From positions 1 to 60,257 of the forward strand of contig JARRRL010000023.1 of the NCBI GenBank assembly GCA_037380725.1: a DNA stretch of 60,257 nucleotides, given 5' to 3'. The notes under the pieces were generated by a model. The model was not told where the DNA came from, did no database searches, and worked only from the letters and a program-made list of their open reading frames with translations. This stretch comes from Gammaproteobacteria bacterium (lineage in GTDB: Bacteria > Pseudomonadota > Gammaproteobacteria > Pseudomonadales > JANQJO01). A program made the translations under genes and the position numbers. Shown here piece by piece: positions 1-60,257 of the stretch. How positions within the stretch are numbered: position 1 is the stretch's first letter; every line of letters begins with the position of its first letter.

Positions 1-1979
1 GTGAGCGAACCACCGTCATAATCGCCATTACTACCATTCAGCGCATCCAGTTCGGTATCGCTGGCGGTGGCGTCGCCTCCAGAATCCAGGGTGACCGTGC
101 TGCCAATGCCCGCCCAAGCAACCGAGTCACTGTCCAGGTTGGCGAGAGCCGGTGCGTTATTGACCAGCGAGGTAAGGGTACTGCTGTTGACGGTGGTCAA
201 ACCACCGGACGTGGCTTTCAGCGCGATGCTCTCACTGGCCCCGGAATTGGTGTATTGCAGTGCCAGACCGGTAAAGGTAGCGGCACCGGAACTGGGCGAG
301 AGCGTGACAGTGGTGCCATCTCCATCTAAGTCCCCGGTCCCAGACATACTGTTCACTGTACCGTCGACGGTGCCGTCGCTCGGGTCCGTTACCTCGAGTA
401 CGATATTGGTGCTGTAGCCGGTGTCCAAAATGTCGTTGGCGTCCACGGCTTGAATTACCGGGTCGGTGGTGAAATCCGTCGAGGAGCCGCTGTCGATCGT
501 GGTTGGCACGGGCTGGGTATCAAACGCCAACTTGGTGGCGACGACATCGGAGGTCAACGAGCCAGAGGTGATTGTGGCAAACGCACCGCTGTCGGCATCG
601 AGAACATAACTCTCGCCATCGGCGGTGGCGGTATAGGTGACACTGTTGAAGGTGGCCACGCCGGAACTGGCGGCGACCGTGGTCGTACCACTGAGCGATC
701 CAGCGCCGCTGTTTTTGGAGACGACGACGTTGGACGAATAATCGACATCCGTATTGCCTGCCGCATCCTGGGCCGTGACCGCAAAGGAGGTCATAGCGCT
801 GCCGGAGGTATCGCCAGAGGTCGGCGTTGTGGTGAAAGCAATTTTACTGGCGCTCACCGTCGTCGCCATATTGCCCGTGGCGACGGCGGCATTGGCGCCA
901 CTCATCTGAGTCTTGGCGCCGTCCACAGTCAGGTCGGTATCACCATCAATAGAAATTGTTACCGTCTGATTGTCGGTAATGCCGGTGTTGTCGTTCCAAT
1001 AAGCGGACACCGTACAGGTGCTATTGCCACCATCGGTCACCGAAATACCTGTGGAGGTAAAGCTGACCGTCGAACCGGAGGGCGCGATATCCGACTTGGT
1101 CGCACAGCCGGAGAGACCGAAGCGGAGTTTGGAGAAGTTGGCCGAGGCAGTGCCACCCAAGGTCAGATCGATCTGGCTGACGTCGAGAGTCAGCCCATCA
1201 CCGCCACCGCCGTCAACAAGGGTGAAATCGAAGACATTGATTTTGTTCCCTGAACCGGATGCCGTGGTGGGAAGATTGATCGGCTCTGTAACCCCGCCTG
1301 CGGCGATCAGGGTGCCGTCGCTGTTGTTGCTGGCTGTAGCATCATCAACGACAATATTTGCTATCGCAAACCGAGCATCATACTTGATGGAGTTAGACGG
1401 GTTGTCATAAGGAAATTCAATGGTAACTGCATCAACGTTTTGCCATAATGCACTGTTGAAATTAGAAGCTCTGGTTAGGGTGAACACATCACCAACCCCT
1501 CCATCAGGAGGAGTTATCGTCGCGGTGACCGTCTGTGAGCCATTCGAATAGCCGGTTAGTATAATAGAATGGTGACCTAACGTTTGAACCACCTGATAGA
1601 ACGTCACTGCATCAAAACTGAAATTGGTCCCGGCTACCTCATACAGTTTTACGCCTCTGCTCGGATCAGCGTAATAGACATTATTTAATAGGGTACTAGA
1701 AATTGTCCCGTTACCAGGTGAGAAAAACCAATCATCAAAATCCGTAAACGTGCTAGCAGTACCCGCATCCAGTACAAAGGTGAGATCGCCTGCCGTATCA
1801 AGGCTAACATTTGCAATACCATTAGCACCATCTCTAACATCGCTTAAGCTACCAGATCCGGCGGTGTAATCTATCGTCTTTTGTGCCGCCCAGACATCGA
1901 CTGAAAATAGCGATACGACGAATAATGCCGCTATAGCAAGTATATTTGCTGCCATACTTTCAATCGTATTTGACTTCAT
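1..1979 (-). CDS. large secreted repetitive surface protein (Ig-like-repeat adhesin type), N-terminal part only; runs off the left edge
   Basis: My own reverse-complement translation. ATG at 1979 (GGAG 7 nt upstream) gives MKSNTIESMAANILAIAALFVVSLFSVDVWA/AQ, a signal peptide. The frame stays open to position 1; I assume it is missing from the ORF track because it has no stop in the window. T/S/G/D/V-rich repeated segments, e.g. SGAGSLSGTTTVAASSGVATFNSVTYTATADGESYVLDA. Confidence 0.6.
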   Translation of the reverse strand, partial: MKSNTIESMAANILAIAALFVVSLFSVDVWAAQKTIDYTAGSGSLSDVRDGANGIANVSLDTAGDLTFVLDAGTASTFTDFDDWFFSPGNGTISSTLLNNVYYADPSRGVKLYEVAGTNFSFDAVTFYQVVQTLGHHSIILTGYSNGSQTVTATITPPDGGVGDVFTLTRASNFNSALWQNVDAVTIEFPYDNPSNSIKYDARFAIANIVVDDATASNNSDGTLIAAGGVTEPINLPTTASGSGNKINVFDFTLVDGGGGDGLTLDVSQIDLTLGGTASANFSKLRFGLSGCATKSDIAPSGSTVSFTSTGISVTDGGNSTCTVSAYWNDNTGITDNQTVTISIDGDTDLTVDGAKTQMSGANAAVATGNMATTVSASKIAFTTTPTSGDTSGSAMTSFAVTAQDAAGNTDVDYSSNVVVSKNSGAGSLSGTTTVAASSGVATFNSVTYTATADGESYVLDADSGAFATITSGSLTSDVVATKLAFDTQPVPTTIDSGSSTDFTTDPVIQAVDANDILDTGYSTNIVLEVTDPSDGTVDGTVNSMSGTGDLDGDGTTVTLSPSSGAATFTGLALQYTNSGASESIALKATSGGLTTVNSSTLTSLVNNAPALANLDSDSVAWAGIGSTVTLDSGGDATASDTELDALNGSNGDYDGGSL

Positions 1980-2110
1980 TTTCTTTGCTCCAATCGACAA
2001 AGATGCTTTACATGATCAACAAAAGCCATTACACGCCTAAGCAAGAACAAATTGGCTTTGATTGGCTCATTTTCACGAACCAAGCAAAGCCTACAACAGC
2101 ATCATTAAGG

Positions 2111-2719
2111 TTAATCGCGTGGCGGATAGACACCTCGCATCGAGATAAGCCAATTGAGAGGCATAACCGGATTAAGAATACTAATCGGTTTAGACATACC
2201 AGTATCTTCAACCACAACCGTGCCTCTCACGACGCCACCCGAAACGGTTAATCCTAAAATTTCCGTCAAACTGGTAGGTTGAAATCCACCGGGCTTGAAA
2301 TAGCTTGCGCTGCTATTCGCCCCAAGATAGGTCGACGTATCAGGCTCGTTAGCATTCGCTGGATTATTCGCTACTTCCAAAGTAGCACTCACGTCGCCAC
2401 CACTAGGCACAAAAGTGGCTTCATGCGTATGTGACGGCAATTGGCTTTTCGTCAAGGTGACCTGCTCAAACCCCATTTCAAAACCTTGTTTATAATCCAT
2501 ACCGCCAGGCCTGCTCCCTTGACCAACGGGACTACGCCCACGCATATCAGGCAACCCAAAAACCGTGCGAGCATCGCCGCCATACATGGCGCCCAACAAT
2601 GAAAACAAAGCTGGATTATCATTAACAGATTCTAATTGACCGAGACACATTGCCCAATTCTCAATGGTGAACGTCCCGCCAAATACCGTCATTGTTCCAA
2701 GATAAGGATCAACAGCCAT
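2111..2719 (-). CDS. phage tail collar domain (MdpB-like) protein, copy 2
   Basis: 202 aa. N-terminus MAVDPYLGTMTVFGGTFTIENWAMCLGQ...NPALFSLLGAMYGGDARTVFGLPDMRGRSP...LPSHTHEA and C-terminus ILNPVMPLNWLISMRGVYPPR match the collar-domain family pattern. RBS AAGGAA upstream. Confidence 0.85.
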   Translation of the reverse strand: MAVDPYLGTMTVFGGTFTIENWAMCLGQLESVNDNPALFSLLGAMYGGDARTVFGLPDMRGRSPVGQGSRPGGMDYKQGFEMGFEQVTLTKSQLPSHTHEATFVPSGGDVSATLEVANNPANANEPDTSTYLGANSSASYFKPGGFQPTSLTEILGLTVSGGVVRGTVVVEDTGMSKPISILNPVMPLNWLISMRGVYPPRD

Positions 2720-2804
2720 ACTATTTCCTTTTCGTTTGTAAAATTACTTAAGTTGTGTGCATACTGGAGTCACCTCCTGCGCACCTGAGGAAGGGTGACT
2801 GCAA

Positions 2805-2857
2805 GATAGAAACCCACATCTTAGACAAATTGATTACTGATTATGATCTTGATTTTT
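2805..2857 (-). pseudogene. remnant of the 5' end of a second copy of the 3646-4143 gene (start codon lost, in-frame stop)
   Basis: 2829-2857 matches 4113-4141 at 27/29 nt and 2805-2820 equals 4089-4104. Translates KIKIIISNQFV*DVGFY versus MKIKITISNQYAYDVGFY. Confidence 0.7.
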
Positions 2858-2875
2858 AACGCACCACTTCAACCT

Positions 2876-2901
2876 GATTGGCTCGACTTCTCGAGCCAAT
2901 C
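2876..2901. other. perfect 11-bp stem / 4-nt loop hairpin 20 nt downstream of collar copy 1
   Basis: gattggctcga-cttc-tcgagccaatc. No U-tract follows on the minus strand, so it is not a canonical intrinsic terminator. Confidence 0.5.
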
Positions 2902-2921
2902 AACTCGCAGAATAACCACCA

Positions 2922-3530
2922 TTAGGCACGCGGAGGATATGCCCCCGCAGTCGCAATCAACCAGTTAATGGGGAGAACCGGGTTCAGAATTGGAATGGGC
3001 ACAGAGGATCCTGTTCTATCAACGGTCACTACCCCTCCTCCGCCACCACCAGAAACTGTTAACCCAGAAATTTCAACCAAATTCGGTCCGCCAAAACTAG
3101 GCGTGTAAAAGCTATCACTGCTATTGACGCCGAGATAGGTATCAGAGGATGGAACTGCAGTATTGGCAGGATTTGTTGCCACTTCGAGCTTACCACTCAC
3201 TCCACTGCCACCAACTGGCGTGAAAGTCGCGTTATGCGTGTGAGATGGTAAATGAGCCACATCCAAGGTGATGTGTTCAACCCCCATTTTTAAACCTTGT
3301 TGATACTCCATACCACCTGGTAGTATACCGTGACCCACGGGACTGCGCCCGCGCATATCGGGTAAACCATAGGTGGTGCGCGCATCCCCACCATAGAGGG
3401 TGCCCAATAGTGAATACAAAGCCGTATTTTCACTGATCGCTTGTATTTGCCCAAGACACATTGCCCAATGTTCAATGGTGAACACCCCGCCAAATACCGT
3501 CATTGTGCCAAGAAAAGGTTCAGTAGCCAT
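2922..3530 (-). CDS. phage tail collar domain (MdpB-like) protein, copy 1
   Basis: 202 aa, paralog of 2111-2719 (MATEPFLGTMTVFGGVFTIEHWAMCLGQ...LPSHTHNA...ILNPVLPINWLIATAGAYPPR). RBS GGAAGGA. Confidence 0.85.
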   Translation of the reverse strand: MATEPFLGTMTVFGGVFTIEHWAMCLGQIQAISENTALYSLLGTLYGGDARTTYGLPDMRGRSPVGHGILPGGMEYQQGLKMGVEHITLDVAHLPSHTHNATFTPVGGSGVSGKLEVATNPANTAVPSSDTYLGVNSSDSFYTPSFGGPNLVEISGLTVSGGGGGGVVTVDRTGSSVPIPILNPVLPINWLIATAGAYPPRA

Positions 3531-3645
3531 GCTGTTTCCTTCCGTTTATTAGGTTAACCAAATTGCGTTCATACTGGATACTGCATCAAATGAAAACCAA
3601 GCATAAACTCGTGAAGAAATGTCACTGCTGACACGTCAAAACACA

Positions 3646-4143
3646 TTACTTCTGCTGCGAGCCCTCCTCCTGAGTACCTTCGGGAAGAGAACGACAAGAG
3701 ACCGGTGGAATAAAAAACTCGGGCAATGAAACACGCCGAGCCTCACCCGATAAAACCTTATCCAGACAGACTGTACCGACATCGTTGATGCGCAACTCCA
3801 TTTCAGCAGCGTCATCAGCAGTAGGAAAGCGCCAATATATCTCGGTGGTTTTATAGCGTAACAACGCCATTTGCTCGTATTGATCGAAATCACTCGGGTT
3901 TTCACAGAATCTGTCGTGACAGTTCTCAAGCTTTTGCTTACCTAAAAACTGCACCAGCAAACTCCCCATTCCGGGAATATCCAGGATACTGCACTCACCA
4001 CTGTCGACCGTGAATGCGCCTTGGCCTTCCAGGCGTGAGATACGCTCACAATGACTGTTGGCATCCGGATACAGACCATCACCGAACGGATAGAAACCCA
4101 CATCATAAGCATATTGATTACTGATTGTGATCTTGATTTTCAT
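3646..4143 (-). CDS. hypothetical Cys-containing protein (165 aa), family not recognised
   Basis: Clean ORF in operon position between the formyltransferase and the collar genes. I recognise no motif. Confidence 0.55.
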   Translation of the reverse strand: MKIKITISNQYAYDVGFYPFGDGLYPDANSHCERISRLEGQGAFTVDSGECSILDIPGMGSLLVQFLGKQKLENCHDRFCENPSDFDQYEQMALLRYKTTEIYWRFPTADDAAEMELRINDVGTVCLDKVLSGEARRVSLPEFFIPPVSCRSLPEGTQEEGSQQK

Positions 4144-4213
4144 GGCTCTCTCTCTTCTGGGTTGAAATAGCGGTTTTTAAAAAAATTGGGCTTCAAACAG
4201 ATTGCACCTTCGA

Positions 4214-5164
4214 TTATCCGAACCTCGACTCCTGGCCATTAAGTTCCAGTCCCGGCTCCACACCAAACAACACCGCAAACCGATAACCATCGAATATCCC
4301 TTCCGGGGTTGAGATCACATCAAGTCGAATGGCACCATCGAGCGTTTTTACGACAAGCCCAGATTCCAAACTGAGTGACAAAATAGTCCCTGGCCGCAAC
4401 CCCAAAACAGCATTGTCCACAGCCGTGGCTTGCAACACATTAAAACAGCCTTTCGGTGTTTTAAGCAGCGCGCCGCCCAAATTGGGATTGCCTGCACGAA
4501 TCAGATCAACCAATTGTTTGCTGCTCTGTTGCTGCCAATGTATCACCACATCTTCTTGCTGAATGGACGGTGCCAAGGCTGGATCAGATTTGATGGACTG
4601 TGGTTGCCAGTCCACAGACGATTCATCACGTTTTACACTAAATTCCTGCATCAGTTGCGGTACCGCTCTCGACACCTTTACAGACAAGCTCTGCAGTGTG
4701 TCAAAAGGGTGAACGGGCAAGACCAATTGACTGCCAATCGGACCTGCATCGGGCTGATCCGTCACTTGATGCAAGGTTAAACACACTTGCATTTCGCCGT
4801 TTCGTAATTGCCAATACAGCGGAAACGGCCCCCGATAATCTGGAAGCGCGGAAGGATGCAGGTTATAGAGACGTTGCTGAAAATAATCAATGACGTCATT
4901 GCAGAGAATATGCCGATACAAATAAATAAAGCCAGACGTCGCTTGAAAGCCATCCAAATGGGTCAATAATCGGTGTGGCTCTTGACGTTCATACCGACAG
5001 AGGGGTAATTGACGTTGCTGCAAATACCCCACCAGCTGATTCAGATCAGGATTCGGCTCGGCATCGACCAATACCACACAGGCCAATTGATCTGTCTGAG
5101 CCAAATACTCGATCGCCGGCAACGCCAAACAACTGCCGGTAAAAAAAGCGTAGCGCTGTTTCAT
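4214..5164 (-). CDS. formyltransferase family protein (Fmt/PurN-like N- and C-domains)
   Basis: LYNLHPSALPDYRGPFPLYWQLRNGE resembles the NxHxSLLPxxRG catalytic motif of formyltransferases. Start chosen at the MKQRYAFF ATG (5164) with GGAAGGA RBS; the ORF extends to 5194. Confidence 0.75.
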   Translation of the reverse strand: MKQRYAFFTGSCLALPAIEYLAQTDQLACVVLVDAEPNPDLNQLVGYLQQRQLPLCRYERQEPHRLLTHLDGFQATSGFIYLYRHILCNDVIDYFQQRLYNLHPSALPDYRGPFPLYWQLRNGEMQVCLTLHQVTDQPDAGPIGSQLVLPVHPFDTLQSLSVKVSRAVPQLMQEFSVKRDESSVDWQPQSIKSDPALAPSIQQEDVVIHWQQQSSKQLVDLIRAGNPNLGGALLKTPKGCFNVLQATAVDNAVLGLRPGTILSLSLESGLVVKTLDGAIRLDVISTPEGIFDGYRFAVLFGVEPGLELNGQESRFG

Positions 5165-5196
5165 GATGTTTCCTTCCATCGCACAACGTTTCATGA

Positions 5197-6447
5197 CTAC
5201 ACCCGATCAACTTTTACCGGCACAAAACCTGGTAAACCCGTTAATTGATAATAGAAACGAATATAATCCCCACTGTGAACAACAACGTTCTGGGGTAATG
5301 GAGATTTGGGCTTAACATCAACATAAAAAGTCATATCCGGTCTGGGATGGGTAATGCCCGAGTCATATTGATCAACGGTCTCGCCCTCAAACACCTCGAT
5401 ATGAGCATAAATGGCAAGAATGCGCGACGCGATGTCAGCAATACCCGTCGGAATTTGTACGGTATTCCCCTCAATCACATGAACACCGTCCGCCAGACGG
5501 ATCTCCTGCAAGGTGGGCAACGTGGATTGACTAATTTTCAGTAATTCACCCAACTCAACTCGCTGTGATTGAGCACAGGGATCCAGGTATTGGGAGTGAG
5601 CGAAGTCAGCCTCTTTCCATTGACGGTTAAATTCGGTTTCACCATCCACCAAAATGCCGCGAACCGAAATACTTTGCGGTAACATCAAGCCCGACTGCGA
5701 TAAAAATTGGCTCAGATGTTTGCTCATGCTAAACTGGCCTTCCTTGGAAAAACCATGTTGCATGGCCTCAATGATCAGCAGATCGATTTCGCCCGAGGGC
5801 CAAAATTGCGTCGCATCCGCTTCCACAACATTTTGAATGAAATCGCCGATACCCAGATCGGCAATCAACTGCCGCAACGACAGAATCGCGCCCGGCTGAA
5901 TATCAATTAACGTGACCTGTATTTGTTCGCTGGTGTAGCACGCGCGCTGCTTATAATAATTCAAGAGAGGCAGCAACAACGGGGCAAATGGACCACAGGC
6001 GGGATACAGTATGTGAACGTTAGACTGCTCTTCCAAAAGATTTCGAATCGCTTTGTCTATCCCACGAGCAAAACCTTTAATACGATAAATATCTTTAATC
6101 GTGGTACGACAATTCAGCGGTGACATGATCAACCCAGTACCTGAAATGTACTGCCTGGTCAATAACGCTTGCGATAAGCCCGCTTTGCTCATGCTCAGCA
6201 CGGCCTGCTCGTACATCTGGGTGAAAAGGTTATCTAAAACCGGGTGGGAAACTTCGCGATCAGTCAGCACGGCTTCCATCGCCTGGGTAAAGCTCTGCTG
6301 CAACTTTTGGCACTGCTCTGTCTTGGTCAGCGCTCCTTGAGTTACGGATTGCAGCAGGTTTCGTATCGTATGCTTGAGCAAATCATCGACTATTGACTCA
6401 GTAAAAGCGGTATACGACGGAGCCTGAGTGTTATTCCTATTCTCCAT
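5197..6447 (-). CDS. putative class I SAM-dependent methyltransferase (PRMT-like fold guess)
   Basis: HILYPACGPFAPLLLP resembles a motif-I Gly-rich loop, followed by an acidic DIQP and a C-terminal beta-rich region. Start at MENRNN (6447, GAAGG RBS); the ORF extends to 6516. The family call is tentative. Confidence 0.45.
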   Translation of the reverse strand: MENRNNTQAPSYTAFTESIVDDLLKHTIRNLLQSVTQGALTKTEQCQKLQQSFTQAMEAVLTDREVSHPVLDNLFTQMYEQAVLSMSKAGLSQALLTRQYISGTGLIMSPLNCRTTIKDIYRIKGFARGIDKAIRNLLEEQSNVHILYPACGPFAPLLLPLLNYYKQRACYTSEQIQVTLIDIQPGAILSLRQLIADLGIGDFIQNVVEADATQFWPSGEIDLLIIEAMQHGFSKEGQFSMSKHLSQFLSQSGLMLPQSISVRGILVDGETEFNRQWKEADFAHSQYLDPCAQSQRVELGELLKISQSTLPTLQEIRLADGVHVIEGNTVQIPTGIADIASRILAIYAHIEVFEGETVDQYDSGITHPRPDMTFYVDVKPKSPLPQNVVVHSGDYIRFYYQLTGLPGFVPVKVDRV

Positions 6448-7065
6448 TTTAATGCCTTCTATGTCAGGTTCTAGGACAGAACAATTACCATCAACTACCT
6501 GATTTCGATGCGCCATGAGACAAACAAACTCCTAGTTTGCTTTTTCACGCACCCTACCTAAGGGAAGACCAAAATCTGTGACAGATCAAACAAATCTACA
6601 CAAGGAATCACAAATACTTTCATAATACTGGCAAGGTTTTTGATTGCTAGACTGCTCTCTCGGTCGTAATGGCATAATAATGCAGCTGAACTTAAGAGAT
6701 TCGTATTCCAAACCAAGCGCGACCCCCTGAAAGCCACCAGAAAATCCGTAAAGAGGTATACGAAACAGAGACCGCCGTTTGGTGTCAGATACGTGGCATC
6801 TATAAAAGACAAAACGAATAAAAAGCAATAGACGACAAAATACTGACCCATTCCCGAAAACGGAGATAAAGACGAAGAATTAATCAATTGAAAAATCAAT
6901 CATAGATTTTCAAATAAAAATAGAGAAAAAAACCGCATTGGTTTCCTATTGCAGGCTTTGTTCAAGTTGACGAATTGTTCTGGAGAAAGCCACCAACTAT
7001 ACTGCCGCTGGCTCCCCAGTACCAAAAGCCAAAGACCAAAAACCAAAGACTGAAAGCCAAAGGCC

Positions 7066-7097
7066 ATGACCTAGGAACAACATGATCTAGGAACAAC
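7066..7097. repeat. tandem repeat, 2 x 16 bp
   Basis: atgacctaggaacaac / atgatctaggaacaac directly upstream of the 7118 ATG. Preceded by a degenerate ccaaag-rich stretch at 7021-7065. Confidence 0.9.
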
Positions 7098-7117
7098 AGC
7101 ACCATTAAGGAGAATGC

Positions 7118-8620
7118 ATGAATCGTTCACCACGAAATCGTTCAGCCGCGATACGCAGTCGTTTAGCCAGCTCGTTGGATTTACTGCATGCGCTAAAACG
7201 CTCACAGGATAGCGCCACAGCAACGGTCGCCAATCGCGCCTACGAAACCGAAAGGACTGACGAAACCTTACCGCCACAATCCCCCCCTTTTCTGGCCGAT
7301 CTTCCGCCGGTCGGTGCCGAGTATATCCCGCAACAGCATGCAACGAAAACGCTGAAAACCATCATTGACGAAAACTATTACGCGACCAATTTCGAGGAAG
7401 CCATCAAGATCGTTAGCGCTCAAAAAATTCCGGAGCTGGATCGCATCAAAACGCTAAACCAATTTTACTACTACGTCGACGCGCTGGTCACCTGGATACC
7501 CGAAATACGTGTTTGGAAATGGGATGGTGAAACACTGCACGAACGCACGGTGTACCTACGCATTACGCAATTTTATTACTACTTCAACCAGCCCCAACTG
7601 GAAGCCCTGCAAAGCCCCATTGCGCCAATAGAAGAAGACAGGCTATCGCCTCTCTCCAACTGGCTCCGAGCGTTTGCAGTTGAATGGGGCAATTTTTTGG
7701 ACACCCCAGCTTCAAAGCAATACTTGGAAAGTTTTAAATACGCACCCGAATACGCCTGGCAGGATTACGAAAAAGAGCCTCAGGACTACGAAACCTTCAA
7801 CGCCTATTTTGCCCGACAGTTCAAAGATATCGATGTGCAACGCCCCGTCGCCAGCGAGAACGATGACCGCGTGGTGGTGTTCCCGGCGGAATCCACGTTT
7901 GTGGGCCAATGGCCAGTGAGCACACCCGTTGGCGAACCACTGCCCGCCGCACCGTCTATTGTGGTCAAAAACATCGAATGGTCTATTGCCGAATTATTAA
8001 AAGACTCTGAATACGCCGCAGACTTTGAAGGCGGTATTTTTTGTCACAGTTTCCTCAACACCTACGATTACCACCGTCAACACACACCCGTCGCCGGAAA
8101 AGTATTGGAGGCTAAATTCATACCGGGTCAAGTTTACCTGCAGGTCGATTTGCAAGAACAAGACGAATCAGATGAAAATGGCAACGTTGCGCGCGCCGTT
8201 ATTCCGCAACGCTACCTGAACGCTGAAGATCCCACTGGCTATCAATTCGTTCAATGCCGTGGCTTACTGGTCTTGGACTCCGCCATTGGTAAAGTGGCTG
8301 TTTTGCCCATGGGGATGGCGCAAGTGTCTTCCGTTGTTTTCGTTACGCCCAAAGATGAAGGCCACAAGCCCATCACACTCAGCCCAGCGGAAACCCGCGA
8401 GCTCAGTTATCACGAGCAGGTTGTCCGCGTAAATCAAAAAATTAACCAAGAATTAGTCGGAAAAACACTCAAAAAAGGAGAAATGTTCTCTTACTTTCAA
8501 TTCGGCGGCTCAGACTGTGTTGTTGTCTTTGAGCGCAAAGCCAACGTGAACGTAAGCGCCCAAGTCAACACCCACTACCCGATCCGTTCTCAATACGCAT
8601 TTGCGAATGTGAATCAGTAG
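7118..8620 (+). CDS. phosphatidylserine decarboxylase-family protein with long N-terminal associated domain
   Basis: 500 aa. FCHSFLNTYDYHRQHTPVAGKV... and the C-terminal YFQFGGSDCVVVFE (G-S autocleavage-type motif) are typical of PSD-family pyruvoyl enzymes. Much longer than canonical Psd. Confidence 0.75.
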   Translation: MNRSPRNRSAAIRSRLASSLDLLHALKRSQDSATATVANRAYETERTDETLPPQSPPFLADLPPVGAEYIPQQHATKTLKTIIDENYYATNFEEAIKIVSAQKIPELDRIKTLNQFYYYVDALVTWIPEIRVWKWDGETLHERTVYLRITQFYYYFNQPQLEALQSPIAPIEEDRLSPLSNWLRAFAVEWGNFLDTPASKQYLESFKYAPEYAWQDYEKEPQDYETFNAYFARQFKDIDVQRPVASENDDRVVVFPAESTFVGQWPVSTPVGEPLPAAPSIVVKNIEWSIAELLKDSEYAADFEGGIFCHSFLNTYDYHRQHTPVAGKVLEAKFIPGQVYLQVDLQEQDESDENGNVARAVIPQRYLNAEDPTGYQFVQCRGLLVLDSAIGKVAVLPMGMAQVSSVVFVTPKDEGHKPITLSPAETRELSYHEQVVRVNQKINQELVGKTLKKGEMFSYFQFGGSDCVVVFERKANVNVSAQVNTHYPIRSQYAFANVNQ

Positions 8621-8996
8621 ATTACTATCAATATCGTTATCGATAACAGCGTCGATAAGGCATTCATTACGTTTATTTCACAGGGCTCGTCCGTCGTTTC
8701 CACGCGTCGAGCCCTCACGAGTATTGCGTGCCAGGTTAAGCATGTTTTGCAAACAAAATTGAGCTTTACCATTACATTAAAATAGCCGACGCGCGAGACG
8801 CGCCGCGTAAGGCAAATAGCAACAAACCGCCACACGCTTCCCTGCTCCTTCCACCACACACCCCTACACGCTGCACCAATTCCCGCCTATACTCACAACA
8901 GAGTTTATGCTGTTCCCGCTGTCATTATGGGTCGTTATGAATCGCTCAAATCGCCATGGCAAACCACTCCCCTTACAATACGAGAGTAACGCACTG

Positions 8997-9341
8997 ATGA
9001 AAAACGTGTTCTGTGCACTGCTGTTCTTAAGTCTCCCCCTACACACCTTGTTGGCTGACACCATGACGGCCACCCCTAATCTCGCCAACAACCTGGAAAC
9101 ACAAAACCAACAACTCAATGCCTTGAAACATCAAGTGAAGACGAAAGAAGCGGCACTGAAAGACAGTGAAACAACGCTCCAAACCCAAAGCCATACTTTA
9201 AATTGCCTCTCGGATTTACTCGCCGCCTACAGTCACTGCAACAAGCAATTCAATCCCGTCGACGCGCAACAACAATTGCAAGGTTGCATGGTCGAAGCAC
9301 GCAAGCAAAACAGCGCATGCGCCAACGACTTACCCTCTTAG
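8997..9341 (+). CDS. small secreted coiled-coil protein, unknown function
   Basis: MKNVFCALLFLSLPLHTLLA/DT signal peptide at the internal ATG 8997 of ORF 8907-9341. Q-rich helical region, 4 Cys. Confidence 0.45.
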   Translation: MKNVFCALLFLSLPLHTLLADTMTATPNLANNLETQNQQLNALKHQVKTKEAALKDSETTLQTQSHTLNCLSDLLAAYSHCNKQFNPVDAQQQLQGCMVEARKQNSACANDLPS

Positions 9342-9387
9342 TATTGGCCACTCAAAGCGGCCTCCACACAGACGGACTTCCGTAAGC

Positions 9388-10668
9388 TTACAGCTGCTGC
9401 CCCACCAGCAAACTTTGACGAAAATGGTCAAAGTCGATATTACATTTGGAAAGGTAACCACTCACAGTGATGAGCACGCGCACAACCGCGACAAATGAGC
9501 CCGGCATTTCAACCCGCCCATTGCGCAAGGTGGCGAGTAAGGCATCCAGCACCTCACCAAAGTCCGCCGCATTCTCTGTTTTACGGATCACCTGTGACAA
9601 TTGATTCATAATGTCGCAGGTGATCCCCTTGAACCCCGCCGAAGCCAAGTGCTCGGAAAACGCCGGCGACTGATAACCAAACAGCATGGCCAACAAGGCG
9701 TTAAAGGCTTGACGCTGCGCCGTGGGTAACTCACCGATCGCGCCAAAATCCAGCAGTCCCAATCGTCCCTCTGGCATCACCAGCATATTGCCAGGATGCG
9801 GATCAGCGTGAAACAAACCATCCATCGCAATGTGTCGTATGTATATCCGCACCATGCGCTCCAGCACCGTACACAACATTTTATCGTCAGGGGTGCAGGC
9901 TTTCCGCGACAAAAAATGAGACAATGGTTCGCCCTCAAGCCACGTCATGACCAGTACCCGATCACCGCTCATTTCTGGGTACACGGACGGGATTACCACA
10001 TCGGACACGACGGTCTTTGCCGCAAAGCGCTGAATGTTTCGACGCTCTGCGGACAAATCAAATTCGTACTGTGTCATTTCAATAAATTGCTCGGTCACCG
10101 CCACCCAATCCAAACCACGGGCCAAACGGTTAAACCCTTTCGCCAACAGGCGCAACACGCGCGCGTCGTGATTAAATCCCGTCTGCACGCCTGGCAATAG
10201 CACCTTGACCGCCACCCTCTCGCCGCATTGTAAGCGCGCTTTATACACTTGCGCGATCGACGCCGTATGCCGGGGTACGACGTCAAAGCACGCAAACTGG
10301 CTCTCCCATCGATTCCCCCACTGCTCGGTTAACACCGGATAAATCTGTTCAAACGGCACCGAACGCACGTTGGTTTGCAAGTGCGACAATTCATGGATAA
10401 ATTCCGGGGGTAACAAATCCGGGCGGCAACTGAGAAACTGGCCCACTTTAACCCAGGTACCACCGTTCTCCTGCAACAGACTCGTCAAAGATTTGGCCCA
10501 CTCAGCATAATGCTTCGCCAAATCCTCATGACGCTTTTCAGCATATACCGCCTCGTGTCGCCAGTAATGGCGCACCATTTCTTTTTCAATATCCACCAAC
10601 CATTTCACCATGCGTCCATAACGGTTCATCGACGCACCCAGCCCCTCCAGCACTACCGCAGGGTTCAT
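9388..10668 (-). CDS. ABC1/UbiB (AarF) family atypical kinase
   Basis: 426 aa. ASIAQVYKARL...VAVKVLLPG..., HADPHPGNMLV and LLDFGAIG are the ABC1 kinase motifs. 4-nt overlap with the gor stop. Confidence 0.85.
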   Translation of the reverse strand: MNPAVVLEGLGASMNRYGRMVKWLVDIEKEMVRHYWRHEAVYAEKRHEDLAKHYAEWAKSLTSLLQENGGTWVKVGQFLSCRPDLLPPEFIHELSHLQTNVRSVPFEQIYPVLTEQWGNRWESQFACFDVVPRHTASIAQVYKARLQCGERVAVKVLLPGVQTGFNHDARVLRLLAKGFNRLARGLDWVAVTEQFIEMTQYEFDLSAERRNIQRFAAKTVVSDVVIPSVYPEMSGDRVLVMTWLEGEPLSHFLSRKACTPDDKMLCTVLERMVRIYIRHIAMDGLFHADPHPGNMLVMPEGRLGLLDFGAIGELPTAQRQAFNALLAMLFGYQSPAFSEHLASAGFKGITCDIMNQLSQVIRKTENAADFGEVLDALLATLRNGRVEMPGSFVAVVRVLITVSGYLSKCNIDFDHFRQSLLVGQQL

Positions 10669-12065
10669 GTTTGCTCTCCAACGTGACTCCAGTCAACACG
10701 GCGCACGGGTACTCGCATGGTCACCAATTCCTCGGCCAAAGTCGGATGGATACCCACCGTACGGTGTAAATCCGCCAACGTGGCTCCCAGATTAATCGCC
10801 ACAGCAAAACCTTGCACTATTTCACCCGCGTCCGCCCCCAACACATGCAAACCAAGCACCCGCTGCGTTCGTTCACACACAATCAATTTACACAAACTTT
10901 GTTCATCACGACCACTGAGCGTGTTCTTCATGGGGCGGAAACGCGATACGTAAACCGCAATAGGCCCCCGTTCAGCCGCCGCCTGTTCCGTCAATCCGAC
11001 AGTCCCCAGATTTGGCTGGGAAAATACCGTAGTCGGAATCTGCATGTAATCCACCTCTGGCACGTCCGTCACGCCCTGTTCCCTCGCACCAAAGAGCAAC
11101 TGCGCCACGTACATCCCTTCCGCCAAAGCAACAGGCGTTAACGCCACTCGGTCGATCACATCACCGATCGCATAAATGTGCGGCACACTCGTCTGATACT
11201 GACGATTGACCGGAATCGCACCCTGATCGGTACACAGTACCCCCGCTGCCGACAGATTCAGCCCTGAGGTCAATGGACGCCGCCCCGTCGCGACCAACAC
11301 CACGTCAGCGGTTTGGCTTGCCATGCCTTCAAAGTCGATGATAAAGCCCGGAGCGACTGCGTGCACGGCTTGAGGATCATGTTTGGGCAATAAGCGTATG
11401 CCACGAGCCGCCATCTGTTGCGCCAACAGCTCGCGCACCTCATCATCAAAACCCCGTAAAATGTGTTCACCACGAAAAGCAAGCGATACCTCCACCCCTA
11501 AACCCGCCAGGATACCCGCCAGCTCCACACCAATGTACCCCGCTCCCACGACCATACAGCGCTCAGGCAGACGCGGTAAGTCAAAAAAGGCGTTGGACGT
11601 TAACACGTGCTCCCGCCCAGGAATATCTGGAACGTGCGGCCAAGATCCACTGGCGATCAACACGTGCTTTGTTTCAAGCACTTGATCGCCGACGCGCACC
11701 CGATGCGGTCCTTCAAACACCCCTTTTCCCCAAAAGCGGTCCACCTTATGCCGGTCCAGTAGGTTCTCATAAACGGCGTTTAAGCGTGTAATTTCTCGTG
11801 CGCGCTGTGTTTTCAGTGTTTCCCAATCAAAGGTGGGCGGCTGTGGAAACGACCAACCAAAGCCGGTAGCGTCTTCAAAACTATCCCTAAACTGCGCTGC
11901 GTACACATAAAGCTTTTTGGGCACACACCCCACATTGACGCATGTACCTCCATAATAGCGCTCTTCCACAATCGCCACGCGCGCACCATACTGCGCGGCC
12001 ATGCGGGCAAAGCGCACGCCTCCCGATCCAGCTCCAATGACCACAACATCGTATTGCATCACCAC
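10665..12065 (-). CDS. gor: glutathione-disulfide reductase
   Basis: YDVVVIGAGSGG..., redox-active GGTCVNVGCVPKK, second Rossmann VVGAGYIGVELAG, C-terminal GIHPTLAEE. Confidence 0.9.
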   Translation of the reverse strand: MVMQYDVVVIGAGSGGVRFARMAAQYGARVAIVEERYYGGTCVNVGCVPKKLYVYAAQFRDSFEDATGFGWSFPQPPTFDWETLKTQRAREITRLNAVYENLLDRHKVDRFWGKGVFEGPHRVRVGDQVLETKHVLIASGSWPHVPDIPGREHVLTSNAFFDLPRLPERCMVVGAGYIGVELAGILAGLGVEVSLAFRGEHILRGFDDEVRELLAQQMAARGIRLLPKHDPQAVHAVAPGFIIDFEGMASQTADVVLVATGRRPLTSGLNLSAAGVLCTDQGAIPVNRQYQTSVPHIYAIGDVIDRVALTPVALAEGMYVAQLLFGAREQGVTDVPEVDYMQIPTTVFSQPNLGTVGLTEQAAAERGPIAVYVSRFRPMKNTLSGRDEQSLCKLIVCERTQRVLGLHVLGADAGEIVQGFAVAINLGATLADLHRTVGIHPTLAEELVTMRVPVRRVDWSHVGEQT

Positions 12066-12591
12066 CTTCTATACCCCCCCATCACTCCGCTATCCTCTAC
12101 CACCATTCGTCTCCCCTCCGCCACCATCCATCAATGCATTAGCGCTGTCAAACCAGACTATCTGTTGATTTTACATGTTTTTTTGATCAAAGTGATGCAC
12201 CAAAAATCGGTCCTTATGCATGCATTTCCCTTTACAGGGCATTACACTCTCTTACTTATTAATAGCTCAGTGAAATTGATTGCTGTGTAAATTTCGAGCA
12301 TATTGGAGGCATGACATTGATCGCGGCTTCACACCTTACTTAATATGAGCGCCGCGAACACAGAATACAGTGTCAGAAGTTGACGGCATATAAATCGGAC
12401 GTAAATGTCTATTAGGCGTGTTTTGTTAATGGCATAATTGATAGCAAAACAGCACTATAGGCAAACCAGGAAACGTTCGTTTAGCATCGCTACCAGACGC
12501 ACGCGCCGACAACATAAAATGGCATCACCATTACCCATCACGGGCTAAAATGGTTAATATTAGAATATTTATTCTTCGGAGTACATGTAGC

Positions 12592-13222
12592 ATGCTGGTT
12601 CAGCACGACAACGCAAATACTCAGAACACCAATCGTCATTTAAAACCAATTTGCGGATACCGTCTTAACAAGCGAGTCGGTCATCTCTTTTCGCGCCAAT
12701 CGCTCATCATCAGTGTTTTCTACGCCTTCTTCACGCTTTTCAGTCATTCTGCTCAGGCGGCTGAAATATACATCTACGAAAATCAGTATGGCGAAAAGCT
12801 ATTTGCGGATCGCCCCCTGCATAAAACCGGTTATCGACTGGTGCGACGCCAAGGCTCAAACGACGCCAGCACCGGATCCAGCACTCATCAAAGCCGTCAT
12901 TCACGCTGAATCCGCTTTTGACCCCAACGCCACATCTCGTGTTGGCGCCCAGGGGCTGATGCAGCTCATGCCCGCTACCGCGCGCAGCCACGGCGTCACC
13001 AATTCCTATAATCCGGAACAAAATATCATGGGTGGCAGTAAATATTTGCGTTACCTGATGGACAAATACGACGGTAACTTGTCCATGGTGCTTGCGGCTT
13101 ATAACGCGGGTGAAGGGCGCGTCAGACAATACAACGGCATTCCGCCCTTTAAAGAAACTCAAAATTACGTCAAAAAAGTGATCCGCCTGCACCAAAAATA
13201 CACCGAAGCGCACGACGCTTAA
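12592..13222 (+). pseudogene. lytic transglycosylase (signal peptide + DUF4124-like + SLT domain) split over two frames
   Basis: Frame 1 (12550/12592-12909) gives signal peptide ...FTLFSHSAQA and AEIYIYENQYGEKLFADRP. Frame 2 (to 13222) gives the SLT catalytic region LIKAVIHAESAFDPNATSRVGAQGLMQLMP...AAYNAGEG. The two parts only join with a 1-nt shift between about 12812 and 12875. Confidence 0.7.
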
Positions 13223-13349
13223 GCAACCTTCGTCGATTTTTTTAATTATCTTTATTTTCAATATATTATAGATGTCGCCTTGTCACTTTAAACCAACAAA
13301 TAGGCATTTCGGGAGGTTATTTCATTCACATTCCTAAGCGGCGCACTTT

Positions 13350-13835
13350 TCAGTGTCCGCTTGAGCTTTTTGTTATTTCTTTTTCTTTGGCCAAATTTTT
13401 GCAAGCGTCTTGATTGCTTGTGAACACTAATTTTTTATAAAGAAGCCATTGATAAGACACTTCATCGCATACAACATAACGTTCCTCTTCCAAATATGTG
13501 CCGGTCAGATAGTGCAATACGTGGGGCAGTATAAACATTAACGAGACCCCCATTAAAGCACTTCTAGTAATACCCCTTGTTATTTTACTTGTAAGACTTC
13601 GCCTTAATACACCTTCGTAAAATATCGCGAAGGTCAATGAAGCCAATCCAATACCGGCTCCAAGCATATATAGTGAACCCTTATCGAAGTACACTGCTAG
13701 CGCTTTTGAGGAAATTGAATCTACAATGTCGTATGCACTCCATGCAAACCAAACGAAACAGGCCACCGTCATTAAGAGGAAAAGAAAGAAACCACTGTAC
13801 CTGGCTAAAGCGGTAGGACTACTTTGCGTACTCAT
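13350..13835 (-). CDS. small polytopic membrane protein (about 4 TM), family not recognised; low-GC gene
   Basis: ORF 13350-13871. Probable start MSTQSS (13835). Hydrophobic segments FFLFLLMTVACFVWFAW, LYMLGAGIGLASLTFAIF and ALMGVSLMFILP. Visibly AT-richer than its flanks. Confidence 0.5.
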   Translation of the reverse strand: MSTQSSPTALARYSGFFLFLLMTVACFVWFAWSAYDIVDSISSKALAVYFDKGSLYMLGAGIGLASLTFAIFYEGVLRRSLTSKITRGITRSALMGVSLMFILPHVLHYLTGTYLEEERYVVCDEVSYQWLLYKKLVFTSNQDACKNLAKEKEITKSSSGH

Positions 13836-13867
13836 ATTAGTAAGCCCTGGGCCTATTTGATAAAAAA

Positions 13868-15259
13868 TCACAAAGTACGATAATAACCGTTCAAGGCCGC
13901 CACCCGATACGCTTCCGCCATGGTGGGATAATTAAACGTCGTGTGGGTAAAGTAACGCAGCGAGTTCGCTTCCCCTTTTTGACTCATGATGGCTTGACCA
14001 ATATGAACAATCTCCGCCGCTTGATAACCGAAACAATGAATACCCAAAATCTCATACGTTTCACGATGAAACAAAATTTTCAGCATCCCCACCGTTTCAT
14101 TGCTCAATTGAGCGCGCGCTAAGGTTTTAAAATGGGCTTTGCCAATCTCATAGGGAATTTTTTCTCGAGTCAGTTCCTCTTCCGTTCTGCCTAATGAACT
14201 GATTTCCGGTAAGGTATAAATGCCAACCGGGACATTCGAGACGTAAAATTTATCCTCTGGGTGAGCAATGGCAGCCCCCACCGAGCGGCCTTGATCATAG
14301 GCCGCACTGGCCAAAGCCGGCCACCCCACCACATCACCCGCTGCGTAAATATGCGGCACGTTGGTTTGGTAATCCTGATTAACCTGAAGCTGCCCACGAT
14401 TATTGGCTTCCAAGCCAGCCAATTCCAAACTTAAAGTATCGGTGTTGCCCACTCGACCATTGCACCACAACATCGCGTCGGCTTTAATGCGTTTGCCCGA
14501 CTTCAGGTACAGCGTTATCTTGTTGTCATCGCCCTCGACCTGCTCGTACACTTCACCGTGTCGAATCACAACGCCCACTTCCCGCAGGTGATAACTCAGC
14601 GCTTCAGAAATTTCTTGATCCAAAAAATCCATCAGGTGTGCGCGCGTATCAATCAGCTCAACCCGCATGCCCAAACCACAAAATATGCACGCGTACTCAC
14701 AGCCAATCACACCCGCACCATAAATAATAATTTTTTTAGGATCGAAATCCAGCGACAAAATGGAATCACTGTCAAACAAACGTGGCAAATTAAAATCAAC
14801 ATTGGGGGGGTGATAAGGTCGCGATCCCGTACAAATCACGATGTTATTGGCTTTAAGCGTTTCCGTGACACCTTCACCTTGACACACTTCAAGGGTGTGC
14901 GGGTCCACAAAGCGCGCCTGGCCAAAATAGAGTTTTACCCGATTTTTCGCATAAAAAGACGTGCGCAAATCAACTTGCTTCTGAATCACAGCCTCAGCAC
15001 GCTTCAGAACGCGCGCAAAAGAAAAGTTACGCGGTTCGCCGATGTCTCGGAACATGTTGTCCGTATTAAAACGGATAATTTGCTGTACAGCATGACGCAG
15101 GGCCTTAGAAGGAATCGTCCCCCAGTGCGTACAGTTCCCCCCTACCGAACCCTGATCATCGACAACCGCTACCCGCAAGCCCTGTTTTGACGCTCGCATG
15201 GCGCACCCTTCACCAGAGGGGCCAGCACCGATAATCACTACATCGTACTGCGTGGGCAT
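13868..15259 (-). CDS. sthA: soluble pyridine nucleotide transhydrogenase
   Basis: [18 protein letters not shown]...[19 protein letters not shown]... follows the SthA/UdhA N-terminal pattern. 463 aa. Confidence 0.9.
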
Positions 15260-15363
15260 AATTCACGTCCTTCACTCACTCATTTTCTCACCCAAGCACC
15301 AGCGACCTCACCATACCGGTCTCGCACCGCTGCTCACATTAGCTCCAACAATTCGCCCGCCAC

Positions 15364-15603
15364 CTAGAGCGGATGGGCTAATTGACTGGCACGCGCCCGT
15401 TTCGCTTTTGCGTCATCGTTATCATCATCGCCATCGCAAGACCCCGTCGTCCGGCCACAGATTTTACACTCGCCGTTCAAGCCAATCGCATTTAAACCGC
15501 CACAAGAACCTTTTAACGGTTTCCGACCACACAGAACACCAACCGCCATGGCCGCAATCACAAACAACATCACAAACAGTGTAATACCAAAGATCACCAT
15601 CAT
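15364..15603 (-). CDS. nqrM: (Na+)-NQR maturation protein NqrM
   Basis: One TM (MMVIFGITLFVMLFVIAAMAVG) then a Cys-rich tail GSCGG...GECKICG...GSC. Sits directly downstream of apbE, as in other nqr loci. Confidence 0.8.
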   Translation of the reverse strand: MMVIFGITLFVMLFVIAAMAVGVLCGRKPLKGSCGGLNAIGLNGECKICGRTTGSCDGDDDNDDAKAKRARASQLAHPL

Positions 15604-15657
15604 CGTCGTCACACCTCTTCGTCTTAACACTTATTGGAAGTTGAATCGGACTTACAC

Positions 15658-16932
15658 TTAGTGATGCTGAATATAGTCGCGTGCCTGTGGTGTTATCGTT
15701 TCAGTATACGCACCATCGTCATCACGAGCGATAAAGATAACCGGCAGGCCATACCGTTCCGCCAACTTAGGTCCTTCAATTGGACCCGCCACAAGCAATG
15801 CCGTCGCCCACGCATCGGCCCACGCGGTGTGAAATGACCACTCGGATTCCAGTAATTTTAACGTTTGCTGGTTCAACCCTGGCTGGTTCAACCCTGGCTG
15901 TTTTAACCCTGGCCATTCTAACTCTGACAACTTCAACTTGGCCGGTGCCATGACCGTCGTGGATACCAAGTGATGCGTGACCGGTCGCCCTGTGCTCGGG
16001 TCAATCGTATGGGAATAGCGTTTGCCGTTGTATTCGAAAAAATTTCGATAATCGCCGCTGGTGGCAACCGCCGTATCTTGCAAGGCTACAATACGCTGCA
16101 CACGCCTCACACCCGCTGTTGGCGACTCCACCGCAATGCGCCATGGCTCGCCATTCGGCTTCACCCCACTCGCAAACACTTCTCCTCCCACTTCCACCAT
16201 AAAGCGGGTAAACCCCAAGTGGCGCAGTAAACCAACCACCTGATCCACACCAAATCCTTTCGCGATTGCCGACAAATCGACTGAAACCGGTTTCGATTTG
16301 CTCAATTGATACTGCACATGCGCTGAATCGATGGTCACACTTTGTAGTGTCAAAGACGTAAATCCAATACCTTGGCGTCGTGCTTCAATCTCACTATCGC
16401 TCGGCAGCGTCTCGCGTCGCCCTTGATTTCCAAACCCCCACAATTCAACCAAAGGCCCAACGGTGACATCAAAGCGCCCACCTGACATAACGCTCACTAG
16501 CTTGGACACGGTCAGCACCGCATAGGTTTCTCGTGACAGGTTGATCGGCTGATCCACACCCATTCGGTTGAATTGCGAAATTTCGGAGTCAGGCTGATAC
16601 GTTGACATCAACGCATTCACCCGCTCCAATCGATCGGTAATGCGCTGCGCCAACTCGTTTTTCGACACGGAAGATTCGTTTTTCGACACGGAAGATGGCG
16701 CAGAAGGAAATACTTTCACCGTGTAGCTGGTTCCCATTGTACTACCCGTGAACCGCCATCCTTCTGAATCGATGCGTGCCGTATCGTGCTCTGGAGACAG
16801 ATCCGCAACGGAGACCAGAGCTTCCGTCGCGGTTGAATCCATCGCTGAATCCATTACCGCGTGTCCATCACAACTGGTCAATATCAAATAGATCAACACG
16901 TAGCCAGCACGTCGAAACACAGAACGCATCAC
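15658..16932 (-). CDS. apbE: FAD:protein FMN transferase ApbE, with in-frame repeat insertions
   Basis: ATSGDYRNFFEYNGKRYSHTIDPSTGRP and ADAWATALLV motifs, lipoprotein-like N-terminus (LILTSCDG). 424 aa, longer than typical ApbE as I recall it (about 340-350 aa). Confidence 0.9.
   Translation of the reverse strand: MMRSVFRRAGYVLIYLILTSCDGHAVMDSAMDSTATEALVSVADLSPEHDTARIDSEGWRFTGSTMGTSYTVKVFPSAPSSVSKNESSVSKNELAQRITDRLERVNALMSTYQPDSEISQFNRMGVDQPINLSRETYAVLTVSKLVSVMSGGRFDVTVGPLVELWGFGNQGRRETLPSDSEIEARRQGIGFTSLTLQSVTIDSAHVQYQLSKSKPVSVDLSAIAKGFGVDQVVGLLRHLGFTRFMVEVGGEVFASGVKPNGEPWRIAVESPTAGVRRVQRIVALQDTAVATSGDYRNFFEYNGKRYSHTIDPSTGRPVTHHLVSTTVMAPAKLKLSELEWPGLKQPGLNQPGLNQQTLKLLESEWSFHTAWADAWATALLVAGPIEGPKLAERYGLPVIFIARDDDGAYTETITPQARDYIQHH
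15866..15914. repeat. tandem repeat, 3 x 15 bp, inside apbE (encodes PGLKQPGLNQPGLNQ)
   Basis: tgctggttcaaccct / ggctggttcaaccct / ggctgttttaaccct / ggcc. Confidence 0.95.
16656..16697. repeat. tandem repeat, 2 x 21 bp, inside apbE (encodes SVSKNES SVSKNE)
   Basis: cgtttttcgacacggaagatt / cgtttttcgacacggaagatg. Confidence 0.95.
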
Positions 16933-16979
16933 ACCCTCTTACTTACATTACAAACACGATCACAAACAGCAGGGCTTCT

Positions 16980-17021
16980 AAAAAATGGAAGGGCCTTACG
17001 AGATTTATCCCGTAAGGCCCT
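16980..17021 (-). terminator. intrinsic terminator after nqrF
   Basis: Minus strand: agggccttacg-ggataaatct-cgtaaggccct followed by tccatttttt. 11-bp GC-rich stem plus T-run, about 55 nt after the nqrF stop. Confidence 0.75.
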
Positions 17022-17074
17022 GAGACCCGAAAAGCCCTGAGAATTAGCTGCTAACACCTCACACAAATCACTGC

Positions 17075-18304
17075 TCAACCACCGAAGTCATCCAACATAA
17101 TGTTTTCACGCTCAACCCCCAAATCCTCAAGCATCTTAATGACCGCTGAGTTCATCATGGGTGGGCCACACATGTAAAACTCACAATCTTCAGGTGCGGG
17201 GTGATCTTTCAAATAATTTTCATACAACACTTGGTGAATGAAACCGGTGTAGCCCGTCCAATTGTCTTCTTCTTGCGGATCGGACAAGGCCACATACCAT
17301 TTAAAGTTCTCATTTTCAGCTTGTAACTCATCAAAATCCTGTACGTAGAACATCTCGCGCAAACTACGCGCCCCATACCAGAAAGAGACTTTACGCGTGG
17401 TACTCAAGCGTCGAAGCTGATCGAAGATGTGAGAACGCATAGGCGCCATACCCGCACCACCACCAATAAACACCATTTCAGCATCAGTATCTTTCGCAAA
17501 AAACTCCCCGAAAGGACCATACACGGTCAACTTATCGCCGGGTTTCAAACTAAATACGTAAGACGACATCTGCCCCGGTGGCAAACCTTCTGTGCGCGGC
17601 GGTGGCGTGGCGATTCGAATATTAAACTTCAACACCCCTTTCTCTTCGGGGTAGTTCGCCATGGAATAAGCCCGAATCACCGGCTTCGTTACCTTACTTT
17701 TCAGATCAAAGAACTTAAACCGATCCCAGTCGCCTCGGTATTCTTCTCCAATGTCGAAGTCTTTAAAATTCACCGTATGAGGCGGTGCTTCCAATTGTAC
17801 GTATCCACCGGCCCGAAAATTCACGTTTTCGCCTTCCGGAAGCTTCAACACCAGCTCTTTGATAAACGTGGCCACGTTGTCGTTCGAGAGCACTTCGCAT
17901 TCCCATTTTTTAACACCAAAGAAGGCTTCATCAATTTCAACTTCCATATCTTGCTTCACGGCCACTTGACACGACAAGCGCCAACCGTCTTTGATCTCGC
18001 CACGGGTAAAATGCCCTTCTTCCGTCGGTAGGATTTCCCCTCCCCCCTTGAGAACGCGCACCTTACATTGCGCACAGGTCCCTCCGCCGCCGCAGGCAGA
18101 GGATACGAAAATCTTCTTATCTGCCAAAGTGCCTAATAATTTCCCACCCACCGGTACATCGATGCCTTTCTCCGGGTCCCCATTAATGTCCAGATGGATA
18201 TTACCCACGCTGACCAAACGAGAACGGGCAACAAGAATAATCGCGACGAGACCCAATACCATTACGGTAAACATGGCCACACCCATCAAAATGGTTACAT
18301 CCAT
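17075..18304 (-). CDS. nqrF: Na+-translocating NADH:quinone oxidoreductase subunit F
   Basis: N-terminal TM, 2Fe-2S motif [12 protein letters not shown]...C, FAD/NADH domain RAYSMANYP...[12 protein letters not shown]. Start at MDVTIL (18304); the ORF extends to 18319. Confidence 0.95.
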
Positions 18305-18439
18305 AACGCTTTCCCACACCCAATACGATACAACCCATCAAGACACGATGAAACGCGACCAGCCGCCTACGCATCATACGCACCCGTTTTTCACTGCTTC
18401 ACTTCACATTTTTTTCTGTCCCAACTGCGGATCGGCGAG

Positions 18440-19051
18440 CTACAGAGACACACCTGAAAAAGACATGAAACCCAACGACATCAGTCCCACCGTGATAAAC
18501 GTAATGCCCAATCCACGCAGTCCTTCTGGCACATCGCTGTATTTCAGTTTTTCCCGAACACCCGCCAACACCACGATCGCCAAGGCCCAACCGGCTCCAG
18601 ATCCGAAACCAAAGACCACACTTTCTGGAAAATTGTAATCCCGTTCAACCATAAACAGTGAACCACCCAGTATGGCGCAGTTCACTGTGATTAACGGTAA
18701 GAAGACACCCAAAGCGTTGTACAAGGACGGCACATACTTATCCAAAGCCATTTCCAGAATTTGCACCATGGCAGCAATAACGCCGATGTAACTCAATAAG
18801 CCCAAAAAGCTCAAATCTACGCCCGATACCCCTAACCAAGACAAGGCATCTTCTCGCAGCAAATAATTGTAAATAACATTATTAACCGGCACCGTAATGG
18901 TTTGCACCACCATTACCGCAATACCCAAACCCATTGCCGTCTTGATTTTTTTCGACACAGCAATGAAGGTACACATTCCCAAGAAAAAAGACAGGGCCAT
19001 GTTTTCGATAAAAACGGACCGAACCAACAAACTCAAATAATGTTCAACCAT
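18440..19051 (-). CDS. nqrE: Na+-NQR subunit E
   Basis: 203-aa polytopic RnfA/NqrE-type protein ([29 protein letters not shown]...). Confidence 0.95.
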
Positions 19052-19080
19052 TGTTATTCTCCAGCACTGTTATAAACGGC

Positions 19081-19761
19081 TTAATGCGCCGTGTTCACCG
19101 GATGATGCGGCGGCGTGGCAATTTTAAATTCAGCGGGCTCCACTTGGGATTTCTTCCAGCTACGAAGTCCCCAAATAAAAAGTCCAATCAGAAAAAACGC
19201 ACTGGGAGGTAACAGAAGAAGACCGTTTGGCACATACCAGCCGCCATCTTTAGCCAAATGCAAGAAAGGCATCGCTACGCCAAACAACTTACCCGAACCA
19301 AACAATTCGCGCACGACGCCTAAGGCCAACAACATGGCGCTGTATCCCAGTCCGTTGCCGATCCCATCCAAAAAGCTCATGACCGGTCCATTTTTCATGG
19401 CGTAGGCTTCGGCACGCCCCATGACAATGCAATTCGTAATAATAAGACCAACGAACACCGACATCTGCTTACTGATTTGATACGCGTACGCTTTCAAAAA
19501 CTGATCCACCACAATCACCAGCGACGCAATAATTGTCATTTGCGCGATAATTCGAATACTACTGGGAATGCTATTACGCACCAAACTGATGGAAAAATTT
19601 GAAAACGCCACCACTAACGTTAACGCAATACACATGGCGACCGTGGTTTTTAGATTACTGGTTACCGCCAAGGCCGAGCAAATACCCAGTATTTGCAACG
19701 CGATGGGGTTGTTGTCAAAAATGGGTCCTAATAAAATTTCTTTCTTTTCCGACACGATCAA
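19081..19761 (-). CDS. nqrD: Na+-NQR subunit D
   Basis: [25 protein letters not shown]... is the RnfE/NqrD pattern. ATGA overlap with the nqrC stop. Confidence 0.95.
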
Positions 19762-20531
19762 ACCCCCTTCTCTTGAACACGCTTCAAATACGGCCCATAA
19801 CCCAAATCACCGGCCCAAAAGCGCATAAGATTTTCCACGCCTCGGCTGGTCAAGGTCGCACCTGACAAAGCGTCAAACTTGTACTCACCCTCCGGTGTGC
19901 TCGCCGTGACAGAGCCCTTGTACATCCGGATGGCGGGATCACCTTGATCCGTCAAAAACTTTTTCCCTCGCCACTGCGCTTTCCAATTGGGATTATCCAC
20001 TTCACCACCCAAACCAGGGGTTTCAGCGTGCTCATAGAAACCCAAGCCCGCAACGGTAACCGCGTCCGACTCCAAGGCCAGAAAGCCATACAAGGTTGAC
20101 CAAAGACCATAACCCTTCACGGGTAAGATAATCCGAGTGACTTCGCCTGAATCGTTTTTCGCCAAATACACCACGCCCTGATTCGCGCGACGCTTAATGC
20201 TCGCCACATCTTGAGCGCTCGTAAGCCGTATGCTTTGATCCGGATCTGCAGCGGCGCGACGTTGATCGTACGTCGCCGGATCACGATCTTCCACGTACTC
20301 GCCCGTATCAAAATCCACCAAACGGATATCGATCTTTTTAAACGCATCCGCCACCGGCACGCCGGGCTTCAACAAGCCCGCCGCCGCCAAGATGTTCTTT
20401 TTGCGATCGAGTTCTTTGTTCTCCAACTGCTTGGGCTTAAGCAAAACCACGCTCAAAGACACCATAACCGAACACACCACACACAGTAAGAAAGTGACCG
20501 TTAGCGTCTTGCCAACCGTATCATTAGACAT
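19758..20531 (-). CDS. nqrC: Na+-NQR subunit C
   Basis: N-terminal TM plus the FMN attachment motif [12 protein letters not shown]. Start at MSNDTVGK (20531), overlapping the nqrB stop by 8 nt; the ORF extends to 20603. Confidence 0.9.
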
Positions 20532-21729
20532 GACGTAAGCTCCTTCGTTTGATATTGGCCTGCACCACAAAATGATCAAAAATAGGGGCAAAAAGGTTAC
20601 CAAACAAGATTGCCAACATCATCCCTTCTGAAAAAGCCGGGTTCGCAACGCGGATCACCACGCACATAAAGCCAATCAATAAGCCGTAAACCCAACGCCC
20701 TGTGTGTGTCATTGCCGCTGACACCGGATCCGTCGCCATAAAGATCATGCCAAACGCAAAACCGCCTGTGACCAAATGCCAATACCACGGCACCTGAAAA
20801 AAGGGATTCGTATCGCTGCCAATCCAATTAAACAGCGAGGAAGTCGCCACCATACCAAAGAAGACACCCAACACAACACGCCACGAAGCGAGCTGCGCGC
20901 CAACAATCAACACCCCACCCACTAAAATCATGGCGGTGGAGGTTTCGCCCATAGAACCGGGCAAATGGCCCATAAACGCCTGCCACCAGGTTAAACCCGT
21001 TTGTGCCACAGCGTCTAAGCCGCCAGCGGCCATCACAGCCAATGGCGTGGCACCCGTGTAACCATCTACTGCCACCCAAACGGCATCACCACTCATACTG
21101 GCTGGATAAGCAAAATACAAAAAAGCACGCCCGGTGAGTGCGGGATTCAAAAAGTTTTTACCCGTGCCACCAAACACTTCCTTTCCGATGACCACACCGA
21201 AAGTAATCCCCAAAGCCACTTGCCACAGCGGTACAGTTGGCGGCAAGATCAGCGCAAAGAGTACAGAGGTCACAAAAAAACCTTCGTTAACCTCATGCTT
21301 TCGGCGAACCGCGAAAACAACTTCCCAAAAACCACCGACCACAAAGGTAACAAAGTAAACCGGGAGGAAAAAAGTCGCGCCGTAGATAACGTTATGCCAC
21401 CACACACTGGGATCATGGCCCGCCAAGAACGAGATGATGATTTCCCGCCACCCGGTAATGCTGCTTTGTCCCAGCTCAGCAAGTACAGTATTGCCGTGCC
21501 AACCCACGTTGTACATCCCGTAAAACATCACGGGAAACGTCGACAACCACACCATAACCATAATGCGCTTGAGGTCAATCCCATCGCGCACGTGAGCGGC
21601 AGTACGCGTCACCTTACCTGGACTGTAAAAGAAAGTATCGATTGCTTCGTAAAGCGGATAAAACTTCGCGTACGGCCCGCCGTGCTGAAACTTGGGTTCA
21701 AGCTTGGTGAGCGTTGATCTCAATCCCAT
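20524..21729 (-). CDS. nqrB: Na+-NQR subunit B
   Basis: 401 aa polytopic protein. [12 protein letters not shown] and the flavinylation motif DGYTGATPL. Confidence 0.95.
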
Positions 21730-21799
21730 AGCTACCTCTGTAAAACCAGTAAAAAATAATTAAAGCTAAATCACACCGTCTGTGCGGCCTTTATCTCTG

Positions 21800-23197
21800 T
21801 TAGCCTTCCAGTTCAATCTGCGTCAAATTTTCACGCAGAAGCGGACCGTATTCATACTTTCCCGGACACACATACGTACACAGCCCCAGATCCTCTTCAT
21901 CCAATTCTAAACAACCCAGCGCTTGCGCCATTTCCGTATCCGTCACAATCAAAGCGCGTAACAATTGAGTTGGCAGCAAATCCAAAGGCATAACCCGCTC
22001 GTAAGCGCCCACGGGCACCATCCCTCGCTCACTGCCGTTCGTATTCGTCGTAAACGGCAACAATTTTTTGGGCAAAAATCGAGAGAGAAACACACCCGTG
22101 GCCGAATGCTTCTTCGCACCGGGCCACAAATATTCCAACAAATGCCGATCTCGCCCTTCTCTGAGCACGCTCACCTGTAAGTGATAACGGCCCACGTACG
22201 AAAAGGGAGCGCGTGCATGGCGTCCGGAAAGAACGGATCCCGAAATACGACGAACCTCGCCCCCGCTGCTTCCAGTGCTTTTTAATTGGCCCGCCGTTAT
22301 TTCATCGATGCTCGCCCCCAATGGAACGCGGAGCAAACGCGGCTGCTCGACTTCAGGACCCGCCAGAGCAATCACGCGATCCGTCCATAGAGTGCCCGTC
22401 CGCAACAGATGACCAATGGCAATGACATCTTGGTAATTCAAATGCCACACCACATGCTGCTGATCAGCGGGATATAAAAAGTGAATGTGCGTCCCAATCA
22501 GACCAGACGGATGAGGCCCATCAAATTCATGGGTTTCAAACTCCGGAGCAGTGGGTATATCGCTGTTCGAACGACGGGTCAAGAACAGCTTTGGCGATGC
22601 CAAGCCACTGGCTAAGCGCGCCAAACCGGCCAAGCCCGCTTCAAACCAGTCTCGATAAAAATGAGGATTTTGATTGCAACGCAACACTTGGGCCGGATCT
22701 GGCGCCAATGGATTTGAATCCATAGCGTTCACAAAGATTGCTTTCGGTTGGCTGTCGATCGCCGGCACTTTGCTGAATGGTCGCGTACGCAACGCTGTCC
22801 ACAAGCCCGATTCAAGCAACAAATCTTTAATCGACGACGCCGTGGGGGTCTGCTGATCCCACACCCCGGCGTAATGCTCAAAAGCCTGATGTTGACATTC
22901 ACTCGTCTTTTCGATCACAACCGATTGCAATACTCGGCGAACACCACGGTGAATATCCACTACGCGTCCACTCGCCGGCGCGGTATACACCACGCCGGGT
23001 GAGCGTTTGTCTTGGAAAAGGGGCTGCCCCACCTTCACGTCATCCCCAGCATTGACCAACATCGTTGGCTTCATGCCATGGAAATCCGCCCCAATGCAGG
23101 CAACCGTCCTAACCGACAGCGCATCGTAAATCACTTGTTCCGGCTCACCCGAAATGGGCAAGGTCAACCCCCGCTTCAATACTGTCTTATTCGCCAT
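21800..23197 (-). CDS. nqrA: Na+-NQR subunit A
   Basis: [19 protein letters not shown]... is a typical NqrA start. The ORF extends to 23323, but those extra 42 aa do not resemble any NqrA N-terminus I know. Confidence 0.9.
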
Positions 23198-23340
23198 GGT
23201 ATCCACTTCGTCTTTTTGCACATCCGGCACATCAGAATCTTCAGCAACACAAACGTCTATCCAAACGTCTGAATACGCTTTGGTTTGAATACAACGCTTA
23301 GGCATGCCGAAGCTGTGCATCACTCTTGGGAAATTGTGCG

Positions 23341-23376
23341 TATCTTCTATGTGTATCTTCTATGTGTATCTGCTGT
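23341..23376. repeat. tandem repeat, 13 bp x about 2.8, in the nqrA upstream region
   Basis: tatcttctatgtg / tatcttctatgtg / tatctgctgt. Confidence 0.9.
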
Positions 23377-23899
23377 AGGAAGGAAGTTGAGTGCCTCAAC
23401 TCAAGGCCGCTGTGATTATTATACGACGACAGCCCTATTCGCTCCTTAACTCCCTCTAAAGCCTACAAATGCTGGAACGGCTACTGCCCCGTAACGACTG
23501 CTGGAACTACTTTTGTTACAAATCAAGGAAACGGTAAAAATTCGGCGGAGCTAGCCAAGGCCGATTATTATAATGAAGGCTGAGAAGCTTTACCACTCTG
23601 TATTTTGCAAGCGAAGTATTTTCTAGTTATAACTTTATGCTCGCATTATAATTGGTTTATATATTAACCATCTTGTTCTCTCCTGTTCATATCTCATACC
23701 CGCGCGCTGATTCCACGCACCGCACACCCAGCACGGCACATAATCGCCCGGAAATACTCATAACGTTCCGTTTTAATGCTTTCTTGATTTCTGCTTAAAA
23801 TTAATGTATTTATAAAGCATTATCCAGGATGGGTTAGCGTCGAACACACCCGAAAGCCTCGCGATGGGAAACCACGCCACAAGCCTGCACAGCGAGCGA

Positions 23900-24559
23900 A
23901 TGAAAACCAGAGACAAAATACTGCAGACCGCATTGGAGCTGTTCAACCAGGAAGGCGAAGCATCGGTCACCACACTCGATATCGCGCAAACCTTAAATAT
24001 CAGCCCTGGAAATTTGTATTACCACTTTCGCGGTAAAGAAGATATTCTGTCGTGCGTATTTGATCAACTCTACCTGGCGTTGATACCACGCTTAGAAGAA
24101 CTGGAAATCAGTCTAGCTGGACTTGAAAATCAGCCTATTGTACTGGAAGCACTCTTTGATACGCTGTGGGATTTCCGCTTCGCATTTCTAGACACCTACC
24201 GCCTGGCCACGCACTATCCCCGACTGAAACGTCGCTTACAAAATCTGCTTGCTCGACAACAATTAGCGTTTTCCCGATGGGTGGAACAACTGGAAAATGT
24301 GGGCTTACTGCGTCCAACTTCAATCGAAAATCGCGAACTACTGATTGAATGCCTGACCCATCAATCCGTCAGCTGGATTGGACTCTCTCAATTATTACGC
24401 CTCAAAGAAAGCCCCGCTTCCACGCGACGCCGCGCTGTCGCCCACGTCATGTCACTGATCACTCAACATTTCCCGTACAACGAGCTGTCCAACGACCCTC
24501 CGCCCAACGAAAAGCACTTGAGTCACACCCAGCCACTCAAAACAGCCCCAACAGAATAA
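23900..24559 (+). CDS. TetR-family transcriptional regulator (PhaD-like N-terminus)
   Basis: MKTRDKILQTALELFNQEGEASVTTLDIAQTLNISPGNLYYHFRGKE is a TetR HTH region very like my recollection of Pseudomonas PhaD. Alternative start at 23864. Confidence 0.8.
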   Translation: MKTRDKILQTALELFNQEGEASVTTLDIAQTLNISPGNLYYHFRGKEDILSCVFDQLYLALIPRLEELEISLAGLENQPIVLEALFDTLWDFRFAFLDTYRLATHYPRLKRRLQNLLARQQLAFSRWVEQLENVGLLRPTSIENRELLIECLTHQSVSWIGLSQLLRLKESPASTRRRAVAHVMSLITQHFPYNELSNDPPPNEKHLSHTQPLKTAPTE

Positions 24560-24680
24560 AAGTTCGAAGAGATAAAAGTTCGGAGAGCTCAAACGAGCCA
24601 GAACACCCAAACGAAAAGAAGCCCGGCGTTCCCATTCAAAAAAGCCCAATCAAAAAAACTCAATCAAAAAAGCCCAAACT

Positions 24681-24713
24681 AAAAAGAGCCCGACCGAAAG
24701 GAGGTGTCGGGCT
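24681..24713 (-). terminator. intrinsic terminator after the phasin gene
   Basis: Minus strand: agcccgac-acctcctttcg-gtcgggct followed by cttttt. About 100 nt after the stop at 24815. Confidence 0.65.
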
Positions 24714-24814
24714 ATCAGAACTGGGTACAGTGTGTGAGACGCACCCAGAAAGATGGCCAGGCAGACCAGCGCTGTTTCTGTGGCTATGGTCGCCCGGGTT
24801 ATGTGTTGCCCAGC

Positions 24815-25525
24815 TTATGTCATCCGCGATGACCTATTTTTGGATGACTTCGCGCTGCTCGATTTATCACCACTGGACCGTTTAGCGCCTGATTTTGTTT
24901 TTGGTGGGGATGCCGTACTGCTAGATGGTTCCTTCGTCTCAGCACACACGGTCTCAGTACACATGCCATCGGCTTGAACGGACGATGACTCAGGCAACAC
25001 AGCAGCCCGCTCCGCTTTAAGCGCCATTACTTCATGCTCTAAGCGCGTTAATTGATCAATTAAACGATCCATATCTTTTTTACTTGGAATATTCAAACGC
25101 GCTAAGGCAAACGACACCCGCTCATCGAAAACCTTTTCAATGCGATCAATCGAAGTGCTTGCTTTATCTTTGACTTCCTCGACTTTACCCCTAACCTCGT
25201 TGACTTTATCTCGGTAAAAGGACCGTTGTCGATCAACCAGATGGCGCGTTCTCTCTTCCAAACGTTCGCCATCCTTTACTAAGGTATCAAACCACTTGGT
25301 GCCTTCATTTTCGACTTTCGTGTATGCGCCCAGACCCGCTAACCAAATCTGCTCCGCCACGTCTTTTATTTTTCCACTAAAATCCGCAAATTGATCACTG
25401 TCTCCACCGTATACTGGATCGTGGTGCTCCGATTTGGCGCACTCATCATGCCCATCCACATCAAAACGGCGCTCGACGCCGACACCATTACTCGGCGTAC
25501 TCGCTTGTTCTTTTTCACCGCTCAT
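24815..25525 (-). CDS. PHA granule-associated protein (phasin, PhaF/PhaI family) with Ser/Lys-rich tail
   Basis: IWLAGLGAYTKVENEGTKWFDTLVKDGERLE...FDERVSFALARLNIPSKKDMDRLIDQLTRLEHEV matches the PHA_gran_rgn pattern. Start at MSGEKEQ (25525); the ORF extends to 25594. Confidence 0.75.
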   Translation of the reverse strand: MSGEKEQASTPSNGVGVERRFDVDGHDECAKSEHHDPVYGGDSDQFADFSGKIKDVAEQIWLAGLGAYTKVENEGTKWFDTLVKDGERLEERTRHLVDRQRSFYRDKVNEVRGKVEEVKDKASTSIDRIEKVFDERVSFALARLNIPSKKDMDRLIDQLTRLEHEVMALKAERAAVLPESSSVQADGMCTETVCAETKEPSSSTASPPKTKSGAKRSSGDKSSSAKSSKNRSSRMT

Positions 25526-25640
25526 CTTTCCCGCCCTTATTCGGTGGCCACTTTCATCAGTGGCCACCATACCACAGAGAATTAGACTATCCACTCTAAC
25601 GTGACCACCAGGAACGCGACCACCCGGCGACTCAGGAACA

Positions 25641-25689
25641 CGACGATTTGAGACAACGATTGAAGCGACGATTAAGACGACGATTAAGA
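25641..25689. repeat. tandem repeat, 12-13 bp x 4, overlapping the msrB stop codon
   Basis: cgacgatttgaga / caacgattgaag / cgacgattaaga / cgacgattaaga. Confidence 0.85.
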
Positions 25690-26085
25690 CAAGGAAGGCA
25701 GAAAGTGCAAGGCCAAAGAGTTAATGCAATAACGCAGACCCGTCGGTTGTGGACCATCATCAAAGCGATGACCCAAATGCGCATCACAACACGCACACAA
25801 CACTTCGGCACGCTCCATACCATGACTCAAATCCTTCCGGACCAACACCGCGTCTTGCGCCACCGGTGACCAAAAACTGGGCCAACCCGAGCGCGAATCG
25901 TACTTGGCACTGGAAACAAACAGTGGTGCAGCGCACGCCGCGCACACATATTGGCCTTCTGCTTTGTGATCACAATATTCCCCTGAAAATGGGTGTTCAG
26001 TCTTCCCTTCTCGGCAAATACGAAACACCGCATCAGGCAACACAGCCCGCCATTGTTCATCGGTTTTTTCCACACGCTTACCCAT
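25684..26085 (-). CDS. msrB: peptide-methionine (R)-S-oxide reductase
   Basis: 133 aa. CAACAAPLF...GWPSF...CACCDAHLGHRFDDGP...RYCINS are the two CxxC pairs plus the catalytic Cys motif. Confidence 0.92.
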   Translation of the reverse strand: MGKRVEKTDEQWRAVLPDAVFRICREGKTEHPFSGEYCDHKAEGQYVCAACAAPLFVSSAKYDSRSGWPSFWSPVAQDAVLVRKDLSHGMERAEVLCACCDAHLGHRFDDGPQPTGLRYCINSLALHFLPSLS

Positions 26086-26104
26086 AGCGACCTACCTCCT
26101 CCCT

Positions 26105-26126
26105 TATTTGCACCCTATTTGCACCC
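26105..26126. repeat. tandem repeat, 2 x 11 bp
   Basis: tatttgcaccc / tatttgcaccc. Confidence 0.9.
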
Positions 26127-26258
26127 TTTCCACGCTGTGCGCACATTCGTTTCACATCAAAGCCGAATAATATCACTGTTTCAACGACCTCTTTTTCACT
26201 ACACTTTACGGCATACTCGTCGCTTCACGGTCAACTGTTCACGATCGCCGTTTCACAG

Positions 26259-26303
26259 TAGTACCACGATGGGCAAGTACCACGATGGGTAGTACCACGA
26301 TGG
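26259..26303. repeat. tandem repeat, 3 x 15-16 bp
   Basis: tagtaccacgatggg / caagtaccacgatggg / tagtaccacgatgg. Confidence 0.9.
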
Positions 26304-26384
26304 TTTCATGGCGTTTCCGAACTGAACTGCCGTAACCAGACCACCTGACTCACCCGGCATCAAACACGCAAGGGGTTCTCCAAC

Positions 26385-27550
26385 ATGCCACGTTCATCCG
26401 TTGAAAATCGCTTCACCAAATCCCACAAACTCGACTCGGTCTGTTACGACATCCGCGGCAACGTGTTCAACACAGCCCGCCGTATGGAAGAAGAAGGTCA
26501 CCGCATACTCAAACTGAACATCGGTAACCCCGCGCCATTTGGCTTTGACGCACCGCAAGAAATTCTGGAAGACGTCATTCACAATTTACCTCGCTCCACC
26601 GGTTACTGCGACTCCAAAGGCCTCTTTTCAGCGCGCAAAGCGGTCATGCAATACTACCAGCAAAAAAACGTTAAAGACGTCAGCGTACAAGACATCTATT
26701 TGGGCAATGGGGTCTCGGAGTTGATTGTGCTTGCCCTACAAGCCCTGCTCGATATCGGTGACGAGGTGCTGATCCCCTCCCCCGACTATCCACTCTGGAC
26801 CGCCTCTACCGCACTGGCCAGCGGACGCCCCGTACACTATCAATGCGATGAATCCGCCGATTGGCATCCCGACATTGAGGACATCAAACGTAAAATCACG
26901 TCCAACACGCGAGCCATCGTCATCATTAACCCGAACAACCCCACCGGCGCTTTGTACAGCGATGAATGCTTGCTCGCCATATTGGAAATCGCACGCACCC
27001 ATAATTTGTTGGTATTCGCCGATGAGATCTACGACAAAATTCTTTACGATGGCCATACCCACACGGCTGTCGCCGCTCTCGCCGAAGATCTGACCGTCGT
27101 CAGCTTTAATGGTTTATCGAAAGCGTACCGCTGCGCCGGTTTCCGTTCCGGTTGGCTGCTGATTTCAGGCAACAAGCACCAAGCACGCGGCTTTATTGAG
27201 GGTCTGGATACCCTCAGCTCCATGCGCTTGTGCGCCAATGTGCCATCACAACATGCCATTCAAACCTCGCTGGGTGGATACCAAAGCATTAATGACCTGG
27301 TGTTACCCACAGGCCGATTATGCCAACAACGTAACGCTGCTTATGAGGCCCTGATGGCCATTCCCGGCATTTCGTGCGTCAAGCCCAAGGCTGCCATGTA
27401 CCTCTTTCCCAAAAGATTTTGGTGGTGCACGGCTCTGGCTTTAACGTCCCAACACAAGATCATTTTCGCGTCGTGTTTTTGCCGAATGAACTCACTCTCC
27501 GCGACGCGATTGGACGCATCGGACGCTATCTGGAAACCATCAAACGTTAA
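26385..27550 (+). pseudogene. alaA: alanine/glutamate-pyruvate aminotransferase AlaA-like, with internal deletion plus frameshift
   Basis: Collinear with my recollection of E. coli AlaA from KSHKLDSVCYDIRG...LKLNIGNPAPFGFDAP...NGLSKAYRCAGFR to KPKAAMYLFPK (frame 0, to about 27413). The conserved C-terminus KILVVHGSGFNVPTQDHFRVVFLPNELTLRDAIGRIGRYLETIKR* continues in frame 2 and ends at 27550. About 22 codons (the IDAKRF...LDFLLQE equivalent) are missing. The frame-0 read-through to 27674 looks like non-homologous sequence. Confidence 0.75.
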
Positions 27551-27616
27551 CGAAAGCGTTAAAGTTAAAGATAGAGTTGAAGTTGGAGTTGGAGTTGGAG
27601 TTAAAATTGAAGTTAA
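27545..27616. repeat. degenerate hexanucleotide array (AGTTRR)n, about 12 units
   Basis: cgttaa cgaaag cgttaa agttaa agatag agttga agttgg agttgg agttgg agttaa aattga agttaa. Starts at the alaA stop codon. Confidence 0.85.
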
Positions 27617-27631
27617 GAGGACCGTGCTCGA

Positions 27632-28099
27632 ATGCTCGATGACTTGCACATTACCGATTTTTGTAAAGACGTAGCCCGTTTGTTGTTGTTGCTGCATCAA
27701 CAATTTCCTCGTCTTGTGGAAATTTACGTGTGTGACGTCATCGGCCACGAAGAGCCGGATGAATACGGCCTGTACTCCACGCGCCATGAATCGTGCCTAT
27801 CGACCTTATTGTGGTTAAAAGCCGAAGGCTGGTTGCGATTCGGCAACGTGGTTCGGCGTGAAGCCGTTGACCAATGCGTACTGACACAGAAAGCATTTCA
27901 ACATTTACACCACACGCTACCGGATGCCTTGGCGGAACTGGTTCTGTGTTCCACTTCCGACATGGAACAACAGCACAGCGCCGCCATTCGTCTCATTCAT
28001 GGCCTGCATCATGCCCATACCGAGCAACGCTCCGAATTGTTGGAAAGCATCGTGATGCATCTACTGGCCCATGACGCAAACAGCGATGGCCAAACATGA
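27632..28099 (+). CDS. hypothetical protein (155 aa), possibly winged-helix-like
   Basis: Clean ORF with an ATGA overlap to the next ORF. I recognise no motif, so the fold guess is weak. Confidence 0.5.
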   Translation: MLDDLHITDFCKDVARLLLLLHQQFPRLVEIYVCDVIGHEEPDEYGLYSTRHESCLSTLLWLKAEGWLRFGNVVRREAVDQCVLTQKAFQHLHHTLPDALAELVLCSTSDMEQQHSAAIRLIHGLHHAHTEQRSELLESIVMHLLAHDANSDGQT

Positions 28100-28824
28100 G
28101 ACACACCGCTCAGCGCTTCACGCTATTAATTGATTTGGTGGATTGCTGCATCACCCAGAACTATTGGGATCAGATTTTAGTGTATTTCTGGACGCAATCG
28201 ATCTTTGACTATGTCAGCGCCCGCTGGTCTTTATACGACATACAGCATGCCTTATCCGAGATCGCACACGCCTTAGGTTTTGAATCCGACATCGATCGCG
28301 CGGGTTATTGTGAACACATCACACGTTGTATACAAAACGACCTATGGCCCAAGGGGCTGGATCATTTACTCTCCTCTTTGACGCTCGTTGGCATCGAATC
28401 GGGGTATTTAAGCCCCCAAACCCATTCAGATACCGTCACCAGCTTCAAACGATGGCGAGAAAAAGGCTGGAAAGTCATCGTTGTCCACGAATTAAGCGTC
28501 TCCACACAGCATCAACTGCTGGAAAAAGCCCAGTCCCCACGCATGCTGAATACCCTGTCAGGGTGTATTTCACTGTGCGCGGACCCAGACAGCAACTTGC
28601 ACAAAGACCTGCTTTTACAGCACAACTTGACATGGCAACATAGAAAAACACCCCGCACGGCTTACGCCATCATCTCTTCACGCCAGCACCTGCTCAACTG
28701 GGGCAAGCAGAACGGTTACCACCCCTTACGTCTCAACCGACGCCTAAACCCCGAATCCCCCACAGACGCCATTCCACACATCATTGATTTAAACTTTGCG
28801 GATTTGCTGCTGAGCGTTTCCTAA
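28096..28824 (+). CDS. hypothetical protein (242 aa)
   Basis: Translationally coupled to 27632-28099. No recognisable catalytic motif. Confidence 0.5.
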   Translation: MRHTAQRFTLLIDLVDCCITQNYWDQILVYFWTQSIFDYVSARWSLYDIQHALSEIAHALGFESDIDRAGYCEHITRCIQNDLWPKGLDHLLSSLTLVGIESGYLSPQTHSDTVTSFKRWREKGWKVIVVHELSVSTQHQLLEKAQSPRMLNTLSGCISLCADPDSNLHKDLLLQHNLTWQHRKTPRTAYAIISSRQHLLNWGKQNGYHPLRLNRRLNPESPTDAIPHIIDLNFADLLLSVS

Positions 28825-28919
28825 TCACCACAGTAAATCCATAAATCCAATGTCATATTTCAGCAACAAACCGATGCTAGATTGCCCTCCATAATAAAAA
28901 CACGGAGGAACGAAACGCG

Positions 28920-30371
28920 ATGCCGCCTTATTCAAATCCATCTCAAAGAGCTCCTAAAAAATCTTCAGCTCCAGTTAAGCGAAGATCTCCTAAGAAGCAC
29001 ACCCGGAGAACTACGCAAGATACAAATACAATGCGCTTCCCACGCAATGATCCTGCTTTTTTGGAAGAAATCAAATCACTCATTTGCAATAAAAGCAACG
29101 ATGTTGAACAGGAATCCCCAACAGGAGGACCACACAAACTCAAACCGCTCAAGTCCAAGAGACGCCTCCCCCTCGCCATTTTAGCCATTTTAGCCACCCT
29201 GTGCGCTCATCAAAAAATAGAAAAGATGAATAAGAAGCACAATGATGCCATAAACGAAGACAGAAAGCTGGATTTTGTGAACCGATTTGACGCTTTGTGC
29301 AAAGCAAAATCAAAAGAAGTGGCCTTATCAGCCAGAACGCAAAGCGTCATGTCTGCTTTCTTTCTCGTCGCTGGCGCGGGTGTCACCGCCGCCTTGACCA
29401 TTGGTAGCTTCGGTATCGCCGCCCCCATCGCGCCACTCATGGGCATCGGCATTTCTTTAGGTGGCATCGTACTCACGAACTACCTGGTCGAACGAGTCTT
29501 TCCCAAACAAACTGCAAAAGAGCAAGGCAAGGAAAACGGATACAAAGAGATTGAACTCCATGCGAGAAAGATCGCCAATAAGATATTGGAGCGGCTGCCC
29601 ATTCAAGAAAACGAGGACATGGAAAATAAAGAGAAAAAGGAAGCCAAGAAGGCACACGAGCAACTGAACGGCGTGCTCAGTTACTGCCACAAGCCCGATA
29701 AGAATAAGAATGATTACACGAAATTGTCCGAAATACTCTCCCTGGACGACAACCCAAACCTCGATAAAACAGTGATCAAAAGAAAAATTAATGAACTCAT
29801 CGAAATCAGAAAAAACTGGCAGAAAAAATTAAAACAAAACGAATCTCAATATGAGCAGGCCTTCGAACCTCAAAAGCAAGCCATTGACGAAACCGTACAA
29901 ACGTTTGGCAAAGTGTTCTGGTGCGCATGGCTCATCGACAAGAAATACGATCCCGGTTATCAGAAAGATCGCGGACTCCCACTGGGTGAGAAAATCAAAG
30001 ACGAACTGGAGCACTACAAGCTGTTAGACGGCATTGGCAGCAACATTTTTTTCAGACCGGAATATACCACAGCCCAACTCCTCCGATACGCATTCGCCAA
30101 ACGAGACAAAAACGGAAAAAAACACATAAAACTCAACAAATCTCAAGAAAAGAAAAAGGCCGAAGTAAAGAAAAATCAAGAACAGCTGTATAAAAAGGCC
30201 GAGAATTTCTTAATAGACACAGCCCCAGACCCCCTAAAAATACGCCTCTATAAATACCGGGAACAAAAACGCCAGAATGAGCCGACCGAAGACGACTTAC
30301 TCAATCTGGCCATCGAATTCGCCTTCCCAAGCATGAGAAACACACCATCAACCAGAGCGAGCACACAATAA
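28920..30371 (+). CDS. Lys/Glu-rich protein with one about 50-aa bilobed hydrophobic segment, unknown function; low-GC gene
   Basis: 483 aa. SVMSAFFLVAGAGVTAALTIGSFGIAAPIAPLMGIGISLGGIVLTNYLV is flanked by highly charged K/E/N-rich sequence. Start uncertain (alternative MRFPRNDP). Confidence 0.55.
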   Translation: MPPYSNPSQRAPKKSSAPVKRRSPKKHTRRTTQDTNTMRFPRNDPAFLEEIKSLICNKSNDVEQESPTGGPHKLKPLKSKRRLPLAILAILATLCAHQKIEKMNKKHNDAINEDRKLDFVNRFDALCKAKSKEVALSARTQSVMSAFFLVAGAGVTAALTIGSFGIAAPIAPLMGIGISLGGIVLTNYLVERVFPKQTAKEQGKENGYKEIELHARKIANKILERLPIQENEDMENKEKKEAKKAHEQLNGVLSYCHKPDKNKNDYTKLSEILSLDDNPNLDKTVIKRKINELIEIRKNWQKKLKQNESQYEQAFEPQKQAIDETVQTFGKVFWCAWLIDKKYDPGYQKDRGLPLGEKIKDELEHYKLLDGIGSNIFFRPEYTTAQLLRYAFAKRDKNGKKHIKLNKSQEKKKAEVKKNQEQLYKKAENFLIDTAPDPLKIRLYKYREQKRQNEPTEDDLLNLAIEFAFPSMRNTPSTRASTQ

Positions 30372-30397
30372 CAATGAGAACAAGCCCATTCCATCGA

Positions 30398-31360
30398 TCA
30401 TTCTTCCGGCAAGGACTGCAGCAGCGCATCGTACGCGGAAATATACGCATCCACCGAAACGGGGCTTGGGTGGGGAATTGGGGGGGCTTTCAGTGATTTA
30501 TTGTGATCCACCGCTTGCGCCCATTTATCGTCCGTCAGTGACATTAATCCGATCGTTCCAGCCAGTCCAAAAGCCAGCATCACGCCAATAACAAACGTAT
30601 GCCGCAAACTGGAGGCAAAACTGAGATGGAAGCCAAGCGTTAAACCAAAAATTAAGACAAACAGCACAAAATCAATCACCACCGCCAACCCTTCCAGGTT
30701 GGTCATAAACATCACATAATCATAGACACCCCAAAACAGAAGGCTCGCCGTAGCACCCACGCACGCAAAAACCACGTGCGCCATAAACAAAGGTTGCCCC
30801 CTCAATAGGCGCCCAATAAACGCCCAAACTGCCGCCCATACCACAACCATTCCTGGTATAAAAATGGATTGTAGTGCGTCATCATGCCACGTGAACGTTT
30901 CGTAAGTGGTCAAACTCTGATCCATCAAAGCCACGGCAAACAAAACCAATATGGCGCATAGGGCAGCCCAAGTACGAATACCATGCCGCATGAACCAATG
31001 ATTCAGCACAAATGAATCCGCTTCGCGCACAGGGTGCATCGGGCTATAAACCGTCAATGTCGTTCGACCCACTGTAAACCGATCGCCCGATCGAAGCCAA
31101 CAGGAAAAACCATCCAACACACTGCCATTAATCAGAACGGGATTCGTCTGATCCAGCACCTGTAAGTGACAGAGCGCCCCCTCCGGCACGGAGGCTTCAA
31201 CAGTCGGCGGACACAAGCGGACTTGCTCCGCATCCACAAAACGATCCGGAATAATATAATCGCAATGAAAACCACGCCCCAATAACATACCCCGGTTCGC
31301 GTCCTCGCCCCAAATAATTGGATAAGAAAAACGCCCCCGCTGCACAATTATTTTTCCCAT
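30398..31360 (-). CDS. FHA-domain membrane protein
   Basis: The N-terminal about 105 aa are FHA-like (LLGRGFHCDYIIPDRFVDAEQVRL...VLINGSVL...GDRFTVGRTTLTV), followed by about 5 TM helices. Confidence 0.7.
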   Translation of the reverse strand: MGKIIVQRGRFSYPIIWGEDANRGMLLGRGFHCDYIIPDRFVDAEQVRLCPPTVEASVPEGALCHLQVLDQTNPVLINGSVLDGFSCWLRSGDRFTVGRTTLTVYSPMHPVREADSFVLNHWFMRHGIRTWAALCAILVLFAVALMDQSLTTYETFTWHDDALQSIFIPGMVVVWAAVWAFIGRLLRGQPLFMAHVVFACVGATASLLFWGVYDYVMFMTNLEGLAVVIDFVLFVLIFGLTLGFHLSFASSLRHTFVIGVMLAFGLAGTIGLMSLTDDKWAQAVDHNKSLKAPPIPHPSPVSVDAYISAYDALLQSLPEE

Positions 31361-32736
31361 CGCACTTGCTCCAAGAAACGACGATGCAAGGCTTGCATTT
31401 GGTCACGACCAATCCCCGCAACACTGACGCTCATCCGGGTTGAAGACAGCGGCAAATCAATACGCTGCGCAACCAATTCCGCATCGTACAGACCCGGAAT
31501 GCGTTTGTACTGCCGAACACAAGTGCTCACACGCCACGTCATCACTTCAACCTGTACGTAATCATCCAAACAGGCGCCGGGCGTCACTTCCGTTTCATCC
31601 GCATACTGAAACCCGCTGACGCTGAAATTTTCAGCCAGTAAATTATAAAATTGGAATCGATTCAGGCCATCAGCAGTAATCGAGCCTAGGTCATAACTGA
31701 AATGCCCCACGGAAAGCGTGTCATTCAGATAAATCATATCTTGGGTTTGACAATGACGATGTACTTCATCAAACAAAGACTTGCCTTTCTCGATCGTATG
31801 TCCCCAACATTTTATCGAGTCGTTCAAGGCATCTGGATAACGATAACCACCCAGCAAATGAACGGGCCACGAGGCCGATAGCACCTTATCATAATACGCC
31901 GCCAAATGTGTTTTAACGGCCATGGCCATGTGCGACTGGTACTGACTGGGTTCCAAGGCCTTCTCACTGGCAAGCAAGGCCACAATATGATGGGCAGGTA
32001 CTAAAAAACTGATCTGCTCTTCACCCTTCGCCACATTAATACCAATGACCTCACCTTCCGCATTCAGTGCGGGTCCACCACTCATGCCGCTGTTGAGTGA
32101 GCCGGAAAACAAGTACTGGTCATAGCGCGCGCCATCCACCAATCCATTATGCGTACCTTCTATAATCGTCATGGCTAAGTCAAAGGGATTACCCAAAGAA
32201 TAAACGCGATCCCCTTTACGCGGCAGCGCTTGGGCCAACACGAAAGCACGTACAGCAATGGGACGATCCAAAGCCAGTATGGCCAAATCATGAATCACAT
32301 CAAAATTGACCACGCGAGCGGCGATCGCCCCTTTACGTTGATCCAATACCCGGATTTGAAACTCATCGGGATTTTCCACATAAGCCGATACCACGTGATA
32401 ATTGGTGACGATCACATTGTCCCGATTATGATCATGGTCTTGATTGGAACCCTCTTGAATGGAACCCGACTGGAGCAATGGCGCCGTATTCAATAAAAAC
32501 CCCGACCCAATACTGGATTTACTGCTGGAACCATTATCAATAACTTGAACTTGATACACCGAGCTGCGATACGTATCGAAAAGTCGCGTGGCCATACTCG
32601 ATGCCTCCAGTGCCGCACAGGGCAGACTCACCAGTAGCGCCATCAGCAAGCATTCTACGCAACACACAAGCAGCACGCCTCGGCGCAACTTGCTCCAACA
32701 GGTTGAATGGAATAAAAACGTAATAAATGTTGACAT
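31348..32736 (-). CDS. trypsin-like (S1/S1C-type) serine protease with N-terminal signal/anchor
   Basis: VIVTNYHVV (His), DLAILAL (Asp) and NSGMSGGPALNAEGEVIGINV (Ser) form the catalytic triad context. Overlaps the FHA gene start by 13 nt. Confidence 0.8.
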   Translation of the reverse strand: MSTFITFLFHSTCWSKLRRGVLLVCCVECLLMALLVSLPCAALEASSMATRLFDTYRSSVYQVQVIDNGSSSKSSIGSGFLLNTAPLLQSGSIQEGSNQDHDHNRDNVIVTNYHVVSAYVENPDEFQIRVLDQRKGAIAARVVNFDVIHDLAILALDRPIAVRAFVLAQALPRKGDRVYSLGNPFDLAMTIIEGTHNGLVDGARYDQYLFSGSLNSGMSGGPALNAEGEVIGINVAKGEEQISFLVPAHHIVALLASEKALEPSQYQSHMAMAVKTHLAAYYDKVLSASWPVHLLGGYRYPDALNDSIKCWGHTIEKGKSLFDEVHRHCQTQDMIYLNDTLSVGHFSYDLGSITADGLNRFQFYNLLAENFSVSGFQYADETEVTPGACLDDYVQVEVMTWRVSTCVRQYKRIPGLYDAELVAQRIDLPLSSTRMSVSVAGIGRDQMQALHRRFLEQVRWEK

Positions 32737-32958
32737 TTGTTTTAAATATGCTCAAAAGTTATAACATACAACAGCAATGCGAGCGACAGTTTACGTCACC
32801 GTTAATGACTTTGCGAGCCATGTTATGAGCCATGCCAGCGACTTCATTTCCATCCGCATGACAGTTAAGCTACACGCTCGGATCAACAGCAACACGAACC
32901 GAGTCCAAAATACCTTGGCTCACAACACGATCTTGACTCACAAACGGCACACTCAAAC

Positions 32959-33666
32959 ATGCTTGATACCCACCGCCCCCGAAACGCGCTGCAATATTAC
33001 CTACACCGTACGCCCAAACCACTGGAAATCCTCTGCATTGACCCCTGGTTCATCGCGGTCAATAAACCGTTCGACGAATTATCCGTGCCCGGTAAGCCAC
33101 CCCTGAATCACAACACCACTCAACAACGCGTTGCAGCTCATATTGGCGCAGCGGAAGTGATTCATCGCCTGGACGGTGCCACCTCCGGCGTGTTGTTGTT
33201 TGCGCGAAATAAATGGTTTCAACGCGAGATGAACACCTATTTTCGACAGCGCTGGATTAAAAAAACATATTGTGCCTTAGTTTCGGGTATTCTGCAGTAC
33301 AACCAAGGCAGCATCGACATACCACTGGGACGCGACTGGCCGAATCGACCAAAACAAAAAGTAGATTGGGAGGGCAAAGCGTCCCTCACACATTGGCAAC
33401 GCGTGGGACCGCCTGTTGAAATGAAAGGCCATTATTACAGCCGCGTGCTGCTCAGGCCCATTACCGGACGCACGCATCAATTGCGCTTGCATCTGTGCAA
33501 TCTGGGTCACCCTATATTGGGCGATCGCATGTATCATCCTCAAGGTGAAGCCAGCTCGACGCCGTTTGGCTTAGCCCCACGCTTGTACTTACACGCTCAA
33601 TGCCTTGAATTTTCACATCCCGTTACGGGTGTACCGTGCCGCATTTTCGCCGCACCCGCCTTTTAA
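32959..33666 (+). CDS. RluA-family pseudouridine synthase
   Basis: HRLDGATSGVLLFARNK (catalytic Asp motif) and ITGRTHQLRLH. Confidence 0.85.
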   Translation: MLDTHRPRNALQYYLHRTPKPLEILCIDPWFIAVNKPFDELSVPGKPPLNHNTTQQRVAAHIGAAEVIHRLDGATSGVLLFARNKWFQREMNTYFRQRWIKKTYCALVSGILQYNQGSIDIPLGRDWPNRPKQKVDWEGKASLTHWQRVGPPVEMKGHYYSRVLLRPITGRTHQLRLHLCNLGHPILGDRMYHPQGEASSTPFGLAPRLYLHAQCLEFSHPVTGVPCRIFAAPAF

Positions 33667-33711
33667 CACCCTTATTTTACACTCTTAATTTTAAAATGGA
33701 GAGACACACAC

Positions 33712-34659
33712 ATGGCGGGAGCAAGCCTACTCACCTTACTCGACGACATCGGCACCCTCTTAGATGACGTCGCCACCATGACGAAAGTAGCCGCCCAGAA
33801 AACCACTGGCGTATTAGGTGATGATTTAGCACTCAACGCAGAACAAGTATCCGGTGTTCGCGCGGAACGCGAACTGCCTGTGGTGTGGGCCGTCGCAAAA
33901 GGTTCAGCAAAAAACAAACTGATCTTGGCACCAACGGCCCTGGTGCTCAGCGCCACATTACCCGGACTCATCACGCCACTGTTAATGCTCGGGGGCGCCT
34001 ATCTGTGTTACGAAGGCTTTGAAAAAATTTACCATAAGCATGGCCATTCAAAAGACAATACAGAAGAAAAAGAAAAATTGCTTCAGGCCCTTCACACACC
34101 CTCGATCGATATGGTGGAATTTGAAAAAAGCAAAATTAAGGGTGCAACCCGAACGGACTTCATTCTTTCAGCAGAAATCGTCATCATCGCGCTCGGTTCC
34201 GTCAGTCACCTTCCGGTGCTAACGCAAATACTGGTGATCGCGCTCATCTCGATCATCATGACCGTAGGCGTCTATGGTTTTGTCGCCGCCATCGTTAAAC
34301 TGGATGATGCGGGATTGTATTTATTGCAGCGCGCGCCAACTGTCACGTGGGGTAACGGCTACCGTTTTGCCGGCCAGGCCCTGCTGAGTGTTGCGCCTCG
34401 TTTGATGAAGTGGCTGACGGTTGTGGGCACCATCGCCATGTTCCTCGTGGGTGGCGGCATCATCGCGCATGGTTGCCATGCGATCATACAGTGGACACAC
34501 GCCATCACTCACAGCGCCGCCCACATCCAACCTCTCGCCAGCACACTGCAACTGATATTAACCAGCACCATTCACGTGGGAATCGGCCTAATCGTAGGCC
34601 TGTTAACGTGGCTCAGTGTGCAAGCCTTTCTTCACTTGTTTCGCCGGCTTAAACCATAA
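33712..34659 (+). CDS. DUF808 (YedI-like) inner-membrane protein
   Basis: MAGASLLTLLDDIGTLLDDVATMTKVAAQKTTGVLGDDLALNAEQ is the characteristic DUF808 N-terminus. C-terminal half is polytopic. Confidence 0.85.
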   Translation: MAGASLLTLLDDIGTLLDDVATMTKVAAQKTTGVLGDDLALNAEQVSGVRAERELPVVWAVAKGSAKNKLILAPTALVLSATLPGLITPLLMLGGAYLCYEGFEKIYHKHGHSKDNTEEKEKLLQALHTPSIDMVEFEKSKIKGATRTDFILSAEIVIIALGSVSHLPVLTQILVIALISIIMTVGVYGFVAAIVKLDDAGLYLLQRAPTVTWGNGYRFAGQALLSVAPRLMKWLTVVGTIAMFLVGGGIIAHGCHAIIQWTHAITHSAAHIQPLASTLQLILTSTIHVGIGLIVGLLTWLSVQAFLHLFRRLKP

Positions 34660-34674
34660 ATTCAGAGGCCGCTA

Positions 34675-37284
34675 TCACATCAACGGCAACGCCGGTACAA
34701 CACGCGATCGATGACCCAGCCATTTTCGAAATTGAGACATCGGCATGGGTCTCGCAAAATAAAAGCCTTGAACTCGATTGCAACCCAGCTCCATCAACAG
34801 TTCAAACGTTTTCAGATTCTCGACGCCCTCAGCCACCGTCTCAATTTGCAGCGCTCGCGCCAATTTTACCGTATTTTCAACAATCTGATAATCACTCACA
34901 CTGCGATCCGTTTGGCTCACAAAACTGCGATCAATTTTCAATTCATTCACAGGCAACTGACTCAAATACGCCAGCGAGGAATACCCCGTCCCATAATCAT
35001 CCAATGAAATGCAACAACCAACCGCTCCCAACTGATCCAGGGTTTTGATGACCTTATCCATGTTCTCACTACTGCACGTTTCCGTCACTTCGAAAACCAC
35101 ATGGGATAAATCAATGCTGTGCTGCTCCGCCTTCGCCAACACATACTCCACGAAATTCGATTCCGTTAAATTTTGTGTAGAGAGATTAATGCTTAATTTA
35201 ATGGGTGGCTCCCCATCGTTCATCTCTTTCAACATCGAGAAAGCTTCGTCGACCAGATATCGCGTAATGTACGACATCATGCCCGCTTCTTCAGCCACCT
35301 CAATAAATTCAACCGGAGACACCAAACCAAATTGATCACTGTTCCAGCGTAACAGCACTTCCGCACCGGTCATGAACTGCGTGAGGCAGTCGAACTGTGG
35401 CTGGAAATATAAGATTAATTTTTTATCTTTCACCGCTTGAGAAAGCGCGCCCACTAAGGCTAAGCGCCGACGAACGAACGCATCAATTTCGGTGCTGTAC
35501 ACCGTCATCCTTTCCGATAAGCGCTGACCATAATCCCACGCCGCGCTCGCGTGTTGCAAAAGTAAATCAGCTCGATCACCGTGCCTGGGGTACATCGACA
35601 CACCACAACACACATCCAATTGAACCGAAACATCCCCTAAGCGCAACGCCGAATCGTACAAACGAATCAAATATTTTACATATTCTCTAATGACGCTTTC
35701 ATGGCCACTCGCCTTACAGACCACCACGACGCTACCAAACTCTTGTACCGAAACAAAACTGTTGGTGGACGGCTCCACCAAAAAAGCCCAATCGTTGTCT
35801 CGTAATTTTTCTTCCAATGTCACGATCACGGACACAAAGACTTCTTCCGCTAAGCGCCTGCCCATGGAAGCCGCGATTTGCTTGATCTGGGGAAAATTCA
35901 TTAAAATAAGCGCGAAGGTATTCACACCGTTCGCGCTCACGATCAACTCACTCACCATCTGACTCAATAAGTACTCATTGGGTTTGCGGCTCACCGGATC
36001 GTGCAAGGCCTGCTGCAAGGCCTGATCCTGCATCTTCACAATCATGCGCTGCGCGGACTCAATTTTTTTCATGGCAGCGAGTTTCTGACGTCGTTCTTCT
36101 TTAAAACGATGCGCCAGCGCAAACGAAAACAGCAGCGCTTCTAGAACGGAACCGGCTTGAATCGAATGATTGGTGATTTTTGAAGAAGGCAGCGCGCCAA
36201 ACACATTCGCAATATACAAAAAAGAACCCACGCCAAAACTGGCGGTGGCCAGTACAAAATAACGCGCCACCACTTGGCCTTTGAGCCATGAGGTCATGCC
36301 CGCAAACAGGATTAAAAAAACCGCTAAGGCCCCCACCCAGCCCGCCGTAAAAGCGCCGCGCTCAGGAAAGAAAAATACGTAGGCACTGGCGACGACAATG
36401 AGCCCAGCGAGCACTTGCATACTCACTCTGATCCACGGCGTAATGTTTTCCGGTTTCAAAAAACTAATGCAAAAACACAGCAACCAAAAAGAAACCAAAT
36501 AAGCGGAAATCGGCAGCGCGGACAGGGTCACCTCCGGATCACGCCACACGTAGCGGTTCCCAAAACCCGATATCGTCAACATCAACATCATGACGGATAT
36601 CAAGGTAAAAACATAGTAAATGTACGTGGGATCACGCAGCGAAATGAACAAGAAATTGTTATACAAAATCAACGCCAACATCAATCCAAAATACAAGCCC
36701 CACAGCAACGTTTCTACATTTTGTTGAATAATTAAATAATCTCGATTCCAAATTTCCAACGGTAATTGTAAGGACGTGTTGGAACTCGCTTTGATGTAAA
36801 CAAAAGCACCCGGCTCAATGGCATCGGGTAACGAAAAATTCGTTTGATAAGAAAACAGCGTTTTGTGATCCCGGCGAGCCGTCCGCAGGGACTCATGCCA
36901 CAGCACACGCTGATCCGCCGATAACACGTAGACATCCGCGTACTGCAACAGCGGATAGGGAATCACCAAATGCCACGATTGATTTGCATCCAAATCAAAA
37001 GCAAGCGGAAATCGCACCCAAATCGGATGATCAACAAAACCAAAATTGAGCACCTCACCGGTGGAGTTTGGCGTCCAAGACTCCTCGTGCACCACACTGT
37101 CAATGGTTTCAGGCTGACCGAACTCTTCGTGATAACTCAAAAACTCGTTGACGTCATAGTACGTGTATTCCTGATTTTGATCCCCCCAACGCACAAGCTC
37201 CGCCGCCGCAACCGCAATAGAGCATTGCATAACGCCGACGATGATCATCGCCCAAAGACAACTTTTTATTCCGATCAAGCTCAT
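34675..37284 (-). CDS. 7TMR-DISM sensor with degenerate GGDEF and EAL domains
   Basis: Signal peptide plus periplasmic domain, 7 TM block, GGDEF-like domain lacking the GG(D/E)EF signature (VQEFGS), then EAL domain motifs EVLLRW, EVTET, SLDDYGTGYSS, ELKIDRSF, VAEGVE, QGFYFARP. Start at MSLIGIK (37284); the ORF extends to 37332. Confidence 0.85.
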   Translation of the reverse strand: MSLIGIKSCLWAMIIVGVMQCSIAVAAAELVRWGDQNQEYTYYDVNEFLSYHEEFGQPETIDSVVHEESWTPNSTGEVLNFGFVDHPIWVRFPLAFDLDANQSWHLVIPYPLLQYADVYVLSADQRVLWHESLRTARRDHKTLFSYQTNFSLPDAIEPGAFVYIKASSNTSLQLPLEIWNRDYLIIQQNVETLLWGLYFGLMLALILYNNFLFISLRDPTYIYYVFTLISVMMLMLTISGFGNRYVWRDPEVTLSALPISAYLVSFWLLCFCISFLKPENITPWIRVSMQVLAGLIVVASAYVFFFPERGAFTAGWVGALAVFLILFAGMTSWLKGQVVARYFVLATASFGVGSFLYIANVFGALPSSKITNHSIQAGSVLEALLFSFALAHRFKEERRQKLAAMKKIESAQRMIVKMQDQALQQALHDPVSRKPNEYLLSQMVSELIVSANGVNTFALILMNFPQIKQIAASMGRRLAEEVFVSVIVTLEEKLRDNDWAFLVEPSTNSFVSVQEFGSVVVVCKASGHESVIREYVKYLIRLYDSALRLGDVSVQLDVCCGVSMYPRHGDRADLLLQHASAAWDYGQRLSERMTVYSTEIDAFVRRRLALVGALSQAVKDKKLILYFQPQFDCLTQFMTGAEVLLRWNSDQFGLVSPVEFIEVAEEAGMMSYITRYLVDEAFSMLKEMNDGEPPIKLSINLSTQNLTESNFVEYVLAKAEQHSIDLSHVVFEVTETCSSENMDKVIKTLDQLGAVGCCISLDDYGTGYSSLAYLSQLPVNELKIDRSFVSQTDRSVSDYQIVENTVKLARALQIETVAEGVENLKTFELLMELGCNRVQGFYFARPMPMSQFRKWLGHRSRVVPALPLM

Positions 37285-37419
37285 GACTAGCGTGTTTTTC
37301 AAAATGGAGCACCACTTATGTTGGCGAACCAAAAACTGTTAAAATGGTATTTAAATATAAGTAAAAGTGCGATCTATATCGTGTATCCACCACACGATGG
37401 AGACCACACACTCGATGCA

Positions 37420-37458
37420 CTGCGGGTATAAACTACGGGTATAAACTGCGGCTATAAT
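37420..37458. repeat. tandem repeat, 3 x 13 bp, followed by a 7-bp-stem hairpin (37460-37477)
   Basis: ctgcgggtataaa / ctacgggtataaa / ctgcggctataat, then tgtcatg-cccc-catgaca. Confidence 0.9.
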
Positions 37459-37836
37459 TTGTCATGCCCCCATGACATCACCTTGAACCACCTGATCACA
37501 ATAATCTTAATTCGCACAGGGTGCAATCCAGATTAACCACCGTACACAAAAACAAGCCCAAAAAGGCTCAAACCCCTTCGCCGCCAAGCGGGTCTCGCCA
37601 ATTTCATTAACCACAGATCGATATAGTAGATCCCGTTTTCCAATTTCGGAGCGGTGTTCAATCTGTCTCGCTCACGCCTAAGAAAAAGCTTAATTTCATG
37701 TAAGTTATACATCAAACCCACAAGATGAGCTATTATTATAAACGCATCCAATATCAGCGTACCAACTCACTTATTCAGTTCTCGAACAGAGTCAGCGCGT
37801 GAACGTGATTTCACAGCTCCTCAACCGATCACGCTC

Positions 37837-37877
37837 GTCGTAAAGCCCTGTCGTAAAGCCCTGTCGTATGACAGGGC
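37837..37877. repeat. tandem repeat, 13 bp x 2.5, whose last unit forms an 8-bp-stem hairpin, 50 nt upstream of the PilZ gene
   Basis: gtcgtaaagccct / gtcgtaaagccct / gtcgta. Hairpin gccctgtc-gtat-gacagggc at 37858-37877. Confidence 0.9.
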
Positions 37878-37927
37878 GGCGCGCACAAGACTCAACATTT
37901 TAAGTACAGTAATCAACTACAGTAAGG

Positions 37928-39268
37928 GTGGAATCAACAATGGGGCTGTTACACGGAGAATACCGCCGACACAACAGAACAGATATACGCACTTCTGTAT
38001 CTTTAGGATTACCCGGCAACCAATTAAACACCAAAACGTTAGATATTTCTGAAAGCGGCATTGCCCTCAACAAGCCTGCTCGACTCAACATGACGATTGG
38101 ACAATCCGTAAGCATTAGCTTTCCTAAAATGCCGTTTTTCAAAATATCCGCCAAAATTGTGCGCACATCGGATGACAATATTGGCCTGGAACTGAATCAA
38201 TTGCGCTTAAGCCAAATCGACATCGACGGCATTGTGCATACGGCGCCGTGGTATGAACGACTGCGTTACTACAGTAAGCGCACGATATGGAAAACGTTTC
38301 GCCGAGTCGGCATCTTTCTGGCCAATACCGCTCTGCGTCGCCCCTTGCTGAGCATCATCAAACCCACCTTCATTTTCGCGGCCTACGGTACCGAGAAAGA
38401 CATTGGCACCTATTTAACGCCGCGTATGTCAAAGATGATTCCACCGCTTTTATTGGCGGGATTCATTAAAAACCGAGGACACAAAGGCATTCTGGTTGCG
38501 CCAAAATTTTTCGAACACGAACTCGCGCACGATTCCAATGCGGTTAACCAATACCTTAAGCAGCTGGAAAATGAATTCCCTCACGTTAAAACCATCGCAC
38601 TGGTGGGCCGTTTACCCAATTTTGTAATGAAAGCCGGTCACCGCATCGCTCCGCCGTACGTGGATGGATCCATGGGAACGCGTTACATGATTTGGGATAT
38701 CAGTCAACAGATGCACGCCTTACCGCAATACAAAAATGAAACATCCATCGGCGTTCTGGGTGGCGCTGGGCGCATCGGCAGCCTGGTCTGCAATGATTTA
38801 GTCGGTGAATACACCACGGTTATTGCGTTCGACACCCGCTACGAAAAAGATGAAATCATCTCTGTTTCGAATTGCACCATTTTGCGTACCCGCGATCCAA
38901 AGCATTTGATGAACACCAAACTGTACATTTCATTGACGCATCATGGCAATGCCATCACCGATTTTATGTGTCACCTCCCGGCGGGTGCCTTACTGGCTGA
39001 TGACACGCACCCCTGCATCAGTTTCTCTGTGCGCAATCAACTGGAAAATCTCAATATCGAAGTCAAAAAAATTGTTCTGTTCCACCCAGATTTTTTAATG
39101 TGGCCCCGCATGCCAGCGTGGAGTAATCGCGCCATCCCCGGCTGCCTGGTGGAAGCGCTTGTCCTACTGGATCAAACGGAGGGCGACCCCATCACATTCG
39201 ACAGTTTTTGCACACAAGCCAAACGCATTGGTTTTCAAGGGCAATTGCTGAAGCCGCTCAATGAATAG
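37928..39268 (+). CDS. PilZ domain fused to a Rossmann-type NAD(P)-binding enzyme domain (acyl-ACP-reductase-like guess)
   Basis: N-terminus has both PilZ c-di-GMP motifs (RRHNR and DISESGIAL). The remaining about 340 aa have a GxGxxG loop (VLGGAGRIGSLVCNDL). Collinear resemblances to cyanobacterial acyl-ACP reductase, from memory only: IALVGRL / YVDGSMGTRY / CLVEALVLL. Confidence 0.65.
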   Translation: MESTMGLLHGEYRRHNRTDIRTSVSLGLPGNQLNTKTLDISESGIALNKPARLNMTIGQSVSISFPKMPFFKISAKIVRTSDDNIGLELNQLRLSQIDIDGIVHTAPWYERLRYYSKRTIWKTFRRVGIFLANTALRRPLLSIIKPTFIFAAYGTEKDIGTYLTPRMSKMIPPLLLAGFIKNRGHKGILVAPKFFEHELAHDSNAVNQYLKQLENEFPHVKTIALVGRLPNFVMKAGHRIAPPYVDGSMGTRYMIWDISQQMHALPQYKNETSIGVLGGAGRIGSLVCNDLVGEYTTVIAFDTRYEKDEIISVSNCTILRTRDPKHLMNTKLYISLTHHGNAITDFMCHLPAGALLADDTHPCISFSVRNQLENLNIEVKKIVLFHPDFLMWPRMPAWSNRAIPGCLVEALVLLDQTEGDPITFDSFCTQAKRIGFQGQLLKPLNE

Positions 39269-39309
39269 TTTATGCCATCACGCACACCCTGTCGCACCAC
39301 ACGCACGGA

Positions 39310-41386
39310 TCACCTTTCCTCTTGACGGTCAAGCAGCTGACCGTCAAAGCGAAGGGTATTCGTCAGTTCAGCTTGGCGACACGTCTTCGGATTCTCAAAA
39401 GCCACGACAAACATCATGGGCGTTCGGCGCGGATCCCCATCCACCACACCGATCACACGTAAATTAATGTGAATCTCTTCATGCGCATGGCGCACACACA
39501 CATTCGTGTAAAGCACATCTTTTTTGGCCTCCGCCGCTTTGTGTAATGCCGTGGAAACCGGAATCAACAAATCATCAACCACCAAATCCTGAATATGCAT
39601 GCTGGCTTTCCCACTGGTTTTCTCAGATGGACAGGTATGCAGGAACGACCGTAGATCACCGAAACTGTGCTGCACTTGAAAATACGCATTCAACACAAGG
39701 CACGGCGGCGCATAGCAATCAACCAAACGGTTGCACACCCGCGCCAAGGTCGTCCGCCAATCGCGCATCCAGCACGTCAAAGTAACTGTGGAAATCCCCC
39801 ACACTTTCCGAAACACCTAAAAATAACAGCCCTTCCCATTTTAACGCAGCGTGCATGGAAGCCAGCACCCTTTTTTGCATCGAATGTTGAAAATAAATCA
39901 GAGTGTTTCGACACGAAATCAAATCTATACTTAGAAACGAAGGATCGGTAATCATGTTGTGCATCACAAAAATTACCATCCGACGTATGGCCGCGCTCAA
40001 GACATATCGCTTGTCTTTCCAGGTAAAGTAAGACGCCAGACGCTCCGCCGACACATCTTGCCGAATGTGTGCCGTAAACGTCGCCGCAGCGGCTACTGTT
40101 AGCGCATCCGCATCCACATCCGTGGCATAAATAGTAATGGGAACACGCTTCCCCAGGCGGCGGCACTCTTCATCCGCGATTATGGCAAACGAATACGCTT
40201 CTTCTCCTGTCGAACAACCCGCCACCCAGATGCGCACACCGGTTTCAACAGAGGCGGCTTTAATCAAAGCGCGAATTGCTCTTTTCTGCACACAACGAAA
40301 CGCCTCATCATCGCGAAAAAACCGCGTACTCCCCATTAACAACTCGTTCATCAGAATTGACAATTCGTCCGATGACTCGCGCAAACAGTGCACGTAATCG
40401 TTCAAACTGTGCAACTGCTTGATGCCCATGCGCCGCTCAATACGCCGCGCAATAGTGGTGTGTTTGTAATACGAAAAATCAATTTTTTTCTTTTTCCTCA
40501 ACAAATCAAAAATCTGAACCATGCTGTCCCGCTGATCGTCTATGGCAATCCGCAAGCCCCCATCTCCCTGACGAATCAAGGGGTGCTTAATAAACTTCTC
40601 CAGCGCAGAACCGATGTCCTCAACGGGTAAACACAAATCGACTAAGCCCGACGCCATCGCCCGATCCAGCACAAGCCCACGTGCATCGCCACGAGAGGCC
40701 TGAACAATAACCATACCGTCGGCTTCTTTTAACGCGTGCGCCCCACGCACACCATCATCGCCGACACCCGATAAAATAACCCCAATAGCCTGATGTGTTT
40801 TTTCATCTGCTAAGGTGCGAAAAAACTGATCAATCGGATAGAGTGAGCATCCAGAAGCGATGTCATTTAAATACCAACGCCCTGCTACCAGGCGCACGTT
40901 TTGGCTTGGTCGAATGAGATACACCGAATTAGCTGAGATCTCGATGCCCATTTCTACCGCTTGCACCGGCATAGCGGTGTATGTCGACAAGACTTCAACC
41001 TGTATCCGTTGACAATCCGGCGTCCCGTGTTGCACCACAACATACGCCGCCCCCATATCGGACGACAAAGACCCAAACAATTTCTGTAACAGGTCCAAAC
41101 CAGCCATCGAAACGCCTATACCAACGATGTGGCTCGGTTGCTTTCGCGCCACACCTTTATCGAGCACACTCAAACGCGTCGCGAGCGGTATCGCACTGGG
41201 GGCACCAACATCACTCGCGCACTCCGTACTCGATTCTAATTTAACCCTTTTATTTACAAGCTGTTCTCGACCCGCTGCTGCCCTATCTCCTGCTGCCCTA
41301 TCTCCGGCTGCCCTTTCCCCCACGCCGCTTTCCAAAGCGAGTGCGTCCAATCTGTCTGCCGGTGATGGTATTTCGTTTTTATTCAT
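39310..41386 (-). pseudogene. CheB-methylesterase / CheR-methyltransferase / PAS-like fusion protein, frameshifted
   Basis: ORF 39719-41386 carries a CheB-like region (VVQHGTPDCQ..., VILSGVGDDG) and CheR (RIWVAGCSTGEEAYSFAI...ATDVD...ISCRNTLIYF) and ends ...YFDVLDARLADDLG*. The usual downstream domain (YAPPCLVLNAYFQVQHSFGDLRSFL...MMFVVAFEN) continues in the +1 frame as ORF 39310-39816. Confidence 0.7.
41276..41320. repeat. tandem repeat, 3 x 15 bp, inside the cheB/cheR fusion (encodes AAGDR x3)
   Basis: tgctgccctatctcc / tgctgccctatctcc / ggctgccctttcccc. Confidence 0.95.
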
Positions 41387-41468
41387 CGTATCACCTGAAT
41401 GCTCAGAATCATCAAAGCCGCCGATAGGGTTTTATTGTTTTTTCGACAAATAAGTCAGGATTGGGTTC

Positions 41469-44162
41469 TCAATCCGTCGAAATCGTGGCGTGATTGGTTG
41501 ACGCTTCACGTGGCAGGCGCGCCGTCACCCCCTCGCCAAACCCCCACGATGAGACCGCAATTTGCGTCACCGCGTAACTGCTTAACCAATTGGCGCATTT
41601 CACCACCGATAAAGCGGGTGTCACTAAATAACCCTGAATCGCATCACATCGCATTTTCTGTAATGCACCGAAACACAATTCATGCTCTACCCCTTCAGCA
41701 ATGACGGATAGACTCAGATCATGCGCCAATTCAATAATGGATTTGCAAATGATCATTTCTTGTTGTTTTGTACCACAGCGTGACACAAACCCTTTATCAA
41801 TTTTGATCAGATCAATCGGATAACGATTCAAATAAGCGATCGAGGTATAACCCGCTCCAAAATCATCCAAGGCAACACGAACCCCCAAGGCACGTAAACG
41901 CTCTAAGGTGCCCGCCGAACGCTCAATGTTTTCCAATAAAGTGCTTTCGGTAATTTCTAAGGTGATGGCGTTCGCGGGCGTACCACTGGCCGAAATAATA
42001 TTACTACATTCTTCAACAAAGGTCGGCGATCGCATTTGAATGGGTGACACATTAATGGAAATGCCCACGCTCTTTTCCAAAATCCCGGCGTCCACCCAGT
42101 CACGCCAGGTCCGGCAAGCGCGCGTAAACGCCCACAACCCCACATTATGAATAAAACCGCTTTCTTCCAACAAAGGAATAAATTCCACGGGAGAAATTAG
42201 ACCCAAAGACGGATGCCGCCAACGCAACAAGGCTTCGATGGTGAATAAAGAACCATTTTCAACGCGCACCGTGGGCTGAAACATTAAATAGAATTGATCT
42301 TGATCCAAAGCCGATTGTAAATCCGATTTCAATTGCGTTTTACGGCTGTAGATGGAATTCAGTCGCTTCGAATACACTTGGTAATTATTGCGTCCGGAAT
42401 CTTTGGCGTGATACAGCGCCAAATCCGCCTGTTTCATGATTTGATCCAAGGTTTTGCTGGACCCCGATACCGCCACCGCAATCCCAATACTGGCTGAAAC
42501 ATAAACATGCTGATCAACCAACGCAAACGCAGTGGACATGGCTTGAATGAGTTTATCGGCCACGCGACACACATCGTCTTGTTTGCCGTTTAGTCGCAGC
42601 AACACCACAAACTCATCTCCCCCCAGACGCGCCACCGCATCGGCTTCTCGCAACGAGCGCTTCAAGCGTAAGGCCACTTCTTTGAGCAGCAAATCACCCC
42701 GATCGTGACCCAGTGTATCGTTAATTTGTTTAAATCCATCTAAATCGATGTACAACAACGCAAAATCACTGAACCCGCGACGCGATCGGAGCAAACTTTG
42801 CGCCTGATCCATAAAATACCGTCGATTCATTAACCCCGTCAGCGTATCGGTTTCCGACATTTTGCGAAGGCTGTTTTCCAAACGCAGCTGATCCGTAATG
42901 TCCGTAAACGTCGCAATGAAACCATCCACTCCCGCACCCGCGTCATACAACGCTTTGGCGCGACATTTCACCCAGGTGACCACCCCCAAGGGCGAACACA
43001 GACGATAACGCCCTTCATAGGTATCCCCTTGCGACAAACGATAACGAATTTGCTCCAGCACATTACTGGTTTCTTCTCGGTGAATCACATCAATCCAATG
43101 TATGCCATAGAATTCTTCCGGTTGCATGCCGGTAAAATCACACAGCTGATCATTGACATAAATGCAGTTCCACTGATTATCCACTTGCATGATGCCCACC
43201 GGCGCTAATCGCGTCAGCACGCCAAACTGTTCACCCGTGAAATTATTGGCGTCACGCGACACCGTAAAACTACGCACCGGGGCGAATTGCAAGGTATAAC
43301 ACGAGCGCCCGCCAATGTTGATGTCATGGACGCGAATGCGTAAAGTCGTATCCGGCAAATCCACACCCCGAATGTTCACCGTAATCTGTTTACGCAGCGC
43401 ATCGCTGTGCTCAACAACGTCTTTTAATATTTTCGCCAACGAACGATACACACTGCGATCCAGCACCTCGCACAGTGGTTTACCCACAGCCAGACGGTCT
43501 TTAATGCGCAACATCAGATGCAAAGCCGCATTACAGAATAAGACGCTCTCATCCCGATCCACGACCAAAATACCTTCAAACGCACTGTCAAAAATACGAC
43601 GCACCCACAGAGCGTGATTCTCAAAAAACGTGGTGATGGCTAAACTCGTCCGTATGGTTGGCGTCATCATACGACCAAAACTATTGCTCAACGGCTTTAA
43701 TCGCGTGATCAAAGCATCGAGTTGGCGCATCGAGTCGTCATCCACAACCACGAGGATGGCGACCGCGCTTCCTTCTTGCGACGAAACCGGAAATGAATAC
43801 ACCACGCTGTCAGCACGTATTGTACTGGATGAACATTCAGCAAGCAGTTTTACATGAGAATCTTGCCAGATCGTCGCCGTCTCCGGCAATTCAAGCCAAC
43901 GAGTGAAATTCACAAAACCTTCACGCAACAAAGGCAAAAGCGCTTCATTTTCCCGAACCCAGCCCGCCACACAACGCCAACCCAGAGGCTGTTCTTCCTC
44001 GATAAATAACACCCCCGAGCGCGCCTCACACAAGCTCACGACCCCTCGGATAAAACACTCGCAAAAACGGATAATAGGAACATCTGGATTTTGAATGATC
44101 AAATTGTGCAATTCATTCACAGTTTGACGCAAAGCGTGATCATGTCGACGATTTTTATCCAT
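41469..44162 (-). CDS. multi-sensor (GAF/PAS-like) GGDEF-EAL protein with intact signatures
   Basis: RLGGDEFVVLL (GGDEF), EALLRW, EITEST, ALDDFGAGYTS, IKIDKGF, IAEGVE, QGYLVTP. Two PAS-like blocks upstream. Start at MDKNRR (44162); the ORF extends to 44249. Confidence 0.85.
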   Translation of the reverse strand: MDKNRRHDHALRQTVNELHNLIIQNPDVPIIRFCECFIRGVVSLCEARSGVLFIEEEQPLGWRCVAGWVRENEALLPLLREGFVNFTRWLELPETATIWQDSHVKLLAECSSSTIRADSVVYSFPVSSQEGSAVAILVVVDDDSMRQLDALITRLKPLSNSFGRMMTPTIRTSLAITTFFENHALWVRRIFDSAFEGILVVDRDESVLFCNAALHLMLRIKDRLAVGKPLCEVLDRSVYRSLAKILKDVVEHSDALRKQITVNIRGVDLPDTTLRIRVHDINIGGRSCYTLQFAPVRSFTVSRDANNFTGEQFGVLTRLAPVGIMQVDNQWNCIYVNDQLCDFTGMQPEEFYGIHWIDVIHREETSNVLEQIRYRLSQGDTYEGRYRLCSPLGVVTWVKCRAKALYDAGAGVDGFIATFTDITDQLRLENSLRKMSETDTLTGLMNRRYFMDQAQSLLRSRRGFSDFALLYIDLDGFKQINDTLGHDRGDLLLKEVALRLKRSLREADAVARLGGDEFVVLLRLNGKQDDVCRVADKLIQAMSTAFALVDQHVYVSASIGIAVAVSGSSKTLDQIMKQADLALYHAKDSGRNNYQVYSKRLNSIYSRKTQLKSDLQSALDQDQFYLMFQPTVRVENGSLFTIEALLRWRHPSLGLISPVEFIPLLEESGFIHNVGLWAFTRACRTWRDWVDAGILEKSVGISINVSPIQMRSPTFVEECSNIISASGTPANAITLEITESTLLENIERSAGTLERLRALGVRVALDDFGAGYTSIAYLNRYPIDLIKIDKGFVSRCGTKQQEMIICKSIIELAHDLSLSVIAEGVEHELCFGALQKMRCDAIQGYLVTPALSVVKCANWLSSYAVTQIAVSSWGFGEGVTARLPREASTNHATISTD

Positions 44163-44433
44163 GAATTCGCTCACGATAGTCACAATAACTCGTATTTCAC
44201 ACGGCCAGCTCGTCTTAGCGCCGGTCTCTCCCAGGGGCTGGCGTCTCAATGTTAATCATACCAACATATAGCCTAATTTCATATTTTAAATATTTTTTAA
44301 TAGAAAACAGCGAACGAGACTGTGCAACGTCATACACAATTGTTATCGTACGACAACCGTTTTCTCGCGCTTGAGCTTACAACCCCAAGGGCTAACCTGA
44401 CATCAAGCCCGACAGCAGTGAAGGAGTCCGCCC

Positions 44434-45264
44434 GTGTCGCAGCAAACAGATGTTCACAATCACAGCAAGCCCCCCACACACCAGCAACCCTCTTCCCGTT
44501 CGGATCAACCCTGGCTGAATCACCCCGCTTATTTAAAGTGGCTGCGTGATTTTTTCCGGGCATTATTCGACTTCGAATTTCACGAATCCGTAACGGTAAG
44601 AATGCTTCCCTTGGTCTACACCATCGGTATTTTCGCCAGTGCTGTCTTTGCCCTATACGCCATTGTCAATGCGTTTTTAACTTCCTTCTGGCATGGCTTG
44701 GGTTTTTTGTTTGTGCTGGGACCGCTGGCATTTTTATTTTGTATTACTGCATTACGCAGCACATTGGAATTTTTTTCAGCCGTCTTCCGGATTCAACAAG
44801 TCATGCAGCAATTGCTGAGCACCGTCAAAGGGTTACACTCCGAGCTGGCTCGTATTCACAACGATATGGAACACGTGGCTGAAGGGGTGGACAATGTGGC
44901 CAAGCAAACGAGCAACATCACCCATTCGGTCAACGAAGTCAAAGCCGTTCTGGAAGCATTCTCAGGCATAACCAATCGAATCCCTTTCTTTCGCAAACCG
45001 AAGAAAATCAATCGACAAAAACAATGGGCTGAAGCGCCGTTGCCACAACCCTTTAACGTAACGGATGTACAGGACGGTGTAGCGCCACCGGATTCAGGCA
45101 CGCATTTCGATCAGGCGCGGCAGGCTGATCCAACGCACAACACGCAGCAAACCCACAGCAATACGCCAAGCAATACGACTCAGAGCGATGCGCCGTCGCC
45201 TCAAAACACCTCTGAGCGCGCCGTAGATCAGGCAGACACACGCTCACTGGATACAATCTCGTGA
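44434..45264 (+). CDS. membrane protein with DUF4282-like N-terminal domain and coiled-coil/Q-rich tail
   Basis: GTG start with GAAGGAG 7 nt upstream. LFDFEFHESVTVRMLPLVYTIGIFASAVFALYAI...LGPLAFLFCITALRSTLEFFSAVFRI. Confidence 0.55.
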   Translation: MSQQTDVHNHSKPPTHQQPSSRSDQPWLNHPAYLKWLRDFFRALFDFEFHESVTVRMLPLVYTIGIFASAVFALYAIVNAFLTSFWHGLGFLFVLGPLAFLFCITALRSTLEFFSAVFRIQQVMQQLLSTVKGLHSELARIHNDMEHVAEGVDNVAKQTSNITHSVNEVKAVLEAFSGITNRIPFFRKPKKINRQKQWAEAPLPQPFNVTDVQDGVAPPDSGTHFDQARQADPTHNTQQTHSNTPSNTTQSDAPSPQNTSERAVDQADTRSLDTIS

Positions 45265-45380
45265 CTCGACACACGACACTGCTCCCCTTATCATGACTCA
45301 GCGGTCGCACTGCCCATCAGCGCAACGATCAACAGCACAACGATTCAGTAACACTGCATACGAACATCAAAAGGAAAATA

Positions 45381-46097
45381 ATGAAAAAGAACACGGTGAG
45401 CAACCCATCAACGATATCGCCGAACGCGATCAAAACCATGTTGAGTTTACAAGAACAGATCAACCAACGTATTGCTCCAAACTGGCGCGACAAGCAGAAC
45501 CCGTGGTATCGGGCGATTTGGACAGAATGCGCCGAGTTAATGGAACACCACGGCTGGAAATGGTGGAAACAGCAGACGAAAAATCAAGCACAAATCTGCT
45601 TGGAACTGGTGGATATTTGGCATTTTGGACTCAGCGACCTGCTGCAAGCCGAACCCGACATCCATGCCTGCACAGAGACCATCCTTTCTACGCTATCCGA
45701 CCTGCCTGCCCCAAGCTCAACAGAACACGCACCATCATCCGATTTATTTTTACGACAAATCGAGCGATTGGCTGCTCATTGCTTGAGCACTCAGCGCTTT
45801 GACCTGGTGTCGTTTTTTGAAACTATGGCGCACGCGCAACTGACCTTTGACTCCCTCTTTGAACAATACGTCGGGAAAAATGTTTTGAATCGCTTTCGTC
45901 AAGACCACGGCTATCAAGAAGGGACCTATCAAAAACAATGGGGCAAATACGAAGACAACGAACACCTGGCAGAGCTGTTTCAACAGCTCGATTTCAGCGC
46001 TGACGACCTGAATGAACAACTGTACCGACAACTACAAACTCGCTACAGCATGCACACGGACGCCGCGCTGAATCACGCGTCAAAAGTCGCGCCGTAA
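45381..46097 (+). CDS. all-alpha dimeric dUTPase-family (dUTPase_2 / MazG-like NTP-PPase) protein
   Basis: WYRAIWTECAELMEHHGWKWWK...ELVDIWHFGLSDLL resembles the dimeric dUTPase motifs. Confidence 0.65.
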   Translation: MKKNTVSNPSTISPNAIKTMLSLQEQINQRIAPNWRDKQNPWYRAIWTECAELMEHHGWKWWKQQTKNQAQICLELVDIWHFGLSDLLQAEPDIHACTETILSTLSDLPAPSSTEHAPSSDLFLRQIERLAAHCLSTQRFDLVSFFETMAHAQLTFDSLFEQYVGKNVLNRFRQDHGYQEGTYQKQWGKYEDNEHLAELFQQLDFSADDLNEQLYRQLQTRYSMHTDAALNHASKVAP

Positions 46098-48287
46098 AAA
46101 GGTAAACCGATCACCTTCCATCAAGACAACAACCCGCTGACGCGTCCAATCAATATCCCACACTTGCAACACACACCACATCTGATCGGGCGCACTGTGT
46201 GGTGTGCGTAAGGTATACTGCACACCATCATATTCAACCACCACCACCGGCAAGGCCAATCGCTTCGCCATCAATGCAAACGCTTCTTGCGACGATGTCG
46301 CCTGACGATGATAGGGGTTTTCTGATAACAAGCGATTCGATACATCGCGAATTGGCTCTTCCACCCCTTTAACAAACTGCAACTGACCCATACGATTTTG
46401 GCTAAGAATACGCATTTTCCGCGCACAACGAGCCAAAGCCCCGCGTAAAGCCGGCAAAACACCCCCTACCGCAGTCTCACACAAGGCAGATAAATTCGCC
46501 GGTGGCATCAACTCCAGCGCCGTCAGCCACAAACACCGACGATACGCTTCACCGTCATCATCCTGAAGCGCATACTGATGATATTCCAGCAACATCTGAG
46601 CAATAAACTGTTGATCATCTTCGTCGCCAATTTCCTCATCACGAGCGGCCAACCATTGACCAAATCGCTCCTGAAACGCCTCGCGTCGAACGGCCACCAA
46701 ATCTTCATGAGTGAGCGCTTTTTCTGCTCCGCGAAGCTGCGATTCTGATTCATCCTCCTGCAGCTCATCTTTCGAATCAGCATGCTCGGCGCTGTCCAGT
46801 GACTTTTTGCTTTGACTTTTCCCCACACCCTTAGTGTTTTCTTTTTCTTTGGGCTTTTCTACGATCAATCCGCGTCGATCCATGGTGGGTATGGGCGCAA
46901 CACCACCAAAAAACCCCCCACCAAACCCCACAAACGCCAGCGATCCCATGAATCCCTGCTGCCCGGCAAATTGTGAAAGCCCTTGAAGGTTATTTTGAAA
47001 CTGCTCGATCGCCGTTAAATGCTCTTGAACGCGCTCTTGCTGCGCAAGTTCCTCACGTTCAGCCAAATAGCTCTCAACGCTGTCATCCCGTCGAGCACGA
47101 GCATCCGCCGCTGCTTCATCTTGTGATTCAATCTGCTCGCGCTGTGATTCAATCTGCTCGCGAAGATCGGCACCGGTCTGTCCGGACACGCCCACATGGC
47201 TTTTTTTACTTTTCTGCTCTACATTACCCGCCTTCTCCTCACTGTCTTCAGGCGCGACATATTCACCACGCGAGCGACCTTGTCCCGAATCACCGCTACT
47301 ACCACCTCCAAAACTGTTCTCACCGATGTAGTCATCGCCATCTTCCAACAGCATTTCGCCATCAGCGCCACCCTCTTCCGACAGCTCATCCTCTGCTTCT
47401 ATCTCTTCCAACCGTTGATCGTGTTCCAGTGCCTGTTCCTGCTCAATCTCAATTTCGCGCTCTTCAAAACGTTCGTTTTCATGTTGATCCCACGAAGAAT
47501 TCGGGTCACCGGTACCAGCGTCATTGGCAGGTATTGCCTCCTGTCCAGATTCCTGTAAGTCAATGTGCCCTCGAGAACGACCCTGTCCCGCGTCACTATC
47601 CATGGTCGAGTGTTCACGATTCAGTGCATATTCCACAACGGTATCGCCATCGAGCGCTTCTTCCAAGAGTGACTCAGACTGGTTGTCAATACTTTCTAAA
47701 AAATCACTGTCTTCATCCGCATCGCCCTCATCCAGCGCCTCGTCACGGGCAAGCACTCGCTCCGCCTCCAATTCCTCCTGACGTTCTTCGTGACGATTGT
47801 CCTCCGCATCGTCATACCAATCGTGCTGATCGTCATCATCGTCGTGTAAAAAAGCCAGCACATCGAACTCTTCGGCCATCCGATCCAATTCGTCCTGGTC
47901 TGTCATGTCCGGCTCGAAATCTTGCTCAGAGGCACCAGCCTCATCGAAACCCGCTTCGTTGGACGCATGGTTCGATCCATTGTTGTTATTCTGGATCTCG
48001 ATACCCGTCTCTTCATTCCGTGCCGACCAGTAATCCAGTAAACGCTCTTGGCCACTCGAACTGGTGCTATTACCACCCGATTCGCCACTCTGCCCGCCCC
48101 CAAAGTCCGTGTTCGCACCGCCGTCCGCACCACCTTCTGATCCGTCTTCATCACCACGAATCAATTCTTCTTCAAACAGTTCAGCTTCATTTAATTCTTC
48201 AAACGTGTCACCAAACTCAGCCTGTTCGTTGACCACTGAAGTTTCGCCCGCTTGCTTCGCTGCATTATCGATGATCTTTAAGTCCAT
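46080..48287 (-). CDS. very acidic 735-aa protein with disordered N-terminal two-thirds and a non-repetitive C-terminal domain; unknown function
   Basis: A D/E-rich stretch of about 480 aa, then a G/F-rich hydrophobic patch (FMGSLAFVGFGGGFFGGVAPIP), then an ordered-looking region of about 230 aa. Overlaps the convergent dUTPase gene by 18 nt. Confidence 0.6.
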   Translation of the reverse strand: MDLKIIDNAAKQAGETSVVNEQAEFGDTFEELNEAELFEEELIRGDEDGSEGGADGGANTDFGGGQSGESGGNSTSSSGQERLLDYWSARNEETGIEIQNNNNGSNHASNEAGFDEAGASEQDFEPDMTDQDELDRMAEEFDVLAFLHDDDDDQHDWYDDAEDNRHEERQEELEAERVLARDEALDEGDADEDSDFLESIDNQSESLLEEALDGDTVVEYALNREHSTMDSDAGQGRSRGHIDLQESGQEAIPANDAGTGDPNSSWDQHENERFEEREIEIEQEQALEHDQRLEEIEAEDELSEEGGADGEMLLEDGDDYIGENSFGGGSSGDSGQGRSRGEYVAPEDSEEKAGNVEQKSKKSHVGVSGQTGADLREQIESQREQIESQDEAAADARARRDDSVESYLAEREELAQQERVQEHLTAIEQFQNNLQGLSQFAGQQGFMGSLAFVGFGGGFFGGVAPIPTMDRRGLIVEKPKEKENTKGVGKSQSKKSLDSAEHADSKDELQEDESESQLRGAEKALTHEDLVAVRREAFQERFGQWLAARDEEIGDEDDQQFIAQMLLEYHQYALQDDDGEAYRRCLWLTALELMPPANLSALCETAVGGVLPALRGALARCARKMRILSQNRMGQLQFVKGVEEPIRDVSNRLLSENPYHRQATSSQEAFALMAKRLALPVVVVEYDGVQYTLRTPHSAPDQMWCVLQVWDIDWTRQRVVVLMEGDRFTFLRRDF
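47122..47163. repeat. tandem repeat, 2 x 21 bp, inside the acidic protein gene (encodes REQIESQ x2)
   Basis: tgtgattcaatctgctcgcgc / tgtgattcaatctgctcgcga. Confidence 0.95.
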
Positions 48288-49361
48288 GAGATAGCTCGCT
48301 CATTGCAAAGAAAACATATGCTCTAATATCAATTCATCTAAATTCTCATCTATATTTAAACTGCTTACTCATCAAACGATTATCATAAACTGAGGTATCA
48401 TGAACGACAGTGTCTCCCTGGGATCACAGTGTGATCACGCTGTGATCATACATAGCAAAACGATAACGCAGTCAGTAAGCTCAGCCAAGCTCCCTTAAAA
48501 CTAATCGTAATTCACATTTATTTTTTGAACGATTCGACTACTCTATTTACAACATCTACTTACACTCGACTCGCCTTTAAAGCGTATTTCAAGTGCTCTC
48601 CCAACACACACAACTCCCAACATAACCGAAACAGGGAACATAAACATCACTTTAAGTAGCAATTTTTCCTGTGATTCTGTTAACAAAGCGATATAGAATG
48701 CCTTCCACTTGCTATGATCCTATTCAAGGGCCGCGCGTACAGTTACACACCGGCACAAAATTGCTACCACATAACACACTCCGACATCCGTCGCACTCAT
48801 CATGCATCACAGTTGAGATTTGCACATGTCTGAACAATAATTCGCTCCAACACCATGTTAACCGGATTGTTCGTTGGATGGTGTACATACGCGTATTCAT
48901 GAACCAACAGCGAACTTTAATGGACGCCAATAATGCAGATCAATCGATTCTGTGAGGGTTTACTCAACTTTCTCCAGGCATCACCGACCCCTTTTCATGC
49001 AACACAAACCATGGCGCTAGCCCTCAAACAAGCTGGCTTCGAGTACTTAGATGAGCACGCCGACTGGAGACGCCTCAGTCGCGGGGATTACTTCACGACG
49101 CGTAACGATGCTTCCATCATCGCTTTTCGTCTTGGAGAACCCCACCAAAACGGCAGCGACGCCTACGCGCCCAATCGATCACCACATCGTTCACAACTGG
49201 GTTTCAATATGATCGGCGCTCATACAGATAGCCCCGGATTAAAGGTAAAACCCAATCCCGATCTGTGTCGCAGTGGTTACTGGCAGTGGGGCGTCGAAGT
49301 GTACGGCGGTGCCCTCATGCACCCGTGGTTTGATCGAGATTTATCCGTCGCCGGGCGCGTT

Positions 49362-49467
49362 CACTATTCGTGGACTGCACCGCCCCGGACAGTCCATATG
49401 GGCTATCGTTGGCAATGCGGATCGCGTCCTCGTCGTCCTCATAGCCCATAAACAACACCACACACGC
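49362..49467 (-). pseudogene. aldehyde dehydrogenase gene fragment embedded antisense at the apeB break
   Basis: Minus-strand translation [38 protein letters not shown] matches the conserved ALDH C-terminal region (pattern ...DEAIxxANDxxYGLxxxVxSxDxERAxR). Confidence 0.6.
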
Positions 49468-50647
49468 TCAAACGGGTTTTACTGGAACATCTCAGCCAGA
49501 TTGCACATCAATTGCCGCAGGAAATCCTGGATTTTGATCTGTTTTTGTACGACACCCAAGCGCCTCGCCTCATTGGCATGGAGCAAGAATTTATTGCCAG
49601 CGCCCGGCTGGATAACCTACTCAGTTGCTATATTGGCCTATTGAGCCTGCTAAACGCTGACCCGAAACAGCGAAGCCTGTTGGTCTGCAACGACCACGAA
49701 GAAATAGGCAGTCAATCAGCCTGCGGCGCCCAAGGTCCGTTTTTAGCCGACACATTACGACGCCTCTTTACCTCACACGAACAATACTGTCGATGCATCG
49801 CACAGTCTTTTTTCGTGTCGGTGGATAACGCGCACGCGATTCACCCCAATTACCCAAACCAACACGACCCTCAGCACGCTCCGATGATGAGCCACGGGCC
49901 AGCCATAAAAATAAACGCCAACCAGCGTTACGCGACAACCAGCGAGACCAGCGCCATCCTTCAGCACCTCGCGCAAACCTTGCAGGTTCCCACTCAAACG
50001 TTTGTCAGCCGCTCAGATCTGGCTTGCGGCAGCACCATTGGTCCGATCACCAGCACCAAAATTGGTGTAAAAACCGTTGACATTGGCATCCCACAACTCG
50101 GCATGCACTCGCCGCGCGAACTGGCCAGTAAAACTGATGCACACGATTTATATCGATTGCTCAACGGCTTCTTGAATATGTCCACGCCATACTTTAATGG
50201 CGGGATTCGCACCGGCATACTGGATCACACCAAACACAGCCACACGCCTCTGGATAATCACGACGCGCTTGACCATACGGCAGCGCCCTGCCCTCCAGAC
50301 TCCGATCTCAGTTCGCCTTTCAGCCCCACCTTCTCAGAAGGCTCAGAACAGCATCAGAGCAAACGCGATAACAACGACGACTTTAGCGACAACAATTACG
50401 ACTTTAACAACAAAAACAACGCTACTGACGACACTTTCACTGATAACAAGATCACTGACGACAAGGTCACTGATAACAATGCCATCGATGATGACAACAA
50501 CGCCTTCGACACCAAAAACCGCACACCGCGTAAGCGACGAACCCCTCGAGGAACGTCTCGAGGAGCATCCCGAGGAGAACGTAACCGCAACCATGCATCA
50601 CCACGCAGTACTGTGCAACACGCTCAACATGACACCGATCAAACGCC

Positions 50648-50707
50648 ATTGCAGCCAGAAGCATCGCAGTCAGAAGCATTGCAGTCAGAAGCATTGCAGT
50701 CGAAAAC
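50648..50707. repeat. tandem repeat, 4 x 15 bp, in the apeB tail (encodes EASQS/EALQS)
   Basis: attgcagccagaagc / atcgcagtcagaagc / attgcagtcagaagc / attgcagtcgaaaac. Confidence 0.95.
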
Positions 50708-50906
50708 AGTGCACTCAGAAGACAAGCCAGAGGAAAACACCAACCCAGCAAGCACAGAAGCAAGCCGGGAGCACGACGCTTCTCACGTCGACGCTTCTCA
50801 AGTCGACTCCAAAACGGAGGATTCCCAATAGCCGTATTTGCAACTGCAAAGACCCAGCCCTGGGACAGGTCATATCGTGTAGCGCGTAACAGCAGTACCG
50901 GTGACG

Positions 50907-52181
50907 CTAAAACACGTCGCTCACGCCAGACTCATTCTCACGAGCCCGGATGAGTGCGGCCTCGGCGTTACCCATCAAGTCTGCTGGAAACACCACCGGA
51001 TTCGGTAAGATGGAACTTACGCCAATACTCATGTTATAGGGAGCAGGATGACTCTTTTTCTTGCGCGACCACTGCTCAAACAAGCGGTTGCGCAACTTGC
51101 TTGACAAAGCAAGCGCATGCCGACGATCCGTATCAATCAATAAAATCACCACACAATTGTCGTCATACCGAGCAACCAAATCGCCTGGGCGACGCGTCAC
51201 ACCCGCCGCCAAGCGGCACACATCGATCAAGGCCGGCGTATTACCCGGATCAGTGGTCAAATCTGGCGTCGTTTGAACGGTTTTTTGGTTTATGCTCACC
51301 TCAACCAATAAAATAGCCACGGACTGTCGATTCCGCGTAGCGCGGCGCCACTCCTGTCGCAAAGCCCGATCAAAACTTTTGCGATTGGCCACACCCAACA
51401 CCGCATCCAAGGAGACCAAAAACGTCAACTTTTCCGACTGCTGCTCCAACTCCATAGCGGAAAACTTCGCCAATTCAATTTTTTGGTGATCCAAAAATTG
51501 CTGACGCCGCCACCGTTCCCACTGCGAAACTAACAAGCCGCCCGATACAGTCGTCAACACAAACAAAGCGTTCCACAAAAACCAGCGAACTTCTAAACCA
51601 TCTTGCAGATGATTCGCCCAATAGGTGTTAGCCACGATCAACGCCACACCACAAACCAGCATCACCTTCACCAAGGTCATTTGACTCAATATGACAATGA
51701 GTAGGAGCGCAGGCGCCAAACCCGCTGCATAAAAATACGTCAATTCATGATCCGTCACCACACTCAGAGACAAAAACGTCGCGGTGACAACCACACTGAA
51801 CAACCACACCACCAACGACACCATGTGCGCAAACGCGTTGACATAACTCAACACAAACAAGCCCATTGCCACCATCAAATAAGGGAGTCGCAATCGCCAC
51901 ATCACCTCAACAGACACGCCGCCCAATAAGGCATCCAAGCCGATGCTCAGCAGCACGATTGCTGTGATCGCCATGAGCGCAATGCGTATGCCCAACACGG
52001 CCTGCGCGCTATTGTTGCGAACATAGGCGTGCTCCAAGGGGGCAGGGAAACGTAAGTCAAACCACCTTGACCAAAACGTACCGATCCGCCATGCAGCCGT
52101 ATCATTCGCCACACTACTGTGCTGTGTGACGTGATGCCACATACCAGCAATGCCATGTCTGGATGATTCCGATTTCGCCAT
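50907..52181 (-). CDS. membrane-anchored degenerate GGDEF-domain protein
   Basis: About 6 TM, then a GGDEF fold (LDAVLGVANRKSFDRAL...AILLVEV...) whose signature is replaced by RYDDNCVV. Start at MAKSES (52181). Confidence 0.75.
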   Translation of the reverse strand: MAKSESSRHGIAGMWHHVTQHSSVANDTAAWRIGTFWSRWFDLRFPAPLEHAYVRNNSAQAVLGIRIALMAITAIVLLSIGLDALLGGVSVEVMWRLRLPYLMVAMGLFVLSYVNAFAHMVSLVVWLFSVVVTATFLSLSVVTDHELTYFYAAGLAPALLLIVILSQMTLVKVMLVCGVALIVANTYWANHLQDGLEVRWFLWNALFVLTTVSGGLLVSQWERWRRQQFLDHQKIELAKFSAMELEQQSEKLTFLVSLDAVLGVANRKSFDRALRQEWRRATRNRQSVAILLVEVSINQKTVQTTPDLTTDPGNTPALIDVCRLAAGVTRRPGDLVARYDDNCVVILLIDTDRRHALALSSKLRNRLFEQWSRKKKSHPAPYNMSIGVSSILPNPVVFPADLMGNAEAALIRARENESGVSDVF

Positions 52182-52279
52182 ACCCAACACCTCCATACCC
52201 TGTTGAGTATAGATTGAGGTGCTGTGAACAAACCTAAAAGAATCGATTTCAATCCCAATTCACCGATTTGAAAACGAGA

Positions 52280-52963
52280 TCATCGGCTTCTTATCGGCGA
52301 ATTCACAGCAACACGCGCTCGAGATGGCATATCCAGACAATACACAGCGGCAATCGATAACAGACAGTAGCCCAAGAAAAAATAGAATCCTTCGTGCAAC
52401 TGCGCGCTAAGGTGGCCCGAAGCTTGCGCTGACAGAAACGCCACCCAAATTCCCATTACAAACACATCAGCCATCGACCACTTACTGATCAAACGAATGA
52501 TAAACGCCAACACCCCATCGCTGCGCGCCGAGACGTGTAACAAACGCAATAACAAACAAATAGCCTTGAATGTCGGAATAATGATGCTGAACAACAAAAT
52601 CAGACATGCCACCATCGTATAGCCCTTGTCAAAGAGGGCTTTCACCGTCTGCAAAATGCTGTGTGTTTGATTCATCAATTCAACGGAGAAACCAAGGATT
52701 GACGTGGACGCTTCAATGGTCAACATGGGTAACACAATACCGGGCACCAAGAGAGTAAAAGCACTCAAGGTCAACATCACGCCAACTCGACGTCTGCTGA
52801 ATCCAGTCACAACACGACGCCCCCATCCACATACCCAGTTTGTCCGTCTAGTTATCTCACTATTTGTTTCCCGGCTTTTTGCCCGATTCTCTGCGCTTGG
52901 CACCTGAACTGCTGATTGATGAATCACTAACTTATTGGCCAGGCATTCAGAAGCATCCCCCAC
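52280..52963 (-). CDS. PqiA-family (paraquat-inducible protein A-like) membrane protein, single module
   Basis: VPGIVLPMLTIE...LFSIIIPTFKAI...ISKWSMADVFVMGI is the PqiA pattern. Start uncertain. Confidence 0.65.
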   Translation of the reverse strand: MGDASECLANKLVIHQSAVQVPSAENRAKSRETNSEITRRTNWVCGWGRRVVTGFSRRRVGVMLTLSAFTLLVPGIVLPMLTIEASTSILGFSVELMNQTHSILQTVKALFDKGYTMVACLILLFSIIIPTFKAICLLLRLLHVSARSDGVLAFIIRLISKWSMADVFVMGIWVAFLSAQASGHLSAQLHEGFYFFLGYCLLSIAAVYCLDMPSRARVAVNSPIRSR

Positions 52964-53051
52964 GACGCACTCTCCTCTCTTTCGCTCGCTGGCTATGACT
53001 CATTCGCTTGAATTGGCTCCCTTCCTCTCAAGCCAGCGCCACAACACACCG

Positions 53052-53075
53052 CTTTATACCTCACTTTATACCTCA
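53052..53075. repeat. tandem repeat, 2 x 12 bp
   Basis: ctttatacctca / ctttatacctca. Confidence 0.9.
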
Positions 53076-53322
53076 CTGTTCGGTACACTTTTTAACCTCA
53101 TTACAACGGGGTTCGACTGAATCCATGTCGATTTAGCCTTTGAAAGTATTGGACTATACCACTACCATCAGATCAATTGCGGTGACGCACGCAACAGAAC
53201 AGGAACTAAAAGATTAGTGTTACAATCAAAAAGCACTCAGACTTGAACCAAAAGGCTTCAATCACATGCCTGCCGAAATCAAAGAGGGCCTGACTTGAGC
53301 CGCCAGTTGATTGATCGACCTG

Positions 53323-53358
53323 TTACCGTATGGGTTTCCGTATAGGTTACCGTATAAG
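53323..53358. repeat. tandem repeat, 3 x 12 bp
   Basis: ttaccgtatggg / tttccgtatagg / ttaccgtataag. Confidence 0.9.
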
Positions 53359-53502
53359 TCGATGATCCAAACCCTGCGGGCCGCCCATCCGGCACAGCCC
53401 AACAACGACTAAAGTTGAGTTACATGTCCAACATTACCACGGTATTTTCTCGAAGAATCAAACACAGCGCACCCGGCATCAAGCGTGACATCCTTGAACA
53501 AT

Positions 53503-53562
53503 GCTTTGAAAAACAATTCTTTGAAAAACAAGGTCTTGAAAAACAAGGCTTTGAAAAACAAG
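53503..53562. repeat. tandem repeat, 4 x 15 bp, just upstream of the probable prc start
   Basis: gctttgaaaaacaat / tctttgaaaaacaag / gtcttgaaaaacaag / gctttgaaaaacaag. A degenerate fifth unit lies at 53491-53502. Confidence 0.95.
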
Positions 53563-53594
53563 GCCCCCACTCACGCACACCTTTCCAGAGGCGC

Positions 53595-55751
53595 ATGCCG
53601 TCGTCTCTTCGGCGAATAGCCGCCCGACTCTACCTCGGGACATGGTGGGCGCTGGCGGCTACACTGACAACGACTTTAGCGCCAAACGTATCCATCGGTG
53701 CTTTCGAATTGCCAACAAACTTGAAGGAAATTCCCTTCAAAAGCTTGGCACCCATCCCCACACACAAAAAAACCAGCTCATTGATATTCAACGAATTATA
53801 CTATCGACACTACCGTTCTCTAACCGTAGACGATCACCTGTCGGCACGCGTATTCGAACGGTACCTGAGTCACCTGGACCCGCAAAAATATTACTTTCTT
53901 GCTTCTGACATTGCGGAGTTTGAGCCGTACCGATTCGCCTTAGACGACGCGCTCCAATCCAGCGAATTAGCGCCCGGCTTCACCATTTTCAATCGCTATC
54001 AACAGCGGCTCATTGAGCGACTGGTTTACGCCTTAGATTACATAGACAACGAACTGCCCAAGGCCACGTTTTCCGGTGATGGTCTGATTCAGGTGGACCG
54101 CAAATACGCCTCATGGCCCAAAGACGAGAAAGCGTTGAACGCCCTTTGGCGTGATCGATTAACCAACGCCGCGTTAACCTTGAAACTGGCTGACACTCCT
54201 CCGAAAGAAATCATTGAAACATTGCATAAACGTTACCGCAGTCAACTGCAACGTATTTTGCAAACCAAAAGCGAAGACGCGTTTGAACCGTTCATCAACG
54301 CCTTCGCGCAAACCTACGACCCACACACGCAATATTTATCACCTCGAACATCCGAAAATTTTAACATTAACATGAGCCTTTCTTTGGAAGGCATTGGCGC
54401 GGTGCTGCAAAAAGAAGACGAATACACCAAAGTCGTACGTCTCGTATCCGCTGGCCCAGCAGACAAGAGCAATCAGTTAAAACCAGCTGATCGCATTGTG
54501 GGAGTGGGTCAGGGCAATGACGGCGATATCATTGATGTTATCGGTTGGCGTATTGATGAAGTGGTCGATCTCATTCGTGGTCCCAAAGACACGATTGTCA
54601 CGCTCCGCATTATCCCCTCCTCCGCACAAAGCGACTACGACACCAAGCTCATACACATCCGTCGTGACTTAGTTAAACTGGAAGACCAAGCCGCTAAATC
54701 GCACGTTATCCAGGTGAAACGCGCTAAGCACACCCTGAAAATTGGCGTGATTGATGTCCCGGCGTTTTATGTGGATTTTGCCGGCGAACAACGAGGCGAT
54801 GAAAATTATCGCAGCACCACTCGCGACGTAAAAGCTTTAATCGCTCAATTGCAAGCGCAACACATTGACGGTTTAGTCGTCGATCTGCGCAACAACGGCG
54901 GCGGTTCATTGAGCGAGGCCAACCAACTGCTCGGCTTGTTCATTCGCCAAGGACCTACCGTACAAATCAAAAATAACAAAGCCCGCATAAAAGTACTCCG
55001 TGATCAAGACGCCGCCATTTACTACGACGGCCCAATGGCCGTATTGGTCAATCGACTGAGCGCCTCGGCTTCGGAAATTTTTGCCGCCGCCATTCAAGAT
55101 TACCGACGCGGCTTGATCATCGGTTCCCAAACTTTCGGCAAGGGCACTGTGCAAGCGCTGCGCGCGTTGGACCATGGCCAACTCAAGATCACACAAGCCA
55201 AATTTTATCGCATTTCCGGCGACAGCAGTCAGCATCAAGGTGTCCTGCCAGACATCGAGTTCCCCAACTTGCACGACATCAGTGAGATTGGCGAAAGCGC
55301 CTTGGAGAACGCCTTGCCCTGGGACAGCATCCGATCCGTCAAACACGATTATTATTACAACATTCCAAAAATCATCAAGCCTCTGACCCAACAACACAAT
55401 GCACGCATTCAAAAAAATGCCGATTACCAATATTTAATAAAAACCTTGGCGGCCAATCGCAAATGGGAAGATAAAGAATGGCTGTCTTTGAACGAGAAAA
55501 CGCGACAAGCTGAACGCCAGCAACGTCGCCAAGAACAATTGCAATTGCTGAATGAAAAACGCAAAGCCAAGGGCGAAAAACCGTTAAAAGCCTGGCCAGA
55601 TGAAGAAGTGGATTCCCAAGAAGTACTGAGTGAATTTAACGATGACGAGCAAGATGTTACTCAAGACGTGCTGCTCAAGGAAGCCAGCGAAGTCTTAACG
55701 GACCTCATCACTCAATCCTCGCCTACCGCTCTGACGCAAACGGGTGGCTAA
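53595..55751 (+). CDS. prc: C-terminal processing (tail-specific) protease, S41 family
   Basis: MPSSLRRIAARLYLGTWWALAATL signal peptide at ATG 53595, PDZ region, S41 motifs LVVDLRNNGGGSL, SASASEIFAAAIQDY and GSQTFGKGTVQ. ORF-track start 53415 (TTG) would translate the 15-bp repeats. Confidence 0.9.
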   Translation: MPSSLRRIAARLYLGTWWALAATLTTTLAPNVSIGAFELPTNLKEIPFKSLAPIPTHKKTSSLIFNELYYRHYRSLTVDDHLSARVFERYLSHLDPQKYYFLASDIAEFEPYRFALDDALQSSELAPGFTIFNRYQQRLIERLVYALDYIDNELPKATFSGDGLIQVDRKYASWPKDEKALNALWRDRLTNAALTLKLADTPPKEIIETLHKRYRSQLQRILQTKSEDAFEPFINAFAQTYDPHTQYLSPRTSENFNINMSLSLEGIGAVLQKEDEYTKVVRLVSAGPADKSNQLKPADRIVGVGQGNDGDIIDVIGWRIDEVVDLIRGPKDTIVTLRIIPSSAQSDYDTKLIHIRRDLVKLEDQAAKSHVIQVKRAKHTLKIGVIDVPAFYVDFAGEQRGDENYRSTTRDVKALIAQLQAQHIDGLVVDLRNNGGGSLSEANQLLGLFIRQGPTVQIKNNKARIKVLRDQDAAIYYDGPMAVLVNRLSASASEIFAAAIQDYRRGLIIGSQTFGKGTVQALRALDHGQLKITQAKFYRISGDSSQHQGVLPDIEFPNLHDISEIGESALENALPWDSIRSVKHDYYYNIPKIIKPLTQQHNARIQKNADYQYLIKTLAANRKWEDKEWLSLNEKTRQAERQQRRQEQLQLLNEKRKAKGEKPLKAWPDEEVDSQEVLSEFNDDEQDVTQDVLLKEASEVLTDLITQSSPTALTQTGG

Positions 55752-55877
55752 CCTGCGCCACAACAAGCGCTGAAGCAAAAAATGAAACAAAAAATGAATC
55801 GCATGGAAGAGATGATGAACCAGATTCTCAAGCGACTCAGTCCAGAAGGAAGTTCAAATTCGCAATCACCTAACGAT

Positions 55878-56087
55878 TCAGCAGACAACACCAAAAAGTC
55901 TTCCGCTAATAAAGTAGTGATCGCGCCCCATACCAATCCCTGCACCCGCACGGAAACGCGTTCCGCGCTGTCGCACAATAATTGTGCCCGCTTGAACCAA
56001 CTGACCACCAAAACGCTTAACACCCAAACGCTTGGATTCAGAATCGCGACCATTGCGCGTACTACCGCCCGCTTTCTTGTGAGCCAT
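55878..56087 (-). CDS. rpmA: 50S ribosomal protein L27, C-terminally aberrant (69 aa)
   Basis: [57 protein letters not shown] is canonical L27. After GRDH it reads [12 protein letters not shown] instead of the usual TLFA..DG.VKFE...-type 28-aa end. Confidence 0.8.
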
Positions 56088-56147
56088 TATTCACCTCATT
56101 CTAGCTATCGTTTGCAGCCATCGCTGCAATAACAGTCAAAGCCGATA

Positions 56148-56459
56148 TCAGCCAGCAATACCCGTAATTTTAATTTCGGTGTACCATTGGCGATGCCCCG
56201 CTCGACGCATGTAATGCTTGCGACGCCGAAACTTAATAATATTAATTTTTTCACCACGGCCATGAGACACAATCTCAGCCGTTACTTTCCCCGAATCCAG
56301 ATAGGGTTTACCCACTTTTGCCTGACCGTCACCGCCCACCAGCAGCACGCGATCAAACTCCATGGTTTCACCTGGTTCACCTTTGAGCAACTCCACAGCA
56401 AGGGTTTCACCTTCAGATACCTTATGCTGCTGCCCACCCGTTTCAAAAATTGCGTACAT
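56148..56459 (-). CDS. rplU: 50S ribosomal protein L21
   Basis: [20 protein letters not shown]...[28 protein letters not shown]. Start at 56459; the ORF extends to 56513. Confidence 0.92.
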
Positions 56460-56507
56460 GGTTCTCACCCTCAAGACGCGTGACGAATGCTTGTGTCTTT
56501 TATAATC

Positions 56508-56537
56508 GATCAATTAACTGACAAATCAAACCATTTC
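56508..56537 (-). promoter_or_regulatory. candidate sigma70 promoter for rplU-rpmA
   Basis: Minus strand TTGATT, 18 nt spacer, TTATAA, about 45 nt upstream of the rplU ATG. Pattern match only. Confidence 0.35.
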
Positions 56538-56607
56538 GCGCCACAAATTTTGCTCAATTGAGCTGTTTCAATCCAACATCATCCCCCAGCGCCACGCCGT
56601 CATGCTC

Positions 56608-56637
56608 ACACGCCATAGCCCTACACGCCATAGCCCT
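56608..56637. repeat. tandem repeat, 2 x 15 bp
   Basis: acacgccatagccct / acacgccatagccct. Confidence 0.95.
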
Positions 56638-56858
56638 ATTAGACCCATCACTCAACAGACCCATTGTTCAAATCTTAAATGATGAAGACAAAGCAGACCC
56701 GTGATCCGGAGGCAACCACAAGACGGCGTATTCTACGGCTTACAACGACTCGCATCAAGGGATTTGTTCCCTTCCTGCTTCCCATCCCGCTTCAAACACC
56801 AAGCTATCTCACCGTTCAACGCGAAAGAATCGTGACGCCTTGTAAGTCATTGAGTAAA

Positions 56859-57825
56859 ATGCGCAGACAAACTTACCAACCTGAAAGCATCTCATTTCAC
56901 GACATTATTGCGCCCGTTCACGCAGACTTTGCGGCTGTGGATGCCATGATTCAGGCTTCACTGCAATCGGACGTACCACTGATCGCCGAGATCAATGCTT
57001 ACTTAATCAACAGTGGGGGAAAACGTCTACGTCCCTTGATCGCCCTACTCTGCGGGCAAGTGATGGGATCGGCGGATGACGCTCGACAACACAAACTGGC
57101 CACCGCCGTTGAATTTTTACACAACGCCACACTGCTTCATGACGACGTTGTTGACAGCTCCAATCTCAGGCGGGGGCGCAAAACTACCCACACGGTGTGG
57201 GGAAACGCCACCAGCATTCTCGTGGGGGATTTTCTGATCTCACGCTCTTTACAGCTGTTAACGCAAATTGACAGCATGCCCATATTGCGTGTTTTCGCCG
57301 AAACCACCAATTTGATCGCCGAAGGTGAAGTCCTGCAGTTGCTACACTGCAAAAACCCAGAGACCAGTTTGGCGCAATACCAAGAAGTGATAAAACGCAA
57401 AACCGCCGCCATGTTTGAGGCCGCGGCACGTGGCGCCGCCATGATCGCCAACGCCTCACCACCCACCGTGGAAACCGTATCGGCCTACGCCCTGCACCTG
57501 GGCAACGCGTTCCAAATGATTGATGACGCCCTCGACTATGGCAGCTCAACCGACGATGCTGGCTTTACAACAGGCTGACCCCAATGACGCCGCTTTTTTG
57601 CGCAAGCTGTTATCGAACACACCAAGCACCGGCGATCAGAGCGACAAGTCTTCACTGCTACAAGGCGTCCACATCGTCCGAAACTGCGGCGGAGTCACGG
57701 GAACCCTGCACCTAGCAGCACAAGAAATCAACCATGCTTTGTCACAGCTCAGCGTCGTACCCCCAAGCCCAAGCACCACTGCACTGGCGCAACTCGCCCA
57801 CTTCACCTTGCAGCGCCAACAGTAA
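56859..57825 (+). pseudogene. ispB: octaprenyl-diphosphate synthase, with internal deletion plus frameshift
   Basis: GGKRLRPL..., first LLHDDVVD and second FQMIDDALDY aspartate-rich motifs lie in frame 0, which stops at 57578. The conserved C-terminus (MLALQQADPND...IVRNCGG...LAQLAHFTLQRQQ*) is in frame 1. The GKNxGDDLxEGKxTLP block expected between them is missing. Confidence 0.8.
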
Positions 57826-58185
57826 AGCGGCGCTGCACACACAGCCCAGGCATTTATTGCAGGTATTTATTTCAGGCAGTTATCACGCCGAGTGATTGCA
57901 CAGGTTCCACGTTTCTCGTTAGAATCACCCCCCCTCCACGGAAGGCGCGGGGATTTTCAAGCCAGCGCACCGATATCGCGCCAAGCCTGTAACGTACAGG
58001 ACGACCCGCGCACTGGTATCCACGCAACGCCTGTCACAAATCCTTACTCAAACGGATTGTTCATCACGCTTGCGCACGACGTGAACACAGTGTCGCAGAT
58101 GGTCTGCGTGATCGTTTCGATTCAGAAACTCGCGTTCACATAATGACTCAATCAGCAACAGACCCAATCACCACTCGACCTTAAA

Positions 58186-60257
58186 ATGAGCGTACTTTTT
58201 GACCAATGCCAATGCATCACGTTTTCGATCTCACGGGACAGAGAGAGCGCAACAGTTGTGAGCATCTCCAGCAGCAGAATCTCCAGAGCCACAACAACAG
58301 GTAGGGATGCACGTCATTGGCTTGCGCTTTTGGCTGGCCTATTTCTGATTATTTTATACCCAAGTTCCCCGCTTTGGGCTCAGGACGCCATCGCGTTTTT
58401 CTATGGAAATCCCGATCACGTCGAAGCTCTGAGCCTCTACGATCGCGTTGTCATTCAACCCGATCAAACCACGCCAGAAACCATTCAGCGCTTAAAAACG
58501 CTGGGCACCACCGTTTACGGTTACCTTTCTATTTCCGAGTTACCACAAGACGCCCTCGACGCCACACTCCAAAAGGCCCTTATCGGTGAAAACAAAAACT
58601 GGAATGCTCACATCTTCGACATCACGCACCCCACCTGGCAACAACACCTGCTGCAAACCGCAAAACACTATCGCGACATGGGATTTGATGGCGTGTTTCT
58701 GGATACACTCGACAGCTATCGCTTAACAAGCCTGTCCAACACCGCACAGCACGCACAAGCTCAAGGACTGGTGGACATCATCCAACGATTGAGCGCCATT
58801 TTTTCTGGCCAGGTTTTGATAAATCGCGGTTTCGACATTCTTGAAAGCGTCAGTCGATACATTCAAGCTGTCGTAACGGAATCGGTCTTTTACGCTTACA
58901 CACCCGGTCCGTCACCAGACCCATTTCAGCAACACGATGCCCCCCTTCACGTATCCACTACCAAACACATCACCACCGCCAACTACTTTCCCACATCTCC
59001 CGACGAACGCCGCTGGGCACTGAATGATCTGGCTAAAGCAAAAGCCTTAAATCTAGAAGTGATCGTGATTGATTATCTTGAACATCACTCGCAACGGTAC
59101 GCCCACGCCGCAGAATTGATCCGACTCGGTTTCACTCCTTACGTCACCAATGGCCTGCTCAATGAATATGGCGTTTCGACAAAAACACTGATCCGCAACC
59201 GTGTACTGGCCCTGTACGACAGCACACAGAACCCGCTGGTTGAGTCACACGTTTTCACCAATTTAACATTGCCTTTCGAGCGCGCCGGATACCCCATGGA
59301 TTTCTTTGACGTCCGTACGAACGCGCTTCCCCGGCCCGATACGTCTCGCTACGCGGGCGTCATCATTTGGCTGCCCAACCACAGCACACTCACCCAATCG
59401 CCCGAATTCGCCGAATGGATCGCCGCCTGGCACAAAGCGAGCGCAATCCTGTGGATCAATACCCCAGCATCACGCGCCATCCAAAATCGCCTTGGCTTCC
59501 ATTTCACCCCCTTACCCAGCACCAGTAACCACAGCGCCTGGCAGTTCAATGACCCACGCCACCTCGCCGGTTTTGAAAATACGCTCTCCAGCGCCGGTCC
59601 TGTTTTGAATCAAACGCTTCACTTGCGTGACCCCCATCGTGTCCTTTTTTCCCTCACGACCCCGACTGGAACCGCCCCTCTGGCCGCTCAAATGCCCTGG
59701 GGCGTCGTGGCCGTCTCAAACAGCCTTTTCATGACCGATCCTTTTAAAGACGTCCGCTGGATTCTCAATCCTGCAACCTTAATTCATGATTTTTTGGGTC
59801 TGCCAGCACTGCCCACCGCCGACGCCACCACCGAGTCGGGCCGACGTATTGCCACTGCTCATATCGACGGGGATGGTTTTCCTTCCCGCGCGACCCTCGA
59901 CAAACACCCCTACACAGCTGAGGTTATTCTCAACGAAATATTAACGTCCTATCCCGATATACCCACCACCGTATCGATTATCGAAGGCGAAATTTCAGAG
60001 CAGGGATTACATCCTCAGACCTCATCCGAATTGGAAGCCATCGCTCGTCGCCTGTTTGCCTTACCACACGTGGAAATCGCCAGTCATTCTTTCAGTCACC
60101 CGTTTTTCTGGAGCCGCGATCCAGAGAGCGTCTACGCCCCACTCGGTCAACACTTACCGCTTGAGGATTACGACCTGGATTTCACACGAGAAATATACGG
60201 CAGCATTGACTACATTAATCGCAGGCTGGCACCCAAAAATAAAAAAACAGCCGTTTT
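58186..60257 (+). CDS. pelA: PelA-like bifunctional glycoside hydrolase / CE4 polysaccharide deacetylase, 5' part; runs off the right edge
   Basis: My own translation (the ORF is not in the track; it is open to the window end). Signal/anchor WLALLAGLFLIILYPSSPLWA/QD, hydrolase region AFFYGNP...YDRVVIQPD...VYGYLSISEL...MGFDGVFLDTLDSY, CE4 motifs AHIDGDGF and IASHSFSHP. Confidence 0.8.
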   Translation, partial: MSVLFDQCQCITFSISRDRESATVVSISSSRISRATTTGRDARHWLALLAGLFLIILYPSSPLWAQDAIAFFYGNPDHVEALSLYDRVVIQPDQTTPETIQRLKTLGTTVYGYLSISELPQDALDATLQKALIGENKNWNAHIFDITHPTWQQHLLQTAKHYRDMGFDGVFLDTLDSYRLTSLSNTAQHAQAQGLVDIIQRLSAIFSGQVLINRGFDILESVSRYIQAVVTESVFYAYTPGPSPDPFQQHDAPLHVSTTKHITTANYFPTSPDERRWALNDLAKAKALNLEVIVIDYLEHHSQRYAHAAELIRLGFTPYVTNGLLNEYGVSTKTLIRNRVLALYDSTQNPLVESHVFTNLTLPFERAGYPMDFFDVRTNALPRPDTSRYAGVIIWLPNHSTLTQSPEFAEWIAAWHKASAILWINTPASRAIQNRLGFHFTPLPSTSNHSAWQFNDPRHLAGFENTLSSAGPVLNQTLHLRDPHRVLFSLTTPTGTAPLAAQMPWGVVAVSNSLFMTDPFKDVRWILNPATLIHDFLGLPALPTADATTESGRRIATAHIDGDGFPSRATLDKHPYTAEVILNEILTSYPDIPTTVSIIEGEISEQGLHPQTSSELEAIARRLFALPHVEIASHSFSHPFFWSRDPESVYAPLGQHLPLEDYDLDFTREIYGSIDYINRRLAPKNKKTAV

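Follow-up and report, generated by a model that had tools for sequence, protein, structure and literature searches.

A possible chromosomal protein modification module that joins tail-collar proteins, a PRMT-fold methyltransferase, a formyltransferase and a giant surface protein

The closest described systems are the gene neighborhoods assembled in silico by Iyer, Abhiman, de Souza and Aravind (2010; NAR 38:5261, PMC2938197), in which T4 gp12-like tail-collar proteins are joined with a beta-hydroxylase, PhyH-methyltransferase fusions, sulfotransferases and AlkB-like dioxygenases. The collar proteins were proposed there as substrates of modification, a prediction presented without experiments. 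Stand-alone tail-collar proteins (COG4675/MdpB-like) are common in bacterial genomes and we found no function assigned to them; nor did the searchable literature yield an experimental study of the module described here or an experimental follow-up of the 2010 prediction, on which it bears. The preliminary description of this DNA knew of no system with such an architecture, a claim that has to be withdrawn given these earlier tail-collar modification neighborhoods. As far as the text of that paper goes, only part of the module was noticed in 2010, and that in silico: neither a formyltransferase nor a giant protein is mentioned ("Formyl" occurs 0 times in the text, as distinct from the figure). 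Its Moritella example appears, by organism name, to be our locus L069, from Moritella sp. PE36, in which an AlkB-like ORF is present.

The window analyzed here, 60,257 nucleotides in all, contains a locus of the same neighborhood family, with a T4 gp12-like tail-collar protein and a methyltransferase domain of the same superfamily that is fused to PhyH in relatives; related loci also carry Asp/Asn beta-hydroxylase, AlkB-like dioxygenase, sulfotransferase and PAPS synthesis genes, as in the operons of Iyer et al. Unlike those operons, the window has none of their dioxygenases or sulfotransferases (genes for beta-hydroxylase, PhyH/AlkB dioxygenase and sulfotransferase are absent here and present in many related loci), and a constant core of PRMT-fold methyltransferase, Fmt-like formyltransferase, collar protein and giant protein is seen here and not in the text of that paper. 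Six co-directional minus-strand genes had been placed between positions 1 and 6516, and all six ORFs are present. They had also been called tightly spaced, with which intergenic gaps of 2 or 32, 70, 115, 202 and 131 nt (from the methyltransferase gene to the giant gene) do not agree. The AT-rich region of about 600 bp reported upstream is a spacer of 601 bp (6517-7117, no strand), with a GC content of 0.39-0.44 compared with 0.46-0.50 in the genes, which separates the module from a divergent PSD-like gene and is presumed to be the promoter or regulatory region of the module. It contains a single sigma-70-like match (minus strand, 7025-6996), the count of promoter-like matches is not above shuffled expectation, and an Rfam search of the spacer gave no match.

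The methyltransferase-like ORF (5197-6516, minus strand) encodes 439 aa, or 416 aa (5197-6447) from an internal methionine at 6447 that corresponds to the start of its homologues. Its AF2 model (pLDDT 79.5, pTM 0.81) is one in which, as in PRMTs, a beta-barrel domain comes after the Rossmann SAM domain, and the best 50 Foldseek matches in the PDB are all PRMTs (E 7e-11 to 7e-9), in keeping with the PRMT-like methyltransferase that had been suggested. On this model the protein is predicted to be a SAM-dependent, eukaryote-like methyltransferase of PRMT-type fold. At the level of sequence the relationship is weak: Pfam and NCBIfam searches give no match, no PRMT is among the matches of a PDB phmmer search, and hhalign reaches E 0.064. 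In that alignment E227 and E236 fall on the double-E loop segment SEWMGYCLFYES of what we take to be the PRMT1 sequence. Both glutamates (E-x8-E) are invariant in the homologue alignment, as are D182, D211, G253 and P257, and they lie within LEAMQHGFxKEG, after strand beta4. The homologues also conserve QW (276-277) and HS (284-285), and no equivalent of the PRMT THW loop was identified with certainty. The PRMT fold, the invariant E-x8-E and the LxxGxxxP motif together suggest a protein substrate. There are 358 close homologues and 1150 clusters at 50% identity (E<1e-10), and a profile search recovers relatives fused to PhyH, Asp_Arg_Hydrox and GNAT domains; such fusions are frequent, one locus (L041) encoding a methyltransferase-PhyH fusion of 666 aa. 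Distant paralogues of about 340-360 aa were judged in six contexts, a seventh being excluded as its contig was too short; two of the six adjoin a collar gene with no formyltransferase, and the genomes of both encode T9SS-type Por_Secre_tail proteins.

The formyltransferase ORF follows (4214-5164, minus strand, alternative start at 5194) and matches Pfam Formyl_trans_N (1.7e-15, 57.7 bits) and Formyl_trans_C (4.2e-09, 36.9 bits), both above their cut-offs. All NCBIfam equivalog cut-offs are missed, including those of TIGR00460 (Fmt; 107.8 bits, cut-off 201.5) and PRK08125 (ArnA; 99.4 bits, cut-off 777). The ArnA formyltransferase domain is its closest relative in the PDB (5e-18). An Asn-His-Asp triad, presumably N102, H104 and D140 in ArnA, is kept, with NLHPS and PDAG aligning with NLHGS and ADAG of ArnA. 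The product is ArnA/Fmt-like, a putative formyltransferase that would depend on N10-formyl-THF.

Two tail-collar proteins, each of 202 aa, are encoded at 2922-3530 and 2111-2719 on the minus strand, and both match the Pfam Collar domain PF07484 (5.8e-20 and 1.1e-19; 71.4 and 70.6 bits, cut-off 24). The first matches T4 gp12 at E 0.02. Both carry an HxH motif (PSHTH), from which metal binding is predicted. Small and probably trimeric, they are related to the tip with which the T4 short tail fiber binds its receptor. Across 92 cassette collars, P.H.H and PDxRGR are conserved in at least 80%; HxH and PDxRGR presumably also belong to the general Collar family consensus, and a cassette-specific target residue was sought among the conserved residues of these 92 proteins and none was found. 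Neither collar protein of the window has a signal peptide. One distant collar has a twin-arginine signal (RRGFL), which would fit folding or modification in the cytoplasm followed by export.

The 165-aa protein encoded upstream of the collar genes (3646-4143, minus strand) is the product of a clade-specific accessory gene. It had been described as Cys-rich, a label that does not survive the alignment, in which only C126 is invariant across 19 homologues. Just 25 homologues were recovered, in Pseudoalteromonas, Agarivorans and MAGs, and the gene is present in 26 of 80 loci. Profile searches (Pfam, NCBIfam, PADLOC and PHROG) gave no match; the AF2 model (pLDDT 80.1) is an all-beta structure, taken as a beta-sandwich, for which Foldseek returned no credible fold match (best E 0.013, TM 0.2-0.3). 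The gap between the two collar genes contains a degenerate 5' remnant of another copy of this gene (2805-2856, minus strand; 52 nt, 90% identical to the start of the 165-aa coding sequence at 4089-4140), and the 3' flanks of the collar genes match each other (2059-2087 and 2875-2903). This remnant and the matching flanks indicate tandem duplication of a unit composed of the 165-aa gene and a collar gene. The collar genes themselves are paralogues, with 278 nt of the 5' half 78% identical.

The last gene (1-1979, minus strand) leaves the window after encoding the N-terminal 659 aa of a repetitive protein, which begins with a segment that resembles a signal peptide by eye (MKSNTIESMAANILAIAALFVVSLFSVDVWA/AQ). 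It had been called a giant Ig-repeat protein. A Pfam search of the 659 aa gave no match, Ig or other, and Ig repeats are not detectable in this part; giant and repetitive do hold, by way of the source contig and the orthologous loci only. On contig JARRRN010000027.1 the frame runs at least 1485 aa further with PATR repeats, this continuation being preceded by a frameshift about 75 nt beyond the window, and the giant ORFs of orthologous loci, from 1900 to over 2700 aa long, encode Big_13 or Cadherin domains. The giant proteins vary from locus to locus (Big_13, Cadherin, DUF4347, RTX, DUF4214 and beta-barrel-like C-termini, with or without a signal peptide), and most begin with a signal-peptide-like segment.

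Comparison of 79 species-level loci and the window, 80 in all, shows very strong synteny. The module is present in nearly 80 species, mostly marine bacteria, of the Gamma-, Alpha- and Zetaproteobacteria and the Campylobacterota. The formyltransferase gene adjoins the methyltransferase gene in 79 of the 80 loci, and 76 of 77 informative loci share the order methyltransferase, formyltransferase, collar (one to four copies); the grouping of collar, Fmt-like and methyltransferase-like genes first noted in this window is conserved. Of 75 informative loci, 70 have a giant ORF directly downstream, which is at least 750 aa long in 64 of them and open-ended in the other 6. Five loci keep the two enzymes and the collar with no adjacent giant gene; the only locus without a collar gene (L027) is a second copy, on a plasmid, in a genome whose chromosome has the full cassette. 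These patterns speak for a conserved module with a function rather than a neighborhood that arose by chance. The collar gene is inverted relative to the enzyme genes in eight loci, so its co-transcription with them is not universal. Related loci add genes for Asp/Asn beta-hydroxylase, PhyH- and AlkB-type dioxygenases, a second methyltransferase, sulfotransferases and APS kinase. The hosts include Vibrio alginolyticus, which is culturable and genetically tractable. We also note that the giant protein is nearly as constant a neighbor as the collar protein and could itself be the substrate.

The reading that we tentatively prefer, at somewhat less than even confidence, is that the locus represents a minimal version of a widespread module, encoded on the chromosome, that modifies proteins after translation. 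The PRMT-fold methyltransferase and the ArnA/Fmt-like formyltransferase would modify the co-encoded collar proteins in the cytoplasm, the chemistry possibly being arginine methylation and N-formylation of an amine, and the modified collars would be exported and act at the cell surface with the giant protein, whose gene lies immediately downstream, perhaps as an element that binds or caps. That either the collar or the giant protein would be modified is in keeping with the context. The enzymes added in related loci (hydroxylase, PhyH/AlkB, sulfotransferase, APS kinase) are of the kind that decorate proteins, and the collar as substrate was reached independently by Iyer et al. (2010). The collar is the more constant partner, as five loci keep collars with no adjacent giant and only one lacks a collar, and we infer that it, rather than the giant protein, would be modified. 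In an alternative that we regard as rather unlikely, the target of the two enzymes would be the giant surface protein, prior to its export, and the collars would not be substrates but adaptors or chaperones in the cytoplasm, or else separate partners. The giant ORF follows the cassette in nearly all informative loci, L027 pairs both enzymes with a giant gene alone, a distant methyltransferase paralogue is immediately preceded by an ORF at least 2747 aa long, and others adjoin T9SS-secreted proteins. The collars of the window lack an export signal, which on the preferred reading leaves their contact with a Sec-exported giant protein unexplained. Against these observations stand the five giant-less loci and the giants themselves, which are heterogeneous in domains and in type of secretion or anchoring, with no common recognition element evident.

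It is decidedly improbable that the enzymes build a small molecule or glycan, such as an N-formylated methylated amino sugar, that the collars bind as lectins or that the surface protein carries. The nearest solved relative of the formyltransferase acts on UDP-Ara4N and sugar N-formyltransferases match too, and gp12-type domains bind LPS sugars, as in T4 gp12. The sulfotransferases and dioxygenases of related loci are also discussed in metabolite pathways by Iyer et al. (PMC2938197). However, no aminotransferase, dehydratase, nucleotidyltransferase, glycosyltransferase, NRPS or exporter gene is conserved in the 80 loci, the two-domain PRMT architecture is typical of enzymes with protein substrates, and the one partner other than an enzyme that is conserved universally is itself a protein. 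The Collar domain is phage-derived, both collar proteins match PHROG tail families (the first also tail-fiber families), and the methyltransferase matches PADLOC mad2 (8.4e-08), as would suit a prophage or tailocin remnant or an anti-phage defense system instead of a surface module. We consider this scarcely credible, since only the collars match tail families in the PHROG search, the mad2 match is limited to the Rossmann region, neither the window flanks nor any of the 79 loci contain a further phage or MADS component, and synteny with giant surface proteins extends across many genera. The MADS system (PADLOC mads_2) was rejected as a candidate, this partial match being the only PADLOC match. 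There is no sheath, tube, baseplate, portal or terminase gene nearby, and the flanks encode housekeeping functions (UbiB, two pyridine-nucleotide disulphide oxidoreductases, ApbE and Na+-NQR), as the original exclusion of a prophage or tailocin would have it.

Modification of the collar proteins may be extended to a broader proposal, which we put forward as speculative and on the whole unlikely: a bacterial pathway dedicated to the arginine methylation and N-formylation of proteins, with hydroxylation and sulfation in relatives, would mature lectin-like trimers derived from phage fibers, and these would arm, cap or anchor giant adhesins. Giant adhesins govern surface colonization by marine Vibrio and Pseudoalteromonas, and bacterial PRMT-fold enzymes are to our knowledge essentially unstudied. 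If true, the proposal would give such an enzyme a defined substrate, supply the widespread MdpB/COG4675 collar proteins with a function and provide a bacterial counterpart of extracellular-matrix protein decoration. The near-invariant four-part synteny joins collars, PRMT-fold enzymes and giant adhesins in a hypothesis that can be tested by mass spectrometry.

The methyltransferase shares with eukaryotic PRMTs (PRMT1, 5, 6, 7 and CARM1) the Rossmann and C-terminal beta-barrel domains, the double-E loop after beta4 and the LxxGxxxP motif, but it is only 11-16% identical (TM only 0.37-0.53), matches no Pfam PRMT family and has a three-helix N-terminal extension. The formyltransferase has the two-domain organization, catalytic triad and HxSxLPxxRG motif of Fmt and the ArnA N-terminal domain, whereas the ArnA dehydrogenase domain and arn genes are missing and a collar protein is its constant context. 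The collars resemble the T4 gp12 receptor-binding region and COG4675 MdpB-like proteins in the Collar domain, the HxH motif and a conserved C-terminal strand; unlike T4 gp12, they are stand-alone proteins of about 200 aa with no fiber shaft, encoded on a chromosome with no phage genes near, and modifying enzymes accompany them. Giant adhesin operons (LapA, SiiE and MpIBP-type T1SS adhesins) likewise combine a giant repetitive surface protein with accessory genes, but the accessory set of the module differs, T1SS, LapG/LapD and acyltransferase genes are not conserved in its loci, and the signal-peptide-like start of most of its giant proteins is a further difference. The likeness to RtxC/HlyC-activated RTX proteins is that RTX toxins offer a precedent for a dedicated cytoplasmic modifying enzyme.

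The module lies at the left end of the window, and the ORF listing and translation bear out an arrangement of six co-directional minus-strand genes. The methyltransferase-like gene comes first (5197-6516), a 439-aa ORF whose homologues begin at the Met at 6447 to give a 416-aa product, and is followed by the formyltransferase (4214-5194, or from 5164; 326 or 316 aa; Pfam Formyl_trans_N and Formyl_trans_C), a 165-aa ORF (3646-4143), two collar genes each coding for 202 aa (2922-3530 and 2111-2719; Pfam Collar PF07484, 5.8e-20 and 1.1e-19) and a giant-protein ORF (1-1979) that is open at the left end of the window. The preliminary description called these genes tightly spaced, which is too strong since 2 or 32, 70, 115, 202 and 131 nt separate successive genes. 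A crude minus-strand scan of the gaps finds no terminators, an Rfam scan returns no match, and a tandem-repeat scan returns nothing informative. The AT-rich upstream region, put at 600 bp, is indeed a 601 bp spacer (6517-7117, GC 0.39-0.44). Two perfectly adjacent 16-nt direct repeats, CATGACCTAGGAACAA / CATGATCTAGGAACAA, are present at 7065-7096, about 20 nt upstream of the start of the divergent PSD-like gene, and may be a regulatory site.

A constant core of PRMT-fold methyltransferase, formyltransferase and collar, nearly always adjoined by a giant surface protein, is seen in related genomes. The genome scan, using one genome per species, yields 79 loci, which were compared by tblastn, ORF clustering and counting. 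Conservation of the neighbourhood, which had been left as a check, is extensive: with the window included, the formyltransferase directly follows the methyltransferase in 79/80 loci, and one or more collar genes adjoin in 76/77 informative loci. There is one collar copy in about 62 loci, two in about 12 and four in one, this last being Photobacterium chitinilyticum (locus L046, 12308-15086), with four tandem collar paralogues between the formyltransferase and giant genes. The collar is inverted relative to the enzymes in 8 loci, its position being unchanged. An ORF of at least 750 aa lies immediately past the collars in 64 loci, an open-ended ORF reaches the contig end in 6, and the adjoining giant ORF is missing in 5. 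Among the lineages that carry the module are Alteromonadales, Vibrionales, Oceanospirillales, a Phenylobacterium MAG, Mariprofundaceae and Arcobacteraceae/Campylobacteraceae.

The methyltransferase has 358 close homologues (Pseudoalteromonas, Vibrio, Motilimonas, Photobacterium, Agarivorans and others), and searches of Pfam, NCBIfam and PDB sequences give nothing useful, the sole PDB match being thermosome at the level of noise (E 0.09). In an AF2 model built with 16 homologues (pLDDT 79.5, pTM 0.81), a Rossmann domain is preceded by a three-helix N-terminal extension and followed by a C-terminal beta-barrel. The best 50 Foldseek matches to this model in the PDB are all protein arginine methyltransferases (PRMT5, PRMT7, CARM1, PRMT6, PRMT2 and PRMT9; E 7e-11 to 7e-9, TM 0.37-0.53), in keeping with the original 'PRMT-like' label. 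Positions invariant among the homologues include YPACGPFAP after beta1, D182 where beta2 ends, D211, G253/P257, and E227 and E236 within LEAMQHGFxKEG after beta4. A statistically weak hhalign alignment (E 0.064) with PRMT1 pairs E227/E236 with the double-E loop, and matches LSQSGLMLP to LAPDGLIFP.

The nearest relative of the formyltransferase is the ArnA formyltransferase domain (5e-18), followed by Fmt (1e-9); the Asn-His-Asp triad is kept, and the protein scores below every NCBIfam equivalog cut-off. The collars keep the PSHTH (HxH) and PDxRGR motifs and have no signal peptide. The residues conserved in the cassette collars are presumably conserved across the Collar family too, and no cassette-specific target residues are found beyond these. 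The 165-aa gene is present in only 26 loci. Its product is predicted to be an all-beta sandwich (pLDDT 80), with no family match and no credible Foldseek structural neighbour (best E 0.013), and we have dropped its description as Cys-rich, there being a single invariant Cys among the homologues. A 52-nt remnant in the gap between the collar genes (2805-2856) is 90% identical to the 5' end of the 165-aa gene (4089-4140) and is now broken by a stop codon, and the 3' flanks of the two collar genes are alike (2059-2087 and 2875-2903). Together these indicate that the second collar arose by tandem duplication of a unit of 165-aa gene plus collar, of which the extra 165-aa copy has since decayed.

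The 165-aa protein is 100% identical to one on the gammaproteobacterial MAG GCA_037380665.1, contig JARRRN010000027.1 (64,858 bp), in which the giant ORF ends after 692 aa about 75 nt past the point matching the left end of the window (locus L083, 14209-14222), and resumes in another frame as 1485 aa with PATR repeats, running to the contig end. The frame change reflects a MAG assembly error or else a genuine frameshift/pseudogene. Giant proteins of the related loci are heterogeneous (Big_13, Cadherin, DUF4347, RTX and DUF4214), with a beta-barrel-like C-terminus in some and a signal-peptide-like N-terminal segment in most, not all. Single-linkage clustering joins 52/57 of their N-termini, a grouping that repeat similarity may drive and that is not taken to show a shared N-terminal domain.

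Many related loci carry extra enzymes, upstream of the core genes or between them. These include an Asp/Asn beta-hydroxylase (in some cases as a fusion with a second methyltransferase paralogue), fusions of methyltransferase and PhyH, an AlkB-like 2OG oxygenase, APS kinase and, in 10 loci, Sulfotransfer_3 proteins between the collar and giant genes. We also note that, immediately upstream of the methyltransferase, locus L001 (9198-9941) and 10 others (ORF family F5; the P. rubra and Photobacterium group) encode a protein of about 245 aa with a twin-arginine signal, NHL-like repeats and no Pfam match. In Pseudoalteromonas rubra (L082, 14-8722) and 10 similar loci (families F6, F9, F11 and F13), a Ser/Thr-kinase-AAA_16 protein of about 1300 aa is encoded divergently upstream of the module, together with a YcaO, amidohydrolase and RNP_Burkhold gene cluster; the region resembles a RiPP-type cluster in its own right, or a STAND-type regulator. 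At the position of the kinase gene, V. alginolyticus encodes an AAA_16/TPR/HTH protein.

A methyltransferase profile search of 1.84 billion representative proteins (E<1e-10) yields 1150 clusters, about 25 of which are full-length orthologue clusters. The others consist of paralogues about 330-360 aa long, in some cases as fusions with PhyH, Asp_Arg_Hydrox or GNAT. Context was looked up for seven distant paralogues, one of which, on a 1.7-kb contig, has too little flanking sequence to assess. Two adjoin a collar gene and Por_Secre_tail (T9SS) proteins, one is directly past an ORF of at least 2747 aa, one is upstream of a Por_Secre_tail protein, and two have no collar within their contig. One of these distant collars adjoining a methyltransferase paralogue (L088, 7272-7937, minus strand) carries a twin-arginine signal (RRGFL), suggesting that at least some stand-alone collars may be exported already folded.

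The collar is the most constant non-enzymatic partner, and its linkage to the methyltransferase family persists in distant lineages lacking the formyltransferase. For these reasons we tentatively favour the collar as the putative substrate on which the enzymes would act, with the giant protein as a functional partner. The main rival, in which the giant protein is itself the substrate, we consider rather doubtful. A small-molecule or glycan route is improbable, as genes for sugar or peptide biosynthesis are not conserved; nor are conserved T1SS, glycosyltransferase or sugar-pathway genes found among the module loci.

That the module is a phage remnant or belongs to a defence system is all but excluded. 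It is flanked by the divergent PSD-like gene, UbiB/ABC1, two pyridine-nucleotide disulphide oxidoreductases, ApbE and the Na+-NQR operon; no phage structural genes occur in these flanks and only the collars match PHROG tail families, which rules out a prophage or tailocin, in agreement with the preliminary reading of the sequence that it is neither. PADLOC gives a single weak, partial mad2 match to the methyltransferase, confined to the Rossmann region, and MADS and other defence systems are likewise ruled out. The PSD-like gene (7118-8620, plus strand) encodes a 500-aa protein in which a long N-terminal extension precedes a phosphatidylserine-decarboxylase domain (Pfam 5.7e-35); its scores fall far under all PSD equivalog cut-offs. 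Found beside the module in 0/79 related loci, the gene is not a module member.

A literature search for collars with a formyltransferase, methyltransferase or adhesin found only Iyer, Abhiman, de Souza and Aravind 2010 (PMC2938197), whose text describes "previously uncharacterized conserved gene neighborhoods", proposes that collar proteins are hydroxylated and then sulfated, and cites a Moritella AlkB-like example that, going by the organism name, is probably our Moritella sp. PE36 locus (L069). The preliminary claim that no system of this architecture had been described accordingly finds no support, and the window holds a minimal version of a neighbourhood family partly described before, in silico only. 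The text of that paper mentions neither the formyltransferase nor the giant protein, whereas both are in the core found here. As far as could be found, the new elements are the invariant core of methyltransferase, formyltransferase, collar and giant protein, the PRMT-type fold together with the double-E loop, and the wide reach of the synteny.

Follow-up and report, generated by a model that had tools for sequence, protein, structure and literature searches.

Frame-disrupting lesions in conserved genes of a metagenome-assembled genome are very probably assembly and scaffolding artefacts

Sodalis glossinidius and Mycobacterium leprae are pseudogene-rich bacteria that became host-restricted recently. 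In genomes of this kind the lesions are reproducible, and indispensable single-copy genes are spared. The 60,257-nt stretch of DNA analysed here (the window) resembles them in having many frame-disrupting lesions in conserved genes beside intact neighbours. However, in the present genome rpmA, ispB, metG, ftsH and nadK are all affected, and the lesions vanish or change between assemblies. The window also resembles the local misassemblies and chimeric joins of metagenome-assembled genomes (MAGs), with irreproducible lesions, N gaps or contig ends at matching coordinates in sibling assemblies, fillers of 82–122 nt from other organisms, and scores for completeness (91.5%) and contamination (0.67%) that the lesions leave unaffected. 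It differs from these in an unusually high density of lesions and in the lack of N marks at the joins. Our comparisons of the deposited sequences suggest that the lesions are very probably artefacts of the assembly or scaffolding of a MAG.

The window is the largest of the 323 contigs of this MAG, and its GC content is about 49%. A first-pass annotation had described lesions in six genes: an SLT-domain transglycosylase gene, alaA, a cheB/cheR-PAS gene (cheBR), apeB, rpmA and ispB. Open reading frames, Pfam coverage and junction coordinates all agree with this description (Table 1), including its account of about 22 codons lost plus a frameshift in alaA, about 55 codons of apeB replaced by foreign filler, a replaced 3' end in rpmA, and a loss plus shift in ispB. 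The nqr, sthA, gor, msrB and prc genes, which it had called intact, are indeed free of frame-disrupting indels; the comparison of these neighbours shows a single indel, which comprises 9 nt, keeps the frame and lies at the nqrE 3' end (18596). We found two further lesions, a loss of 97 nt at 56879/56880 and one of 42 nt at 29508/29509.

Table 1. Affected genes, junctions and foreign tracts in the window (positions of the window; a dot marks a feature given without strand)
Feature	Position	Strand	Remarks
SLT-domain lytic transglycosylase gene	12592..13222	+	Pfam SLT; split into two frames
alaA-like aminotransferase gene	26385..27550	+	Frameshift; Aminotran_1_2 match ends at profile position 308/361
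Lesion hotspot inside the 28920-30371 gene	29452..29523	+	From comparison with the sister MAG
CheB-CheR-PAS fusion gene	39310..41386	-	Frame broken at 39761/39762
M18 aminopeptidase gene apeB, long low-complexity C-terminal tail	48933..50831	+	Interrupted at 49368-49449
Foreign 82-nt filler in apeB	49368..49449	-	Minus strand encodes an aldehyde-dehydrogenase-like peptide (antisense to apeB)
rpmA as read in the window	55878..56087	-	69 aa; canonical only to GRDH (residue 57)
Foreign 122-nt filler, piece of an unrelated ORF	55795..55916	.	Unique in the genome
ispB 5' junction 56879/56880	56866..56893	+	97 nt absent, including the true ispB start (ATGAAAAAAATCGTACCCCCCCCC...)
Divergent ispB tract	57453..57556	+	About 75% identical to the sister MAG; flanks at least 99.9% identical

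The window was compared with a sister MAG (GCA_037380665.1, contigs L011 and L020), a third MAG (GCA_037380785.1, contigs L016 and L064) and further contigs of the same population, namely one each from Logan SRR13768060 (L012) and Logan SRR13768062 (L063) and a JGI contig (L013). The flanks of the lesions are 99.6–100% identical between the window and the other assemblies of the species. At the window's lesion sites four genes (SLT, alaA, rpmA and ispB) are intact elsewhere in the species, SLT and ispB only in MAGs that probably share one study and pipeline. The SLT gene is read here as two ORFs (12550-12909 and 12713-13222); compared with the sister MAG, which has the intact gene (218 aa), 26 nt are missing at 12873/12874. 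The alaA gene lacks 67 nt at 27412/27413 and is intact, with 410 aa, in the third MAG (L016) and in the Logan contig L063; the 56 nt that are absent from the sister MAG (L020) overlap with this deletion but do not coincide with it.

In rpmA, the L27 profile is covered only up to position 56/79, since the 122-nt filler displaces 159 nt comprising the last 30 rpmA codons and the terminator common to prc and rpmA. An intact 87-aa L27 is encoded both by the Logan contig L012, with flanks that are 100% identical, and by the sister MAG (L011). The 97 nt missing from the 5' end of ispB are present in the JGI contig L013; the sister MAG lacks a different but overlapping stretch of about 86 nt. Further downstream, a net loss of 56 nt at the divergent tract shifts the ispB frame, and the polyprenyl_synt profile is covered to position 199/251. 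In the sister MAG a single frame runs across this site (a 311-aa call, ...LGKNIGDDLAEGKITLPLL...), but the call is without its own 5' end. Neither rpmA nor ispB was found a second time in the genome.

At the remaining two genes, cheBR and apeB, the sibling assemblies are interrupted by N or by a contig end. The sister MAG (L020) carries one N and an additional 9 nt at the cheBR site, and the contig of the third MAG (L064) stops 30 nt beyond the junction, with a reading (...DARSRLYRKSSR) that agrees with homologues. Judged from these alignments, the cheBR frame break apparently arose where two contig ends were joined without a mark. In the protein collection searched, the only same-species copy of cheBR is truncated at a contig end, and we found no full one. 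In apeB, the 82-nt filler takes the place of roughly 165 nt. Positions 119–204 of the M18 profile are absent; homologues (P0003 and P0004) show what is lost, about 55 residues. The sister MAG (L011) has real apeB sequence at the filler position (AIHLNRNVNEN...), together with a gap of 17 N and a deletion of its own. No intact same-species apeB was found in the protein collection, the closest entries being relatives at 71% and 68% identity, and none of the JGI contigs carries native apeB sequence across the lesion.

The set or the form of the lesions differs from assembly to assembly and is not a stable property shared by independent samplings. At six loci (alaA, 29.45 kb, cheBR, apeB, the prc/rpmA terminator and the ispB 5' end) the sister MAG has different deletions of its own, less than about 100 nt from those of the window. 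At 29.45 kb, for example, the 42-nt loss in the window is in frame, and the sister MAG, where the gene is split into 155 and 295 aa, lacks 31 nt at 29452-29482. No other assembly on record contains the alaA and L27 products in their broken form.

We also looked at the junctions themselves. In the two clean deletions checked, SLT and alaA, the microhomology amounts to 0–1 nt, as expected of blunt abutment. Microhomology-mediated deletion, whether by replication slippage or by k-mer collapse, was rejected for both on account of these values. The sequences foreign to their loci (the antisense aldehyde dehydrogenase fragment, the piece of an unrelated ORF and the homeologous ispB tract) have no other copy in the genome. 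Searches with the fillers against the whole assembly (blastn and tblastn) returned only the fillers themselves, which are also unlike each other. Local inversion, an MDA-type chimera or swapped pieces were dismissed because no filler copy exists elsewhere in the genome. The fillers are not related to the lost sequence, nor do they match it when it is reversed, complemented or reverse-complemented. The aldehyde-dehydrogenase-like filler has no exact match among the JGI metagenome contigs or the species-representative genomes.

The lesions are not confined to the window. In a genome-wide census, a check that had been proposed alongside a comparison with relatives, frame-split orthologues numbered 14 of 185 (7.6%) in this genome versus none of 216 in G001, a relative from the same family. 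The excess is not due to chance (Fisher p = 1.5e-5). Among the split genes are metG, ftsH, nadK, gltB and speE. The split copies of metG, ftsH and nadK are the best matches to these genes genome-wide, and for ftsH and metG an intact additional copy was not found. At ftsH, which lies outside the window, this genome is without 77 nt and the sister MAG is without another 66 nt, 33 nt away. Within the window the density is about eight lesions in 60 kb.

The observations are very probably accounted for as follows. The assembly graph of the population would have been broken at certain places, and short contigs would have been joined end to end with no mark of a gap. Such ungapped joins would lose 10–100 nt of real sequence each. 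Three of the joined ends would have borne a spurious tip of 82–122 nt from another organism, which would give them the look of foreign filler. The responsible step of the pipeline may have been a scaffolder, a gap closer or N-stripping, and the failure of the same loci across MAGs might stem from strain-level branching of the graph or from drop-outs in coverage. A literature search on the run and assembly accessions found no paper.

The first-pass annotation had offered two explanations, systematic assembly errors and an early stage of reductive evolution, and had regarded the former as a serious competitor given the lesions in rpmA and ispB. This judgement was borne out, as independent contigs contradict the consensus. 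The part on assembly errors is supported by the intact genes, by the N gaps and contig ends elsewhere and by the foreign fillers; the comparison with relatives that it had proposed found sibling assemblies intact, gapped or differently deleted at the lesion sites. The part on reductive evolution is not supported, in view of lesions that are not reproducible and that affect essential genes. Genuine pseudogenisation in a host-restricted bacterium would place the lesions in the chromosome itself, and it is true that they sit in the deposited sequence and that another stretch of the same genome has broken genes too. Nevertheless, we consider this highly improbable. Assemblies of the same population are intact at these genes with identical flanks, and the single-copy essential genes rpmA, ispB, metG, ftsH and nadK would all be dead. 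Moreover, sibling MAGs have N gaps or contig ends, and deletions of another form, at these loci, which independent mutation would not produce, and the fillers are pieces of unrelated genes. Since four of the genes are intact in other assemblies, and the remaining two are interrupted there in the same places, the evidence points to artefact and not to gene decay.

It is conceivable, though very unlikely, that most lesions are artefacts and one or two are real strain variants, such as the loss of 26 nt in SLT or a divergent ispB tract that stems from genuine recombination. At the SLT site the sister MAG is not interrupted by N or a contig end and has no further lesion, and no independent contig (Logan or JGI) covers it; SNP-dense tracts at 18361-18757 and 24869-24964 resemble real strain variation. 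However, the SLT junction is blunt and free of microhomology like those that are demonstrably artefactual, and the divergent ispB tract ends with the loss of 56 nt, which breaks the reading frame of this essential gene. It is very unlikely that the loci failing in several MAGs (alaA, 29.45 kb, cheBR, apeB, the rpmA terminator, the ispB 5' end and ftsH) are real hotspots of micro-heterogeneity in the population, that is, short hypervariable or recombining tracts of housekeeping genes at which any assembly graph would break; in that case a small share of the deletions could be real alleles. Programmed recoding, or small mobile-element insertions (RPE- or MITE-like) tolerated within genes, has practically no chance of being correct. 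Nothing speaks for it except that frames change and pieces are inserted, and it is already refuted by the unique fillers and the absent conserved blocks. From 8 to about 55 conserved codons are absent at the junctions, so that no ribosomal shift could restore the protein at any site. RPE or MITE copies would be expected to recur, but the fillers have no sequence in common with one another or with any other part of the genome, and relatives as well as sibling assemblies read these genes in one frame.

Assembly artefact remains our preferred reading, and under it the lesions constitute no biological discovery; their value is that of a quality warning. The assembly appears to serve as a species-representative genome, being included in a one-per-species set, and it passes the checks for completeness and contamination. 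Extrapolating from about eight lesions per 60 kb and from the 7.6% of tested genes, it probably contains a few hundred silent misjoins genome-wide. Other findings in the window that rest on the broken apeB, rpmA, ispB or cheBR genes have the same artefact explanation. For this genome and its sibling MAGs, caution is therefore needed with any "novel" gene fragment or fusion, and likewise with pseudogene counts, metabolic reconstructions and any case made for reductive evolution or for life as a symbiont.

The window is the entire contig C23. At 60,257 nt, it is the longest of 323 contigs in a 3.48-Mb assembly that has no contig below about 2.5 kb and whose completeness and contamination are 91.5% and 0.67%. 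Such figures are typical of a binned metagenome-assembled genome (MAG). Protein matches point to marine Cellvibrionaceae-like gammaproteobacteria, and the closest genomes compared share the family but are of different genera (apeB identity 61%). Same-species assemblies were retrieved by exact-protein look-up with intact neighbouring genes. They comprise a sister MAG, GCA_037380665.1 (a single 64.9-kb contig over window positions 3894-60257; L011, L014 and L020), the MAGs GCA_037380785.1 (L016, L064) and GCA_037380745.1 (L017), Logan contigs from runs SRR13768060 and SRR13768062 (L012, L015, L018, L019, L021, L063) and a JGI metagenome contig (L013). Lesions apart, their identity to the window is 99.6-100%. 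No publication was found for the run and assembly accessions.

The first-pass annotation had reported frame-disrupting lesions in at least six conserved genes, six of them named. All six are present in the window according to ORFs, Pfam coverage and assembly comparison, and further ones could be added (see table). The SLT gene changes frame at ~12.87 kb, and the SLT domain lies in the downstream ORF only. In alaA, the Aminotran_1_2 match ends at profile position 308 of 361 and the C-terminus (…KILVVHGSGFNVPTQDHFRVVFLP…) runs on in a different frame; a 410-aa gene is read in L016 and in the Logan contig L063. At the cheBR junction, the window reads …GATGCGCG followed directly by ATTGGCGG…, while the sister MAG (L020) has …GCGCGTTCTCGATT-N-ATTGGCGG…. 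The contig of GCA_037380785.1 goes on as …TTCTCGATTGTATCGAAAATCAAGCCGATG and then stops, its reading …DARSRLYRKSSR agreeing with homologues (…DERAKIFQKNSN…). The break at cheBR is therefore present in all three MAGs and is concealed in the window.

In apeB, M18 profile positions 1-119 and 204-431 are matched, with nothing between them. Native sequence extends to …GRVHY (49367) and resumes at 49450, and the intervening filler reads, on the minus strand, an aldehyde-dehydrogenase motif (24-residue peptide). The sister MAG has native sequence (…AIHLNRNVNENSSINPQKHLLPIL…) where the window has filler; it also has a 17-N gap and has lost the piece kept by the window. No complete same-species cheBR or apeB was found in the protein collection. 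The M18 protein also carries a long C-terminal extension, as do the relatives closest to it (lengths 711 and 638 aa, identities 71% and 68%; ordinary ApeB has ~430 aa); this looks like a genuine lineage-specific feature rather than an artefact.

The L27 protein encoded by rpmA follows the canonical sequence as far as GRDH (profile position 56 of 79), beyond which it has just 12 unrelated residues. Both the sister MAG and the Logan contig L012, whose flanks are 100% identical to the window over 2.5 kb, have 159 nt at this site, which encode the usual end of L27 (87 aa in all) and carry a hairpin terminator (AAAAAAAAGCCTCGCACAAAGCGAGGCTTTTTTT) common to rpmA and the convergent prc and lost from the window. 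The rplU-rpmA/prc arrangement is native, since it recurs in both the sister MAG and one Logan contig. The ispB match ends at profile position 199 of 251, with the C-terminus in a different frame; the sister MAG has a single frame across this site (…LGKNIGDDLAEGKITLPLL…). A search of the whole genome gave no second copy of rpmA or ispB.

Lesions and other features of the window, with frame-split sites elsewhere in its genome
Feature	Position	Window or its genome	Other assemblies
SLT gene	12873/4	26 nt absent	Sister MAG: gene of 218 aa
SNP-dense tract, nqrE 3' end and spacer to nqrF	18361-18757		Sister MAG: ~25 mismatches and 9-nt in-frame indel in 400 nt; rest 99.9% identical
Smaller SNP cluster	24869-24964		
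GACGATT-type repeat region upstream of alaA	25611-25700		Differs between MAGs
16-nt tandem unit AGTACCACGATGGGCA upstream of alaA	26244-26290	3 copies	Sister MAG: 3; GCA_037380785.1: 2
alaA	27412/3	67 nt absent	Sister MAG (L020): different, overlapping 56 nt absent
Hexanucleotide-type repeat directly 3' of true alaA stop	27550-27640	Frames read GVGVGV/ELELEL	
28.9-kb gene	28923-29039	Agrees with sister MAG and Logan contig (to 28984, its extent)	GCA_037380745.1 (L017 1265-1399): replaced segment
28.9-kb gene	29508/9	42 nt absent	Sister MAG: neighbouring 31 nt absent
cheBR	39.76 kb	CheB-CheR fusion stops; PAS-like continuation in different frame	
Deletion	about 47.5 kb		73 nt absent from sister MAG only
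apeB	49368-49449	82-nt filler	
M18 aminopeptidase	49512-50831	Extension of ~200 aa from about 50180, low-complexity, Asp/Asn/Thr/Ser-rich	
rplU-rpmA, then convergent prc, not obg	55751-56513		
rpmA	55795-55916	Unrelated 122-nt piece	
prc/rpmA terminator			25 nt absent from sister MAG only
ispB 5' end	56879/80	97 nt absent, including real start	L013: present; sister MAG: different, overlapping ~86 nt absent
ispB	57453-57556	~75% identity to sister MAG, then net 56-nt loss	
Off-window frame-split sites	C131 ~7570-7600; C97 ~7457-7553; C153 ~2328; C75 ~22440		
Other off-window frame-split contigs	C33, C170, C192, C64, C86, C87, C16, C297		

Over 56 kb, we counted 8 lesions in the window and 7 in the sister MAG, 6 loci being common to both. 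Of the four MAGs compared, three or more carry such lesions: that of the window, GCA_037380665.1 and GCA_037380745.1. The first-pass annotation had left the choice between early pseudogenisation and assembly error. Pseudogenisation, under which the lesions would be real, did not hold up: at all shared loci the exact lesion differs between assemblies, and we rejected it on finding different deletions less than 100 nt apart at six loci in genomes otherwise 99.9% identical. A cell bearing the full set, including the frame splits elsewhere in the genome (below), would be inviable. The artefact explanation was supported by the disagreement between assemblies and by Ns or contig ends at the same sites. 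As judged by contig-level comparison, the lesions are very probably assembly artefacts and not a biological feature, because independent mutation gives neither such neighbouring deletions nor Ns and contig ends, while broken assembly graphs give both. The broken alaA and L27 products have no record in any other assembly, in a look-up that may omit the window's own genome. The intact SLT and ispB lesion site are seen only in sibling MAGs, which probably come from the same pipeline.

Junctions of the clean deletions show next to no microhomology, a pattern more in keeping with contig ends joined bluntly than with slippage. The fillers (82-122 nt) do not belong to the genome, bear no relation to the sequence that was lost and are probably spurious tips on contig ends; for the aldehyde-dehydrogenase-like one, no exact match was found in JGI metagenome contigs or species-representative genomes. 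The common failure loci might reflect strain-level branching or coverage drop-outs, the former being hinted at by the divergent ispB tract and by two SNP-rich stretches, at 18.4 and 24.9 kb. The tract at 18.4 kb could be a true recombination tract or a strain-chimeric stretch.

The window's genome was searched with ORFs of 150 aa or more, taken from 594 kb of a relative in the same family (G001). Of 185 orthologues, 14 were frame-split yet colinear; in the reciprocal direction the count was 0 of 216 (Fisher p = 1.5e-5). The off-window genes are damaged in the way that the window's are and include those for methionyl-tRNA synthetase (metG), FtsH (ftsH), NAD kinase (nadK), glutamate synthase large subunit (gltB) and spermidine synthase (speE), besides asnB-like and recB-like genes, elsL, a histidine kinase and others. 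In most, 30-190 nt are missing. FtsH lacks 25 residues, as read across the gap in the G001 orthologue; 77 nt of ftsH are absent from the window's genome and another 66 nt, 33 nt away, from the sister MAG. The near-equal lengths of the two ftsH-bearing contigs (15,635 and 15,646 nt) suggest contig boundaries common to both MAGs, and therefore shared upstream data or method. The value of the result is as a warning on this genome and its sibling MAGs.

Follow-up and report, generated by a model that had tools for sequence, protein, structure and literature searches.

A PilZ domain fused to an AAR/TAD-like Cys enzyme and paired with a sensor phosphodiesterase gene: a candidate c-di-GMP-gated module of gammaproteobacteria

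The 60,257-nucleotide stretch of gammaproteobacterial DNA analyzed here (contig JARRRL010000023.1, referred to as the window) contains a gene in which a PilZ domain is joined to a two-lobe enzyme domain. The enzyme domain belongs to a previously unannotated branch of the superfamily formed by acyl-ACP reductase (AAR) and TAD, the putative terminal amidation domain. The fusion gene stands beside its own predicted sensor phosphodiesterase gene, and this arrangement suggests that the second messenger directly switches a thioester-handling enzyme. The two genes probably form a dedicated module, in which a sensor phosphodiesterase serves a PilZ-gated, Cys/NAD(H)-dependent thioester oxidoreductase. 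The features are listed in Table 1.

Table 1 Features of the fusion gene, its divergent partner and the region between them.
Feature	Coordinates	Strand	Extent and basis
Partner gene: 7TMR-DISMED2 / 7TMR-DISM_7TM / degenerate GGDEF / intact EAL	34675..37332	-	Pfam; divergent from fusion gene
Divergent intergenic region	37333..37939	.	607 bp between partner and fusion gene
13-nt tandem repeat and 8-bp-stem hairpin	37840-37877		Within the 607-bp intergenic region
PilZ-AAR/TAD-like fusion gene	37940..39268	+	442 aa; ORF, upstream SD-like sequence, 442-aa homologues
PilZ domain	37964..38227	+	~residues 9-96 (442-aa numbering); Pfam PF07238, PDB profile, Foldseek
Basic helical linker, PilZ to catalytic domain	38228..38350	+	~residues 97-137; DSSP of model, invariant columns
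AAR/TAD-like two-lobe catalytic domain	38351..39265	+	Residues 138-442; AF2 model, Foldseek, hhalign, hmmsearch
Catalytic-domain features			VDG...G246 junction; GGAGRIG 274-280; D298 after beta-2; DDTHP 354-358; PGC402-VE

The original prediction described an open reading frame at 37928-39268 with PilZ fused to a Rossmann-type enzyme. The frame is found on the forward strand as a single frame of 446 aa counted from GTG 37928, and the quoted motifs RRHNR, DISESG and VLGGAGRIGS are all present in its translation. The frame therefore stands, while its start is moved. ATG 37940 is most likely the true start, because an SD-like sequence (AAGGGTGG) is located 7 nt upstream, nearly all homologues are 442 aa in length, and the NCBI protein P0001, which is 100% identical to the window protein, also has 442 aa. 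The full-length model of the fusion protein reached a pTM of 0.82. The linker contains a long helix (residues 104-129 by DSSP of the model), and P103, R114, R121, N129 and R133 are invariant in the family alignment. In relatives without PilZ, 30-60 residues still precede the matched region.

The Pfam PilZ profile PF07238 matched residues 13-96 of the fusion protein with an E-value of 1.9e-11 and 44.7 bits (cut-off 22.5), well outside what chance would give. The two c-di-GMP motifs that had been pointed out in this domain are RxxxR, present as RRHNR (R9-R13), and D/NxSxxG, present as DISESG (D35-G40). A motif census of the full-length genome members confirmed both: RxxxR is kept in 51/51 and [DN]xSxxG in 50/51, despite an overall divergence of about 50% in the family. 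A profile search of the PDB returned the PilZ protein PA0012 (8u0i, E 3.7e-5) with both motifs aligned, and also the PilZ domain of BcsA (E 2e-4). Similarly, Foldseek superposed the modelled PilZ domain on c-di-GMP-bound PA0012 (8u0i) with a TMt of 0.81 and an rmsd of 2.3; further matches of the PilZ part were MapZ in complex with CheR1, Alg44 and VCA0042. The profile, the motifs and the barrel fold together predict a PilZ domain of the c-di-GMP-binding type.

The C-terminal part was said to be unlike any known PilZ partner. This agrees with the searches: no Pfam or NCBIfam family matched above threshold, no PDB match was returned by single-sequence search, and searches with a narrow family profile gave nothing significant (hhalign of the narrow profile against AAR reached 38.6% probability, a lead only). 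The AAR/TAD homology came out only when structure prediction and a broadened profile of 62 sequences were used. The C-terminal ~305 aa were modelled by AF2 with a pLDDT of 96.1 and a pTM of 0.93, as a macrodomain-like N-lobe and a Rossmann C-lobe. Foldseek matched the modelled domain to the carmabin TAD (E 6e-13, TMq 0.65-0.71) and to AAR (E 2e-10, TMq 0.64-0.68). The next-ranked fold had an E-value of 3e-6, and no other listed fold exceeded a TMq of 0.45. At the sequence level, AAR and TAD are only 13-16% identical to the modelled domain. The broadened profile aligned with AAR over 242 columns with 95.3% probability and E 2.3e-8 in hhalign, and hmmsearch of the family profile against the PDB returned AAR at 1.5e-6 and TAD at 1.3e-5. 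These PDB alignments run past the Rossmann loop into the non-Rossmann lobe.

The conserved residues fall in register with AAR. In the hhalign alignment, C402 is placed on the catalytic Cys294 of AAR, GGAGRIG on GATGDIG, and DDTHP on DGGYP. C402 is invariant across the 62 sequences, down to 20% identity, and starts a helix (401-411) in the model. The Gly of the dinucleotide loop and the Pro of DDTHP are likewise invariant over this set, and DDTH and the Asp after beta-2 are at least 90% conserved. Among the genome members, GGAGRIG and DDTHP are each present in 51/51. The GxGxxG dinucleotide loop named in the original prediction is thus well founded, and the fold and profile comparisons support a specifically AAR-like Rossmann enzyme of the NAD(P) type. 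Of the phrase "AAR / shikimate-DH-like", the first half is upheld; the shikimate dehydrogenase half found no specific support, and the nearest solved structure is the carmabin TAD. Amino-acid, shikimate and 2-hydroxyacid dehydrogenases were rejected as family assignments, with no Pfam matches and weaker folds than AAR/TAD: Phe, Leu and Trp dehydrogenases had a TMq of 0.42-0.45 and D-2-hydroxyacid dehydrogenases of ~0.3-0.38, all with E >= 3e-6.

AAR of Synechococcus elongatus (orf1594; PDB 6JZQ, 6JZU, 6JZY) has the same two-lobe fold. Cys402 takes the position of Cys294 at the start of a helix, and the fusion family also has its GxGxxG loop, junction Gly and D-x-x-x-P loop in register with those of AAR. 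However, the identity is only 15-16%, and the AAR model TIGR04058 does not reach the window protein at E <= 1; among the relatives it scored only one, a distant relative with 17.9 bits against a cut-off of 449.7. NADPH is carried in structure 6JZY, and NADPH-type enzymes have no acidic residue at the end of beta-2, whereas Asp298 follows beta-2 here. This Asp points to NAD(H) rather than NADPH as the cofactor of the fusion enzyme. AAR has DGGYP where the fusion family has DDTHP, and lacks the N-terminal PilZ domain and linker. AAR hosts are cyanobacteria, while the fusion hosts are gammaproteobacteria, and no gene resembling an aldehyde-deformylating oxygenase was found in any neighbourhood examined. 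The protein was therefore not assigned to AAR proper.

The best structural match is the TAD of CarI in the carmabin NRPS (PDB 9E4S-9E56). An invariant Cys next to the nicotinamide, a DDSG-cisPro loop and an NAD-selectivity Asp have been described in TAD; no activity has been demonstrated for it, and the authors' assays showed no release of substrate (bioRxiv 10.1101/2024.10.28.620694). With TAD the fusion family has in common an invariant Cys, an Asp-Asp-x-x-(cis)Pro loop and an Asp that follows beta-2; in both, a domain is attached N-terminally to the enzyme, PCP in TAD and PilZ in the fusion. In contrast, identity is 13-16%, the lobe junction reads TTG in TAD and VDG in the fusion family, and TAD forms the C-terminal end of NRPS modules encoded in biosynthetic clusters. 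The fusion gene is free-standing and PilZ-fused, with no NRPS or PKS genes or biosynthetic cluster in any locus. Assignment as an NRPS TAD was rejected on this context.

The TAD-like Asp and DDxxP loop suggest NAD(H) rather than NADPH and make non-reductive chemistry possible, and since TAD has no demonstrated activity, the chemistry of the fusion branch may not be reductive. The same architecture could then carry out non-reductive or redox-neutral chemistry: with NAD as a bound cofactor, the acyl group of a Cys-thioester would be transferred or amidated, for example, and no AAR-type aldehyde would form. TAD stands above AAR in both fold searches, DDTHP fits the TAD Asp-Asp-Ser-Gly-cisPro loop while AAR has Gly at the second position, and the beta-2 Asp fits the NAD-selective Asp2102 of TAD. 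However, the chemistry of TAD is itself unproven, the fusion family is found outside any NRPS/PKS context, and AAR is slightly ahead of TAD by sequence profile. Such chemistry is regarded as rather unlikely, though it is the most serious competitor to the thioester oxidoreductase.

The product of the partner gene is predicted from its domains to be a membrane-sensor c-di-GMP phosphodiesterase. A homologue lies beside the fusion gene in 65/66 family loci, in two gene orders and orientations. All EAL motifs are intact in 60/60 partners, while the GGDEF signature is degenerate and replaced by (I/V)PEFG. The fusion enzyme and the partner co-diverge with r = 0.96, a value also expected for any vertically inherited neighbours, and the two genes are duplicated as a pair in two MAGs. 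This conserved partner, absent from the original prediction, is the strongest contextual evidence obtained. In local c-di-GMP modules, an effector has a turnover enzyme dedicated to it. The present pair resembles them in that a particular EAL phosphodiesterase and a single PilZ effector are linked genetically, co-diverge and are co-duplicated; it differs in that the effector is a predicted enzyme.

Other elements around the two genes were also searched. No c-di-GMP riboswitch or other RNA was found in the 607-bp intergenic region, with no Rfam match at E <= 1, and promoter and terminator scans gave no more sites than shuffled sequence. The hairpin at 37858-37877 was rejected as a conserved operator, being present in the window only and missing from all 77 loci. 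Linkage to the downstream CheB-CheR fusion or PAS-GGDEF-EAL gene was not seen in other loci. No conserved neighbour supplying or consuming an aldehyde or an acyl carrier was present in the neighbourhoods examined.

The strict pairing with a signalling protein, and the lack of conserved metabolic genes nearby, could also be read in another way. The fusion protein might be mainly a signalling adaptor. Its Rossmann/Cys domain would then be a sensor of redox state or NAD(H), and the protein, once c-di-GMP is bound, would bind and regulate the 7TMR-DISM EAL neighbour or a different target. MapZ-CheR1 and trigger enzymes are comparable cases, Foldseek pairs the PilZ part with MapZ in the CheR1 complex, and PilZ-less and other relatives also adjoin sensor kinases. 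However, 62 divergent sequences retain an invariant Cys together with the DDTHP loop and residues of the substrate lobe. Such a pattern is typical for a catalytic site and goes beyond nucleotide sensing alone. In addition, a distant relative (P0221) carries a PP-binding carrier domain where PilZ would be. An adaptor role is accordingly judged improbable. It is more doubtful still that PilZ has lost c-di-GMP binding and acts only as a structural or docking module, with the EAL adjacency due to something else. Binding of c-di-GMP is absent from some PilZ domains whose motifs are close to canonical, and in one family member (L021) the [DN]xS motif is missing; against this, both motifs are retained almost throughout a divergent family, and the neighbour is a c-di-GMP-specific enzyme with a complete set of EAL catalytic motifs.

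About 60 gammaproteobacterial genomes carry the fusion, among them those of Marinobacter, Ketobacter, HdN1 and Oleiphilus. Cultured hosts of the module are Marinobacter spp., HdN1, Halospina and Allohahella, and the hosts are marine hydrocarbon-degrading bacteria. The 442-aa architecture was found in 63 reference-genome loci, including cultured type strains and the complete chromosomes of HdN1 (FP929140), Allohahella sp. A8 (CP172312) and a Ketobacteraceae member (OZ244969). The window probably derives from a MAG. An assembly or annotation artefact, including the mis-joined assembly that had been named as a way to refute the fusion, can be set aside, as the same protein is encoded on closed chromosomes, its linker is conserved and the full-length model has a pTM of 0.82. 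The catalytic family comprises about 228 clusters among 1.84 billion representatives and has no Pfam model. PilZ fusion recurs in divergent branches of it (P0126, P0127, P0171 and P0177). The catalytic domain was also found on one inovirus-like contig; phage carriage as a general theme was rejected, as no relatives were found in IMG/VR.

The preferred reading, a PilZ-gated thioester oxidoreductase served by its own phosphodiesterase, can be laid out as a putative sequence of steps. The PilZ receptor would be joined through the basic helix to the Cys/NAD(H)-dependent domain. By analogy with AAR, a thioester of CoA or of an acyl-carrier protein would pass its acyl group to Cys402. Hydride exchange between this acyl-enzyme and NAD(H) would follow, so that thioester and aldehyde are converted into each other. 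PilZ occupies the position of the carrier-protein domain in PCP-TAD proteins and in the one distant relative, which suggests that c-di-GMP gates access to the NAD/substrate tunnel; its binding could either open or close this access. On an external or membrane cue, the 7TMR-DISM phosphodiesterase would lower local c-di-GMP and thereby switch the enzyme.

A wider scheme is more tentative. A cue from the membrane or the outside would pass through the 7TMR-DISM phosphodiesterase, local c-di-GMP and PilZ directly to the thioester oxidoreductase, and its product, for example a fatty aldehyde or another lipid-derived molecule, might tie biofilm formation or surface sensing to lipid and hydrocarbon metabolism in marine oil-degraders. 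Production or removal of a small molecule linked to 7TM membrane receptors may be the general task of the enzyme family, since the PilZ-less relatives likewise adjoin 7TM sensor kinases. The 7TM region of the partner and that of the HisKA_7TM kinases near the PilZ-less relatives showed no homology by BLASTP or HMM.

The outputs known for PilZ are mostly polysaccharide synthases, flagellar or pilus machinery, and adaptor proteins. BcsA is the closest parallel in design, with a canonical PilZ domain covalently fused to a catalytic domain and c-di-GMP presumed to relieve or impose a block of the active site. In BcsA, however, PilZ is C-terminal to a membrane glycosyltransferase with exopolysaccharide as output, whereas here it precedes a soluble domain of the Cys/NAD(H) oxidoreductase type. 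Full-text literature searches returned no characterized example of PilZ with an acyl-ACP reductase or COG5322 domain, and the PilZ census mentions no such fusion, in keeping with the original prediction. The Cys/NAD(H) oxidoreductase-type output is therefore a class not described for PilZ in the literature searched.

With PilZ coupled to a thioester/NAD(H) enzyme, the direct control exerted by c-di-GMP would reach into acyl or redox metabolism. If true, PilZ gating of a metabolic redox or acyl-thioester step would be seen here for the first time. The module is an unusually clean local-signalling system, with one sensor phosphodiesterase and one effector enzyme linked in about 60 genomes. Because the chemistry of TAD is still unsolved, a soluble, free-standing relative with a regulatory handle could help to reveal the role of this fold beyond cyanobacterial alkane synthesis.

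The original prediction placed a PilZ domain fused to a Rossmann-fold enzyme, possibly an oxidoreductase, at positions 37928 to 39268 of the window. The forward-strand ORF was found there, 446 aa long from GTG, and the predicted motifs RRHNR, DISESG and VLGGAGRIGS are all present in its translation. ATG 37940 is more likely the start codon than GTG 37928, because AAGGGTGG lies upstream of it at 7-nt spacing and the resulting 442 aa is the length of nearly all homologues and of P0001, a database protein 100% identical to the fusion protein. Residues are numbered on the 442-aa protein, except for the Pfam PilZ span, given on the 446-aa ORF as 13-96; it scored 44.7 bits (E 1.9e-11), where the cut-off is 22.5. 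The remaining ~340 aa, predicted to lie outside the known PilZ partners, gave no above-threshold Pfam, NCBIfam or PDB sequence match. About 60 nt 5' of the start codon, the second of two tandem copies of a 13-nt unit, GTAAAGCCCTGTC, forms a hairpin with an 8-bp stem (GCCCTGTC-GTAT-GACAGGGC). This hairpin occurs once in the window and was not found in any related locus.

The full-length protein was modeled by AlphaFold2 from the family alignment (pLDDT 88, pTM 0.82) and compared with the PDB via Foldseek. The N-terminus matches c-di-GMP-bound PilZ proteins, including PA0012 (8u0i, TMt 0.81), MapZ, Alg44 and VCA0042. The remainder is best matched by TAD, the putative terminal amidation domain of carmabin CarI (9e4x, E 7.6e-12), and second by AAR, the cyanobacterial acyl-ACP reductase (6jzq and 6jzz, E about 2e-10). 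A domain-only model from a broader 62-sequence alignment (pLDDT 96.1, pTM 0.93) gave the same top two, TAD with TMq 0.65-0.71 (E 6e-13) and AAR with TMq 0.64-0.68 (E 2e-10). The D-2-hydroxyacid dehydrogenases ranked next (E 3e-6), and the other folds among the matches listed reached TMq 0.45 at most, led by the Phe/Leu dehydrogenases. This gap in TMq and E assigns the modeled domain to the two-lobe fold of AAR and TAD in particular, as opposed to a Rossmann domain of the general type.

Sequence profiles, once broadened, bore out the predicted likeness to AAR. The AAR query was confirmed to be identical to 6jzu_A. With hhalign, the narrow family profile reached a probability of 38.6% and the 62-sequence profile reached 95.3% (E 2.3e-8, 242 columns). 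The aligned family/AAR pairs are VDG/TTG at the lobe junction, GGAGRIG/GATGDIG, DDTHP/DGGYP and PGC402LVEAL/FAC294FAEAM. When PDB sequences were searched with the 62-sequence profile by hmmsearch, AAR (E 1.5e-6) and TAD (E 1.3e-5) were aligned into the N-lobe, whereas the generic Rossmann matches were not. The 62 sequences range down to 20% identity, and all of them share the Cys, the Pro of DDTHP and the central Gly of the dinucleotide loop; conservation is 90% or higher for DDTH, for the PG preceding the Cys and for the Asp that follows beta-2.

Among 5.8 billion proteins searched, 173 relatives were found, and almost all of the matches listed are 442 aa long with PilZ. The few named records read "PilZ domain-containing protein" or "predicted amino acid dehydrogenase"; the latter is how COG5322, to which AAR belongs, is described. 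A one-genome-per-species scan gave 63 loci, of which 62 are family members; the other, L067, is only a distant partial match. The hosts of the family members are all Gammaproteobacteria: many Marinobacter species, Ketobacter/Ketobacteraceae, HdN1, Halospina, Tamilnaduibacter, Saccharospirillum, Allohahella, Hahellaceae, Oleiphilus and related MAGs. Many of them are marine hydrocarbon or lipid degraders. Recurrence in 62 loci, closed chromosomes included, refutes a misassembled fusion. In an alignment of 36 sequences with 46-68% identity to the window protein, the invariant or nearly invariant residues are R9/R13 of RxxxR and S37/G40 of the second motif in PilZ, several basic residues in the linker, and GGAGRIG (274-280), D298, DDTHP (354-358) and PGC402-VE in the C-terminal part. 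The C-terminal motifs GxGxxG, DDTHP and PGCxVE are present in 51, 51 and 50 of 51 full-length genome members.

In TAD, an invariant Cys occupies the spatial position of AAR Cys294, with nicotinamide C4 about 4 Å away; the loop is Asp-Asp-Ser-Gly-cisPro, its second residue being Gly in AAR; and an Asp after beta-2, Asp2102, makes the domain NAD-selective. Activity of TAD has yet to be demonstrated (bioRxiv 10.1101/2024.10.28.620694). The DDTHP loop and the Asp after beta-2 of the present family are closer to TAD than to AAR. From these two features we infer NAD(H) rather than NADPH as cofactor, and the chemistry may differ from that of AAR. A TAD-like, non-reductive reaction would fit the loop and the NAD signature but is rather unlikely, as TAD chemistry is itself unproven and no NRPS context is present. 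The fusion protein belongs both to the PilZ family and to the AAR/TAD superfamily. Within the latter it stands outside AAR proper, since it falls below TIGR04058 and lacks the NADPH-type signature and an ADO partner, and it is not an NRPS TAD.

The fusion gene is genetically locked to a sensor-phosphodiesterase gene. The same type of partner adjoins it in Marinobacter, HdN1 and one metagenome relative, and when 67 loci were searched by tblastn with the 7TMR-DISM part, 65 had it beside the fusion gene (the 67 include L001-L004, two of which repeat genome loci). It was not found in L056, whose contig breaks off at the fusion gene, or in the non-member L067. The partner is immediately adjacent in 64 loci and about 3.3 kb away in L047. 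It is divergent and upstream in the Ketobacter/HdN1/window type, and directly downstream on the same strand in the Marinobacter type, which indicates that the adjacency has survived rearrangement. In all 60 complete partners, the EAL motifs ExLxR, N, ExxE, DDxGTG, KxD, EGxE and QG are intact and (I/V)PEFG stands in place of the GGDEF signature; on these motifs, the partner should be a phosphodiesterase, not a cyclase. The pairwise identities of enzyme and partner correlate with r = 0.96 over 52 loci, a value also expected from vertical inheritance alone. Stronger arguments are the rearranged adjacency and the paired duplication: two MAGs carry two copies each of the pair (L040/L055 and L057/L061), and the paralogues of enzyme and partner split into the same two clades, L040 with L061 and L055 with L057. 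This indicates that the module was duplicated and retained as a pair.

The C-terminal-domain profile reached only 228 clusters at E <= 1e-3 among 1.84 billion representative proteins. Many are free-standing proteins of 330-360 aa without PilZ. PilZ recurs in the divergent branches P0126, P0127 and P0177, and in P0171 (742 aa) with two matched stretches. None of the relatives scanned reached a Pfam or NCBIfam family for the catalytic domain, and no useful source names were found; the catalytic family is thus an unannotated branch of the AAR/TAD superfamily. The distant member P0221 has an N-terminal phosphopantetheine-carrier domain in place of PilZ, an arrangement reminiscent of PCP-TAD that speaks for a thioester substrate.

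The closest PilZ-less relative, P0123 (347 aa, all catalytic motifs intact), lies on a 7833-nt Logan contig (SRR22388128) directly 3' of the inovirus-type genes Phage_CRI, G5P, Coat_B, DUF2523 and Zot, with GC like its neighbours. A filamentous phage or prophage may carry it as cargo; no terminal overlap was found in the contig and no relatives in IMG/VR. PilZ-less P0124 lies 30 nt 3' of an apolipoprotein N-acyltransferase (Lnt) gene, a single hint of a lipid setting. Directly behind PilZ-less P0130 and P0141 lie HisKA_7TM sensor histidine kinases, one each and orthologous to one another, so a tie between the enzyme family and 7TM membrane sensors may exist even where PilZ/EAL wiring is absent. 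The 7TM regions of these kinases showed no detectable relationship to the 7TMR-DISM of the window partner. The double-PilZ P0171 has a hybrid histidine kinase and a MASE8-HATPase protein as its flanking neighbours, a signalling-rich context. Such purely signalling neighbourhoods, with sensor kinases beside PilZ-less and double-PilZ relatives, would suit an adaptor that senses redox state or NAD(H) and regulates the partner; against this reading, which is distinctly improbable, stands the catalytic-type conservation.

From 34675 to 52196, the window is unusually dense in c-di-GMP/chemosensory genes, namely the partner gene and those for the CheB-CheR fusion, the PAS-GGDEF-EAL protein and a GGDEF protein. 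The CheB-CheR and PAS-GGDEF-EAL genes were not found as conserved neighbours in the relatives' loci. A phasin (PHA-granule protein) gene lies about 8-13 kb from the module in the window and in HdN1, which may simply be residual synteny. An M18 aminopeptidase is split across two ORFs, with profile positions 120-203 missing and a long unmatched tail beyond the profile end; gene disruption or faulty assembly is the probable cause. No Pfam match at E <= 1e-5 was obtained for three sizeable ORFs of 483, 320 and 735 aa.

Features of the window and of related loci
Feature	Sequence	Positions	Strand	Remark
Phasin gene	window	24815-25594
ORFs without Pfam match	window	28920-31360 and 46080-48287
Partner gene	window	34675..37332	-	7TMR-DISMED2 / 7TMR-DISM_7TM / GGDEF / EAL; divergent, upstream of fusion gene
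Tandem 13-nt unit	window	37840-37877
Fusion gene	window	37940..39268	+	442 aa
CheB-CheR fusion	window	39719..41386		neighbour of module
PAS-GGDEF-EAL gene	window	41469..44249		neighbour of module
M18 aminopeptidase ORFs	window	48933..49451 and 49512..50831
GGDEF protein	window	50907..52196
Phasin gene, HdN1	L002	57-440
P0123 locus	L068	1204-7277
P0124 locus	L069	335-2929
P0130 locus	L073	2879-5663
P0171 locus	L074	5340-11761
P0141 locus	L076	7001-9763

The protein runs from a canonical PilZ through a basic helical linker to an AAR/TAD-type domain in which one Cys is invariant and the nucleotide site is of NAD type. A PilZ that does not bind c-di-GMP is unlikely given the conserved motifs (RxxxR in 51/51 and [DN]xSxxG in 50/51 full-length genome members). 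In the proposed mechanism, the 7TMR-DISM phosphodiesterase would set the local c-di-GMP level on a periplasmic or membrane cue, and c-di-GMP would bind PilZ at the RxxxR/DxSxxG site. The apo model shows disorder in the N-terminal 10 residues, which we take to be typical of an arginine-rich lid. Binding would shift PilZ and helix 104-129 with respect to the cleft leading to Cys402, with PilZ placed where the carrier domain sits in PCP-TAD and P0221. Cys402 would form an acyl-thioester that exchanges hydride with NAD(H). Interconversion of fatty-acyl thioester and aldehyde is an attractive possibility, by analogy with the AAR precedent and given the hosts. No literature was found on PilZ fused to such an enzyme, and the PilZ census makes no mention of dehydrogenase or reductase fusions. 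The architecture and the two-gene module are solidly supported. The protein would be a PilZ-gated enzyme whose output domain is new for PilZ and which has a phosphodiesterase partner of its own.
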